Shown: positions 1 through 43,929 of the stretch, one piece after another
How the letters are laid out: each line of letters begins with the position of its first letter
How positions within the stretch are numbered: the stretch's first letter is position 1
From: Candidatus Aminicenantales bacterium
GTDB lineage: Bacteria > Acidobacteriota > Aminicenantia > Aminicenantales > Saccharicenantaceae
Reading direction: 5' to 3'
Assembly: GCA_049512315.1 (NCBI GenBank)
Contig: JBEKXF010000028.1
Location: forward strand, 1-43,929
DNA length: 43,929 nucleotides
Notes under the pieces: generated by a model
The model's input: only the letters and a program-made list of their open reading frames with translations
Told to the model about the DNA's origin: nothing
Databases searched by the model: none
Position numbers and translations under genes: made by a program

Positions 1-357
1 ATAACCTGCCGGACAACCGCCAGCCGTTCATGTTCCTTCTTGGTCAACGTGATCAGTTCCTCTCGCACGGGGCCGGCCCTCCTCCTGTCCGGAGGAGTAC
101 CTTAGCCCAAAAAAGCGGAAATTATCACGTTGCCGCAACAGCGAACGACCCTCGCGCCCGGAAAAGATATAACAGACTGATGTTGCTTTCTGTTGACATC
201 CCCATACCAACATAGCCCAAGGACAAAGATAGGCCCCTCCCTTCCAATGGGTTCTTAATGGGGAGGTCATTCCCTCGTTAATTTGCGATAGTAGAAAAGA
301 TATACGGGCCATGAATCCGCTTGATTCCTGGCTTACCCCACGGAGTGGTCTGCCACA

Positions 358-403
358 CAACAGCTTTATTGCTGTTGACACGATTCGGAGGCGGCCGTAT
401 GGT
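358..403 (+). promoter_or_regulatory. sigma70-like promoter with overlapping inverted-repeat operator
   Basis: TTGACA (375-380), 17 nt, TATGGT (398-403). A perfect 7-6-7 inverted repeat CAACAGC-TTTATT-GCTGTTG (358-377) overlaps the -35. Confidence 0.55.
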
Positions 404-450
404 TATTGTAAGAGGGGAACCTGATTCAGGAAAAATAGGGGGTGTCTCAG

Positions 451-1218
451 ATGAGAAGTCGTCCGGCGATGATCACTATCGGCATGGGGATCCTGCTTTC
501 CATCCCGCAGTGGTTAACCGCCCAATGGGTGCAAGCAGGCAACCCGGGAGGCGGTTGGATCACCTCTTTTGTGGTGAGCGGGACAAATCTCTTCGTCAGC
601 ACTCGGGGCGGCGGTGTCTTTCTTTCCGTGGACAACGGCCGAGGCTGGAAGGCGGTCAGCGCGGGGTTGCCTGGGAAGTGTTTGGTCTTTCGTCTCTTGG
701 CAAACGGTTCGGATCTCTTCGCCGCCGCCGGCGCTAAGAGCATCGGCGTTTCCTTATCCACGGACAACGGCGCTAACTGGACGCCGGCCAACTCGGGCTT
801 ACCGGACACAAATATCTTTTGTCTTGCGGCGAGCGGGACCAACCTCTTTGCCGGTACCGAGGAAGGCAAAGTCTGGCGGCTGCCGTTGTCGGAGGGGTCA
901 TATGAAAAATGGTATTGCTGGGGCGATGGTTACCTGTCGGCCGGGCGCACGGACGACGCGATCGCCGCCTTCGAGAAGGGCCTCAAGCTGAAACCCGATA
1001 TTCCCGAGGCATGGTACAGCTTGGGCATCCTTTATGTGGAGGCAGGGCGCGCCGGCGACGCGGTGGCCGCCTACGAGCAAGCCGTAAAACTCAAGCCGAG
1101 CTTCGCCGAAGCCTGGTATGCCCTGGGCGGGTGCTACGAAAAAGCGGGCCGCAAGAATGACGCGGCGGCCGCGTCCGAGCGGGCCAGGAGCCTGAAGCCG
1201 GAACTATTCAAAAAGTAG
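451..1218 (+). CDS. secreted protein with BNR/Asp-box beta-propeller repeats fused to C-terminal TPR repeats
   Basis: Signal peptide ending ...LTAQW. Asp-box-like SxDNGxxW motifs (LSVDNGRGW, LSTDNGANW). TPR repeats (PEAWYSLG, AEAWYALG). ATG 451 follows AGGGGG. Confidence 0.75.
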   Translation: MRSRPAMITIGMGILLSIPQWLTAQWVQAGNPGGGWITSFVVSGTNLFVSTRGGGVFLSVDNGRGWKAVSAGLPGKCLVFRLLANGSDLFAAAGAKSIGVSLSTDNGANWTPANSGLPDTNIFCLAASGTNLFAGTEEGKVWRLPLSEGSYEKWYCWGDGYLSAGRTDDAIAAFEKGLKLKPDIPEAWYSLGILYVEAGRAGDAVAAYEQAVKLKPSFAEAWYALGGCYEKAGRKNDAAAASERARSLKPELFKK

Positions 1219-1227
1219 GGGAAACGC

Positions 1228-1312
1228 AAGTGCGCCTGGCCTGACTCGAACAGGCGACACACCGCCTTCGGCAGTGCTGGCAAGGCCGGCATGGATGAGG
1301 AATGCGATCCGA
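1228..1312 (-). repeat. tRNA-Arg(CCT)-type 3' half with hairpin insert, copy 1 (putative att site)
   Basis: Minus strand reads anticodon-loop variant TTCCTCA-TCCA-[insert]-TGTC-GCCTG TTCGAGT CAGGC-CAGGCGC-A. Near-identical to the copies at 10687, 12331 and 32954. Confidence 0.85.
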
Positions 1313-1329
1313 CGTTCTTGGGGAGTCAA

Positions 1330-2259
1330 ATGAAACATTTAATCCGTCCTATGCTGCCCACACTTGTGACGGAGCCTTTCAGTCGAGCCGGCTGGATCAA
1401 CGAAGAGAAATACGATGGTTTCCGAGCCTTGGCTCACCTCAGCGGGGACAACGTTAAACTTTACTCGCGCAACCTGAAGAATATAACCGCCGATTATCTG
1501 GAGATTGCCCAAGCGCTCAGAGAACTCTCTGGGGGGGACTTTGTGCTTGATGGGGAGATCGTTGCCTTCGACCAAAAGGGCGTCTCCCGTTTTCAACTCC
1601 TCCAGCGACGCGAGTTCGACGTCAAAGTCCGGCCAATTTTCACTCTCTTCGATTGCCTCGAGATAGACGGGGATGAGATTCTGAAAAAGCCGCTCATTGA
1701 ACGCAGAGAAGCATTGGAGACGATTGTGCCAGTTCGGCATCCATTGCTCATGCGTTCCCGGCTTCTTTCATCAAACGGGCTGACGGCTTATGAAGAGGCT
1801 AAAAGAAGGGGATGGGAGGGGATTGTTGCGAAAAACGATGACTCTCCCTATGAACCGGGGAAACGAACGCGAACCTGGCTGAAGGTCAAATGTCGTAGGG
1901 AATCGGAGTTTGTCATCGGTGGCTATACCCCGCCGGCCGGTCATCGGACTCATTTTGGGGCGCTTCTTGTCGGCCTCTATGACGGCGGGAAACTCTGTTA
2001 CACCGGCAAAGTGGGGACAGGTTACTCCGAAGAGGCTCTGACGGAACTCGCCATGAAAATGAAACCGCTGGCGAGATCAAGATCTCCTTTTGAGCCGACG
2101 CCACGGGAGGGAGACGCGACTTGGGTTCAGCCCATACTCATCGCCCAGGTTGCTTTCGCTGAATGGACGAAGGATGGAAAATTGCGCCAGCCGGCGTTTC
2201 TCGGTCTCCGATACGACAAGAAGCCATCGGAGTGCCAATGGAGGGAACGTGACCGGTAA
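1330..2259 (+). CDS. ligD: ATP-dependent DNA ligase, NHEJ LigD ligase domain
   Basis: Motifs EEKYDGFR, LDGEIV, WEGIVAK, WLKVK and OB-domain LRQPAFLGLR. Start moved to ATG 1330 (GGGAG RBS) because the ATG at 1291 lies inside the repeat. Confidence 0.9.
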   Translation: MKHLIRPMLPTLVTEPFSRAGWINEEKYDGFRALAHLSGDNVKLYSRNLKNITADYLEIAQALRELSGGDFVLDGEIVAFDQKGVSRFQLLQRREFDVKVRPIFTLFDCLEIDGDEILKKPLIERREALETIVPVRHPLLMRSRLLSSNGLTAYEEAKRRGWEGIVAKNDDSPYEPGKRTRTWLKVKCRRESEFVIGGYTPPAGHRTHFGALLVGLYDGGKLCYTGKVGTGYSEEALTELAMKMKPLARSRSPFEPTPREGDATWVQPILIAQVAFAEWTKDGKLRQPAFLGLRYDKKPSECQWRERDR

Positions 2260-3169
2260 AAGAAGATTTGGTGAGGCGGCTAGTGTCGAAAGGGTCAAGA
2301 TCACGCATCCTGACAAAATCTGGTGGCCGGAAGAAAAGATCACGAAGCTCGATGTTGCTCAGTACTATGCGGCCGTGGCCCAGCACATCCTCCCCTGGTT
2401 AAAAAAGCATCCGCTCACTGCTGAACGCTGCCCCGATGGGATGGCAGGGGAATGTTTCTTTCAGAAGAATTTTTCTGAGGATCTTCCTTCCGGTGTCCCC
2501 ACCCGGGCCCTTCCCGCCGAAAGCGCCGGGGAAGTCGTCCATTATGCTATTGGAGGATCGATCAGGACTTTGCTGGCCCTTGTGAACCTCGGATGTATAG
2601 CCGTTCATGTCATGAACTGCCACGTTGATACTCTCGATGATCCTGCCTGGCTGGCCTTCGATCTCGATCCATCCTCAGGAAAATTCTCGGACGCGGCCAA
2701 AGCCGGGGCCGTTCTCCATGGAATTCTGAACGAACTCCGGATCCCATCTTACCCGAAGACCTCCGGTGGAAAAGGCCTCCACGTCTTCGTCCCTTTGAAG
2801 CATAGCCCAAATCAGGAGCAGGTTCGCGAATTCGCCCGCCGGATCAGCCAGGAAATGGTCGATCGGTCACCAGAACTCATCACAGTTCAGATGTCAAAAT
2901 CGAAGCGACATGGCCGTGTTTTTTCAGACTGGCTCCGCAATGCCTTTGGGCAGACGATCGTTGCGCCATACTCTGTGAGGCGACGCCAAAAAGCCCCTAT
3001 TTCCACACCTCTTCACTGGGAAGAAGTGGATCGCAGCCTTGAACCATCATCCTTCAACCTCTTAACGATTGAGCATCGGCTTAAGGGAAAGGATCCGTGG
3101 GCCGACTTCTGGAGGAACCCCCAGGTTCTGCCAAACCTCAAATTGACCTCCCCCTTTTTAAGTTGTTAG
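2249..3169 (+). CDS. stand-alone LigD primase-polymerase (Pol) domain protein
   Basis: ITHPDK, ITKLD, RCPDG, FFQKN, FDLDP, KTSGGKGLHV, APYSVR. Probable GTG start at 2249 overlaps the ligase stop; the exact start is uncertain. Confidence 0.88.
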   Translation: MTGKRRFGEAASVERVKITHPDKIWWPEEKITKLDVAQYYAAVAQHILPWLKKHPLTAERCPDGMAGECFFQKNFSEDLPSGVPTRALPAESAGEVVHYAIGGSIRTLLALVNLGCIAVHVMNCHVDTLDDPAWLAFDLDPSSGKFSDAAKAGAVLHGILNELRIPSYPKTSGGKGLHVFVPLKHSPNQEQVREFARRISQEMVDRSPELITVQMSKSKRHGRVFSDWLRNAFGQTIVAPYSVRRRQKAPISTPLHWEEVDRSLEPSSFNLLTIEHRLKGKDPWADFWRNPQVLPNLKLTSPFLSC

Positions 3170-3252
3170 CCTCTTCGAGCCGGATGTTGCCCGAGGCCGG
3201 TATCCATGATAGAGAGGGACGACGTCCACGAAAAAACGCCGGCCGGCCGCGC

Positions 3253-4149
3253 TCACTGACAGGCAATGTCGCCCGGGATGCGACAGGCTTCCTCGGGGAG
3301 TTCGATCTCTACCGTCGAATGGAAGAGGCCGAGGCCTCCGACGACCCGCCGCACATCGTCCTTGAGCCGGCGGTATTCCTCGGGCGCGAGGTCGCGGTCC
3401 ACGACGAGGTGGGCCGAAAGAACATTATGCTCGCCGTCGAGGGACCAGACATGGACATGGTGAACGTTCCTGACGTGATCGATTTTCCCGATGGCCGCGG
3501 ATATGGCGTCGAGGTCCGTGCCTTTAGGCGCCGCTTCAAGAAAGATGGGGACGACGGACCCGAGATTCCTGAAGGCGCGGCCGAGAACGTACAGCGTGAT
3601 GAGAATGGCCAGCAGGGGGTCGAGGATCGGCACGTGCCTGAAGAGGAGGACGACGGCGACGACGAGGACCGCGACCCAGCCCAGGACGTCCTCGAGCAGA
3701 TGAAGGGCGACGGTCCGGGCGCTGAAGCCGGTCTCCTTGCCCAACCTTCGCATGGCCAGGGCGTTGGCCGCTATCCCGACTACGGCGAGGGCGGCCATGC
3801 CCCGGGCGTCCGCGTGGTCGGGCCGGGTGAGGCGGGGCACGGCCCGGGCCAGCACGAACAGAGAACTGGCGAGCATAAAAATCGTGGTGATCAGGCCGCC
3901 CAGCAGGGAAAACCGCCGGTATCCGTACGTATACGCGCCTTCCCCTCGCCGCCCGGCCAGCCGCTCGAAATACCAGGCCTGGGCCAGGGCGAAGGAATCC
4001 CCGAGGTCGTGCACCGCGTCGGCCAGGATGGCCGTGCTGTTCGTCAAGAGCCCGCCGGCGATTTCGACGAGCGTGAATCCCGCGTTCAGGAAAAAGGCTG
4101 CCAGGATGCGCTTCGGGGACGATCCGGACCCGGACTGGGGATGGTTCAT
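3253..4149 (-). CDS. cation diffusion facilitator (CzcD/ZitB-like Zn/Co/Cd exporter)
   Basis: AILADAVHDLGD, YTYGYRR, LHLLED, VHHVHVWSL; six TM segments. Confidence 0.9.
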   Translation of the reverse strand: MNHPQSGSGSSPKRILAAFFLNAGFTLVEIAGGLLTNSTAILADAVHDLGDSFALAQAWYFERLAGRRGEGAYTYGYRRFSLLGGLITTIFMLASSLFVLARAVPRLTRPDHADARGMAALAVVGIAANALAMRRLGKETGFSARTVALHLLEDVLGWVAVLVVAVVLLFRHVPILDPLLAILITLYVLGRAFRNLGSVVPIFLEAAPKGTDLDAISAAIGKIDHVRNVHHVHVWSLDGEHNVLSAHLVVDRDLAPEEYRRLKDDVRRVVGGLGLFHSTVEIELPEEACRIPGDIACQ

Positions 4150-4162
4150 TCTCTCGGCGGCC

Positions 4163-4190
4163 TCAAGGGGAGTTTAGCATACTCCCTTGA
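4163..4190. terminator. inverted repeat or hairpin just upstream of the CDF gene (terminator or operator)
   Basis: TCAAGGG(G)AGT-TTAGCAT-ACTCCCTTGA; no clear U-tract. Confidence 0.35.
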
Positions 4191-4193
4191 ATT

Positions 4194-4672
4194 TCAGAAC
4201 TTTGAATGGGCCATCGTCCTTAAAATTAAATTGCCCAGAAGTTTGCTGCCGGCAATAACTATTAACGCAACGACCAAATGCCAAACGATTTCCTGCAAAG
4301 AATTCGTCTTCCTCTTTTTTGCAATGAAATAGCTTAGGATAGCGAGTCAAACCAAACCCCAGATGGAGGAAACAATGAAGGCGGCGTGCGAAGAAAATAA
4401 TAAAACAATGAGAATGAATGTGAACGCAAGAAATAGCCTGACTATAAAATTTCTATATGTCGATGAATTGATATCCTGCTTGGAAGCTCCTTCCGATTCT
4501 TTATAGATATGGATGCCCAGGGAGTCCGAGATATTATCCGCAATCGCAATAATCAAAAGACCGGAAATGATGCTTGTTCTTGCGCTGTCTCCCTGATTTA
4601 ATCCTGCAACTAATCCCATGCTGGTGATGATCGCCGCTGTCGCCCCATACTGAATTTATTGATGTTCAGCAT
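4194..4672 (-). pseudogene. VIT1/CCC1-like membrane transporter pseudogene
   Basis: MLNINKF, then a frameshift into YGATAAIITSMGLVAG...IIAIADNISDSLGIHIYKESE. In-frame TGA at 4347-4349, after which the frame continues LAILSYFIAKK...EIVWHL...SKF to a stop at 4194. Confidence 0.7.
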
Positions 4673-4765
4673 GTTATCTCATTTTCCCATTGACGGACCT
4701 TGTCCCCAAAAGCTGCTCCAGTCAAAAGCGTAGTTTTTTGGCCTTTGAGCCGCTCCCCATATTGG

Positions 4766-4790
4766 GACCATTTTTCAGGGGGTAGGTCCC
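4766..4790. repeat. short copy of the module-junction motif GACCATTTTTCAGGG..TCCC
   Basis: 15-nt identity to 23224-23238 and similarity to ~33200-33225. Confidence 0.5.
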
Positions 4791-4811
4791 GGAGACAGGG
4801 GGGTTATGTGC

Positions 4812-7800
4812 CTACTTCTGCGTGTCTCGCTTCTCCCACTCCTCTCTCGTAAGGGGCGTGATCGGTTCCAGCTTCTTCTCTGCGAGGCCCCTGTTCACGC
4901 CAGCCAGCTCCTTGGCGGCCCAGGCGTCGAAGTCTTTCGCGACGTCGTCCAGCTCCCGCGCGAGCGTCCCGGTGCGTTCGACCTGTGCCTGGGTCGGCTT
5001 GCCCTCGTATCCCATCACGGCTCCGTAGAGGTCGGAGAGGTACTCGCGAAGCCGCTCCTCACCGGTGATCATCCCGCCTTCCTTTGTGGCGACGATCTCC
5101 TTCCGGAACTCGTCGGCACGTATGGACGCGGCCTGCAGACGCTGACCGAGGGGCTCGTCCGCCGCCAGTTTCAACGCACGGTCATCGAGTGCTGTCCGGA
5201 CACTATTGATCCGATCGACGACGAACGTCATGTCCCCAAGCATGTTGGACAACTTCATGGACAGGTCAAACTGCGCTTTGCGGTCTTCGAGCGTGTGTTT
5301 CGACCTCGGGTCGAGGCCGACTGTGAGCTTGGTGGTATAGATCTTTTTGTCCTTCAGCATCTTCACGGTGTACGTCCCGGGCAGAACGCGCGGGCCGACA
5401 CTGCCGCCGGCTGCCGTGGCGGCGGGCGGGACTCTTGGCGCCTTCAATCGCATGCCCCAGGTCATTCGGCTGAGTCCCCGGCGTTTGCTGCTGGGAATCG
5501 TGCCCATCGACTTGCCGTTCTCATCGAAGACTTCGATTTTGAGGTCGCCGAAGATGTGGCGCTTCTTCTGATAATACGTGATCGTCGCATCGTCGGTGGG
5601 ATTGGGAGCGGAAAACGAGGCATCCCCGTTTGACCACCCGCCCCCCGCCGGAATCCGCTGGATGGGAGGTTTCGCTTCAATGAACATCGCGTCCTGTGCG
5701 AGTGCCTCCGGCGTCAGCGCGCGAAGCGGCGTGATGTCGTCGATGATCCAGATCCCGCGGCCGTGCGTGGCAATGACGAGGTCGTGGTCGCGCGGATGGA
5801 TGGCCAGGTCGCACACGGCAACATTCGGGAGGTCACCCCCCTTGTACTGCGCCCATTGCTGGCCGCCGTCGAGAGAAACCCACAATCCAAACTCGGTGCC
5901 GACGAACAAGAGGTCATGATTGACGAGATCCTCTTTGACGACATGCGCGTAGCCGCGCAGGGAATTTCCCTCACTGAGGATCGACGTCCAGGTCCGGCCA
6001 AAGTCCGTGGTTTTGTAGGCATACGGCCGCATGTCGCCGAACATGTGCAGGTCGAAGGTCGCATACGCGGCGCCGTCGCTGAAGTGGCCGGGGTCAACGG
6101 ATGATACCCAGGCATTCTTGGGCAATCCCTGGATGTTGCCGACAACGTTCGTCCAATTTTTCCCGCCGTCGCGAGTGACCTGAAGGTTGCCGTCGTCCGT
6201 TCCCACCCAGATGATATTTGGATCCCTCGGGGATTCAGCGATCGCGAAGATCGTTGTGTGCATTTCAGCCGAAGAGTTATCCACCGTGACGCCGCCGGAT
6301 TGTTCCTGTCTCTGCTTTTCGGGGTCGTTGGTCGTCAGGTCCGGTGAAATACGTTCCCACGTCTGTCCCTGGTCGCGCGAGCGGAACAGGAACTGGGCCC
6401 CGATGTAGAGGGTCCCTTTTTGCGTCGGGCTCACCTGAATCGGTGTGTCCCAATTGAATCGCAGTTGACCTTCCTTGTATTGAGGCAGCGGTTTGATGCT
6501 TCGGATTTCATGCGTTTTCCGGTTGACCCGTCCGATCTCTCCTCCCTGAGCTTCAGCGTAGATGTAATCGGGATCAGACGGATCGGCAAACATCCAGAAG
6601 CCGTCGCCGCCGAACATATTCTCCCACTGGCTATTGGTAATACCCCCCGGATACTGCGAAACGCCGACCCAGGAGCTGTTGTCCTGGAGTCCGCCATAGA
6701 CGTGATAGGGCATGTCCATGTCCATGCTGACGTGGTAGAACTGCGAGATGGGGAGGTTGTCGGCTTTCCACCAATGGTTGCAGCCGTCGTAGGAGTACCA
6801 GAGGCCGCCGTCATCTCCCGTGATGACGTGGTCGGTATTGTCGGGGTCGACCCAGACATCGTGGAAGTCGCCGTGCGCGCCGCCCGAAATGTAGCTGAAA
6901 CTCTTGCCTCCGTCCGTACTCATGATGAGCGGTCCATCGGTCTTGTAGACCTTGTTCTCGTTCTTGGGGTCGATGATCAGATTGGCGAAGTAGAACGGCC
7001 GCCAGAGCATATTCTGGCTCCGGTCGAGCGCCTGCCATGTCTGCCCGCCGTCGTCGGAGCGGTACAGGCCGTTCTTGGGCGGCTCGGCTTCGATAAACGC
7101 GTACACGACATTAGGCCTCGACGGAGCGACCGCCACAGCGAGGCGTCCCCACGGCTTTGAAGGAAGCCCCTTCGCGGTTTTTTCGTCGAGGTCGCTCCAC
7201 GTGGCTCCGCCGTCGGTGGTCTTGAAGAAGCCGCTTCCGCTGAAAGCGCCCGCGCTATCGCCGCCGGAACGGAACGTCCAGCCCTTCCTGCGGAAATCCC
7301 ACATGCACGCGAAGAGCGTCTTCGGATGCTGGCGGTCCATCGATATCATCGCGCAACCCGTGGACGCGTTAGCTCCTTTGAGGATCTTCGTCCAGGATTT
7401 CCCTCCGTCGGTCGTTTTGTACAATCCGCGTTCATCACTGTCACTCCACAATTTTCCCGTGACCGCGGCGTACACGGTATCCGGGTCGGTCGGATCGACA
7501 AGGATTTTGGCGATCCGCTCGGATTCCTTCAAGCCCAAGTTCGTCCAGTTGTCGCCGCCGTCCGTCGATTTGTAGATCCCGTCGCCGATCGAGACGCTAT
7601 TGCGCGCCCACGTTTCGCCCGTTCCCACCCAGATCACTTTGGGATTTGTCGGGTCGACCGTCACGGCACCGATGGACTGCACCGGCTGTTTGTCGAAAAC
7701 CGGCTTAAACGTCGTGCCCCCGTTGACCGATTTCCAGACACCGCCGCTGGCCGCCCCGACATACACGGTGAGGCGCTGACCTTCGTGCACGGCGTCGAGC

Positions 7801-7973
7801 GCCGCGACACGACCGCTCATAGCGGCCGAACCGATATTTCGCGCGCCCAGGCCGGAGATCGTCTCCGGGTCGATCTTCACGGGAAATTTCTTTTCCTGCG
7901 CCGCCACCCCGGCAGCCGCCGCGCCGCAGAGTATGACTGCTGATAACCATCGAGTCAATGTCATCTTCTTCAT
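4812..7973 (-). CDS. secreted BNR-repeat / VPS10-sortilin-like beta-propeller protein (often annotated glycosyl hydrolase)
   Basis: Signal peptide MKKMTLTRW...VAAQ. RNIGSAAMSGRV, many S/TxDGGxxW Asp-boxes, GGLQDNSSW, GGDGF, ATHGRG. Confidence 0.85.
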   Translation of the reverse strand: MKKMTLTRWLSAVILCGAAAAGVAAQEKKFPVKIDPETISGLGARNIGSAAMSGRVAALDAVHEGQRLTVYVGAASGGVWKSVNGGTTFKPVFDKQPVQSIGAVTVDPTNPKVIWVGTGETWARNSVSIGDGIYKSTDGGDNWTNLGLKESERIAKILVDPTDPDTVYAAVTGKLWSDSDERGLYKTTDGGKSWTKILKGANASTGCAMISMDRQHPKTLFACMWDFRRKGWTFRSGGDSAGAFSGSGFFKTTDGGATWSDLDEKTAKGLPSKPWGRLAVAVAPSRPNVVYAFIEAEPPKNGLYRSDDGGQTWQALDRSQNMLWRPFYFANLIIDPKNENKVYKTDGPLIMSTDGGKSFSYISGGAHGDFHDVWVDPDNTDHVITGDDGGLWYSYDGCNHWWKADNLPISQFYHVSMDMDMPYHVYGGLQDNSSWVGVSQYPGGITNSQWENMFGGDGFWMFADPSDPDYIYAEAQGGEIGRVNRKTHEIRSIKPLPQYKEGQLRFNWDTPIQVSPTQKGTLYIGAQFLFRSRDQGQTWERISPDLTTNDPEKQRQEQSGGVTVDNSSAEMHTTIFAIAESPRDPNIIWVGTDDGNLQVTRDGGKNWTNVVGNIQGLPKNAWVSSVDPGHFSDGAAYATFDLHMFGDMRPYAYKTTDFGRTWTSILSEGNSLRGYAHVVKEDLVNHDLLFVGTEFGLWVSLDGGQQWAQYKGGDLPNVAVCDLAIHPRDHDLVIATHGRGIWIIDDITPLRALTPEALAQDAMFIEAKPPIQRIPAGGGWSNGDASFSAPNPTDDATITYYQKKRHIFGDLKIEVFDENGKSMGTIPSSKRRGLSRMTWGMRLKAPRVPPAATAAGGSVGPRVLPGTYTVKMLKDKKIYTTKLTVGLDPRSKHTLEDRKAQFDLSMKLSNMLGDMTFVVDRINSVRTALDDRALKLAADEPLGQRLQAASIRADEFRKEIVATKEGGMITGEERLREYLSDLYGAVMGYEGKPTQAQVERTGTLARELDDVAKDFDAWAAKELAGVNRGLAEKKLEPITPLTREEWEKRDTQK

Positions 7974-7998
7974 ATTGAGATCCTTTTCCAGGCTGGAC

Positions 7999-8742
7999 TC
8001 AGTATTTTGTATTCGCTGGTATCGCCGGCTTCGCGAAGTCGCTGTTATTGACCGGCACGTTGGCTTCGATCTTTTCGTAAGTGACCGTCCCCCGGCCCTC
8101 ACTGCCCTTCACACGGGTTTCAACCGAGTGTGGCAGGTACCAGCCGTCGACTTCCTTGTAGTCGCCCAGGGATATTTCATACTCATGTTCCTCGCCCCGG
8201 ATCATGCGTTTGAGATCGACCTTGATCGGGACGTAGTAGTCCGTGTCCATGTAGTACGTCCAGGTGTCGCCGTTCGCGAGCGTCACTTCGAGCTTGAGGG
8301 CATCCGTGCCTTCGACCGGCTCCGTGCCGAGGTATTTGACCTTGTTTCCCTTCTGTTCGTAATTCACGATCGGGCCGTCGAAGTCGGCATCTTCGAGGAT
8401 TGCCTTCATCTCTTCTTCACCGAGAGACTCGGGATCCTTTTTGCCCTCCCAGGGTTCGATCTTCCATCCGGTCTTGCCGTCGTAGGCCGTGATGCCGGTC
8501 ATGGCCAGCATCGTGATCTCCTCCCGTACCAGATTGGGCCGCTTGTTCTCCTGACGGATCTTCACTTCAAACCCTCCCCCGCCGGAGATCTTCCCTGTCC
8601 GGACCAGCGTTTTTATGCTCTGGATCTTCTGCGCACCTCCGACGGTTCTCAGGTACTTATTGATGATCTCCTCAGCCGTTTGTCCCCTCAAGCATACGGC
8701 GAGGAGCAGAAAAGCGGCAACTTCCAGTAAAGCTCTACGCAT
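7999..8742 (-). CDS. secreted LolA-like / outer-membrane lipoprotein-sorting family protein
   Basis: Signal peptide, then QTAEEIINKYL..VGG, YDGKTGW, DYKEVDG..LPH. Co-oriented upstream of the VPS10-like gene. Confidence 0.6.
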   Translation of the reverse strand: MRRALLEVAAFLLLAVCLRGQTAEEIINKYLRTVGGAQKIQSIKTLVRTGKISGGGGFEVKIRQENKRPNLVREEITMLAMTGITAYDGKTGWKIEPWEGKKDPESLGEEEMKAILEDADFDGPIVNYEQKGNKVKYLGTEPVEGTDALKLEVTLANGDTWTYYMDTDYYVPIKVDLKRMIRGEEHEYEISLGDYKEVDGWYLPHSVETRVKGSEGRGTVTYEKIEANVPVNNSDFAKPAIPANTKY

Positions 8743-8817
8743 GATGATTCTCCTTCATCCCATTGATTTGTGAGCGGCTCCTCATAATCTTTCTCGTCTC
8801 AAAGAGTGCACCCACTC

Positions 8818-8847
8818 AATGTACCATCCCTGAACTGAGATTTTCAA
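8818..8847 (-). promoter_or_regulatory. sigma70-like promoter (module shared with 42561-42590)
   Basis: Minus strand TTGAAA, 18 nt, TACATT with TG extended -10; points into the 8742 operon. Confidence 0.5.
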
Positions 8848-9045
8848 GCCTTGGACCCGGCCTTGGACCTGAGCCCCCGGTTCAGTCCATTTGCCAGATG
8901 CTCACATTATCGCTGGACCAGTTTGAAGTTTCTTTTTGCCGCCTCTGAAGGTCTGGGAGGCTTTCCTTTTGAGCTCGTCTCGAATAAAATCATCAAGACG
9001 CCGATGAAGGGCGAAGAAAAATGAAGTTGGAGAAGGAGCGAAAGG

Positions 9046-10647
9046 ATGAAAAAGAACAAAGGTCTTCAGGCCATCATGATCCTCGTCCTGATCGCGTTCG
9101 GACCGGCGATCCGCGCCTGGGCCCAGGGACTCACGACCTCGCCGAAGCCGCAAGAGGTTAAGCCCTCTCCGGCGGTTGATATCATTTCGGCCATGGAGGA
9201 ATCCTCAGTGACCGAGCACGTGATCCGCATCAAGGGGCAGGTCTTCCCCTACCGGGCCACGGCTGGGACGACGCTTCTCCGCGACGATAAGGGCGAGCCC
9301 ACCGGCCTGATGTACGCCGTGGCCTATACCCGCAGCGACGTCAAGGACCTGAGCACGCGTCCTATCGCCTTCTTCTATAACGGCGGACCGGGCTCGGCAT
9401 CGATGTGGCTGCACATGGGCGCCTTCGGCCCCCGCCGCGTGTTCACGGTGGACGGCGCCTTCACCCCGCCCGCGCCCTACACCCTCGTGGACAACTCCGA
9501 GAGCCTGATCGATAAGACGGATATGGTCTTCATCGACGCCATGGGCACGGGCTACAGCCACGCCGCTGGCAAGGCTCAGAACAAGGACTTCTACGGCATC
9601 GACGAGGACGTCCAGGCCTTCGCCCAGTTCATCCGAACGTACCTAAATAAAAACAACCGCTGGAACTCGCCCAAGTTCCTCGTGGGCGAGAGCTACGGGA
9701 CCTTCCGCTCGGCCGCCCTGGGCCATGCCCTCCAGTCCCGGGACGGGATCCATCTCAATGGGATCGTCCTGATTTCGACCGTCCTCGACATGTCCACGAT
9801 CACCTTCGGCACCGGTGACGACCGACCCTATATTTTCTACCTTCCGAGCTACGCCGCCGTGGCCTGGTATCATCAAGCCTTGAAGAACCGGCCACCGGAC
9901 CTCGACGCCTTCCTGGCCGAGGTGCGCCGCTACGCCCAGGGTGACTATGCTGCGGCCCTGTTCAAGGGCGCCGGTCTCTCCGCCTCGGACAAGCAGGCCG
10001 TGGCCGCCAAGCTGTCCGAGATCACGGGCCTGAGCGTGGAATACTGGCTCAAGGCCAACCTCCGGGTGACGTTGGCCCAATTCAACGTCGAGCTCGAGCG
10101 CGGCCGCGGGCTGACCACGGGTCGCATCGACGCCCGGTTCACGGGCTTCACTCGCGACCTCCTGGCCGAGAACGCCCAGGGCGACCCGGAGGGTCCGGCA
10201 GTGGGCGGCGCCTTCACAGCCCTGCTCAACACCTACAATCATCAGGAACTGCGATTCGGACAGGACAAGACCTATAACACCTCGAGCGGCGGCGCCCGGG
10301 AGTGGAGCTGGCGTCGCCAGCCGATGACGGGCGGATTCCCTGGTGCGCCCAGCACGACGAGCGGCGGTTTCTTTCCCGGCGCGCCCAACGTCGAGTCCGA
10401 CCTCGCCCAGGCCATGGTCATCAACCCCCGCCTTCTCGTCCAGGTCGAGAACGGAGACTACGACATGGCCACCCCGTTCTTCGCCACCGAGTTCACCATG
10501 AGCCATCTCGGCTTGCCTCAGGAACTCCAGGCCAATATCAGGCTGAACTACTATCCCGCAGGACACATGATGTACCTGCACGACGAGAGCCGGGTGAGGC
10601 TCCACGACAACATCGCCGCCTTCATCGACCGGGCGACGCAGAAATAG
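9046..10647 (+). CDS. peptidase S10 family serine carboxypeptidase, secreted
   Basis: NGGPGS, GTGYS, GESYG (catalytic Ser), YDMATP, AGHMMY; signal peptide. Confidence 0.92.
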   Translation: MKKNKGLQAIMILVLIAFGPAIRAWAQGLTTSPKPQEVKPSPAVDIISAMEESSVTEHVIRIKGQVFPYRATAGTTLLRDDKGEPTGLMYAVAYTRSDVKDLSTRPIAFFYNGGPGSASMWLHMGAFGPRRVFTVDGAFTPPAPYTLVDNSESLIDKTDMVFIDAMGTGYSHAAGKAQNKDFYGIDEDVQAFAQFIRTYLNKNNRWNSPKFLVGESYGTFRSAALGHALQSRDGIHLNGIVLISTVLDMSTITFGTGDDRPYIFYLPSYAAVAWYHQALKNRPPDLDAFLAEVRRYAQGDYAAALFKGAGLSASDKQAVAAKLSEITGLSVEYWLKANLRVTLAQFNVELERGRGLTTGRIDARFTGFTRDLLAENAQGDPEGPAVGGAFTALLNTYNHQELRFGQDKTYNTSSGGAREWSWRRQPMTGGFPGAPSTTSGGFFPGAPNVESDLAQAMVINPRLLVQVENGDYDMATPFFATEFTMSHLGLPQELQANIRLNYYPAGHMMYLHDESRVRLHDNIAAFIDRATQK

Positions 10648-10686
10648 TTGAGATAACTATCCTCAAGGTTGATATGGGGAAATGGC

Positions 10687-10808
10687 AAGTGCCCCTGGCC
10701 TGACTCGAACAGGCGACACACCGCCTTCGGCAGTGCTGGCAAGGCCGGCATGGATTAGGAATGCGATCTGAGAACTGGCATCCTTCAGGGGAAAAGCGGA
10801 TTTTCCCC
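10687..10808 (-). repeat. tRNA-Arg(CCT) 3' half with hairpin insert, copy 2, plus flank shared with copy 4
   Basis: Minus strand ATTCCTAATCCA-[TGCCGGCCTTGCCAGCACTGCCGAAGGCGGTG]-TGTC GCCTG TTCGAGT CAGGC CAGGGGC A CTT. Flank GAGAACTGGCATCCTTCA...TTTTCCCC recurs at 14067-14105. Confidence 0.9.
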
Positions 10809-10903
10809 GCCCGGTCCTTCAGGCCCAACTCCTGGCAGATCTTGCCGAGCTCGTAGAACGTCGTCACATAGATTTAGCCGTCGTTCAGTTTTGCCAGCGA
10901 GCC
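10800..10903 (-). pseudogene. fragment of a TPR-protein C-terminus
   Basis: Translates GSLAKLNDG*IYVTTFYELGKICQELGLKDRAG, resembling GDLYARSFYNLGKIYEQKGLKSKARE at 35338-35541. Confidence 0.45.
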
Positions 10904-10926
10904 GTGCCAGGCTGTCAGATTATTTC

Positions 10927-12141
10927 TTATGCTCTGATGAAATCGGAAGGAACATCCTTCAACCTAACGATATCCTGTATCCTGTCCTTGATGTCGAACC
11001 CGGCGATGCAGGTGACGCTGCAAACATCACATTTTTCGCATGGTTTGCCGGATACGTCAACAGTGTTGAGTGTGCGCCGGGCCTGCTCAACATTTCGGTA
11101 CCCATAAGCGTACATATAACTGCGCATCAGGGTAGGAATGTCCAGGTTATTCGGGCACTGGGGTATACACTTCTGACACTGATGACAGTATAAACCGGGT
11201 TCTGATTTGAGATCCGCCAGGTTGAGATCTTTCAGTTCCTGATCGGAAATTTTCAGGTTCTTGATCATCTCCAGGTTTTTTTGCAATTCTTCAACTGTAG
11301 ACATTCCTGAAACAATGCTCGAAATGTTTTTATTCTGAAGCACCCATTTCAAGGCGGCATTGGTATTCAGCGGTTGTGTCCTGTTCTTATCCTGGGCGGC
11401 ACCGGCGGTTGTTTTCATGGCGACGATGCCCATTCCCGCCTTCGCCGCGTAAGCCAAGGCTTCGTTCATGGCTTCCTTATTTTCGGTCTTGTAATTGTAT
11501 GCGGTCATCGCCACATCGTACACCTTGGCGTCGGCGGCGGCCCTGAGAGCCTCCTCGCAGAAACCATGCGTGGCGATACCCGCAAAGCGTATTTTGCCCT
11601 GTTTCTTAAGTTCCGTCATGGCTTTTAATATCGGATCGAACATGACGGATTCCCTTTTGCCCGCGAAAGGCAACAATAGGATATCCACATGATCGAGTCC
11701 GAACCGTTTCAGGCTTTCCTCCGCCGTCTTCATGTAAGCCTGGGCATTCATGTCTTTGGGCAAAGTGCCTGCCCGGGGATTGAAGCCTTCGGGAGTAGCA
11801 GCCGTTCCGACGACAAAAGAATCGCGCGGCAGGTCTTTCAATGCCTCGCCCACCAGCCTTTCATTGTTTCCCTGGCCATAATAGGTGGCTGAAAAGAACA
11901 GCTTGATACCCGCATCATATCCCATCCTGATAAAATTGGGGCTGGTGGCACCACTGGTACCCATGCTGATCAGCGGGGTCTTGATCCCGGTTCTCCCCAG
12001 TTTACGGCTGGCTAATGTGGGGACAGCACCCTTTTCACCAAATTCTCCGAAAGAAGCTTTCCATGTTCCCGGGATAAAAGCAGCGCCGCACATCCCGATG
12101 AGGCTCTTTTTTAGGAATTCACGACGCTGGTTTTTTCCCAT
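10927..12141 (-). CDS. aldo/keto reductase with Tat signal and C-terminal 4Fe-4S motif
   Basis: RREFLK, RKLGRTG, YGQGNNE..VGEAL, GIVAMK, CHQCQKC...CP, CEKCDVC. Confidence 0.88.
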   Translation of the reverse strand: MGKNQRREFLKKSLIGMCGAAFIPGTWKASFGEFGEKGAVPTLASRKLGRTGIKTPLISMGTSGATSPNFIRMGYDAGIKLFFSATYYGQGNNERLVGEALKDLPRDSFVVGTAATPEGFNPRAGTLPKDMNAQAYMKTAEESLKRFGLDHVDILLLPFAGKRESVMFDPILKAMTELKKQGKIRFAGIATHGFCEEALRAAADAKVYDVAMTAYNYKTENKEAMNEALAYAAKAGMGIVAMKTTAGAAQDKNRTQPLNTNAALKWVLQNKNISSIVSGMSTVEELQKNLEMIKNLKISDQELKDLNLADLKSEPGLYCHQCQKCIPQCPNNLDIPTLMRSYMYAYGYRNVEQARRTLNTVDVSGKPCEKCDVCSVTCIAGFDIKDRIQDIVRLKDVPSDFIRA

Positions 12142-12207
12142 GTTCTTATCCTTTCGGGTGAATTTGGAAAATTGGATCGGTTGAATGTCCCGTCCTGACT
12201 ATTTTGT

Positions 12208-12238
12208 AAATTTATCACCGGCCGGGCGGCCATGTCAA
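12208..12238 (-). promoter_or_regulatory. sigma70-like promoter for the aldo/keto reductase
   Basis: Minus strand TTGACA, 18 nt, TAAATT, about 70 nt upstream of the ATG. Confidence 0.45.
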
Positions 12239-12330
12239 TGACCGTGAAAGCTGGTTAAGCGCCGCGACAACCCGGCTTTCGATCAAGTATCGATCACCCT
12301 GTCACCGGAACACCCGGGAGCCGAGAAGGG

Positions 12331-12400
12331 AAGTGCCCCTGGCCTGACTCGGACAGGCGAGACACCGCCTTCGGCAGTGCTGGCAAAGCCGGCATGGGTT
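12331..12400 (-). repeat. tRNA-Arg(CCT)-type 3' half with hairpin insert, copy 3 (truncated at the anticodon stem)
   Basis: AAGTGCCCCTGGCCTGACTCGGACAGGCGAGACACCGCCTTCGGCAGTGCTGGCAAAGCCGGCATGGGTT; four substitutions versus copy 2. Confidence 0.85.
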
Positions 12401-12432
12401 CTGAACGGGCCTCAGGGCAAGGCATCCTTATC

Positions 12433-12462
12433 TTGACAGCGGTTCGGACCGGGCGATATAGT
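12433..12462 (+). promoter_or_regulatory. sigma70-like promoter for the amidohydrolase
   Basis: TTGACA (12433-12438), 18 nt, TATAGT (12457-12462). Confidence 0.6.
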
Positions 12463-12531
12463 CGTCTCGAGATGGCAGGGTCGTGCCGGATTCTCTTCTC
12501 ATTCCGGTTTGAAACGAAAGAGAGGATGCCC

Positions 12532-13974
12532 ATGAAAACACGCCTTCCGAGCGCCGCGGTCTTGCTCGCCGGTCTGTTGATCATATCGCAACTGGCGGCC
12601 GGGGCCTCCATCAAGAAGAAAGATGAAGCCGTGGCCTCGATCGAACGGCACAAGGCGGAAATCATCCATCTTAGCGATCAGGTCTGGGGCTTCGCCGAAA
12701 CCGCCCTGCTCGAGACCCGATCATCGAAGGCGCTTGCCGACTATGCCGAAGAGCAGGGCTTCACGGTCAAACGCGGTGTCGCGGGATTGCCGACGGCGTT
12801 TGTGGCGACCTACGGGGAGGGCCGGCCGATCATCGGTGTCCTCGGCGAATACGACGCCCTGCCGGGCCTGTCGCAGAAAGCCCAGCCCGTGAAGGAAGCG
12901 GTGCAGGTCGGCTCGCCGGGCCATGGATGTGGGCACAATCTGTTGGGCACGGCGGCCCTCGGAGCGGCTCTGGCCGTCAAGGACCTGATGGCCGCGGGAA
13001 AACTCAAGGGCACGATCCGCTTCTACGGCACGCCCGCCGAGGAAGCGGTGGGCGGCAAGGTATACATGGCCCGCGAGGGGCTGTTCATCGACCTCGACGC
13101 CTGTCTGACCTGGCACCCCGACGAGAAGACCCGGGTCTCCGTCGACGGCTCGCAGGCGATCGTCGACTTCATCGTCGAGTTCAGCGGCAAATCCGCGCAC
13201 GCGGCGGGCGACCCCTGGAACGGGCGCAGCGCGGTGGCGGGTCTGGAGTTCTTCGCCACGGGCCTGAACCGCATGCGCGAATTCGTCAAGCCCACCGTCC
13301 GCATGCACTACTCGATCCTGAACGGGGGCGACGTGCCGAACGTGGTGCCGGCCTACGCCAGGCTCTGGTGCTGGCTTCGCGATTCGAAGGGCGCCGGAGT
13401 CGAGCAGCTGCTCGGCCGTGCGCGCCGGATCGCCGAGGGCGCGGCCATGATGGCCGAGGTTGGATCGAAACTCACGGTCCAGGGGGGCGACTGGGAGACC
13501 CTCGTCAACATGACCGGGGAAAAAGTGATGTTCGCCAACCTCACGTGGCTCGGCCCGATTCTGTTCACGCCGGAGGAGCAGGAATTCGCCAAAGAGATCC
13601 AGCGCGCGGCGGGCGTGGATCCCAAGGGCCTCGACGGCGCGGTTCAGCCATGGATGGCGCCGAAGGCGGATCCCGAGGGCGGCTCGACGGATGTCGGCGA
13701 CGTAAGTTGGATCGTTCCCACTCTGAGTATGAACGCCACAACCGCGCCCGTGGACGCTCCCTGGCACGCCTGGCCCGTGGTCGCCTGCGGTGGAATGTCG
13801 ATCGGACACAAAGGGCTTGTCTACGCGGCCAAAACTCTGGCGGCGACGATGGTGGACCTGTTCGAGGACACGAAGACTCTCCAAGCCATTCAGGCCGAGT
13901 TCCGGGAGAAAACGAAGGGCGTAATCTACAAGCCGTTTATTCCCGACGGGCCTCCTCCCCTTCCGAAGCACTGA
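12532..13974 (+). CDS. M20D amidohydrolase, AbgB (p-aminobenzoyl-glutamate hydrolase B)-like, secreted
   Basis: GEYDALPG, GHGCGHN, GTPAEE, WHP, GSTDVGDVSW; signal peptide. ATG 12532 follows AGAGGA. Confidence 0.85.
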   Translation: MKTRLPSAAVLLAGLLIISQLAAGASIKKKDEAVASIERHKAEIIHLSDQVWGFAETALLETRSSKALADYAEEQGFTVKRGVAGLPTAFVATYGEGRPIIGVLGEYDALPGLSQKAQPVKEAVQVGSPGHGCGHNLLGTAALGAALAVKDLMAAGKLKGTIRFYGTPAEEAVGGKVYMAREGLFIDLDACLTWHPDEKTRVSVDGSQAIVDFIVEFSGKSAHAAGDPWNGRSAVAGLEFFATGLNRMREFVKPTVRMHYSILNGGDVPNVVPAYARLWCWLRDSKGAGVEQLLGRARRIAEGAAMMAEVGSKLTVQGGDWETLVNMTGEKVMFANLTWLGPILFTPEEQEFAKEIQRAAGVDPKGLDGAVQPWMAPKADPEGGSTDVGDVSWIVPTLSMNATTAPVDAPWHAWPVVACGGMSIGHKGLVYAAKTLAATMVDLFEDTKTLQAIQAEFREKTKGVIYKPFIPDGPPPLPKH

Positions 13975-14011
13975 CTCGTGCCGGGGAGTTCTCGATCGCC
14001 TCGTTCGGGCG

Positions 14012-14105
14012 AAGTGCCCCTGGCCTGACTCGAACAGACGACACCTGGATTAGGGGAATGGGATCCGAGAACTGGCATCCTTCAAGGGGAAATCAGGTTT
14101 TCCCC
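14012..14105 (-). repeat. tRNA-Arg(CCT)-type 3' half without the insert, copy 4
   Basis: Minus strand CCTAA TCCAG GTGTC GTCTG TTCGAGT CAGGC CAGGGGC A: normal anticodon-stem 3' strand, variable loop, T-arm and acceptor 3' strand. Shares its distal flank with copy 2. Confidence 0.88.
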
Positions 14106-14228
14106 ATATGATTTGTAACAAATCGGCGGGGTAGTCTGCCCGGCAAGCTTGCTCACGTCTTTTTTCTCATTAAAGCTGGATCATTTATAAGGGAGAGAGA
14201 GATGCTTGGGGCGAACGCTGGTGTCCGG

Positions 14229-15929
14229 TCAGACAATGGCCGGCTTTTGTCCCTTGAGGAGAGGGTTCATGACATTGGCCAGGACAACAAGAATGACACA
14301 GCCGATGACGTTAAACCATAAGTAGGGAATTTTTGTGAAAAAATAGCAGGCCAGCACGGCCAGTTCGGCAATGATCGCGGCGATGAATGTCGCGTTTCCG
14401 CCGATCTTCTTAAGATAGAAGGCGATCAGGAATATTCCGAGAATCGTCCCGTAAAATAGGGACCCCATAATATTCACGGCCTCGATCAATGAGCCGAGGT
14501 GGTTCGCGAATTGGGCGAAACCGATGGCGTAGAGCCCCCAAAAAATCGTGGCGGCTTTCGACACATGGAGATAGTGCCGTTCCGAAGCGTTTCGCCTGCA
14601 AAGACGTTTGTAGATATCGATAACGGTGACGGAGGCTAGGGCATTGAGTTCGGCGGAAGCCGACGCCATCGACGCCGAAAGAATCGCGGCTAGGATCAGT
14701 CCGACAAGCCCGACCGGCAGAAAGCGGGTCACAAAACTCAAGAAGATGTAATTCGTGTCGTTCGTCTCGGCCAGGGGATTGCTTTTTTTGATAAGCCCGA
14801 TGGCCTCCTGCCGGATGGCCGATTCCGATTCCCTCGTCAGCCGGAGCTTTTCCATGGCGTCGGACACGTCCGCGTCTTTGCGGGTCTCGATGGCGGCCAG
14901 CATTTGCCTGAGCTGGCCCTGCTTCTCCCCGTTCAGGACGTCATAATCCGTTTCGAGTTTCGTATAGGCTTCCGCATAGGAGCTCGTCTTGATATGGGCC
15001 GTTTCGACCGGGTTGAAAAACAACGGCGGCGTCACGAACTGGTAAAAAACGAAGATCATGGCCCCGATGAAAAGGATGACGAACTGCATGGGGACTTTGA
15101 ACACGCCGTTGGCGAGGAGCCCCATACGGCTTTGGGCGACGGACCGTCCGGAGAGGTAGCGCTGGACCTGCGACTGGTCCGTGCCGAAGTACGACAGGGC
15201 CACAAAGGCCCCGCCGATGAGGCCCGACCAGAAATTGTAGCGGTCCTTCCAGTTGAAGGCGAAATTGACGACATTGAGTTTGCCGAGTTTTCCGGCCACG
15301 TGAACGGCGCTCGAAAATGAAATGTCGGGCGGCAGCCGGCGGAAGATCATGAAAAACGCCGCGCCCATTCCCGCCGTCACGATCATCATCTGCAGGAGAT
15401 GAGTTTTATTAACGGCCTCCGTGCCGCCCGCGGCCGTATAGAGGATCACCAGGCCCCCGATCATGAAGATCGTCAGTCGGAAATCCCAGCCGAGAATGAC
15501 GGAGATAATTAAGGCCGGGGCCAGGATCGTGAATCCGGCCGCGAGGCCGCGCTGGATGAGAAAGAGGAGGCTCCCCAGGGCCCGGTTCTTCAGGTCAAAC
15601 CGCTGTTCCAGAAACTCATAAGCCGTAAACACCTTGAGTTTATGAAACAAGGGAACAGCCGTGATCGAGAGGATGACCATGGCGATGGGCACCCCGAAGT
15701 AGAACTGGACAAACCGCATGCCGTCCACGTAGGCCTGGCCGGGCATGGAAAGGAAGGTGATGGCGCTGGCCTGGGTCGCCATGATGGAGATCGTAACACC
15801 GTACCAAGGGGTCGATTTATCGGCCAGGAAATAGCCGTTCATATCCTTTTTGCCCCGGGTTTTCCAAACTCCGTAGACGGCCACGAATAAAAGGAACGAA
15901 CTCAGGACGATCCAGTCCAGGGAATGCAT
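14229..15929 (-). CDS. sodium:solute symporter (SSS family)
   Basis: GYFLA, MATQASAITFLS.PG, TAYEFLEQRF, LSYFGTDQSQVQRYL; about 13-14 TM segments. Confidence 0.92.
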   Translation of the reverse strand: MHSLDWIVLSSFLLFVAVYGVWKTRGKKDMNGYFLADKSTPWYGVTISIMATQASAITFLSMPGQAYVDGMRFVQFYFGVPIAMVILSITAVPLFHKLKVFTAYEFLEQRFDLKNRALGSLLFLIQRGLAAGFTILAPALIISVILGWDFRLTIFMIGGLVILYTAAGGTEAVNKTHLLQMMIVTAGMGAAFFMIFRRLPPDISFSSAVHVAGKLGKLNVVNFAFNWKDRYNFWSGLIGGAFVALSYFGTDQSQVQRYLSGRSVAQSRMGLLANGVFKVPMQFVILFIGAMIFVFYQFVTPPLFFNPVETAHIKTSSYAEAYTKLETDYDVLNGEKQGQLRQMLAAIETRKDADVSDAMEKLRLTRESESAIRQEAIGLIKKSNPLAETNDTNYIFLSFVTRFLPVGLVGLILAAILSASMASASAELNALASVTVIDIYKRLCRRNASERHYLHVSKAATIFWGLYAIGFAQFANHLGSLIEAVNIMGSLFYGTILGIFLIAFYLKKIGGNATFIAAIIAELAVLACYFFTKIPYLWFNVIGCVILVVLANVMNPLLKGQKPAIV

Positions 15930-15932
15930 AGG

Positions 15933-17066
15933 CTATGATTTCAGGGTTTCTTCATAGAAGGCTTCATAAAGCGGAATGATCTTGTCGGCGCTGAAGAACT
16001 GTTCGGCGCGCTTCCGGGCTTGCCCTTTAAAGAGTTCATGCCGGGCCGGGTCGCTGAGAAGGGTCACGGCGCTGGCCGCCATGTCCGCGACGTCGCCGAC
16101 GGGAAAGAGATACCCCGTCTCCCCGTGTGTGATGACCTCGGGCAGGCCGCCGATCGCGGTGGCGATCACCGGGACGCCGCAGTTCATGGCCTCGAGGGCG
16201 GTGAGGCCGAAGCTCTCCTGCTCGCTGGGCAGGAGAAAGAGGTCGGCGCAGAGAAAGAGCGGCTCAAGCTGATCCTGTTCGCCCATGAACTGGACGTCGG
16301 AATTGAGCTTTAGTTCCCTCACGAGCTGCTGGATGAAAAGCCGCTCCGGCCCGTCGCCGATCAGAACGAGTTTGGCCGGGATGTGTTCGCGAACCCGGGC
16401 GAAAATGCGCACGACATCGGCGATCCGTTTCACGGGACGAAAGTTGGAGGCGTGCATCAGGATCTTCTCCCCCCTCGGCGCCAGCGCGTCTTTCGAGCAC
16501 AGGTCGCGATTCTGTGAGGGCCGGACGGTGTCGACAAAATTGGGGATGACCCGGATCTCGCGCCGGATGTCGAATTCCTCGACCGTGCGTTTCATGAGAT
16601 AGCGGGAAACGGCCGTCACGCCGTCGGATTTCTCAATGGCGAATTTGACGACCCGTTGAAATGACGGGTCGGCGCCGACCAGGGTGATATCCGTGCCGTG
16701 AAGGGTCGTGATCGTTTTCAGACGCTGCGAGTTGAAAATCTGCTTGGCCAGGTAGGCGCTGGCGGCGTGGGGAACCGCATAATGGGCATGAATGATGTCG
16801 AGATCATGGGTCTCCGCGAGTTCCACCAGTTTGGTGACGAGGCCCAACTCATACGGGGGATACTTGAACAGCGGATAGGTCGCGACTTCGATCTCGTGGA
16901 CGAAGACATTCCGGTGAAACGTGCGCAGACGAAACGGCGGGGCATAGCTGACGATATGGATCTCGTGGCCCATTTTCGCCAAGCCGATCGCCAATTCCGA
17001 GGCCACGACCCCGCTGCCGCCGTGGGTCGGATAGCAGACGATCCCGATTTTCATGCTGGTCCTCAT
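15933..17066 (-). CDS. bshA: N-acetyl-alpha-D-glucosaminyl L-malate synthase (GT4)
   Basis: [57 protein letters not shown]; adjacent to bshB1 and bshC. Confidence 0.93.
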
Positions 17067-17800
17067 GGGATTGTCCAGAGATACTCGGGCCCGAAAAATC
17101 CGACGGGATCCTCCAGTTTGATGGCTTCCCGGACAAGAAAGGGCTCGCCGTATTTGGCGCCGATATGCGCGCCGTAGTGCCGGGCCCGGGTCTCAATGCT
17201 GTCCAGGAACTCGGGCCTGCCGATAAGGGTCTCCCCTTTCGCGGATTCGGCCTGGCCCGGACGATGGAATTGGGATTCATAGGCCCTGATCGCCTTCATT
17301 TTTTGTTCGTGCGCGTCGGAAATATCGACGATAAAGGAGGGCGTGAACTCGAACCGGGTCTGGTAATAAATGACCTTATGGGGCCGGAAGGGAGGCTCGC
17401 CCGTTTCAAGCTTCTTCAGTCCGGCCAGGTAGGCCGCCTGACGCACGAGATGGGACGTTTGCTCGTGGTCCGGGTGACGGTCGACCCAATAGGGCGCGAA
17501 AACGATTTTTGGTTTGCAGGCGCGCAGGACGCCGATGATCTTGAGCTTGTTCTCCCAGGTCACCTCGACCCGCCCGTCGGGAATGTCCAGCATTTGATGG
17601 GCCGTCAAGCCCATGATCTTCGCCGCGTTCATAAACTCCCGGGCCCGGATTTCGGCGCTGCCCCGCGTCGCCATCTCCCCCTGGGTCAGCACGACGATTC
17701 CCGTTTTATACCCCAACTCCGCCAACTTAACCAGCGTGCCGCCGCACGAGAGCTCGACGTCGTCGGCATGGGCCCCAAACGCTAAGGCATCCAAGTCCAT
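17063..17800 (-). CDS. bshB1: bacillithiol biosynthesis deacetylase (PIG-L family)
   Basis: GAHADDVELSCGG, LTQGEM.TRG, DRHPDH, YESQF; ATGA overlap with bshA. Confidence 0.9.
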   Translation of the reverse strand: MDLDALAFGAHADDVELSCGGTLVKLAELGYKTGIVVLTQGEMATRGSAEIRAREFMNAAKIMGLTAHQMLDIPDGRVEVTWENKLKIIGVLRACKPKIVFAPYWVDRHPDHEQTSHLVRQAAYLAGLKKLETGEPPFRPHKVIYYQTRFEFTPSFIVDISDAHEQKMKAIRAYESQFHRPGQAESAKGETLIGRPEFLDSIETRARHYGAHIGAKYGEPFLVREAIKLEDPVGFFGPEYLWTIP

Positions 17801-17827
17801 GACAGTCTCCTTGTCGGACGGAATCCG

Positions 17828-19444
17828 TTACATGAATAAAAACTGATGATCGGCCACACCGATATCGATAGCCTGGTCGAGTTTATCCATGAAAGCGGCG
17901 CCGTATTTTATTAAGTACGGCACGATGTTGAAGACCCTTTCTTGGAGGCGCTGGTTCGGGAAGAGGTTGTCGACGGCTTTGTGGAGCTGCTGGACCGCGA
18001 TGTCATTCCGCTTCGTGGCCGCCTGCTGCACCTTTTTTTCCATGAAGTTCAACTGTTGGTTCATTTTCCCCTTGGCAAGATCGACGGATTCGGCCAACCC
18101 GGAGTCGAAGGCGAGGATCTCCGCTTTCAGGGAGGCATAGTCCCGCTCGAGGTCGTCTCGGACAAGGAGCAGGGCCTTGCCCACGGAATCGGGGATATCT
18201 TCCTTGGTGATCTCCCCGATCGTCCCGGGTGCGTTACGCCAGAGGTCCGGGATTTTCAATTGATATTTCTTCAGGATATGATCGATCTTCTTTTCGATGA
18301 TGGTCACACTCTTTCGCGGATAGATCACGGGCATCGGCACTCCGAACATTTCGTAAACGCCTTTCATCTGGCCAAAATAAGCGATTTCCGAAGGGCCGGC
18401 GACGTAAGCGACCGTGGGCAAAACGGCGTCTTGATAGATTGGACGCAGAAGGACATTCGGGCTGAACAGGAACGGCTTTTCTTTCGCCAGCCGGAGGAGA
18501 GCCTCTTTCGTATTTAACGACGGAAGGCCTTTGATGTCGAATGCGCCCTCCTTCCATTGGATGGCGTGGCGTTCCCGCTCCATATAGAACAGATTAAGGA
18601 TCCCCTCGTGGAGGGGAATTTGCGCCTCGTATCCGGCCTGACGAAGCCGCGCGGACGCGGTGACGGCCTGCCGGGTCGAGGGAGATTCTTCGGCGATCTC
18701 GCTATAAAAGACATCGCGCCCCATCTCTTTCAGGCGGGGATGGCCGGCGTCGATAAGGATCAACCCGTGAGACCTGAACAGGTGGGTCATCCAGCGGCCG
18801 AACGCTTCGACATATGAGCGGCCGGGCTCGTAGGCTTCGCTTAATAGATCTAGGATATCCGCCTTGAATTCAGTGTCCAGGGTCAAGTCCTTGAGCTGCT
18901 CGAGGCAATCGCCGATTTCCTGGGGCAGCGGGATGTTCGAGACGGGAACTTTTGATTCGCGCAGGGGCGTTTGGCACCGGATTTCCCGGAGCCGGTTCTC
19001 CTTGTCCATGAGGGCGATATGATCGATCTCCGCCAGATCGGAATCGTCCGAGGCCAGCCAAAATACCGGCACGAAAGCGCCGGGACCGCGACGGTTGAGA
19101 GCGTCCGAAAGCTTGATCGCGGTCAGCGCTTTATAGATCGTGTAGAGCGGTCCGGAAAAAAGCCCAACCTGCTGACCGGTGACCACGGCACAGGCTTCAT
19201 TTCGGACGATTCTCTCGATGGCGCTGAGAGTCTCGGGCCCGCAGCCGTAACATCCGTTTTGTTCGGTCAGGACCTCGGCCAGCGCTTCCCGGGCGATTTG
19301 GCGCGACCGGACTCTTTCGGCCTGGCGCTCGAAAGAGGCGGGCTCCCGGAAGTCGCCGTTGTAGAACTCGCGCACCTTGCCAAAGTCATAGATGTAATCA
19401 TCGACCAGGGGGGGAAGATGCATATGTCGTGCGGGGGCGGTCAT
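17828..19444 (-). CDS. bshC: bacillithiol biosynthesis cysteine-adding enzyme
   Basis: VVTGQQVGLFSGPLYTIYK, PVFWLASDD.D..EI, FSPNVLLRP, GPSEIAY, LQERVFN. Confidence 0.93.
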   Translation of the reverse strand: MTAPARHMHLPPLVDDYIYDFGKVREFYNGDFREPASFERQAERVRSRQIAREALAEVLTEQNGCYGCGPETLSAIERIVRNEACAVVTGQQVGLFSGPLYTIYKALTAIKLSDALNRRGPGAFVPVFWLASDDSDLAEIDHIALMDKENRLREIRCQTPLRESKVPVSNIPLPQEIGDCLEQLKDLTLDTEFKADILDLLSEAYEPGRSYVEAFGRWMTHLFRSHGLILIDAGHPRLKEMGRDVFYSEIAEESPSTRQAVTASARLRQAGYEAQIPLHEGILNLFYMERERHAIQWKEGAFDIKGLPSLNTKEALLRLAKEKPFLFSPNVLLRPIYQDAVLPTVAYVAGPSEIAYFGQMKGVYEMFGVPMPVIYPRKSVTIIEKKIDHILKKYQLKIPDLWRNAPGTIGEITKEDIPDSVGKALLLVRDDLERDYASLKAEILAFDSGLAESVDLAKGKMNQQLNFMEKKVQQAATKRNDIAVQQLHKAVDNLFPNQRLQERVFNIVPYLIKYGAAFMDKLDQAIDIGVADHQFLFM

Positions 19445-19579
19445 CTACTTAAAAGCTCTGGTCAAGAGGTAGAAAAGCAGGATTTGGAGCGACAGGTTCA
19501 GCAGGACGGCGGCGTACAGACGGCCCCATGACGAGAAGAAGGGAGGCCGCTCCTGCTCGCCCTTACTTTTTTCCGTCAG
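19445..19579 (-). CDS. small single-TM membrane protein (44 aa; non-ATG start), missed by the ORF track
   Basis: (L)TEKSKGEQERPPFFSSWGRLYAAVLLNLSLQILLFYLLTRAFK*. Its stop abuts the bshC ATG. Only CTG codons (19579 or 19591) are available as starts after an upstream in-frame TGA. Confidence 0.65.
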   Translation of the reverse strand: MTEKSKGEQERPPFFSSWGRLYAAVLLNLSLQILLFYLLTRAFK

Positions 19580-22073
19580 GTGGTTTTTCAGTGGTTTTCC
19601 CCGCCGAGATCATATTGGCGAAAAGCCGAAACGCGCCCGGCACGCCCGCCGGCAGCTGCCGGAACCAGGCGTAGGCGGTGTAGACAAATACCCCCTTCCC
19701 ATAACGGGCGTAGAGCAGGCCGCCCTTTTTGTCCAGCTCGCCGGGGTCGTGGCAGGCCAGGACCGTCTCGTATTTTTCGTCCCACTGGGAGGCAAAATAC
19801 AAGCCCCGCTCCTGGATCCAGCCTTCAAAATCTTTCGGCGTGATCTTGTTCGGAATGTTCAGCAGCGGATGATCGGGAGCCAGAAAGACCACCGGAGCGT
19901 TTTCGACGCTCACCCGGTCCCTCCCGATGGTGAAGGGATAAGGCCCGATGCGGCTGGCCAGCGAACCGGAGGCCACGTTATACTGGACGACGAGTGTCCC
20001 GCCATGGTCGACGTACTGGAGGAGCTTCTCGTTCATGAGCTTGAGGACGTCTCGCGTGTTGTAAGCTCTGACGCCGGTTATGATCGAGTCGAATGGGGAG
20101 AGATCCGCGTTTTCGAGCATCTCGTCGTTCAACGGAACGACATCGTAGCCGAGATTTTGGAGGGCCTTGGGGACTTCGTCCCCCGCCCCCATGATATAGC
20201 CGATTTTTTTCCCGTTCGTTTTGATATCCAGCTTGACAACTTTGAACCGGCTGTCCGGAAAATAGACTTGACGGTGAATGTGGGGGTAGGAGATTTCGAC
20301 CAGCTCGCGGCTTATTTTTTCACTCCCGATATCGGCTTCCGCCGTGAGGTCGGCCTCGTCGGCGGATTCCGGTGGGGCCACGTCAAACGTGACCTCGAGC
20401 TCTTCATACTTGTCCGCCATGGAAAAAGGAAGGCTCGCCGGGCTGATCTTCCATTGATCCGGTCCTTTGAGCCGGACCTGGCCGGTGACATTCGGGGAGT
20501 GGCTCTTCAGCCTGAGCCTGATTTTTTTGGAATTTTCGCCGGCGAAGATCTGGACCTTATCCTCGACCTGGATGGTCAGGCGCGGCCTGACCTCGAAAGG
20601 CCGCAAGAGTTCTCCGTTCACCTGGTCCGTCCAGCGGAAGATCAGGGGGATCGAGTAATCCAGGAGCTTTCCGTCGGAGGCCAGGCTGATTTTGGCGCTG
20701 ATGTCCGGAGGGTTTTCCGCAAGCCCGATGAGATTCTGGTCCCCGACCGAAAAGAGCCCTTCTTGGTGTGAGGCCTCCAGCCAATAGGGTTGGGACAGCG
20801 GAAAATCCTTCGGGATGCGCAGGGTATTTTCGATGACGACGGGCTCATTACTGTTTAGGGACTGTTCGAGGATCGCATCAGGCCCCAGTTTTGGGAAGCC
20901 CAGGCTATGAATGGTGAAGAGGTGGTCGGACCGGTTGATGATCGTCGTTTTGACGTGAATGTCGTCTCCCGGGGCCGCCGCGAAATCACCGGCCACGGCC
21001 TCCATCCAGATGCCGCCGCAAGCCTGGATGACGCGGGCCAGTTCTTCTCTTTTGAGCCGGGCCCAATTTTCATCCGGGAGTTTGGCCAATTCTTCATAAA
21101 CGGCCAGCAGGCCGCGGATGGATTTTGAGGGATGCCCCGGATCAAACGACCGCAGACTTTCGGCCAGCAGGAGACCCGCTTTGTGTCCGCCAGGGACGCG
21201 ATTCCAGGTGATGTCGATCCCTTCGAAAAGGTCGTTCTTCGCCGGCTCCCCGGCCAGGAGCTCGAAATAATCATACTGGGTCCCCCGCCGCCCGGCCGAG
21301 CCGAATCCCTGGCTCTTATGCTGGGAGCGGCCCTCTCCGGCCATCTCCGAGTACGATTTTCCCAGCAGGGGATTATATTCCCCCGTGTTGACCCGCAGAA
21401 TGTTCCGGCTTTCATCCTTGGACTGGGGGAAGCTGTTCCAGAACAGTCGCCTGGCTTTCCAGGGCGACACGTATTTCAATTGTTCGGGGAACCTCGTCGG
21501 GTCGGCGGCGGCCGTAAAGGCCTCCTGGGTTAATATCGCGGACGCTCTGTGGTGGCCGTGCCCGCCGGAGTTATCCGCAGTAAAACGGGTGATGATCACG
21601 TCGGGCCGGAACTTCCGGATCACCCAGACGATATCCGCCAGAATTTTGTCCCTCCCCCAAAACTCAAATGTTTCCTCGGCGGTCTTGGAATAACCGAAAT
21701 CGACGGCGCGAGTAAAATATTGTTCGGCTCCGTCGATCCGGCGGGCCGAGAGGAGCTCCTGGGTCCGGATCATGCCGATTTCGGCGCCCTGCTCCGGACC
21801 GATCAGATTCTGGCCGCCCTCGCCGCGAGTGAGCGACAGATAGGCCGTCCGGCACATTCGTCCCTTCGAGAAATAGGACAGGACGGCCGTGTTCTCATCA
21901 TCCGGATGAGCGGCCACATAGAGGACGCTGCCAAGGACGTTGAGCTTGTGAAGGGCGATTTCCAAGTCCGCGGAGCTGACGATCCCGCCCGGCTGAGCCT
22001 GGGCATGAATGCTGGGAAACAGAGCCAATCCCACGACCATAGTCATGAGCTTTTTTAAGATAGTCCCTCTCAT
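19563..22073 (-). CDS. large secreted PIG-L/LmbE-family deacetylase with C-terminal Ig-like and GATase-like domains
   Basis: AAHPDDE, LTRGEGGQN, IRTQEL, HGHH, RSQHKSQGFG; signal peptide; C-terminal GYIMGAGD...GWIQERGLY...RQLPAGVPGA. Confidence 0.88.
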   Translation of the reverse strand: MRGTILKKLMTMVVGLALFPSIHAQAQPGGIVSSADLEIALHKLNVLGSVLYVAAHPDDENTAVLSYFSKGRMCRTAYLSLTRGEGGQNLIGPEQGAEIGMIRTQELLSARRIDGAEQYFTRAVDFGYSKTAEETFEFWGRDKILADIVWVIRKFRPDVIITRFTADNSGGHGHHRASAILTQEAFTAAADPTRFPEQLKYVSPWKARRLFWNSFPQSKDESRNILRVNTGEYNPLLGKSYSEMAGEGRSQHKSQGFGSAGRRGTQYDYFELLAGEPAKNDLFEGIDITWNRVPGGHKAGLLLAESLRSFDPGHPSKSIRGLLAVYEELAKLPDENWARLKREELARVIQACGGIWMEAVAGDFAAAPGDDIHVKTTIINRSDHLFTIHSLGFPKLGPDAILEQSLNSNEPVVIENTLRIPKDFPLSQPYWLEASHQEGLFSVGDQNLIGLAENPPDISAKISLASDGKLLDYSIPLIFRWTDQVNGELLRPFEVRPRLTIQVEDKVQIFAGENSKKIRLRLKSHSPNVTGQVRLKGPDQWKISPASLPFSMADKYEELEVTFDVAPPESADEADLTAEADIGSEKISRELVEISYPHIHRQVYFPDSRFKVVKLDIKTNGKKIGYIMGAGDEVPKALQNLGYDVVPLNDEMLENADLSPFDSIITGVRAYNTRDVLKLMNEKLLQYVDHGGTLVVQYNVASGSLASRIGPYPFTIGRDRVSVENAPVVFLAPDHPLLNIPNKITPKDFEGWIQERGLYFASQWDEKYETVLACHDPGELDKKGGLLYARYGKGVFVYTAYAWFRQLPAGVPGAFRLFANMISAGKTTEKPPDGKK

Positions 22074-22128
22074 AGGCCGCAATTTATCTGCGCCTTAGGA
22101 AAGCCGTCCCGGGAATCCCTGCCGCCGG

Positions 22129-22713
22129 TTATTGCGCCAACTGAATCTTCAAGGGGACTTTCAGTTCTTCCCAGTGGAGGTAGGCGGTCGCCGATGTCCC
22201 CGCCAAGTCATCAAACCCGAACATCAACCACTCCTGGTAGGGGGCTTTTGCGGGAGTGACCGTGACGCGGAGGGCATCCTCGTCCTGGTTATAGGCAAAG
22301 CTTCCCCAGGCGGAGTTGTTCTTGCTGAAGATGACGGTCCATTCTTTTTCCCCGGGGATCATATGGATGCCGTACTTTCCGGCGGGAAGGGGTTTCCCCT
22401 CAACGAGGACGTCTTTTTTGAATTCAATGGTGGTGTTCTGATTGGCTCCGGCCCTCCAGGGATAGGGTTTGTCCTTGGAGTATTTGTCCCCGGGATTCAT
22501 ACCGTACGGTACCAGGCCGCCCCATATTTTCCGTCCCTTGACGCCCGGCCGGCTGTAGTCGATAGTGATATCGCCATCGGTTCCCAATCTTTGCGTCACA
22601 CTGGCTTTCAGGCTCGCCGGGACTTTATTTCCCTGGGCGAGAGACGGGGAAGGCAGCACCAGGAGAAGAGCCAGGACCAGGACAAGACCAAATGTCAGGC
22701 CAAAACGTTTCAT
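22129..22713 (-). CDS. DUF2911 domain secreted protein
   Basis: YSRPGVKGRKIWG.LVPY, WRAGANQNT, WGSFAY, WEE. ATG 22713 follows GGAGGA. Confidence 0.85.
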   Translation of the reverse strand: MKRFGLTFGLVLVLALLLVLPSPSLAQGNKVPASLKASVTQRLGTDGDITIDYSRPGVKGRKIWGGLVPYGMNPGDKYSKDKPYPWRAGANQNTTIEFKKDVLVEGKPLPAGKYGIHMIPGEKEWTVIFSKNNSAWGSFAYNQDEDALRVTVTPAKAPYQEWLMFGFDDLAGTSATAYLHWEELKVPLKIQLAQ

Positions 22714-22884
22714 GGTTTCCTCCATCAATATGTTTAGAAATAGTCTTGTCTATTATAGCCGAATTGGGGCTATAAAAGAATTCCCTGCGCTTCGGAGGCA
22801 GTTTGCTCCCGGCTATTGGGATAAGAAACTGCTTTTTTGCTGCGATAGCTATATAGATGTTCATGGACCGATGTTGCCCCACCC

Positions 22885-23038
22885 GGAAGTGTCAGATATT
22901 CTGTGTAAATCCCTTCTTCGCATTTAAGCTCGCTCACCCAAACGGTCGCCAAAATAAATCATCAGTCAAGAGCCCATGGAACCTCCTTGATTCATTTTAC
23001 CCATTCAAGGAGGTTTACACAGCATTCCTTACAATCTC
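22885..23038 (+). mobile_element. MITE-like element with IS256-type terminal inverted repeats, copy A
   Basis: 154 bp. Ends GGAAGTGTCAGATATTCTGTGTAAA and (reverse complement) GAGATTGTAAGGAATGCTGTGTAAA. Inverted homolog at 38383-38539. No transposase. Confidence 0.7.
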
Positions 23039-23042
23039 AATA

Positions 23043-23249
23043 CTGGACTGAAAGTCCAGAAGGCGGATCTCAGAGGGCTTCTTTTAAAGGCTTATTTTTG
23101 AATGTGTTAGAGGTCTGAGCTTAATGACAGATTCTGTGGGGGTGTCGACTTCTTGTCGTCTTGGCCTGAGATTTCTCGCGTTTTCCGTCGAATTTTGGTA
23201 GTGAAAAACTCACATTATGGGTAGACCATTTTTCAGGGATGAACTCCCT
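23043..23249. repeat. anticodon-arm remnant plus ~150-bp element-end sequence homologous to 33018-33225
   Basis: CTGGA-7 nt-TCCAG (23043-23059). About 45 nt later come GTGTCGACTT..TGTCGT.TTGG, AAACTCAC and TTTTTCAGGG...TCCCT in the same order and spacing as after copy 5. Confidence 0.65.
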
Positions 23250-23272
23250 GATCAGGCACCGGCCGAACAGCC

Positions 23273-24391
23273 TCAAACCTTGAAGAATATCTTATGGCGA
23301 TAGAGGAACCTCAGCCCCAGCCACTTCACCGCCAAAGTGCCTATGGGAAGGAGGACAAGGCCGATGGCCCCTGCTTTATGGGCGACGCCAGAAACGAAAA
23401 AACCCGAGATCTTGTCAAAATCTATGACCTCCTGTCCGAAATAGACCAGGATCGCGTTCGTCCCTATGACGATGAAGAAAAAGGCCCATTTGGCGCGGCC
23501 CTTGACATCGATGACCCAGTAGAACACGGCCAGCAGGAGCAAGCACCAGCCGCCCGCCCAAAGCACATACGAGCTTGTCCAGATATGCTTGATGATCGGA
23601 AAGACGGTGCCCCAAAGGTATCCTATTCCAAGGCACAGGATTCCACTCCCGGCCAGGCCGAACATTTTCGTCTTGGCGCTTCTCTCCGATTTCAGCCAGT
23701 ATCCGGCGAATACCCCCAACAGCAGTGAGCATGCGGCTGCTAGGGTCGACAGGACCCCCAGGCTGTCGCCGGGTCCATAGAATTCTGCGGATATTCTTCC
23801 CGGCAGCACCTCCTGATCGATGAACGAGTGGAGGGATCCCTCCGGCGTCATGCTCCCCGCTCCGAAGTGAGGAACAGGAATGAGCGCCAGCGCCGCCCAA
23901 TATAGCAACAAGACCCCGACGAAGACCCCGGCCTGCGTCCGTTTTTTCGTATTGAGGACCAGGATCGAGACGAGAAAATAACACACCCCGATCCGCTGAA
24001 GGACGCCCGTCCACCGCATGTTCGCGAAATTGAGATCCAGCAGCCCGCCCGCGACGAGGCCCAGCAGGATCAGGATGAGCGTCCGCCTAGCGATATGAAC
24101 GTAAAGGCGCTTTTTGCTTTCGCCCTTTTCGGCCTGTTTCAAGAGCGAAAATGGCATCACCGCGCCGATGATGAAAAGGAATAGCGGGAAGATCAGGTCA
24201 TAAAAGGTAAAACCCGCCCAGGGATTATGTTCGACCTGCCGGGCCAGAAGCCGGGTCAGAGGGGCATCCTTGATCGCCGGCAGGCTTCGGCATATCGCGT
24301 CCCCGCCGATGATCCAGAACATGTCGAATCCGCGCAGGGCATCGAGCGATGCGATCCTGCTGCCGAGCGGTTTTTTCGTAGGACTTTCCAT
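23273..24391 (-). CDS. heparan-alpha-glucosaminide N-acetyltransferase-like membrane protein (NagX/DUF5009)
   Basis: RIASLDALRGFDMFWI, DLIFPLFLF, GVLQRIG, PIIKHIWTSSYVL, GTNAI. Confidence 0.88.
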   Translation of the reverse strand: MESPTKKPLGSRIASLDALRGFDMFWIIGGDAICRSLPAIKDAPLTRLLARQVEHNPWAGFTFYDLIFPLFLFIIGAVMPFSLLKQAEKGESKKRLYVHIARRTLILILLGLVAGGLLDLNFANMRWTGVLQRIGVCYFLVSILVLNTKKRTQAGVFVGVLLLYWAALALIPVPHFGAGSMTPEGSLHSFIDQEVLPGRISAEFYGPGDSLGVLSTLAAACSLLLGVFAGYWLKSERSAKTKMFGLAGSGILCLGIGYLWGTVFPIIKHIWTSSYVLWAGGWCLLLLAVFYWVIDVKGRAKWAFFFIVIGTNAILVYFGQEVIDFDKISGFFVSGVAHKAGAIGLVLLPIGTLAVKWLGLRFLYRHKIFFKV

Positions 24392-24402
24392 CTGCAGGCC
24401 TC

Positions 24403-26112
24403 CTATCGTGCCGCTTCTCTTGCGGGGTCTGCGCTTGTCCGGGCCGTCGACTTTTCCAGAGCCGCCTCGATGGAATCATATATCCACTGCATGATCTCTT
24501 TCGTTCTCGAGGGCTTCATCCGGGCGGAATAGGCCGCCTCCGTTTCCCGTCGCAGCGCCTGGAGTCTTTCGAGTATCCGCTTGGCTTCAGCCTTGATCCC
24601 GGCCTGCCCTCCCTCGATCTTGTTCTTCAAAAGGATCCTGCCTGCTTCGGCCCTGTTGATAAGATTCCTGGCCGCGAGATCCCAGAATTCGAGCTCCTGC
24701 CGGCCATTTTTGACGACCTTCAAATACTCGCCGAACGCCACCAAACCCTTGCGATATTCTTCGAGCCTCGTCTCGCAGGCCTTCAGCTCCTTCTCGAGCT
24801 CCCCGTTTTTCGCGATTTCGTCAAGCCTGTTCGCGACGTACTCTTTCGGGGCCGGCCTCGCGTCTTTGAAAAATCCGAGGTCCGCGGCGTAATTGAACAG
24901 GCCTCGTTCCGCGAGCAGGCCCGCGGCCGCGAAAAACCGAGTATCATCGACCCCGAAATGTTTCCGCACATAGGACAACTGATAGGATTCCAAATCGCCA
25001 TTCGGATTGTTGACGATAAAATTCGGCAGGTCCATCGACGTTCCCTGAAGCTCCCACGGGAAAAGGTGGACCGTCCAGCTTGTTAAGGCTGCCCCTTTGC
25101 GTTTCCCCGACATGCCTTTACGGAACGAATCGAACGTATTCCTCATGTGGAAAAACGTGCGGGGAGCAAAAACGCTATCTCCGTAGCAGCTCGAGCTCGG
25201 GCAGATGACGACGTCGAGACCGCGGGCCTCGAGATAATCCGCGGTATAAAAGGGGTCCGGGTCCCGTCCCGGTTCGATACCGAACGGGTAGAGATACGCG
25301 CCGAACCGCTCGAGTGTCCCCTCGTCGAGGTCATCCTTCCCCCGGCTCCCCTGACCCCAGACTTGGATCTCCCCGCTCCCGTAATATCTGTCGTACAGCC
25401 AGTCGAAAATCATAACCTTCTTGGAGAGCTTGTCCAGGGCCTCCGGGTGATGGAGGATCATGTCGCCCCAGATGATCGGCCGGATCCCTTTTTCGGTCAA
25501 GATCTGACTCACCGCGTTGATGTGGCTTATATAGAGCTCCGAAAGCGAACGCTCTTTGGCGTAGGCGGCGCATCGAGAGCACTGTCCCAGCGAATAGGCT
25601 TCATCAGCGCCGAGGTGAAAATATTTGATGTCTCCGAACACCTCCAGGTATTCCTGAGTCCATTTCCGCAAAAACGGCACGACCGCGGGATTCCGCGGGC
25701 AATACTGGTCGATCCTGTCCGGAAGCTCCGCCAGCTCCTTGTATTTCTCATTCTTCAGCACGTATTCGCAATGTCCGATCGTCTGGAGCAGGGGGATCGG
25801 CTCGAGTCCGAGCGTTCGGCTGTAGGCCAGGATGTCCTTGAACTCCTCTTTCGTGAAAGCGTCCGGCGAAACGCACTCCGGACACGTTTCCCACCTGATG
25901 TTGTTCTCGACTTCCCAGATGATCGTGTTGTAGCCCAGGCCGGCCAGCCTCTCCAGCTCTTGCTTCAAATATTCGCCTCTAAACTGGGCGATATTCATAT
26001 CAATATGAAAGCCGATGATTTTCGTTCCCGTCCGCTCCCGGCCGGCGCTGAAGACTAAAGTTGAAAAAACGAAGATCGTCATCAAGAATAATTGGATGGG
26101 TGGCCTGTTCAT
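24403..26112 (-). CDS. glycoside hydrolase family 20-like (hexosaminidase D-like), secreted
   Basis: GFHID, GYN.IIWE.E, IPLLQTIGH.EY.LK, HLGADEA catalytic motif, WGDM; signal peptide. Confidence 0.78.
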   Translation of the reverse strand: MNRPPIQLFLMTIFVFSTLVFSAGRERTGTKIIGFHIDMNIAQFRGEYLKQELERLAGLGYNTIIWEVENNIRWETCPECVSPDAFTKEEFKDILAYSRTLGLEPIPLLQTIGHCEYVLKNEKYKELAELPDRIDQYCPRNPAVVPFLRKWTQEYLEVFGDIKYFHLGADEAYSLGQCSRCAAYAKERSLSELYISHINAVSQILTEKGIRPIIWGDMILHHPEALDKLSKKVMIFDWLYDRYYGSGEIQVWGQGSRGKDDLDEGTLERFGAYLYPFGIEPGRDPDPFYTADYLEARGLDVVICPSSSCYGDSVFAPRTFFHMRNTFDSFRKGMSGKRKGAALTSWTVHLFPWELQGTSMDLPNFIVNNPNGDLESYQLSYVRKHFGVDDTRFFAAAGLLAERGLFNYAADLGFFKDARPAPKEYVANRLDEIAKNGELEKELKACETRLEEYRKGLVAFGEYLKVVKNGRQELEFWDLAARNLINRAEAGRILLKNKIEGGQAGIKAEAKRILERLQALRRETEAAYSARMKPSRTKEIMQWIYDSIEAALEKSTARTSADPAREAAR

Positions 26113-26200
26113 TTTTCCACTCCTCCCCGATACGATGGCAATATATCGCCGGCCGTCCGACGAAGTCAACATGCCAAAGCGGAGCGACCGGCGGAGCGGG

Positions 26201-26230
26201 TTGACAAGGCGTGGGAGCTCCGTCTAGAGT
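26201..26230 (+). promoter_or_regulatory. sigma70-like promoter for the five-gene plus-strand operon
   Basis: TTGACA, 18 nt, TAGAGT. Confidence 0.45.
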
Positions 26231-26267
26231 ATGGGCGGGACGGGCGTCGAAAGGAGCCGGACGGGCG

Positions 26268-27524
26268 ATGCGAACCGGGGAAGGGTCTTCGTCTTGGATC
26301 CAATCGCGGGGAGAATGGGCGCGGGAACTCCTTTGCCGGTTGATCGCCTTTCGCAGCACGACCGGCGCAGAACGTGATGTTCAGGAGTACCTGCTTGGCG
26401 TCCTGACGATCGCCGGTTTTCCCGCGGAGCTTGCCCCCGTCCCTGAAGACGTCGTGAGGGACGTGGACTACACGATAGTACCCGGCCACACGAGTTACCA
26501 AGGGCGGGCGAACATTCTGGTGAACCTGCCCGGTTCCGGCGGCGGGAGAAGCGCCATCATTAACTCGCACACCGACATCGTCCCCGGCCCTGATGAGCTG
26601 TTCAACGCCAGGTCCAAACACGGAGTCGTCTATGGTCGAGGCGCCTGCGACGCCAAGGGCCAGGTCCTGACCATCCTGCTCGCGCTTTCCGCTCTGAAAG
26701 GACTCGGCATCCGGCTCAAGGGAGACGTACAGGCGCAGTTTGTGATCGAGGAGGAGGCTGGCGGCAACGGTTCTCTTTCGGCCATCATCCAGGGACATCG
26801 GGCCGACGCCGCGGTCGTGTTCGAACCGACCGGCCTCAGCGTCTGTCCTACGAACCGCGGCGCCGTCTGGTACAAACTCGGCGTAACCGGCAGATCCGTT
26901 CATATGGGCAATTACCGGGAGGGCGTAAGCGCCGTCGATGAGATGCTGGGCCTTGTTTCGATCCTCAAAGAGTACGAGTCGTTTCTCAGAGACGAGTCGA
27001 AAGGCCATCCGCTGTTTTCCGACGATCCCAGCCCGGTCGTCGTGAACGTCGGGCAGATCCGGGGCGGCGATTGGCCCTCGACGGTCCCCGGAGAATGTGT
27101 CGTCGAGGGCGGCATTGGGTTTCTCCCAAATCGAAGGATCCAGCGGATCCAGGAAGAGCTCCGCGCCCTGATAGAGTCCAAAGCCACGCCCTGGGCGCGG
27201 GCCCACTACAGCTTTGAGTTCGCCCGGCTCCACAATGAGGCCTTTGAGACCCCGATCGGGCACCCGGCCGTCACGTGCTTTCACCGGGCCGCAGAATCGG
27301 TGCTGGGTCGTCAGAAGCTCATGGGCTGGGGGGCTTCTTGTGACGGGCGGCTGTTTTTCCACAGGGGGCAGATGCCGACGATCGTCTTCGGCCCCGGGGA
27401 CCTCGGCCACGCGCACTCGGAGGACGAGCAGATAAGTCTAGACGACATTCTCCGTGCCTCCGAGGTGCTCGTGAAGTTCCTCGTTGATTGGTGCGGTATC
27501 GAGGAGCGGAGGGAGGAGGCCTAA
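26268..27524 (+). CDS. M20A ArgE/DapE-family deacylase
   Basis: NSHTDIVP, GRGACDAKG, IEEE, FEPT, FGPG...AHSEDE. Confidence 0.85.
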   Translation: MRTGEGSSSWIQSRGEWARELLCRLIAFRSTTGAERDVQEYLLGVLTIAGFPAELAPVPEDVVRDVDYTIVPGHTSYQGRANILVNLPGSGGGRSAIINSHTDIVPGPDELFNARSKHGVVYGRGACDAKGQVLTILLALSALKGLGIRLKGDVQAQFVIEEEAGGNGSLSAIIQGHRADAAVVFEPTGLSVCPTNRGAVWYKLGVTGRSVHMGNYREGVSAVDEMLGLVSILKEYESFLRDESKGHPLFSDDPSPVVVNVGQIRGGDWPSTVPGECVVEGGIGFLPNRRIQRIQEELRALIESKATPWARAHYSFEFARLHNEAFETPIGHPAVTCFHRAAESVLGRQKLMGWGASCDGRLFFHRGQMPTIVFGPGDLGHAHSEDEQISLDDILRASEVLVKFLVDWCGIEERREEA

Positions 27525-27525
27525 G

Positions 27526-28602
27526 ATGTCCGTCAGAGTCGCGGTTGTGGGCGCGGGTAAGTTCGGTCAAATGCACATGGACGTGTTCACCCAGCTCGGT
27601 TACGCCGGCGCCGTGGAACTTGCCGCCATAGCCGAGGCGAACCCCAAGAGAGCGGAAGAACTCCGGGCCCGATATCATGGCTGCGCCATCTATGGCGACT
27701 TTCGCGAGATGCTCGAGAAGGAGGTCCTGGATGCCGTCAGCGTTGCCACTCCCGACCACCTCCACCGCGAGATAGCCGTCGCGGCGGCCAGGGCGGGGAA
27801 GCACTTGCTGGTGGAGAAGCCTCTGGATGTGACCGTCGAGGGCTGTGCCGAGATCGTCCTGGCCGCCAAAGACGCGGGTGTCCTCTTGCAAGTCGACTTC
27901 CATAAGCGCTACGACCCCGATCACCAGGCCATCGAACGCCGTGTCCGATCCGGCGACCTCGGCGAGATCCTCTATGGCAGCGTTTACATGGAGGACCGCA
28001 TCGAAGTGCCGAGCGAGTGGTTCCCCCACTGGGCGCCCGACTCCTCCCCTGCCTGGTTCCTGGGCGTGCATTTCTACGATCTCGTGCGCTGGATCGTCAA
28101 GTCGGAGGCGAAGAGCGTCTACGCCACCGGGACCAAAAACACGCTGCTCAAGGACTACGGGATCGACACCTACGATTGCGTCAACGCCAAGGTGGACTTC
28201 GAAAACGGTGCCGGCTTCATGTTCGACACGAGCTGGGTCCTGCCAAAAGGGTTCGAGGCCGTAGTGAATCAGGCGATCAGAGTGGTCGGCACCAAGGGCG
28301 TCTTTGAGTGCGACAGCCAGGACCGGGGCTTTCGGTCCTGCCTCAGCGGGGAGGGAATGGCCACTTACAATAACAATTTTAAGCGCGACGGCTTCGATAA
28401 AATCGGACGCAAATTGCTGCGGGGCTACGGCGTCGAAAGCATCGAAGACTTCGCCTCCAATGTCGGATTGATCAAGACCGGAGGAAGCATCCATGACCTC
28501 AAAGGTTGTTGGGCCTCCGGGGAGGACGGGCTCGAGGTCACGCGCATCGCCGTCGCCGTGCATGAAAGCATGAAGACTGGCAACGTGGTCAGGTTGAGGT
28601 AG
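27526..28602 (+). CDS. Gfo/Idh/MocA family oxidoreductase
   Basis: VVGAGKFG, VATPDHLH, VEKP, FHKRYDP, GVHFYD. Confidence 0.9.
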   Translation: MSVRVAVVGAGKFGQMHMDVFTQLGYAGAVELAAIAEANPKRAEELRARYHGCAIYGDFREMLEKEVLDAVSVATPDHLHREIAVAAARAGKHLLVEKPLDVTVEGCAEIVLAAKDAGVLLQVDFHKRYDPDHQAIERRVRSGDLGEILYGSVYMEDRIEVPSEWFPHWAPDSSPAWFLGVHFYDLVRWIVKSEAKSVYATGTKNTLLKDYGIDTYDCVNAKVDFENGAGFMFDTSWVLPKGFEAVVNQAIRVVGTKGVFECDSQDRGFRSCLSGEGMATYNNNFKRDGFDKIGRKLLRGYGVESIEDFASNVGLIKTGGSIHDLKGCWASGEDGLEVTRIAVAVHESMKTGNVVRLR

Positions 28603-28606
28603 GACC

Positions 28607-29974
28607 ATGGCGGGATACGATCTGACTCCGAGGGACGTTCCCCGCATCGAAACGAAGTACAGGACCATCAGGACAAAGATCCCGGTGCCGGAATCGGTCC
28701 CCATTTTCGAGGCGCTCCGCGCAAGCGAGCCGCAATCCACGATGGGCCAGCCGCCCGTCGTCTGGCATAAAGCAGAGGACTTCATCGTCTATGACAAGTG
28801 GGGGAACCGCTGGATTGACTGGTCGAGCTGCGTCCTGGTCGCCAACGCCGGCCACGGCCGACCCGAGATCAAGGAGGCGCTGAAAAGGATCCTCGATCAG
28901 GGCCTCGTCGCGAGCTACGTGTTTGTCCATGAGCAGAGGGCCGAATTGTGCGGGATGCTGCGATCGCTCGCCCCGGACCCGGAAGCCTACAAGGTGTTCC
29001 TTCTCTCGACCGGAAGCGAAGCCACCGAAAACGCCATCAAGCTCGCCAAGACCTATGCTCTCGACAAATACGGCCCCCGACGAAAATATCTCGTCTCCTT
29101 CCAAAACGCCTTTCACGGCCGGACGATGGGCGCCCAGCTCGCGGGCGGCATGGAGAAGCAGAAGACGTGGATCGTCGACCGCGATCCCGCATTCGTCCAA
29201 GTCCCGTTTCCGGACGGCTATAAAAATGAGGACACCAGCTTCGACCTGTTCATCTCCTCCCTCAGGGAGAAAGGGATAGTTCCGGACGAAATCGCCGGAG
29301 TCATGACCGAAAGCTACCAGGGCGTCGGGCCGGACTTCCTCCCGGTCGAATACGCCCAACGGCTCGAGGGTTTCTGCCGCGAGCACGACATCGTCATGGT
29401 CTTCGACGAGGTCCAGGCGGGCTTCGGCCGGACCGGCAAGATGTTCTGCTTCGAACACTACGGCGTGAAGCCGGACCTGATCTGCTGCGGCAAGGGCATC
29501 TCGTCCTCTCTGCCAATTTCCGCGGTCATCGGCCGGGACGACATCATGGAGCTCTATCCGCCCGGCGCGATGACATCCACACACTCGGCCTCTCCCCTGC
29601 CGGTGACCGCCGCCATCGCCAATCTGAGGATTCTCATCAAAGAGGACCTGGCGGACCGGTCCGCCAGGATGGGCGAAATCCTCATGCCCCTGCTGGAGGG
29701 GGTCCGGAAAAAGCACCCGGACCGGCTCGGCTGCCTGCACGGCCAAGGGCTGGTCGCGGGCATCCAGGTCGTCCGGCCCAGCACGAAGACTCCCGACCCG
29801 GATACGGCCCTGGCGATAAATTACGCCTGCGTGCGCAAGGGAGTTCTGATGTTCGCGCCGGTCGGGATAGCCGGCGAGTGCTTGAAGATAGCCCCGCCGC
29901 TGACGATCGCCGAAGACGCGCTCGTGGAATCGGCGCGAGCCTTTGAGGAAGCCGTGGACGAGGTGTTGGGATGA
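28607..29974 (+). CDS. class III PLP-dependent aminotransferase
   Basis: TGSEATENA, FHGRT, FDEVQAGFGRTG, PDLICCGKG, APPL. Confidence 0.92.
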   Translation: MAGYDLTPRDVPRIETKYRTIRTKIPVPESVPIFEALRASEPQSTMGQPPVVWHKAEDFIVYDKWGNRWIDWSSCVLVANAGHGRPEIKEALKRILDQGLVASYVFVHEQRAELCGMLRSLAPDPEAYKVFLLSTGSEATENAIKLAKTYALDKYGPRRKYLVSFQNAFHGRTMGAQLAGGMEKQKTWIVDRDPAFVQVPFPDGYKNEDTSFDLFISSLREKGIVPDEIAGVMTESYQGVGPDFLPVEYAQRLEGFCREHDIVMVFDEVQAGFGRTGKMFCFEHYGVKPDLICCGKGISSSLPISAVIGRDDIMELYPPGAMTSTHSASPLPVTAAIANLRILIKEDLADRSARMGEILMPLLEGVRKKHPDRLGCLHGQGLVAGIQVVRPSTKTPDPDTALAINYACVRKGVLMFAPVGIAGECLKIAPPLTIAEDALVESARAFEEAVDEVLG

Positions 29975-30825
29975 AAAATGATATCTTCGGACTCAGCGGA
30001 AAGACGGCCGTCATAACGGGCGGCGGAGGGGTCCTGGGCGGGTCGATGGCCGGTGTTCTCGCGGAACGCGGAGTGGCCGTCGCCCTCCTGGACCTGCGGG
30101 AAGAGGCCTCGATCGAAGCGGCCAAGGAGATCGTCGAGAAAGGGGGCAGGGCGATCGGCCTGCCCTGCGATGTCCTTGATCAGGAAAGCTTGGAGGCCGC
30201 CAAGGCGAGGGTGATCGATGAACTCGGATCCGTGGATATTCTGATCAACGCCGCGGGTGGAAACGACCCCAAGGCGACCACCTCCAAGGAGACCCTTGAG
30301 CGCTCCGACCTTATCGGTGCCGTCGACGGTCTCAAGACGTTTTTTGACCTCGACGCCGACGGCATTCGGTCCGTCTTTGACCTCAATGTCCTCGGAACGC
30401 TCCTGGCCACCCAGATATTCGGGAGGGTGATGGCGGAACGCGGCAGGGGGGTCATCATCAATATCTCGTCGATGAACGCCTTCAAGCCGCTCACCAGGAT
30501 CCCCGCCTATTCCGCCGCAAAGGCCGGCGTCTCTAACTTCACCCAGTGGCTTGCGACGCATTTCGCCCCGCTCCATATCCGGGTCAACGCTATCGCACCC
30601 GGCTTCTTTCTAAGCGACCAGAATCAGTATCTGCTGACCGACGAGCGAACCGGCGAGTTGACACCAAGAGGTGCGAAAATCATCGCCCATACGCCGATGG
30701 GCCGCTTCGGCCGGCCCGAGGATTTGGCCGGCGCTCTGGTATGGCTTGTTTCCGACGCGTCGGCTTTTGTGACCGGCATCGTGCTTCCCGTTGACGGCGG
30801 TTTTTCCGCGTTCCCGGGGGTGTAG
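29971..30825 (+). CDS. SDR oxidoreductase, D-mannonate oxidoreductase (UxuB)-like
   Basis: TGGGGVLG, INAAGGN, ISSMNAFKPLTRIPAYSAAK, NAIAPGFF, HTPMGRFG. Confidence 0.85.
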   Translation: MKNDIFGLSGKTAVITGGGGVLGGSMAGVLAERGVAVALLDLREEASIEAAKEIVEKGGRAIGLPCDVLDQESLEAAKARVIDELGSVDILINAAGGNDPKATTSKETLERSDLIGAVDGLKTFFDLDADGIRSVFDLNVLGTLLATQIFGRVMAERGRGVIINISSMNAFKPLTRIPAYSAAKAGVSNFTQWLATHFAPLHIRVNAIAPGFFLSDQNQYLLTDERTGELTPRGAKIIAHTPMGRFGRPEDLAGALVWLVSDASAFVTGIVLPVDGGFSAFPGV

Positions 30826-30832
30826 GGACAAC

Positions 30833-31957
30833 ATGATAACAAAAGAAACCCTGCCATCGACCATGAAAGCGGTCGTCCTCGAGGCGGCGCGAAAACTGAC
30901 CTATCGCGACATTCCTGTCTGGCCCGTCGAGTCCTACAACGATCCGGACATAGTGCTCATCAAGGTCGCCGCCAGTGGGGTTTGCGGCTCAGACCTTCGC
31001 TACTACGCGGGCGAGAATCCCTGGGCTCAGCAAACCCTCGGACGCCACATGGATAACCCTCCGAATATCGTCCTAGGCCACGAGTTCACGGGCGAGGTTG
31101 TGGCCGTTTTGAGCGATAAAAACGCGCATCTTCTGGGTAGGCGGGTCGCTCCGATTTGCTCAAAGGTCTGCGGGACATGTTCCGAGTGCCGCTCGGGACG
31201 AGCTCAACTCTGTCCCAACACCGTGCATCTCGGCCACGGTCAGGGGTGGGGGAAGCAAGACTTCTACCCGGGCGCATATGCCGAATATGTCCCCGCTTGG
31301 GCCGGCGGCTGCTTTCTTATACCGGATAGCCTGACGTTCGAGGAAACGGCCATGATGGATATCCTCGCCGTCTGCGTTCACGTCGCGCATCAGGGGGACA
31401 TTCAGCCGGGCCGGCCCGTCCTGATGATGGGAGCGGGTCCCGCTGGCAACGGCATCGCCCAGGCCGCGCGAAACCTCGGAGCGAGCAGGGTCGTCATCAC
31501 AGATATCGCTGACGCGGCGCTGGCCGTGGCCCATAAGCAGGGGATTGATGTGGTCGTGGACGTGCGCGGCAAGGGCCCCAGCCGGCTTGCGGACGAGCTG
31601 TCGTCCCTAGCCCCTGAAGGGTTCGGCAGCGTATTCGACAGCATAGGCACCGGGGACAGCTTCGACCTCGGGCTGAAGCTCCTCGGGAAGAGCGGAACGC
31701 TCGTCAGCATGGCCGTTCACGACCTGGAAATTCCGGTGAACTTCCTCCATCTGGGAAGCGAGCGCAGGATAACGACGAGCTGCAACTTCGCGGCGGGCGA
31801 TTATCCCCTGGCCCTGAGCTGGCTGGAAAGCGGCCGGTTCCGGGTGAGAAACTGGCTGACCGAAATCAAGCTGGAGGACGTCCCACGGACGTTTGCCGAA
31901 GTGGACGGGCACACAAGTGAGAGGCGGGCGTTCAAGCTGGCCATCAAGTTATTTTAG
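30833..31957 (+). CDS. zinc-dependent medium-chain (sugar/polyol) dehydrogenase
   Basis: GVCGSD, LGHEF, CGTCSECRSGRAQLC, MGAGPAG. Confidence 0.88.
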   Translation: MITKETLPSTMKAVVLEAARKLTYRDIPVWPVESYNDPDIVLIKVAASGVCGSDLRYYAGENPWAQQTLGRHMDNPPNIVLGHEFTGEVVAVLSDKNAHLLGRRVAPICSKVCGTCSECRSGRAQLCPNTVHLGHGQGWGKQDFYPGAYAEYVPAWAGGCFLIPDSLTFEETAMMDILAVCVHVAHQGDIQPGRPVLMMGAGPAGNGIAQAARNLGASRVVITDIADAALAVAHKQGIDVVVDVRGKGPSRLADELSSLAPEGFGSVFDSIGTGDSFDLGLKLLGKSGTLVSMAVHDLEIPVNFLHLGSERRITTSCNFAAGDYPLALSWLESGRFRVRNWLTEIKLEDVPRTFAEVDGHTSERRAFKLAIKLF

Positions 31958-32011
31958 GTGGCGTGCCTTAGAGAATTCAAACCTCTGACCTTTGGATCCG
32001 GAGCCACAAAA

Positions 32012-32028
32012 AGTTTTCCTTACACTCC
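32012..32028. repeat. isolated MITE/IS256-like terminal repeat remnant
   Basis: AGTTTTCCTTACACTCC is the exact reverse complement of 38384-38400, at the left end of MITE copy B. Confidence 0.45.
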
Positions 32029-32032
32029 GCCT

Positions 32033-32590
32033 TTAGAATACGAAGGGGATGAACCGCCGGGTCTTTTTCATGTAAGCTTCGTATTTCGGGCCGAAAACGC
32101 GGATGCACTCTGCCTCCTCCGCCCGGGCGGTCAGGAGTAGGCAGACGCTCGCGAAGGCCGCCAGTCCGCCTCCGGGCCACGATGGCCGTTTGAAGAAGAT
32201 GCCCCAGGCCAGCAGGAGCAGGGAACTGTAGAGCGGATGGCGTATGGATTTGTAGATGCCGGTCGTGACCAGCTGGGTGGTCTTCTCGAAAGCCAGCAGG
32301 TTAGGGTCCGAATCGCGCTGCTCGACCGGCTTGCCCGCTCGTTTCAGCAGGACCGTCCCCCAGATGGCGGGGACGAGACAGGCGCACAGCACAATCCAGG
32401 CGATGATTTGATACCAAGCGAAAGGATTCTCGAACCAGGGCTCCATGTTGAACAGGAACAGAACGGTAATGGCTTCCCAGGCAAAGAAACGGTAAAACCC
32501 GTGCGAGCGTGGATCACGCAACGAGGCGCGTGAAATAAAGGTCAGGGCCCCCGTCACGATGGCCAAGAGGATCCACTTCAACAATATCAT
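32033..32590 (-). CDS. isoprenylcysteine carboxyl methyltransferase (ICMT/PEMT) family membrane protein
   Basis: LVTTGIYKSIRHPLYSS, EE...FG..Y..Y.KKT.RFIP. Confidence 0.85.
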   Translation of the reverse strand: MILLKWILLAIVTGALTFISRASLRDPRSHGFYRFFAWEAITVLFLFNMEPWFENPFAWYQIIAWIVLCACLVPAIWGTVLLKRAGKPVEQRDSDPNLLAFEKTTQLVTTGIYKSIRHPLYSSLLLLAWGIFFKRPSWPGGGLAAFASVCLLLTARAEEAECIRVFGPKYEAYMKKTRRFIPFVF

Positions 32591-32680
32591 TCCCTTCCGC
32601 CATCAACAAATAGGGACTTCCTTTTTCGTGCTGCGCGCATCCGTCGGTCATAAGGATTGGAGCCGCGCTTTTCCCTCATA

Positions 32681-32728
32681 AAATGATGATATTGCTGGCT
32701 GCAGATTTGTGTCAAGGATCTCACAAAG
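32681..32728 (-). promoter_or_regulatory. sigma70-like promoter module, homologous to 41558-41605
   Basis: Minus strand TTGACA, 18 nt, TATCAT; the spacer and flanks are also similar between the two copies. Confidence 0.6.
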
Positions 32729-32953
32729 TGCATCCCGGACCTTTGGCTTCCGGGTTATGGGCCCGTCGGGCTATCACCCGCCCTCGTCCGAGCATTTTAA
32801 GCCATAGACTTTTTCGTGAATCCTTGACTGTCAAGATTTGTGATGTGTTTGCACCTCAAAAGGGTTTAAAACGGCTTAAAAGGACTTAAAGCGGTTTTCC
32901 ACTCGATGATCACATAACTTATTGATATCCAAAGCTTATGTGGGGAAAATCAC

Positions 32954-33032
32954 AAGTGCCCCTGGCCTGCCTCGAACAGGCGACACACCGCCTTCGGCAG
33001 TGCTGGCAAGGCCGGCATGGATTAGAAATCCA
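32954..33032 (-). repeat. tRNA-Arg-type 3' half with hairpin insert, copy 5 (loop reads TCT)
   Basis: Minus strand TGGA TTTCTAA TCCA-[insert]-TGTC GCCTG TTCGAGG CAGGC CAGGGGC A. Preceded on the plus strand by AT-rich TAACTTATTGATAT. Confidence 0.88.
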
Positions 33033-33075
33033 CAAGGCCGCTTTTTGGGAAGGCCATCAATTGTTTTTTTGTGAC

Positions 33076-33225
33076 TGAGTTACAGGACTGACCTCGTGGG
33101 CCTCCACCGTAGGAGTGTCGACTTTATGTCGTGTTGGATCCGGGATTCCTTGCGCTATTCGTTGGAAACTAAAAAACCAATAAACTCACTTTTTGGCTGG
33201 ATCGTTTTTCAGGGCTGAGATCCCT
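33076..33225. repeat. element-end sequence homologous to 23103-23249
   Basis: Shared blocks GTGTCGACTT, TGTCGT.TTGG, AAACTCAC, TTTTTCAGGG, TCCCT. Confidence 0.65.
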
Positions 33226-33757
33226 CGCTGACCAGCTCCTCAAAAAGGGTCCGGTAATGGATCATTGCCTGGCGCAAGTCTTCTGTGCTGGCCTGCCCCT
33301 TCGTCTGGCGAAGCGCGATTTCGTGGGCTGTTCGATAATTCTCCAGGACCAGCGGATGGTCCACGGAGATATCAGCCGCACGCTGTTCAAAGTCACTGAC
33401 CGGATAGCCACGCGTGGACATCACATCCCCCAGCAGTTGGTCGGCTTCCGCTACCGCACCGGCGGGGCCGTCCACAAACCGCGCCTGGATTCTGCGCCAG
33501 GAGTCTTCGAAGCGCGCACGATCGCCGGGTGCGAGCGGCCGGACGTGGAAACTTTCGACTCGTTCCGTGCGCTTGTCGAGCCCGGCTTCCGCATGCCGCC
33601 GATTTCCGCCTTCCTTCACGGCGCGGGCATATTCAGGGCCACCGAATTTGCTGCGCAGTCTTTCGGTCCGGCGTTTTCGACGGAAGAGCAACGTCGCGAT
33701 GCCCGCAACCACAATCACGACGAAAACGATGATTACGACTATTACTGTTGTGCTCAT
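33209..33757 (-). CDS. conserved membrane-anchored hypothetical protein
   Basis: N-terminal TM then RRKRR; FGGPEY, W..IQARFVD.P, RGYP, STEDLRQAMIHYR.LF.EL. RBS GGAGG. Confidence 0.75.
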   Translation of the reverse strand: MSTTVIVVIIVFVVIVVAGIATLLFRRKRRTERLRSKFGGPEYARAVKEGGNRRHAEAGLDKRTERVESFHVRPLAPGDRARFEDSWRRIQARFVDGPAGAVAEADQLLGDVMSTRGYPVSDFEQRAADISVDHPLVLENYRTAHEIALRQTKGQASTEDLRQAMIHYRTLFEELVSEGSQP

Positions 33758-33819
33758 AACCAGCCTCCAATAAATAGGATTTAGCTTTCTTCTCTTTCTC
33801 TTAACAGGGGCAAGAACAC

Positions 33820-33909
33820 CTACCGCCGTCTCCTCCAATAGTAACTGCCGCCCCCGCCGAATAAGAGGACCGCCACAATGATGATGATGATGAGTGTTGT
33901 CGTGCTCAT
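33820..33909 (-). CDS. small membrane peptide (29 aa, DUF3309-like), missed by the ORF track
   Basis: MSTTTLIIIIIVAVLLFGGGGSYYWRRRR*; RBS AAAGGGAG. Confidence 0.6.
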   Translation of the reverse strand: MSTTTLIIIIIVAVLLFGGGGSYYWRRRR

Positions 33910-33987
33910 GGTCGTTCTCTCCCTTTACTCTGTCGAATATCCGTCATAGTTTCGGATTCTTCCGGACCTGTGGTCATTGTTACTTCG

Positions 33988-34152
33988 TTACTTCGCGGCA
34001 TCTTTGACCGCACGCTTCACATCCTTGGCTACGCCCTTGACTTGGCCTTTGAGTTCATCCCTCTCGCCCTCTCGCTCGAGCTTCTTGTCGCCGGTCAAGT
34101 CCCCTACCGCTTGCTTGATCTTGCCTTCGGTCCTGTCGATGATCTCGCCCAT
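33988..34152 (-). CDS. csbD: CsbD family stress protein (54 aa), missed by the ORF track
   Basis: MGEIIDRTEGKIKQAVGDLTGDKKLEREGERDELKGQVK...; RBS AGAGG. Confidence 0.85.
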   Translation of the reverse strand: MGEIIDRTEGKIKQAVGDLTGDKKLEREGERDELKGQVKGVAKDVKRAVKDAAK

Positions 34153-34163
34153 TTTCTGCCTCT

Positions 34164-34922
34164 TTACTCGATAATCATTCGGTTGTAGATTCTTTTGACG
34201 CCGTGGATATCTTCAATGCGTTTGGTAACCAATTTTATTTCAGCAGCGTTCTTGGCCTTGCCGGTCACAGAGACCACACCTTTTTCGACAGTAATATCGG
34301 TTTTAAAGGCGTTCGTACCGCGGTGGAAAAGCAATGCCAATTTGATCTGCGATTTTATTGATGCGTCATCGATAAATTCTCCAACCGTTCTGCGATTCTC
34401 ATGGGGTGTTTTTGCCACGGTCATCTCATTGTCGACACCCTTCACCCCTTCGATATCTTCAACATATTCGGCTGTCAGCTCTTTTTCAGCCTGGCTGCTG
34501 GCCTCACCCCGCAGGGTCACCCGGCCATCTTTCACCCCAACCTCGGTATTGGCACCGTCCAGATTGCCATGCAGCATGAGCATGGTTTTTACTTTCATGT
34601 GGATCCATGCATCTGAGTTTTTTTCTGGAATTCCCCCCTTGACCTCCAGCCTGTTGTCGACGCTTTTAACTCCAGGCAGATCGGCAACAGTATCAGCGGC
34701 TAATGATAAATGCGTTTCCTCTGAAACGGTTCCTGTCAAGGTGACGACGCCATCTTGGGAGTGAATCTGAATATCATCGCCTTTGAGATAGGCATTGAAT
34801 ACATACGATTTTTTAAAGGCTGATTCGATGCGTCTGTCTATTTCCTGAGCGAACAAAGAGCCAGTCATCATCAACAATACCACTGCTGCCATAATCAACG
34901 TTTCCCGGTACTTTTTTTTCAT
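34164..34922 (-). CDS. OsmY-like periplasmic protein with three BON domains
   Basis: Signal peptide; three GVVTLTG / GRVTLRG / GVVSVTG...GVK.V.N repeats. Confidence 0.88.
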   Translation of the reverse strand: MKKKYRETLIMAAVVLLMMTGSLFAQEIDRRIESAFKKSYVFNAYLKGDDIQIHSQDGVVTLTGTVSEETHLSLAADTVADLPGVKSVDNRLEVKGGIPEKNSDAWIHMKVKTMLMLHGNLDGANTEVGVKDGRVTLRGEASSQAEKELTAEYVEDIEGVKGVDNEMTVAKTPHENRRTVGEFIDDASIKSQIKLALLFHRGTNAFKTDITVEKGVVSVTGKAKNAAEIKLVTKRIEDIHGVKRIYNRMIIE

Positions 34923-35001
34923 TTTAGTTCCTCCTCTCCCTTCCCTGCTCCCAGCCGCTATTGGACGGGACGATGGGCTCGGGATAAGCTACCTTTCTAA
35001 G

Positions 35002-35017
35002 TGCAGTTTTCATGCCA
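35002..35017 (-). promoter_or_regulatory. sigma54 (-24/-12) promoter for the BON-CsbD module
   Basis: Minus strand TGGCATGAAAACTGCA gives GG-N10-GC, about 80 nt upstream of the BON ATG. Confidence 0.6.
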
Positions 35018-35234
35018 GAATCTCCCCGCATACTCAGAATGTCAGGAAATTGATTTCCTCTCTGGAAAAAAGCGGAATTTCAGGCGACCGACGACTCAAA
35101 ACCTCCGGTTAGACAAATTGAGCCATTATCCCGACTTAGAAATTATTCTATAAAACAGCACAATTCCTATTTAATCGGATATTTCGAATATATGGTAAGG
35201 GCGACGTTTCAAAGGTATTGCGAAAAGGAGAATA

Positions 35235-35288
35235 TGCCGAGGACGGGAATCGAACCCGTACAACCCTTGCGCAGCGAGGGATTTTAGT
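35235..35288 (-). repeat. tRNA-Leu 3' fragment (putative att remnant)
   Basis: Minus strand CTAAAATCCCT, long variable arm, ACGGG TTCGATT CCCGT, CCTCGGC A; no 5' half. Confidence 0.75.
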
Positions 35289-35337
35289 GACCTCATGCTG
35301 GTCGAGAACTTCCACTGATTAGCGGAAACATCTTCAT

Positions 35338-37664
35338 TCAGGAAGATTTGAGGGCGGCCAGACGTATCCTGGCGTCTTCAACGAGCGGCCGGAACCGGGG
35401 CTCGCAATCTTTCCAGAGGCTGATGAATTTTTCGTAGTTCTCGCGTGCTTTGCTCTTTAGACCTTTCTGCTCGTAGATCTTGCCCAGGTTATAGAAACTC
35501 CTGGCGTAAAGATCCCCCCAACCATACCGGCCGTAAGTCAAAAGAGTGATCTTTTAATAGTTTTTGAGTGCGTTGTCGGCGTCTCCCATCTCGAGGAAGG
35601 CTGAAGCCAGACTGTCAAGATAAAGTGCATTTGTTTCGATGGATTGAAAATTATATTCTCCTGGGCAGTGAGCCACGGCTTCGTCGAGGAGCTTCCGGGC
35701 GTCAGGCAAGTTCTTTCTGGCCAACTCCAGCCTTCCCCAAAGGTAGGGAATATTCGAGTCTGACTTCCTCAAAAACCCCGGAAGAAGGTGTTCGATCTCC
35801 CGAGTCAGCTTTTCAGCTTCAGGAAGGTTCCCTATTTCCAATTGGGCAACCGCTTCCCAAAAATAGCGCTCTCTCTTCTTGGGGACTTCATCTTCCATAA
35901 CAAGGGCGTCAGCCTTCTTGAATTCTTCAAGCGCTGGTTCGGGCATCTGACTTGCCATGTAAGCTAACCCTATTCCGAAATGAAAATTAAGCGGGTCTGT
36001 CTTTTCAAACAGCTTCTGGTAGGATTTCAACCGCCTCAGGGCCTTTTCGGGTCTTCCGGTCAGGATGTCTACGTAACTGAGCATTCGCACGGCCCGCGTT
36101 TTTTCTAGGTCGATTCTTGTATTATCCAGCCAGGTCCGATAGAATCCGGCGGCCTCCTCAGGTTCATCTTTGTAATAGGAAATATCTCCTTTCCCCCTTC
36201 ATATCTCGGCCATCTATCTGGATTAATACTGTTCGCTTGGTCCAATTCCTGCATTGCGAGGTCAAATCGCCTCTGCAGAATGTAGCAAAAATAAAGCCGG
36301 GAATGCCCTTTATCATTTCCAGGGTTGTTGGCGACAAATTCCTTCATGGTCTCCGTCGCCTTCTCGTCTTCCCCTAACTGCAAGTATTCGTCAGCAACGT
36401 TGACGTAGATTGCAAGATCCCTCGGCCTTCTCTTCATTATCATAGAATATTGCTCTGTGGCCAGTTTCCATTCGCCTAAGCTGCCATAAGTTACAGCGAG
36501 CATGTGATTCCCGAGATAGTCGTCCGGGTAGAGGCCCAGGACTTTCTTGTACATCTCGACCGCCTTGGGATAGGTCGCCTGGGACTGACGGTAATAATCG
36601 CCCTGGAGAATGTAGTATTCCCGCGGCGGCGTCCGGTCTTTAAACCGGAAGGCCTTCTCGAAGCTCTCCTTGCGCTTGGCAGATTGTCCCAGGTTCGTAT
36701 AGATGGCTCCGAGCAGTCTGTAGGCCATGGCAAACTCGGGATCGAGGTCGACGGCCTTCTTCAAGGAATTGATGGCATCGTCGTAATTCACATCCAGATG
36801 AAACCTTTCGCCCTCGACATAGTATTTCAGGGCTTCGGGGTTCCGGGTCATCACTTTGCCGATCTCCACATCGACGTCCGAGGCCATCTGCTCTTGAGTG
36901 ATGTTCAGCCCTTGCTTGATCTCCTTGACGAATCCATCCAGGCCCCCGCCCAAGATATTCTCTATGCTTTGCGCTTTCATCGAGAGCGTGGCTTACGTTT
37001 CTCCGGTTCGGCCGCTGACCAGAGCAGCCGTGATGAGGAAGTTCGGGCCGGCCTTGGCGAAACCCGCCTTGAGGAGGCTGCTTACGTCGGCTTCCTTGGC
37101 GATCTTCTTGATGTTATCAGAGGTCAGGGCCTTCTCTTCGGTGAGGTTCAGCTTCTTGAGCACGCCGTTCATTTCATCCTGTCGCAGCACCCTGAGGTAT
37201 CTTGATGAGGAGAGGCCGGTGATGAGGAGCTCCGGAAAACCATAGCGCTAGTTCTCGAGGCTGCTGTCGCCTGAGTAGTTTTCAAAGGGGAGGACGGCGA
37301 GGGAAGCTTTCCCGGATGAGACACCTGGCTTATGAGGGGAAGGGTGCCAGAGGAGGATGGCGATGACAACAAGAACCAGGAGACCAGCTGCAGGGACAAA
37401 AAGCTTCTTCGGCTTCGTGAACCCTTTCAGGTCCTCTTTCCGGCCGAACTCCCTATTGTTGAATTTGGCTTCGCCGTGTCCGAGTTTCTCCTCGAACCAT
37501 CGGTCGAGCTCGTCAGTATAGGCGTAGACCCTGGCCTTAGGCGTGCCGTCGAGCCGGTGGACGGGCAGGCCCATCTCGGACTCCCATCTCTGGCAGGTCC
37601 GGACGTTGCGCCTGAGATGGGCGCTGATTTCCTTCCAGGATTCGAGGATTCGCCGGTTCTCCAT
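35338..37664 (-). pseudogene. membrane-tethered HTH-TM-TolB-like-TPR protein, disrupted
   Basis: LESWKEISAHL.RNVRTCQRWE...GLPVHR, a TM helix, SLAVLPFEN, then TPRs. In-frame stops at 37248 (TAG), 36993 (TAA) and 35554 (TAA), plus a frameshift in a G-run near 36195. Confidence 0.85.
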
Positions 37665-37696
37665 ATGCCTTCCAGGGCCCCAATAGTCTGGCCCGG

Positions 37697-37725
37697 ATTT
37701 TATCGCCGCAAAATGGGCCTGTCAA
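37697..37725 (-). promoter_or_regulatory. sigma70-like promoter of the HTH-TPR pseudogene
   Basis: Minus strand TTGACA, 17 nt, TAAAAT. Confidence 0.65.
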
Positions 37726-37876
37726 CTATTGGCTGGCCGGAGAGGGGAACGTTTCGTAGCGTCCATAGACTATCAAAAAGAGGGATGGGCGAACGCTTCT
37801 GACACGAGAACCAAAATCCGGTCTTTAGGGGCCTGCGGAAATTTGCCTAACGTCTTCAGAATCGGTGAATTTTATG

Positions 37877-37930
37877 AAGTGCCCCTGGCCTGACTCGAAC
37901 AGGCGACCTCCGGCGTGACAGGCGGCGTTC
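37877..37930 (-). repeat. copy 6: chimeric tRNA fragment with Asp(GTC) anticodon arm and Arg(CCT)-type T-arm/acceptor
   Basis: Minus strand GAACGCCGC CTGTCAC GCCGG AGGTC | GCCTG TTCGAGT CAGGC CAGGGGC A CTT. Confidence 0.8.
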
Positions 37931-38028
37931 CTTGCTGGGCCTAGCAAAAAGCCCAGCCCTGGTATAAACCTAGCCCGCCAACTGGCATCTATCCTGTTGA
38001 GGCCAGTATCCGCTTAGAACGTTCCACA

Positions 38029-38346
38029 TCATACGGGAAGGATCCAGAAGCCGGCCTTTCGGAAGGCACCATATCCTTTGATGTAGAGCTCAATCAACCG
38101 GCATACAGCCGACTTCGAGATGATCTTGTCGATGACTATCCTCTGCTGTTCGGATAGCCCCTCCTCCGCGCCACCCACGTCACGGAGTAGCCCCGCCCGG
38201 CAGTCCAGGAGATATCTTGTCACTCACCGCTGTTCCCAACGCATGTCAATATGCAGGGCTGAGCCCGTCAACAGGCTATATCCTCCGGGCTTAAGGGGCC
38301 GCCCTCGATTCCTCCCCCGTTGGGGACGATTGGCGGTTTCTCGCAT
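38029..38346 (-). pseudogene. degraded hypothetical gene, possibly of phage or integrative-element origin
   Basis: MRETANRPQRGRNRGRPLKPGGYSLL...EQR*VTRYLLDCRAGLLRDVGGAEEGLSEQQRIVIDKI; one in-frame TGA. The family assignment is only a recollection. Confidence 0.4.
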
Positions 38347-38382
38347 TCAGCACGCCTTGACCCTGAACATAGGCTCTATTCC

Positions 38383-38539
38383 GGGAGTGTAAGGAAAACT
38401 GTGTAAACCTCCTTGAACGAGTAAAATGAATCAGGGGCTGGGCTACGATACACTCCCAGCTGATGATCTATTTTGGCGACCGTTTTGGTGAGCGAGCTTA
38501 AATGCGAAGAAGGGTTTGCACAGAATAGCTGGCACTCCC
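38383..38539 (-). mobile_element. MITE-like element with IS256-type terminal inverted repeats, copy B
   Basis: 157 bp. Ends GGGAGTGTAAGGAAAACTGTGTAAA and (reverse complement) GGGAGTGCCAGCTATTCTGTGCAAA. Inverted homolog of 22885-23038. Confidence 0.72.
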
Positions 38540-38629
38540 AGGAAAGAAGCCCGCGTCGCCGATTATCGGAGGCGCGGCTCGGGTGCTCAGAAAACTCGAG
38601 GGCTTTCTCTTGGCAATCCAACTCGCCTG

Positions 38630-40096
38630 TTAGGGAAGCCAGTCGGAGTTCTTTTTGAAGTTCGTGGCGGCAAATCTCGAGGCATAGGGATACCTCGCCT
38701 TGATGGCGTCAAAATCGCCGTCGTGGGGTTCTTCGAAAACATTGAGGAGCGGAGCCGAACCAGGATAGTGGATATTGCTCGCTCCAGCCGCCCCAAAAAG
38801 CTCCAGGGTTCCGAGGATTTCTTCATCGGGAACGGCCGCGACGACCGTCTGTAAAAACGGCCTGGCCGTCTTGAGGACTCCGGCCACGGCCTCAGAACTC
38901 TCGGCGGGCATGACCTGCACATAGCGGAACGTCTCGTCGGGGAGCCAGAATTCAGGGCGGTTGGAAATCCTTACGACGGCGTTTTCTTCGGGAGACACGA
39001 TAACGTTGGAAGCGCCATGGAAAATTCGTGCCAACTCCCGCCCGACTGGTTTCATGGCCGGATTCACCGGCGAGATCTCTAAAGCGAACCGGATCAGGCT
39101 GTCCGCAAGCTCTCCGGCAAAGGCCCGGTGGTCCCCCTGGACATAGATATTTTTCGTGCAGTAGCATGCCGCCCCGTCAAAAGCCGAGATGTCGCGCACA
39201 AGACCCTCGACGGCTTTCTGCCGGAGATCCGGTGCCTCGGCGAAAGCCCTCGAAATGTACGCGGCTCCGATCTTATGCCCGTGCGCCAGGATCGTCGGCC
39301 GGGGGCGCCGCAGCCGGGCACGGTCGGTGACATCACGGACAGTCGCCTCCGAACCCAAAACGTTGACGACATCGGAATGCGCGAGGACGATTCCCTCGAG
39401 CTCGCGGTCACCCCCCTTCCAATACCCGCAGGCCATGGTCTCCCGGACGAGAGGCGCGAACTCCGCCATTTTCTTCAGGTAGATCATCGGGAACACCGCT
39501 GACGTCGAGGGCAACTTGATGATCTGGGCCGCCCCGCCGTCTTTCACGGGCAGCCCGATCCTCGTCAGGATGGCCGAATATCCGACGACGTTGCCCGAAA
39601 CGAAGTGGCTGAGGAGCCCGGGTTCTCGCCACCGCGTGAGCGGGGAATTCCGGCCAAAGCGCTTCAGGTATCCAAACGCGGTTTCGACCGGCCGTCGGGT
39701 TCCGAACGCTTGTTCAACGAACCTGCCGATGAGGCTGCGGTCGTATTGGACGAGAGGGGAAAAGATGCCGAGGCCGAAGCGCTCGATGTCGTGGCGGGAA
39801 AACCCGTCGATCCGGTGGATGAGATCAACGATGGCCTGGATCTCCGGGCTACCGAGCGCGGTGAAATAGGAGTCGAGGCGGTCCATCACCTTCTGCATTT
39901 CCGGGAGTGAAAGGCGGGCGAAGACTTCGCCGGCCCTGGCCTTGAGCGCTGGAATGAGGGCCGCAAGGGATGAAGCTTCAAACCTGGGAAACACGAGGTC
40001 TATGCCGGCGACGGTTTCGGATTTCGTGGACTTGACATAGGGATCCTCGAAGACGATCCGCGGGGATGCGGCGAAAAGGGAGGGGAAATCACTCAC
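38630..40096 (-). CDS. acyl-CoA reductase, LuxC-like
   Basis: HFVSGNV, YWKGGD, GSEATV, HGHKIG, DISAFDGAACY (catalytic Cys), PHDG. GTG start overlaps the luxE-like stop. Confidence 0.8.
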   Translation of the reverse strand: MSDFPSLFAASPRIVFEDPYVKSTKSETVAGIDLVFPRFEASSLAALIPALKARAGEVFARLSLPEMQKVMDRLDSYFTALGSPEIQAIVDLIHRIDGFSRHDIERFGLGIFSPLVQYDRSLIGRFVEQAFGTRRPVETAFGYLKRFGRNSPLTRWREPGLLSHFVSGNVVGYSAILTRIGLPVKDGGAAQIIKLPSTSAVFPMIYLKKMAEFAPLVRETMACGYWKGGDRELEGIVLAHSDVVNVLGSEATVRDVTDRARLRRPRPTILAHGHKIGAAYISRAFAEAPDLRQKAVEGLVRDISAFDGAACYCTKNIYVQGDHRAFAGELADSLIRFALEISPVNPAMKPVGRELARIFHGASNVIVSPEENAVVRISNRPEFWLPDETFRYVQVMPAESSEAVAGVLKTARPFLQTVVAAVPDEEILGTLELFGAAGASNIHYPGSAPLLNVFEEPHDGDFDAIKARYPYASRFAATNFKKNSDWLP

Positions 40097-41279
40097 CGGC
40101 AATCTCCGCGGCCTTGAAAGCGCATCCCTCGGTGCCGCGCGACGCGGGCCCCTCGAATCGACAGACGCGGGTGAACGATTCGACCCATCCCTCGGCGGAA
40201 ACGCTCACGATTTCCGCCATATCGAATTCGAGGATGCTCATGTTGGCCGATGCCGGGCGGCCCGAAAGGCTGGGCGACACCACCTTGATCAGCCCCCGGC
40301 CCGAGCGGAGCGGTATTTCGCTCTCCGGGTCAACGATATACACCCGGCATTCGGGGGACGGGCGGAAGAGGAAGTCGTTCAGGTCTTGGTTCCAGTAACC
40401 CTCGATCTGGGCGGTTGTCTCGGTGAAGCTGTAGATGTCCTTGATATTGGCGGACCAGAAGGTGGAGTCGATGCCGAAGACCGAGGCGATCCTGGCGATG
40501 AAGGCCGGCTTGTCGATCTTCGCGCCGCGGATGGATCCCTTGGCACCGGAATATCCGCCGCCGCTGAAGGCAATATGAGCATTATCGTGCAGCGAGAATT
40601 CCCCCTCGCGAAACTCTTCGAGGTAGGGCCTGAGAAGGAGAGTGAGCCCGCCGAGGGAAATGGTCAGCCCCCGGGCATGGGCGTTCCGGATGAATGAAGC
40701 GACAGCTGAGGCCGCCATTTTCCGGATCGCGGCGGGGCGGCCGAGCGCCTGGTTCAGAAGGGTTTTCGGGAGGTCGATATCAAGGGTAACGTCCATTTCG
40801 GGGAAGCGCGCGTATCCGCCCTCGAGCGCCAGTTGCATTCTGAGCACGGCGCTTTTCCCCATGATCGCGGCCTTTTTCGACAGGTTGCGAAGGATGCGTA
40901 GCGACGGCGCGAACGCGATTCCGGTGGAAGAGGCCGGGGACGCGAAGGTCCGCGCATAAAGTCCGGCGACAGAGGCCCGGTCTTCGAGATTTGTATAAAC
41001 GTAGCTGGGGTCGCCGGACGTGCTGCTTGAGACCTGGAAAACGCCGGGAACGGCGAGGTCGCTGAGGTCTTCGATCAGACCCTTGGACCGCTTGAAGGCC
41101 GTTGAAACAACGCTCGGAAACCGATGGTAAGCGCCGTCGGCCACGATAGCGGCGAGGTCGGCTCGGGAGAGGTTTTTGCGGACACAGAGATTCCTGTAAT
41201 AGGAAAACCGATCCCACTGGTGCTCGATACCGGCGCGGGCCAGAGTCTGAAACCTTAACGTTTTCTCCAGATCGTTCAT
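40089..41279 (-). CDS. acyl-protein synthetase, LuxE-like
   Basis: YYRNLC, SSSTSGDPS P-loop, SGGG, DIYSFTE, C-terminal EGC acyl-accepting Cys. Confidence 0.78.
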   Translation of the reverse strand: MNDLEKTLRFQTLARAGIEHQWDRFSYYRNLCVRKNLSRADLAAIVADGAYHRFPSVVSTAFKRSKGLIEDLSDLAVPGVFQVSSSTSGDPSYVYTNLEDRASVAGLYARTFASPASSTGIAFAPSLRILRNLSKKAAIMGKSAVLRMQLALEGGYARFPEMDVTLDIDLPKTLLNQALGRPAAIRKMAASAVASFIRNAHARGLTISLGGLTLLLRPYLEEFREGEFSLHDNAHIAFSGGGYSGAKGSIRGAKIDKPAFIARIASVFGIDSTFWSANIKDIYSFTETTAQIEGYWNQDLNDFLFRPSPECRVYIVDPESEIPLRSGRGLIKVVSPSLSGRPASANMSILEFDMAEIVSVSAEGWVESFTRVCRFEGPASRGTEGCAFKAAEIAGE

Positions 41280-41557
41280 GAAACTAATATGGCCCTTTGC
41301 CGGGGCCAAGTTGTCAAGAAGATGTCAAAATTGTGTAAATTTGACGTCAACTGAGTGGTTTCGGAGGTTGTGAGTGGCTTATGGGGTCGGGCCTCAGTTT
41401 CTATCTGATTTATAATAATATAACTTCATTTCCACCCCCTTTTTTGGCCTTAAGTCGACGTTTTCGGCCTCCAAAATAAGCCGAGGATAGGAATTTCCTT
41501 TTTCGCGCCGCACGCAGGCCACGCCCCTTAGGCTCGGAATTTATGCCTCCCATCGCG

Positions 41558-41605
41558 AAATGATGATATCGCCGGCCGCGGATTTGTGTCAAGAACTCAA
41601 TAAAG
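41558..41605 (-). promoter_or_regulatory. sigma70-like promoter module abutting the pseudo-tRNA 3' end; homologous to 32681-32728
   Basis: Minus strand TTGACA-CAAATCCGCGGCCGGCGA-TATCAT. Confidence 0.6.
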
Positions 41606-41608
41606 GAG

Positions 41609-41683
41609 CGCGCCCGGAGGGATTCGAACCCCCGATCTTTGGATTAAGAGTCCAACCCTCAATCCAACTAAGCTGCAGGCTGC
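41609..41683 (-). pseudogene. degenerate full-length tRNA (Arg-type scaffold, CTT anticodon)
   Basis: GC(A)GCCTG CA GCTT AGTTGGATT GAGG G TTGGA CTCTTAA TCCAA AGATC GGGGG TTCGAAT CCCTC CGGGCGC G. Bulged acceptor, U8 changed to C, broken D stem, no CCA. Confidence 0.7.
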
Positions 41684-41744
41684 CGGCTACGGACCGATGA
41701 ACTTGACCGGCGTTTCCTCACCTCTTGACCAGGGCCCGGACCAC

Positions 41745-42464
41745 CTACCCGACCCGCGGATTCTGAGGGGAGAAATAAAAATTCACGTGGTCAACGCTCC
41801 CGTATTTTTTGATGAGCGCATACCGGTGTTTCGAAAAATATTCAAGGATCTGTCCCCTCACCTCTTTGTGCGCCTCGATGCAGACAAGGGCCGGGCGGTA
41901 GGTATCGATGTCGAATCCGGCCAGGGCCACAGGTTCGAAATTCTCGATATCCATCGAGAGAAAATCGAAGTGCGAGACGCCTTCTCTTTTGAGGAGATTG
42001 TTCAATGTGATCGCTGGAACTTTGATTTTCTCCAAGGCCCCACCTTTTTTGGCCCAGCCCTCGCTCCCTGAGGACATGCGATCGTTCTGAGGGATATAAT
42101 AAAAATCCGCCAGATCATCCGACCGGTCGGAAATGAAGAAATTGAAAAACTTCGTGTTCTTCCGGTACTCGAGATATCCGGCTTCAAATTTGGCGATCGC
42201 GTCGACGGCAATGCCTCTCCAGCCCAGGTACTTTTCAAGGTAATAGGTCGTGCTGTCCCGCCGGTAATCGCTGGCCCCGATATCGACGAAAAACCCGTTT
42301 TTCATGTCTCTGAAGAAATCTCGGATGATTAATTCTTCGTCGAATTGGGAGTAGAGCTTGGGACCGTATCTCTGGACGAGCCAGTTCGGCCTCGCACATT
42401 CATTCAAAACAGGGAGAAAGAGCAGAAGCAGGATAAAGCCAGCCCAATATCGGATTTTTTTCAC
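41745..42464 (-). CDS. FkbM family methyltransferase with N-terminal TM/lipoprotein-like signal
   Basis: YSQFDEE, FFVDIGA, STTYYLE, GWRGIAVD, DFLSMDIE. GTG start follows AGGAGG. Confidence 0.85.
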   Translation of the reverse strand: MKKIRYWAGFILLLLFLPVLNECARPNWLVQRYGPKLYSQFDEELIIRDFFRDMKNGFFVDIGASDYRRDSTTYYLEKYLGWRGIAVDAIAKFEAGYLEYRKNTKFFNFFISDRSDDLADFYYIPQNDRMSSGSEGWAKKGGALEKIKVPAITLNNLLKREGVSHFDFLSMDIENFEPVALAGFDIDTYRPALVCIEAHKEVRGQILEYFSKHRYALIKKYGSVDHVNFYFSPQNPRVG

Positions 42465-42560
42465 TTGTCTCCTCCTTTATCCGCCCAAGAAATCAAAATC
42501 CAGAAGCAGGGTGAACAAGTTCTCTTTGAGCGGGAGGACAAACCTGACCTGCTCCCGGCT

Positions 42561-42590
42561 ACTGTACCACATCTAAATTGAGATCTTCAA
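42561..42590 (-). promoter_or_regulatory. sigma70-like promoter (module shared with 8818-8847)
   Basis: Minus strand TTGAAG, 18 nt, TACAGT with TG extension; upstream of the FkbM gene. Confidence 0.5.
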
Positions 42591-42712
42591 ACTTGGGTGA
42601 GGCTCCAATCCACTAAATTTACCACCCGATCCGGATCAGAATCCGGGGAGCAGATCACGTTACCATTCGTATTATCAAGACGTACAAAGCTTAAAACATG
42701 GTGTCTCTGACC

Positions 42713-42732
42713 GTGCAGTAATTGTGCAGTAA
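42713..42732 (+). repeat. tandem GTGCAGTAA direct repeat (integrase arm-site-like)
   Basis: GTGCAGTAA-TT-GTGCAGTAA, about 110 nt from the tRNA fragment at 42841. Confidence 0.55.
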
Positions 42733-42836
42733 AGTGGTTGAAAATGGCAGAAAACTATCGAAAAAGGCGACTGCCCGAGGATCTGTGCTAAACGGAATAA
42801 AAGCTTGATTTTCCAGAGGCAACAAGGGGAAATAAG

Positions 42837-42892
42837 GGAGCGCGCCCGGAGGGATCTGAACCCCCGACCTTTGGATTCGACGTCAGACGCTC
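42837..42892 (-). repeat. tRNA-Arg(TCG)-like 3' fragment, direct repeat of 41605-41645
   Basis: Minus strand GAGCG TCTGA CGTCGAA TCCAA AGGTC GGGGG TTCAGAT CCCTC CGGGCGC G CTCC. Confidence 0.8.
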
Positions 42893-43109
42893 GGTTTCCA
42901 TCGCCGCCTCTAATTGAATGAAAACACTTGATTAGCGGGAGGCCGGACGCTCTCCGTTCCCTCCGTGTGCCGGTGGCGTGCCAAAACAGACTGAAAACGC
43001 CGGAAAATTGCGGTTTCGGCCGGTTGCCCGGGCGCTTCCTGTGGTGAGATGGACGCTGGTTAAGAATGGCCTCGAATTATACGCCGATAGGGCCGGCGAG
43101 AATCATCAC

Positions 43110-43520
43110 TCAACTCGCGTTATTGCTCTCGGCCTTTCGTTTGCTTTCACTAAGCCAGAAATGCTCGTGTAATGCCCAAGTTTTCGTGCTGTAAAAATAA
43201 AGAAAGACGGCAAATGCTGTGGGAATCAAGCCGAAAAACCTGACAGGACCCGGAGTCATTAACACTAAGGCCCCTGCTGATGCGTATAACATACTTAGTA
43301 TTGCGGCAAGGATGCTTGAGGTTGCGCGTCGCCCGGTCAAATGGGATATCCAGACCCCCCAGACCAAAAGAGCGAGAATGACTATAGGCCTTATGGACAA
43401 CTTTTCTCCGAACGAAAGCGTGCTGAGGGCACTTAATATCCAGAATCCCGATATAATTATCGCAATAATGAAATACTGCTTGGCCCATCGCGCTAATGCG
43501 CCGCCTGACTTCTCGTTCAT
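43110..43520 (-). CDS. hypothetical 4-TM membrane protein
   Basis: Four hydrophobic segments. ATG follows AGGAGAGG; candidate TTGACT promoter upstream. Confidence 0.65.
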   Translation of the reverse strand: MNEKSGGALARWAKQYFIIAIIISGFWILSALSTLSFGEKLSIRPIVILALLVWGVWISHLTGRRATSSILAAILSMLYASAGALVLMTPGPVRFFGLIPTAFAVFLYFYSTKTWALHEHFWLSESKRKAESNNAS

Positions 43521-43788
43521 TTTACCCTCTCCTTCTTGAGTCGGAGAATAATATAACCGAGTAAATAAAGTCAAGGGTCCCTGATGTGAAGGCACAGAAG
43601 AGGCCCTCGGGGAGACCTTCCCCTTGTGCCAGCCGTGTGCCGGTGGCGCGCTGTTTGCCACAGGGAAAAGGCCCGAGCCGAAGCCCCAGGCCTTCCCCGG
43701 CCTCTTTCCTCTTCCCTGGAGACCCGCCTATTGCGACGCCTGGAGGCCGAGGGGTAGAATTAGACCATCTTGATGAAGGGAGACAATT

Positions 43789-43929
43789 ATGAAAAATGAC
43801 AAGTATATCAGGTTCATTCTGACAGTTATCGCGATTTGCCTTGTGTGGATTTGCATCAGAGACATTGTGGTGGGTCCTACCAGTCTATTCGCCGGCAACA
43901 ATGGCAAGGCTCCGAGCGTTTGGGTTGAC
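43789..43929 (+). CDS. hypothetical membrane-anchored protein (5' part, runs off the window)
   Basis: MKNDKYIRFILTVIAICLVWICIRD...; RBS AAGGGAG. Confidence 0.55.
   Translation, partial: MKNDKYIRFILTVIAICLVWICIRDIVVGPTSLFAGNNGKAPSVWVD

Follow-up and report, generated by a model that had tools for sequence, protein, structure and literature searches.

Results

The window, by which we mean the whole stretch of 43,929 nucleotides analysed, carries 11 tRNA-derived sites in 44 kb, each lying between genes and every one readable on the minus strand (Table 1). Ten of these had been listed in a preliminary description made from the sequence and were upheld, with the corrections given below, but an eleventh, the Arg(CCG) 3' half at 31959-32003, had been missed. 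Six copies of the T-arm/acceptor part, at 1228, 10687, 12331, 14012, 32954 and 37877, show 94-100% identity over 33 nt and match the 3' end of the tRNA-Arg(CCT) of the same genome (G000:C24:45426-45501). All six were rightly recognised earlier as Arg(CCT) copies, except that the one at 37877 is a chimera of Asp(GTC) and Arg(CCT). Chance matches of the 28-nt core, estimated from three shuffles of one genome strand, numbered 0 at up to 5 mismatches and 0-1 at up to 7. With nhmmer and a model built on tRNA 3' halves, the window yielded 12 matches to E<=5, seven of them with E<0.001 and all of these on the minus strand, compared with a best value of E=0.18 among three shuffled windows. No intact tRNA was found in the window.

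The similarity to Arg had been described as ending at or near the anticodon loop. Instead, a 30-nt insert splits the anticodon arm from the T arm in four of the six Arg(CCT) copies (1228, 10687, 12331 and 32954), and for this reason their unbroken identity begins at tRNA position 45. The bare anticodon arm at 23043 indeed lacks a 3' half; it was accepted as a site because its left arm is common to 32954 and other junctions, and its strand was taken from that arm. The fragment at 35235 is Leu-like as proposed, but weak (E=0.028), and the piece at 41609, earlier assigned to an Arg(TCG) scaffold, is a near full-length pseudo-tRNA with a Lys(CTT) loop. The right arm of the best-preserved junction shares homology with the arm that follows the intact tRNA-Arg(CCT), and it bears an IHF-type site. 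The left arm of the last half (42840..42892) is common to contigs C27, C2, C57 and C63 and to genome G006, and a tandem repeat and an IHF-type site are kept in its right arm. Genes end 1-41 nt away from four halves, neighbouring pairs lie on the same strand in 71 of 80 cases, and about 60 tRNA halves were counted across the whole genome. Whole units folded no better than shuffles for nine of ten pieces (z from +0.5 to -1.5).

Table 1. Features of the window, in order of position
Feature	Position	Strand	Basis or remark
tRNA-Arg(CCT) 3' half with 30-nt insert	1230..1301	-	arms gone on both sides; TPR gene end 11 nt from 3' end of half
Mixed block: LigD ligase and polymerase, CDF transporter, VPS10/BNR protein, LolA-like protein, S10 peptidase	1330..10647	.	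Pfam
tRNA-Arg(CCT) 3' half with insert (10689-10760) and 48-nt remnant of shared left arm	10689..10808	-	sequence match, arm comparison
Aldo/keto reductase with 4Fe-4S domain, lone gene between two halves	10927..12141	-	promoter-like site at 12238
tRNA-Arg(CCT) 3' half with insert	12333..12400	-	same junction in L153, then another gene
M20 amidohydrolase unit: promoter (12433-12462), ORF 12532-13974, attached T-arm half	12430..14044	+	
tRNA-Arg(CCT) 3' half without insert (14014-14056) and 59-nt remnant of shared left arm	14014..14115	-	sequence match, arm comparison
Bacillithiol operon: sodium:solute symporter, bshA, bshB1, bshC, PIG-L protein, DUF2911	14229..22713	-	
Short repeated element with imperfect inverted ends (MITE-like)	22880..23036	.	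second copy, inverted, 38385-38542
Anticodon-arm core, 3' half lost	23043..23059	-	left arm common to 32954 and other junctions
Amino-sugar/oxidoreductase cluster: DUF5009, GH20, M20, GFO, aminotransferase III, SDR, ADH	23273..31957	.	
tRNA-Arg(CCG) 3' half	31959..32003	-	ADH stop codon 1 nt from 3' end of half
ICMT/PEMT-like methyltransferase, lone gene between two halves (~1 kb unit)	32033..32590	-	
Best-preserved junction: Arg(CCT) half with insert (32956-33027), shared left arm of ~200 nt	32825..33230	-	
orf175, CsbD, BON module	33257..35216	.	
Leu-like tRNA 3' half, weak	35236..35290	-	nhmmer
Ser/Thr kinase-TPR gene remnant, kinase domain absent, frameshifted	35338..37349	-	residues 365-1031 of G000:C34:246-3341, 72-75% identity
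Chimeric half: Asp(GTC) anticodon arm and Arg(CCT) T arm	37879..37930	-	sequence match
LuxC-like acyl-CoA reductase and upstream 396-aa ORF	38630..41279	-	LuxC: Pfam E=2e-28
Near full-length Arg-scaffold pseudo-tRNA, Lys(CTT) anticodon loop	41608..41682	-	Rfam RF00005, 40 bits
FkbM methyltransferase, lone gene between two halves (1.23 kb unit)	41745..42464	-	
Arg-scaffold 3' half, altered loop	42840..42892	-	sequence match, arm comparison

Family searches agreed with the earlier annotation of the modules apart from two: the supposed HTH-TPR gene is the kinase-less remnant listed in Table 1, and in the luxE/C pair LuxC was recovered, but the 396-aa ORF taken for luxE has no Pfam or NCBIfam family match. 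The genes of the window point both ways, and the M20 unit and the reductase have promoter-like sites of their own, as had been suggested for several units. The att cores are kept, but of the arms only parts remain or nothing at all, and at least one end of every window module is without a recognisable arm. Relaxase and T4SS families were absent among the window ORFs scanned. Gene-less units of 190 nt between halves resemble microCIMEs. The ends of the MITE-like element may resemble those of the IS256 family. Kinase genes were considered as typical cargo and rejected, as in this genome only 4 of 34 have their start no more than 300 nt from a half.

The 30-nt insert was found in Arg(CCT) halves alone, save one chance-level match. 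A dispersed REP was rejected as its nature, and it folds no better than shuffles, which removed a stable hairpin from consideration. A search of viral contigs gave no match to it. At none of the 33 loci matching the insert pattern does the insert-bearing half stand behind a tRNA 5' half, nor was an intact tRNA allele seen there from which the insert could derive. When ten duplicates had been dropped for the comparison of flanks, the half recurred with several left arms and many right flanks. Because a half that never stands behind a tRNA 5' half recurs with such varied flanks, plain accretion is insufficient and recombination or conversion at internal sites is needed. Judged from the sequences, the many different flanks suggest that internal sites still recombine.

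None of the 13 tyrosine recombinases (PF00589) of the genome, the highest number among 87 family genomes, lies on the window contig, and a six-frame HMM search and a search for serine recombinases in the window were also negative, in accordance with the earlier reading. Full-length integrases are found on two further array contigs of the genome (C24 and C34), and integrase-plus-HTH elements occur on these contigs and in relatives. Integrases, full-length or cut by contig ends, adjoin an Arg(CCT) or Arg(CCG) site in genomes G001, G047, G033 and G006 and a Thr half in G014. The earlier view of the pieces as att-type scars of tandem integration was upheld, with tyrosine integrases for these tRNAs occurring outside the modules. 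The G001 integrase was rejected as a family-wide enzyme, being present in 1 of 87 genomes at E<=1e-45. Counting against the accretion reading, it is without a close homologue in the 86 other family genomes and its best match among the G000 integrases is 34%, so that the Arg(CCT) scars are not assignable to it. The view that the 203-aa recombinases of contigs C2, C5 and C50 are integron integrases in split form found no support with TIGR02249.

The Arg(CCG) halves start mostly at tRNA positions 27-34 (34/47), and for Arg(CCT) the start lies at 45-49 in 18 of 30 halves, in many cases owing to the insert. These starts agree with crossover at the anticodon-loop (A) or T-arm/acceptor-junction (J) subsites of tDNA-island arrays, as the accessible text of PMC4383910 defines them. 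An own tyrosine integrase for each island is lacking in the window and in the array of relative G009, and present in a few elements of relatives. With a general IHF consensus and 55 flanks scanned per side, IHF-type sites were detected in 9/55 3' flanks and 5/55 5' flanks; shuffles averaged 0.2, and core intergenic stretches gave 0/385. Tandem arm-type repeats lie behind four of seven reference sites but in only 2 of 22 window flanks. tRNAs with GA and TC flanking the anticodon loop have halves in 9/13 cases versus 5/31 of the others (p=0.001, with the rule chosen post hoc).

On a 1.95-Mb contig of G009 (C5), an intact tRNA-Arg(CCT) is followed by 11 co-oriented halves over 73 kb, and the farther from the tRNA these halves lie, the more mismatches they have (rho 0.74, p=0.01, n=11). 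No integrase was found within 200 kb, and the whole G009 genome has only three PF00589 matches. The intact tRNA-Arg(CCT) expected to the right of the window does exist in its genome, but with its downstream halves it sits on another contig, C24, so that the tRNA and its co-oriented fragments were seen on one contig with an array of this kind in G009. Contig overlaps gave no join between the window and C24, the contig ends being repeats. Genes common to the window and the G009 array stand in different order, and in G009 S10 is fused to the amidohydrolase with no half between, a change that needed no tRNA site. In the strain comparison proposed earlier, gene order differed between relatives. The number and order of cassettes vary at the same tRNA locus, and some cassettes are common to several taxa; most relatives have a near-empty site, with no half in 14 of the 17 in which at least 17 kb could be read behind tRNA-Arg(CCT). 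Arrays are present in G018, G036 and G086 with only two PF00589 matches each, presumably XerC/XerD. Pattern matches in G000 (11 Arg(CCT), 22 Arg(CCG)) are the most among the 87 family genomes. In genomes with long contigs, Arg(CCG) halves are found at several loci far apart. Of 15 stretches read around other Arg(CCG) halves, five have their array anchored by an intact tRNA for Asp, Thr, Leu or His.

Most window modules are present in relatives without tRNA halves. No half was near the amino-sugar cluster or the aldo/keto reductase in the four relatives checked for each, and the bacillithiol operon is without bounding halves in two of two relatives (G003, G006) and in G009. The reductase lies between two halves in the window and has none in G009, an observation that speaks against accretion. 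LolA-VPS10 is near tRNA-Asp in G002 and near tRNA-Glu in G009, and the tRNA-side end of the orf175/CsbD/BON module lies behind an Arg(CCT) half in G009 and behind the Leu-like half in the window.

All contigs of four of the 24 listed runs, chosen outside the small-share runs, were compared with positions 1-20000 of the window. In run X5, from a close relative, LigD, VPS10-S10 and M20-bshA were covered at a depth of about 95 with almost no cover over the reductase, a joined contig skipped the CDF block without a tRNA site, and contigs ended inside the 10687 and 12331 repeats; the reductase gap was not scored as a precise loss because no contig joins across it. No circle or precise excision junction was seen in the contigs of these four runs. 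Misassembly of the array, a concern raised earlier, is excluded because contigs of two runs (X3 and X4, neither flagged as source) bridge the 14012 junction and a similar array stands on the long contig of G009.

The M20 amidohydrolase is the only window module that keeps its half in several relatives. It terminates at the T-arm core in all five aligned genomes, which represent three genera, and in four of the five its far end is a promoter region, not a half. At locus L153 it is flanked by halves at both ends and has a different next gene, with homology ending 3 nt behind the tRNA end. The half is kept by only 6 of 31 copies, and it has decayed by 4-7 of 28 bases in G003, G009 and G012. The M20 allele of G012 has 91.8% identity, compared with a median of 78.8% for eight core genes, and the tree indicates transfer between genera. 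In that tree, built from 29 of 30 loci (one partial copy excluded) together with L153 and L052 and excluding nine matches without loci, the half-bearing copies did not form a starred clade (91/73).

Discussion

The window probably belongs to the inner part of an additive tRNA genomic island formed by tandem accretion and decay in a CIME-like manner, most likely the island behind tRNA-Arg(CCT). Small integrative elements with lambda-type tyrosine integrases would enter tRNA-Arg(CCT), tRNA-Arg(CCG) and related tRNAs either in the anticodon arm or at the T-arm/3' end, and each insertion would leave a displaced 3' half behind, a reaction that we infer from known families and that agrees with the integrase genes observed beside such sites in relatives. 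Deletions, probably aided by IS elements, may then remove the integrase and most of the arms and bring useful host-type genes against the tRNA end. Later elements would push older units outward, in line with the decay gradient seen in G009. The integrase-free units would move mainly as passengers of visiting elements (cis-mobilisation), and occasional exchange within the 30-95-nt repeats may move them as well; together these processes could account for the halves of different tRNAs mixed in one array and for the chimeras that were observed.

It seems unlikely that the array is instead a live pool of cassettes. Minimal att sites would then be provided by the internal tRNA halves, and single-gene units would be excised, moved and reordered in trans by integrases, whether visiting or resident, that read an anticodon stem common to the sites. 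Such a pool would be consistent with the constant T-arm end of the M20 unit, with its two halves and other neighbour in L153, with the movement of its allele between genera, and also with the several arms that insert-bearing halves combine with, the post hoc enrichment of halves at GA/TC-flanked loops and the chimeric cores at 37877 and 41609. However, the half of this same unit is mostly lost or decayed and its far end is usually a promoter region, both arms are kept by no window module, most other modules are without halves in relatives, and the run contigs examined held no excision product. The proposal of an integron-like system of maintained cassettes gained no support, in view of the missing arms, the missing halves in relatives and the changes that occur without tRNA sites (the skipped CDF block and the S10-amidohydrolase fusion). 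We also regard as improbable that a lambda-type integrase set reads an anticodon-arm stem motif common to Arg-CCG, Arg-CCT, His, Thr, Lys, Leu-CAA, Gln and SeC tRNAs and uses displaced halves, the insert-marked ones included, as live targets, with own-promoter single genes exchanged between arrays and genera in an integron-like network without attC.

Still more doubtful is that integrases only seeded a few scars, and that the halves were then multiplied and homogenised without integrase, either through homologous recombination and gene conversion among repeats of 70-95 nt or through one-sided capture of DNA helped by homology. Modules often have one end exactly at a tRNA half and the other irregular, the Asp/Arg chimera switches within a short shared stretch, and the arrays of G018, G036 and G086 with so few PF00589 matches would fit such a course. 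Against it, left arms join repeatedly at the anticodon loop, as the starts of the Arg(CCG) halves show, the arms contain IHF-type sites and tandem repeats, integrases adjoin such sites in relatives, and repeats of 70-95 nt are short for efficient RecA exchange. It is very improbable, and largely refuted, that the halves bear no relation to module borders and represent either an assembly artefact or small dispersed repeats of MITE or REP type: true dispersed repeats are also present in the island and Arg(CCG) halves do lie at distant loci, but all window sites are on one strand and between genes, intact tRNAs anchor a third of the other Arg(CCG) stretches, the insert keeps to Arg(CCT) halves, and the bridged 14012 junction argues against an artefact.

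Returning to accretion and decay as the preferred reading, the insert-marked half offers a natural tracer for whether internal att scars stay recombinogenic. If they do recombine, a tRNA island can serve as a pool in which cassettes are shuffled, and integrases whose specificity extends across tRNAs would be interesting tools. Island finders that require an integrase for each island would miss almost all of the array.

Our search of mostly open-access literature brought up neither a description of tRNA islands in Aminicenantes nor one of a cassette system based on tRNA halves. Integrons resemble the window in their row of small gene units separated by repeated sites. However, integrons have IntI, and six recombinase-region proteins of G000 and the G001 integrase scored at best 82 with TIGR02249, below the cut-off of 265; they have attC, whereas the window repeats are tRNA halves without an attC-like folded site; and their cassettes are promoterless and co-oriented, unlike the genes of the window. 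In site-specific accretion, the accessible parts of PMC5704250 and PMC7563491 describe CIMEs (1.2-13 kb, with cargo) and microCIMEs (130-220 bp, without) as units lacking integration and transfer genes, arranged in tandem at a target gene and most decayed farthest from it. The window shares the tandem units without such genes, and the G009 array the decay rising with distance, but the CIME tandems described there hold two or three elements as compared with 11 sites in 44 kb, and here the arms are mostly eroded and no ICE or relaxase-bearing partner was identified in the relaxase scan of window ORFs.

In Dehalococcoides, according to the accessible text of PMC3146451, over a dozen direct repeats of the ssrA target gene lie within 100 kb downstream, and 15 ssrA islands without an integration module, with host-adaptive cargo, were proposed as CIMEs. 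That system has a tmRNA target, a serine recombinase in a conserved six-gene module and one repeat type, in contrast to the several tRNA targets, tyrosine recombinases and mixed or chimeric cores seen here. For the additive flexible islands of Alteromonas and 'Ca. Actinomarinales', the accessible text (PMC4898812, PMC7771536) does not give the att anatomy, which here could be followed down to arms, IHF-type sites, a half marked by the insert and chimeras across tRNAs. The Aminicenantes islands also resemble in layout, compared by description, the tycheposon-built islands of Prochlorococcus (accessible text of bioRxiv 10.1101/2020.12.28.424599), in which elements with an integrase are few and short-lived, partial tRNAs lie scattered together with integrase fragments, and old elements are pushed inward by new ones. 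Integrase-free units between tRNA or tmRNA direct repeats are not new, since CIMEs, additive islands and the Dehalococcoides ssrA islands had been described, as far as the accessible texts go. The process of tandem accretion is already known from Dehalococcoides, Alteromonas, Prochlorococcus and streptococci. Distinctive here are the depth, the mixed and chimeric tRNA cores and the insert-marked half never found in an intact tRNA, and the window stands as an extreme case, resolved in detail, of a mode of accessory-genome construction that is already known.

Results

The window, which is an entire contig of the 3.55-Mb, 77-contig genome, has a GC content of 0.571 compared to 0.61-0.63 on the largest contigs, and holds eleven tRNA-derived sites. 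Six of these share a 33-nt repeat, at 94-100% identity, that matches the 3' end of the tRNA-Arg(CCT) on contig C24, and four of the six carry a 30-nt insert at the boundary of anticodon arm and T arm. ARAGORN detected no tRNA in the window and Rfam gave a single match, and the strong sites are far beyond chance according to shuffled controls. The ten tRNA pieces of the preliminary description are thus real, with one weak and one carrying the loop of another tRNA, and an Arg(CCG) half raises their number to eleven (see table). The absence of an integrase was confirmed, as none of the 13 tyrosine recombinase matches of the genome and none of its serine recombinase matches lies on this contig.

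Features of the window (positions alone) and of other contigs (C) in the source genome or, where named, in the relative G033
Feature	Position	Observation
Arg(CCT) copies	10687; 14012	Shared left arms, shortened to 48-59 nt
Arg(CCT) copy	37877	Asp/Arg chimera
tRNA-derived site	23043	Counted on basis of its shared arm
Arg(CCG) half	31959	Absent from preliminary description
tRNA-derived site	35235	Weak match
tRNA-derived site	41609	Arg scaffold with Lys loop
tRNA-derived site	42841	
Rfam match	41612-41680, minus strand	
bshA-bshB1-bshC	15933-19423	Full set above NCBIfam cut-offs
160-nt element	22880-23036; 38385-38542	Two inverted copies
40-nt intergenic motif	8901-8924; 14164-14187; 23206-23249; 33182-33225	
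Promoter-plus-leader repeat, ~130 nt	41470-41605; 32610-32716	
Left-end repeat	44-134	98% match to ends of 8 other contigs
Tyrosine integrases, 460-487 aa	C36:24110-25573; C17:48103-49485; G033 C4:497959-499344	Gene ends beside tRNA or half (His, SeC, Arg-CCG)
Tyrosine recombinases, 203 aa	C2:15942-16550; C5:146844-147455; C50:11672-12283	Catalytic domain only; 87-90% identical
ARAGORN 'tRNAs'	C4:5654-5727; C4:9401-9471; C6:6752-6825	Long displaced halves, arm-derived 5' ends
tRNA-SeC 5' halves	C17:4086-4124; C26:23699-23737; C26:27285-27324	Mirror-image (5'-fragment) array type

The expected intact tRNA-Arg(CCT) was found outside the window, on C24, where it adjoins fpg and ftsEX-side core genes and has more halves downstream. 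One full-length integrase, accompanied by two HTH genes, lies 9 kb from this tRNA and C34 carries another, and therefore the wider island is not integrase-free. The order of the island contigs could not be established. With 50 ARAGORN calls as BLAST queries, 87 tRNA fragment matches were obtained genome-wide, 62 of them at >=44 bits (including two contig-end pieces of real genes). A set of 26 low-GC contigs, constituting 17% of the genome, accounts for 40 of these 62. Arg(CCG) (29) and Arg(CCT) (10) made up the majority. Displaced halves called as tRNAs inflate the tRNA counts. On C17 an integrase adjoins the intact tRNA-SeC. The 460-487-aa integrases have a long N-terminal extension resembling an excisionase-type HTH. 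A gene similar to the 203-aa recombinases is also present in G009 and G033, and the C50 copy is flanked by 141-aa and 288-aa ORFs, neither with a Pfam or NCBIfam match.

In G009, a relative of another genus, the intact tRNA-Arg(CCT) on a 1.95-Mb contig is followed by 11 co-oriented halves across 73 kb. No integrase was found within 200 kb, and the entire genome has three matches to the tyrosine recombinase family PF00589. G009 shares the aldo/keto reductase, CsbD module, amidohydrolase, S10 and bacillithiol operon with the window, differently ordered and some differently oriented, and gene order across the repeats is accordingly not conserved between the two. The farther a half of the G009 array lies from the tRNA, the more mismatches it has (rho 0.74, p=0.01). 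Of the 87 family genomes, 56 had a match, mostly one per genome, and the tRNA-Arg(CCT) site was near-empty in 14 of the 17 relatives with at least 17 kb read. Integrases were found next to an Arg(CCT) or Arg(CCG) site in four relatives (G001, G047, G033, G006) and next to a Thr half in G014. At most two PF00589 matches (E<=1e-15) are present in 49/87 family genomes, among them the array-bearing G018, G036 and G086. Some other arrays with Arg(CCG) halves have tRNA-Asp, -Thr, -Leu or -His as their anchor.

The Arg(CCG) halves start at positions 27-34, in the anticodon arm, in 34/47 cases, and this arm is among the subsites in the available part of the Islander list (PMC4383910). Tandem arm-type repeats were found behind four of seven reference sites. 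IHF-type sites, scored with what we take to be the IHF consensus, occur in 9/55 and 5/55 flanks, compared to 0.2 in shuffled sequence and 0/385 core intergenic stretches. Window flanks have each feature in 2/22, four window genes stop at 1-41 nt from the 3' end of a tRNA half, and no module in the window keeps both arms; arm features are mostly lost from the window sites.

Other repeats were also observed. The 160-nt element, with imperfect inverted and presumably IS256-type ends, looks like a MITE and gives, with its halves, 27 BLAST matches in the genome. The 40-nt motif has 24 matches, mainly on island contigs, and often adjoins end sequences that we assume to be IS3-like. The promoter-plus-leader repeat (20 matches in the genome; no Rfam match) usually lies upstream of a co-oriented gene, and the left-end sequence is probably an IS that was left unassembled as a repeat. 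Genes for Ser/Thr kinase-TPR or kinase-PD40 proteins begin 60-130 nt behind halves with a common promoter-like stretch (C24, C26 and C34; loci L226 on G086:C15 and L231 on G014:C5), and four of the 34 such kinases in the source genome are directly behind a half.

Discussion

The window is a genuine additive tRNA island of unusual depth and mixture, and it probably works by CIME-type accretion, in which integrase-free units come to lie between target-gene repeats. A live pool of cassettes mobilised in trans is unlikely. One module, the M20 amidohydrolase unit, behaves partly like a cassette. The T-arm core forms one end of this unit in G000 (the source genome), G002, G003, G009 and G012, and at locus L153 it lies between two halves with another next gene, homology ending 3 nt behind the tRNA end. 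Its identity is 91.8% in G012 (median for eight core genes there, 78.8%) and 81.9% in two same-genus genomes. In the M20 tree, nine other members of the genus of G012, G063 and G093 form a starred clade that excludes these three. However, a half has been kept in only 6/31 M20 copies, and the other end of the unit is usually the promoter region. In G009, S10 is fused to M20 without a half between, and the BON module ends behind an Arg half there and behind a Leu-like half in the window. No half was found near the amino-sugar cluster, the bacillithiol operon or the reductase in the 10 loci of relatives read for them, and the two LolA-VPS10 loci read are close to tRNA-Asp or tRNA-Glu. In sequencing run X5, with a close relative, a joined contig omits the CDF block, neither border of which has a tRNA site. 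The proposed integron-like cassette array is not supported: M20 is cassette-like in part only, three other units lack halves in relatives, and, unlike an integron, the window array failed the tests for integron features. The bsh set, found also in several related genomes, predicts bacillithiol synthesis in this lineage.

Plain accretion leaves the insert-bearing half unexplained. This half was behind a tRNA 5' half in 0/33 loci (10 of them duplicates) and is joined to many right flanks and to three or more types of left arm that it shares with insert-free halves, so exchange occurs at internal non-functional halves; integrase and homologous recombination are both compatible with the data. Sister M20 alleles differ in the presence of the insert. 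A longer form of ~60 nt with an extra palindrome (L122, L127, L128, L129, L136, L146, L147) indicates that the insert itself has grown. Halves were found for 9/13 tRNAs with an anticodon loop flanked by GA and TC compared to 5/31 others, a post hoc comparison with six ARAGORN calls dropped beforehand, and this stem bias could account for the mixed arrays and loop swaps.

Accretion of this type has precedents, as integrase-free units between target-gene repeats are described, in the available parts of the sources, for CIMEs (PMC5704250, PMC7563491), Dehalococcoides ssrA islands (PMC3146451), additive islands (PMC4898812, PMC7771536) and tycheposon islands (10.1101/2020.12.28.424599).

Follow-up and report, generated by a model that had tools for sequence, protein, structure and literature searches.

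Copies of tRNA halves are standard landmarks of genomic islands and are normally assumed to be exact and able to rebuild the tRNA. A family of sites in an uncultured bacterium departs from this assumption and raises the question of what a short, hairpin-bearing insert is doing inside several 3′ halves of tRNA-Arg(CCT), and how it came to be there. The sites lie in a stretch of 43,929 nt (the window), which is the entire contig C28 of the draft genome G000 of Candidatus Aminicenantales (77 contigs, 3.55 Mb, 60.8% G+C). The insert is probably a heritable module in the attachment site of small mobile cassettes, whose target within one Aminicenantes family is the anticodon loop of tRNA-Arg(CCT).

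An earlier note, made from the letters of the window alone, had described a 32-mer that contains the insert. This word is found four times on the minus strand, against 0.00 matches expected from 100 shuffles. A 28-mer from the T arm and acceptor strand matches six times, in these four copies and at 14016-14043 and 37881-37908. The insert of 30 nt is shared by four of the six tRNA-Arg(CCT) 3′-half copies in the window, and copy 4 lacks it, as the note had stated. The copies are as follows.

1230..1303, minus strand: copy 1, a 3′ half that spans anticodon loop to discriminator base and contains the 30-nt insert (32-mer at 1260-1291)
10689..10762, minus strand: copy 2, a half-site with the insert (32-mer at 10719-10750), upstream arm of the hairpin type, downstream arm A-like
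10763..10808, minus strand: upstream (P-type) arm of copy 2, with the hairpin GGGGAAAA..TTTTCCCC and then ..GGATGCCAGTTCTC..
12333..12406, minus strand: copy 3, a half-site with the insert (32-mer at 12363-12394, with one mismatch, a C-to-T change), between two divergent sigma-70-like promoter matches
14014..14060, minus strand: copy 4, a half-site without the insert, reading ..AATCCAGGTGTCGTCTG.. / ..AATCCAGGTGTCG.., its upstream arm of the same family as that of copy 2
32956..33029, minus strand: copy 5, a half-site with the insert (32-mer at 32986-33017), downstream arm of type A
37879..37907, minus strand: copy 6, T arm and acceptor strand only, without anticodon part or insert, downstream arm of type B (..TTCACCGATTCTGAAG..)

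Alignment of the four insert-bearing copies delimits a conserved block of ~74 nt with sharp edges and unrelated sequence on either side. The genome's only tRNA-Arg(CCT) gene, on contig C24 (complement of 45426-45501), reads ..TCCATGTGTCGCCTG.. / ..AATCCATGTGTCGCCTG.. and is without the insert; relative to it the net gain is exactly 30 nt, as claimed. The insert is always placed between bases 1 and 2 of the variable loop, with a boundary that is ambiguous by 2 nt (1260-1289 to 1262-1291 in copy 1) because TG flanks both of its ends. The two hairpins of 7 bp that it contains agree with their earlier description. CACTGCC-GAA-GGCGGTG (hairpin 2) has a T.G pair and belongs to the tRNA-sense (minus) strand, and TGCTGGC-AAG-GCCGGCA (hairpin 1) contains a G.T pair when read on the plus strand and a C.A mismatch when read on the minus strand. 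ARAGORN predicts no tRNA in the window, and Rfam finds no family at the half-sites, its sole above-threshold match in the window being an unrelated tRNA-like sequence at 41612-41680. Copy 1 sits ~27 nt ahead of the likely ATG (1330) of an ORF for a LigD ligase domain, and the type A arm of copy 5 (..TTTTCCCCACATAAGC.., with TTTAAG-type repeats) resembles the arm behind the live tRNA on C24. The P-type arm family of copy 2 recurs at copy 4, on contigs C34 and C50, in the related genomes G003 and G009 and on metagenome contigs, both with and without the insert.

Beyond the window, the genome contains 11 partial copies of tRNA-Arg(CCT), distributed over contigs C24, C27, C28, C34 and C50, together with the intact cognate gene on C24. 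Six of the 11 carry the insert: a short-word BLAST search of the 3.55-Mb genome recovers it at full length four times on C28, once on C34 and once on C27, in each case within a tRNA-Arg half, the next best match being 13 nt long. The five halves without it are C24:8521-8564, C27:1916-1949, C50:1531-1573 and copies 4 and 6 of the window. Since the insert is absent from the rest of the genome and from the working tRNA, it is neither a dispersed REP nor a tRNA feature. Five of the genome's copies share a C in hairpin 1 that is almost specific to G000, despite their differing arms, which speaks for gene conversion, or for one site variant being used again and again, rather than for simple descent.

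Candidate origins of the insert within the host's tRNAs were tried and rejected. For a derivation from its own tRNA or an inverted copy of the T arm, 1793 of 2000 shuffles score as high in direct orientation and 469 of 2000 as reverse complement; for a derivation from any of the genome's 49 tRNAs, 276 of 300 shuffles do so.

The distribution of the insert is narrow. A query of 62 nt centred on it matches in 10 of 246 genomes of the order, all from one family (f1; 9 of 86 genomes besides G000) and four genera, with at most three candidates scored per genome, so that copy numbers are lower bounds. All the genomes are draft assemblies from metagenomes, in which arrays are broken at repeats and mis-joins are possible there; the relatives are not independent of one another, and the site counts per genome are to be read as minimum values. 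Exact-pattern scans add 10 stretches on genome contigs and 12 on metagenome contigs (several of the latter from the window's own assembly) and give no insert match among viral contigs. The pooled collection comprises 29 distinct insert-bearing sequences, 27 flagged automatically and two added by eye, and further sites that are decayed or linked to the rsmA gene were found beyond it. Throughout the tRNA-Arg(CCT) halves of the 10 genomes, orientation and position of the insert are constant.

The insert exists in three length forms of 21, 30 and 63 nt, of which the 30-nt form is the common one. The 21-nt form, at one site of G009, is without exactly one of three 9-nt units that each start with TGCC. 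The 63-nt form, found in G035, G015 and G170, has a longer palindrome in place of the first hairpin region, and an inverted copy of hairpin 1 is part of that palindrome. All three forms contain hairpin 2 (CACTGCC-NNA-GGCGGTG), with five loop variants (GAA, AAA, CAA, GGA and TGA), and it is the expandable hairpin 1 that differs. The insert is 85-100% identical across the four genera, where the adjoining arms have diverged beyond alignment; what is conserved is the 74-nt block, insert included, beyond which the arms differ. Of the 30 columns of the insert, 11 are invariant in 21 aligned copies, as against 16 of the 44 tRNA-derived columns.

The half-sites of the window separate att-flanked tandem units of 1.6 to 19 kb, which hold metabolic or cargo genes only and no genes for integration or transfer. 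Examples of cargo are LigD ligase and primase-polymerase domains, a BNR/sortilin protein, an S10 peptidase, an aldo-keto reductase, an M20 peptidase, a sodium:solute symporter, bacillithiol-type biosynthesis genes, dehydrogenases and TPR proteins. No recombinase is encoded among the 37 larger ORFs of the window, a six-frame search of its contig for tyrosine recombinases (PF00589) gives no match, and no conjugation genes were seen among its ORFs; serine recombinases (PF00239) have three matches in the genome, none of them on array contigs. Only at the C34 copy does an integrase gene adjoin an insert-bearing half, and this integrase has no close orthologue in 60 relatives (best identity 43-54%). 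A tie between integrases of the C34 type and the insert was considered and rejected, some distant relatives adjoining tRNA-Arg(TCG/CCG) genes and not insert-bearing halves. The half-sites themselves contain no promoter or terminator match; promoter matches are situated in the arms, as on both sides of copy 3.

12433..12462, plus strand: sigma-70-like promoter match in the arm beside copy 3 (TTGACA-18-TATAGT, 11/12), facing the M20 peptidase gene (conserved start near 12534)
12209..12238, minus strand: sigma-70-like promoter match on the other side of copy 3 (10/12, with TG), facing the aldo-keto reductase cassette gene (10927-12141, minus strand)

Tandem accretion at a tRNA gene is a known pattern, of which these arrays, with their mostly integrase-less units, are an instance. 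In G009 the intact tRNA follows recO, ftsX and fpg and is itself followed, on the same strand and downstream, by at least 10 further sites over 73 kb. The cargo of this array consists of small gene groups that include TIR, SIR2-like, AAA_13 and MutS-like genes, and the 73 kb contain no tyrosine recombinase (PF00589). Single cassettes are met again in other genera, with a nucleotide identity of 88-91%, against 76% for a neighbouring native gene, and a near-identical cargo protein of 300 amino acids is common to G000 and G009. The S10 and M20 peptidase genes are adjacent in G009, without a half-site, at the place where G000 has copy 2, the aldo-keto reductase gene and copy 3; this difference is not explained by a single site-specific integration. 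Contigs assembled from four DNA runs break at the repeat, with a summed depth that is about four-fold, and their loose ends correspond to the genome's other copies; on these contigs no clean joint removing the insert or a cassette was seen, nor any circular cassette or attP junction. One of the runs has a skip of 3.3 kb between the shared arms of copies 2 and 4, the short side of which measures only 23 nt. Among 24 runs, none of RNA contains the region.

Where the exchange takes place can be approached through a second locus, in genus g6, at which an insert-bearing half lies directly at the end of the single-copy gene rsmA, with the stop codon inside the anticodon-loop homologue. Among 30 rsmA 3′ ends of this genus, four have a half with the insert (the long form in G035, G170 and G015, the 30-nt form in G159), two have a tRNA-like T arm without it (G176 and G181), one has an anticodon-like end only (G158), and the others end differently. 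Because native rsmA ends, such as ..CTGGATACCTGA.., are similar to the anticodon arm of the tRNA, the end of this gene looks like a secondary landing site. The rsmA gene of G000 has no such half-site.

Comparison of two of these genomes gives access to an individual integration. Directly behind rsmA, G015 has 2.1 kb more than G035. This extra DNA has one ORF, for a TPR protein, and lies between direct repeats, each at least 73 nt long, in which the long insert is contained. At the left junction, the rsmA end runs into a 3′ part that has an insert variant of its own and a decayed T arm and is followed by a type-B arm, and at the right junction a new upstream arm is joined to the 3′ part, insert and downstream sequence of G035 type. 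The two 3′ parts keep both their own insert variants and their own downstream arms. The comparison thus indicates that a single-gene cassette was inserted by an exchange located at the TAAT of the anticodon-loop homologue or 5′ of it, hence 5′ of the insert, both partners being insert-bearing; this mapping concerns one event in one comparison, in which G035 takes the place of the ancestor. The model predicts that the insert is linked to the type of downstream arm, but this linkage is weak: fixed motifs give 7 sites with insert and arm A, 6 with insert and arm B, 2 without insert and with arm A, and 7 without insert and with arm B, which is not significant (Fisher p = 0.20), and a classification by hand had looked stronger.

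Could the insert have a life of its own, in a tRNA or as a mobile palindrome? The earlier note had proposed an enlarged variable arm or an intron of the parent tRNA, and had asked whether the functional gene carries the insert. The gene of G000 does not, nor does any of the 19 full-length tRNA-Arg(CCT) genes (15 in the pooled collection and four added later), and the proposal is not supported. Nine of the 10 insert-bearing genomes have such an insert-free gene, the tenth, G003, being 62% complete. It is highly improbable that a functional tRNA-Arg(CCU) with an enlarged arm exists in some donor lineage and that the rebuilt tRNA still works. An exchange 5′ of the insert does predict that such tRNAs form upon integration, and the insert is located exactly where class II tRNAs bear their extra arm; the interval between variable-loop bases 1 and 2 is known as the one place of the 3′ half where long insertions are structurally tolerated. 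Yet a tRNA 5′ half lies upstream of 0 of ~33 insert-bearing sites, ARAGORN predicts no tRNA at 12 loci centred on insert-bearing halves, and the four live tRNAs that are followed by element arms (in G000, G002, G007 and G009) are all insert-free. A very unlikely alternative of another kind is that the insert is a tiny REP- or MITE-like palindrome, autonomous or driven by a transposase, with the variable loop of tRNA-Arg(CCT) as its narrow target, which entered many times independently and was purged from the live tRNA. Its occurrence with several unrelated arm families, the presence of one arm family with and without it, the nested second insertion or expansion in genus g6 and six Y1-transposase matches (PF01797) in the genome speak for such an element. 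Site-specific recombination 5′ of the insert would, however, reassort the arms in any case, and the flanks of the six transposase matches hold no insert copy, so that the link to a RAYT or TnpA-REP gene raised in the earlier note was not borne out. Moreover, neither G000 nor the other loci examined have a copy beyond the tRNA-Arg(CCT) halves (seemingly insert-only matches in relatives are decayed tRNA halves), position and orientation are identical everywhere, and no target-site duplication is found apart from the TG dinucleotide. The scenario in which a mini-element entered the site once and was copied with each later integration is therefore retained in part: the copying agrees with the fixed position and orientation in 10 genomes and on metagenome contigs and with the insert in both partners of one integration, and the REP/REPIN label is dropped, the genome-wide search with the insert alone having returned no stand-alone copy.

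The hairpins can be assessed through their stability and their variation. In the 30-nt form they are no more stable than shuffled sequence, with z-scores that run from -0.43 to -1.43 when the insert is folded by itself and from -0.07 to -0.53 when a 77-nt half-site is (either strand, RNA or DNA). The 63-nt form folds into a stem of ~16 bp followed by an unchanged hairpin 2; its z is -3.24 for the tRNA-sense strand, a value matched by 1 of 200 shuffles, and -2.36 for the antisense strand. Pairs were counted in 21 aligned 30-nt copies, from which the short form, the three long ones, identical rows and a copy with a deletion of 1 nt had been left out. On the sense strand, pairing in hairpin 2 amounts to 97.3%, with four pairs that vary one-sidedly and none with a double change, and three single-base changes preserve the pairing on this strand (U.G to C-G, A-U to G.U and C-G to U.G). 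Hairpin 1 is 81% paired, with a central C.A mismatch in 19 of 21 copies and one double change from G-C to A-U. The T arm, a helix that is here no longer under tRNA selection and serves as control, is 97.1% paired without a double change. Stem covariation across homologues, which the earlier note had put forward as a check, did not emerge: 43-44 of 500 shuffles reach the observed values, the T-arm control scores alike, and there is one compensatory pair. These pairing data are compatible with the hairpins and are not a demonstration of them; the variable loop of hairpin 2 on a near constant stem is suggestive only. Also considered and rejected was a fold resembling a cloverleaf, made up of the insert, the T arm and the acceptor strand: it is the minimum-energy RNA structure, but its z is -0.07 and variants break the proposed closing stem of 4 bp.

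Two further readings turn on what these structures do. According to one, which we regard as unlikely, the hairpins are functional recognition structures that fold in single-stranded DNA or as a cruciform, like integron attC and the attP of CTX phage, and direct a tyrosine recombinase acting in trans. The two-hairpin layout of the 30- and 63-nt forms, the constancy of hairpin 2 with its varying loop at all three lengths, the sense-strand stability of the long form, the three pairing-preserving changes and the organization of cassettes as single genes without integrase are all in its favour. They are set against the shuffle-like stability of the 30-nt form, the lack of significant covariation relative to the T-arm control, the use of insert-free half-sites in the same arrays with the same arm families, the promoter-like sites that cassettes possess, unlike those of integrons, and the fact that no IntI-like gene or attI was identified, the generic PF00589 search of the arrays giving no match. 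According to the other, the insert is a functionless neutral scar, produced by a one-off slippage or fold-back duplication in an ancestral attP and carried recently as a hitch-hiker by a successful cassette family. The 9-nt TGCC phasing, the 21-nt form reduced by one unit and the 63-nt form with its inverted hairpin 1 are typical products of slippage and template switching, the insert varies about as much as the adjoining non-functional tRNA remnant, and its distribution is patchy (10/246 genomes). We nevertheless doubt strongly that this is the whole story, given an insert that is conserved over four genera next to unalignable arms and a hairpin 2 that is kept in every length form; this reading overlaps with the preferred explanation and differs from it only in whether the hairpins act.

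The preferred explanation, that of a heritable attachment-site module, would work as follows. The site borne by a cassette reproduces the tRNA from its anticodon loop through to its 3′ end and has gained a constant hairpin of 7-8 bp (CACTGCC-NNA-GGCGGTG) directly after the first base of the variable loop; ahead of this hairpin stands a second one, absent in the 21-nt form, of 7 bp in the 30-nt form and of ~16 bp in the 63-nt form. Strand exchange would occur in the anticodon-loop homologue, 5′ of the insert, and the insert would therefore travel with the cassette-borne tRNA 3′ half and its downstream arm, staying behind at internal junctions of the array whenever another cassette lands. The cassettes, mostly without an integrase, would presumably be moved in trans by a trans-acting integrase. 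Recombination between an insert-bearing site and the live tRNA would yield a rebuilt tRNA with 30 extra bases. Because no tRNA gene with the insert was seen, we infer that the live (front) copy is kept clean by selection, or by repair through a later insert-free cassette; the four insert-free live tRNAs followed by elements fit either, although the cases are few. The insert would have arisen, and would still change its length, by slippage and palindrome extension, and it would persist inside a block that is carried along by site-specific recombination. Its hairpins may provide a site for protein binding or bending, or a structural element, or they may just as well be a passenger, tolerated and lengthening through slippage and the extension of palindromes; a function is kept in consideration because hairpin 2 is constant and the long form folds strongly.

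A bolder version, which is speculative and improbable as a whole, would make of these elements an integron-like cassette system. Its sites would be tRNA-Arg(CCT) 3′ halves with a two-hairpin module (constant hairpin 2, expandable hairpin 1), by which a recombinase encoded elsewhere would tell the sites of cassettes from the live tRNA, and single genes with their own promoters would be shuffled at the tRNA, within the array and at the rsmA look-alike site while the tRNA is left unbroken. If the hairpins are indeed recognition structures, these sites would constitute a tRNA-based analogue of integron cassettes. In practical terms, the insert is a marker that separates cassette-derived from host-derived tRNA halves, and half-site finders that expect contiguous identity would split or miss the sites that bear it. 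It also raises a testable question, namely how a recombinase or selection keeps an interrupted site off a functional gene, and it reveals a pool of single-gene cassettes without integrase that is common to several genera of an uncultured phylum, as well as an apparent secondary landing site where a housekeeping gene ends.

Among known systems, integron attC sites offer one point of comparison. Integron cassettes are single genes with imperfect palindromic sites of variable length, and their recombinase is encoded elsewhere. The likeness lies in the working only, single-gene cassettes being here also separated by imperfect palindromes of variable length; unlike in integrons, the core of the site is derived from a tRNA, the cassettes have promoter-like sites, no IntI, attI or Pc was found, and the generic PF00589 search of the arrays gives no match. 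With REP/REPIN sequences and their RAYT transposases the insert shares the character of a short, GC-rich imperfect palindrome, but it is not dispersed, its six copies all being in one kind of tRNA half, and it has no link to the six Y1-transposase matches.

Closer relatives of the arrays are found among islands that target tRNA genes. Williams is said to have described, in 2002, genomic islands targeted to tDNA with anticodon-centred att sites. Such islands are catalogued by Islander (PMC4383910), which has an anticodon-centred class of att sites and, in the portion of the paper available, lists only four tandems of three or more. As far as that portion describes them, Islander-type islands resemble the present ones in their tandem arrays and in direct repeats of the tRNA 3′ part that begin their identity in the anticodon loop and are oriented as the intact cognate tRNA, an orientation that G009 displays with all sites on one strand downstream, the copies of G000 being spread over separate contigs. 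Exchange at a defined sublocation is a further likeness, placed here in the anticodon-loop homologue by the one event of G015 versus G035. Measured against the same portion of the paper, the present sites differ in that the element-borne tRNA copy is interrupted by a hairpin module of 21-63 nt and cannot restore a tRNA as it stands, as insert-free copies would. Most units do not have the integrase of their own that Islander uses as a criterion, only the C34 copy being followed by one. The array of G009 reaches at least 11 sites in 73 kb, and in genus g6 the end of a protein gene, rsmA, would serve as a secondary site.

Tandem accretion is likewise documented for CIMEs related to ICESt1 and ICESt3 (PMC5704250), att-flanked units without integration genes that accumulate at one target where newcomers insert at a resident element's att site. 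On the strength of the excerpt available, the integrase-less tandem units described here are alike, the G015 unit being reduced to one TPR gene. They are unlike CIMEs in consisting mostly of one to few genes with their own promoter-like sites and in recurring in other genera; because small units of this kind recur, the cassettes look like a standing pool rather than decayed ICEs. Tycheposons of Prochlorococcus (bioRxiv 10.1101/2020.12.28.424599), as the accessible part of their description has it, are anchored at tRNAs, push older elements inward by successive integrations, and scatter partial tRNAs among adaptive cargo. The anchoring at a tRNA, the growth by successive integrations that displace older elements inward, the scattered partial tRNAs and the adaptive cargo are shared features; tycheposons are described as carrying their own integrase and replication modules, and the same part of the description mentions no hairpin-interrupted partial tRNA. 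In the literature, to the extent of the texts available, no account was found in which a conserved hairpin module interrupts the tRNA copy borne by an element, and none of tRNA islands in Aminicenantes. Relative to these partly available sources, the arrays themselves are of a known kind, that of tDNA islands, CIME-type accretion and tycheposon-like elements, and what is new is the tRNA copy borne by an element and interrupted by hairpins.

Cargo genes carried between the tRNA-Arg(CCT) 3′-half copies are common to the source genome and G009, a relative from a different genus. Between the two genomes, identity is 88-91% for the S10 and M20 peptidase genes, against 76% for a native neighbour, and a protein of ~300 aa, encoded directly behind a type-A downstream arm, is near-identical in both genera.

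window 8938-10647 and 12428-14044: S10 and M20 peptidase genes of the source genome
G009:C5:1826919-1830194: S10 and M20 peptidase genes of G009
L002:2016-2915 (contig C27 of the source genome) and L027:3303-4208 (G009): gene of the ~300-aa protein

The ~300-aa protein, without a Pfam match, is probably membrane-bound or secreted. In G009, by sequence, ~45 nt separate the S10 gene from the M20 gene, with no half-site in the gap; in the source genome the gap holds an aldo-keto reductase gene and two insert-bearing halves.

The G009 genes belong to a large array. In G015, another relative, direct repeats 73 nt long or longer border both sides of a cassette that is missing from the same place in G035.

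G009:C5:1,764,973-1,837,990 (L026-L029): 73-kb array with at least 11 tRNA-Arg(CCT) sites, behind recO-ftsX-fpg-tRNA
L033:3569-5662 (G015:C114): 2.1-kb cassette with one gene, for a TPR protein, and no integrase

No tyrosine recombinase was found in the 73-kb array, whose cargo includes TIR, SIR2-like, AAA_13, KaiC-like and MutS-domain genes and looks like anti-phage defence.

Several further features lie within the window.

1291-3169, plus strand: LigD-type ATP-dependent ligase and primase-polymerase domains in two overlapping ORFs (1291-2259 and 2090-3169)
12209-12238, minus strand: near-consensus sigma-70-type promoter match, toward the AKR gene
12433-12462, plus strand: near-consensus sigma-70-type promoter match, toward the M20 gene
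10763-10808 and 14061-14106, both minus strand: upstream arm with CATATGGGGAAAA..TTTTCCCC, also in loci L003, L004, L007, L008 and L055-L059
41612-41680, minus strand: tRNA-like sequence, scored at 40 bits by the Rfam tRNA model over its positions 3-68

The LigD-type ORFs directly adjoin half-site copy 1; the mechanical start of the ligase ORF, 1291, is the edge of the insert, and the ATG at 1330 is the likely start. Both promoter matches point away from copy 3, which suggests that the arms supply the cassettes with promoters of their own. The inverse of the upstream-arm motif is present in the type-A downstream arm as TTTCCCCATAT, so that inverted repeats flank the core on either side and may represent putative arm-type binding sites.

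In three metagenome loci of one lineage (L055, L058 and L059), an identical C-to-T change, GCCAG to GCTAG, spotted post hoc, occurs at two places, insert hairpin 1 and the acceptor strand 39 nt downstream.

The tRNA-like sequence has a Lys(CUU)-like anticodon loop, CUCUUAA, and an unpaired acceptor-stem top; ARAGORN called no tRNA at this position, and contig C14 of the source genome carries a regular tRNA-Lys(CTT). Possible identities of the window sequence are a tRNA pseudogene and a further att-type remnant.

In genus g6, a look-alike of the tRNA-Arg(CCT) anticodon loop contains the 3′ end of single-copy rsmA (ksgA), and a tRNA 3′-half copy follows the gene, either without an insert or with one of 30 or 63 nt, depending on the genome.

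L093 (G035:C9), L094 (G170:C24), L097 (G015:C114) and L107 (G159:C31): rsmA-linked sites
L103, L109 and L099: further rsmA-linked sites

Judged from these sequences, the cassettes appear to have a secondary landing site in genus g6, where a housekeeping gene ends.
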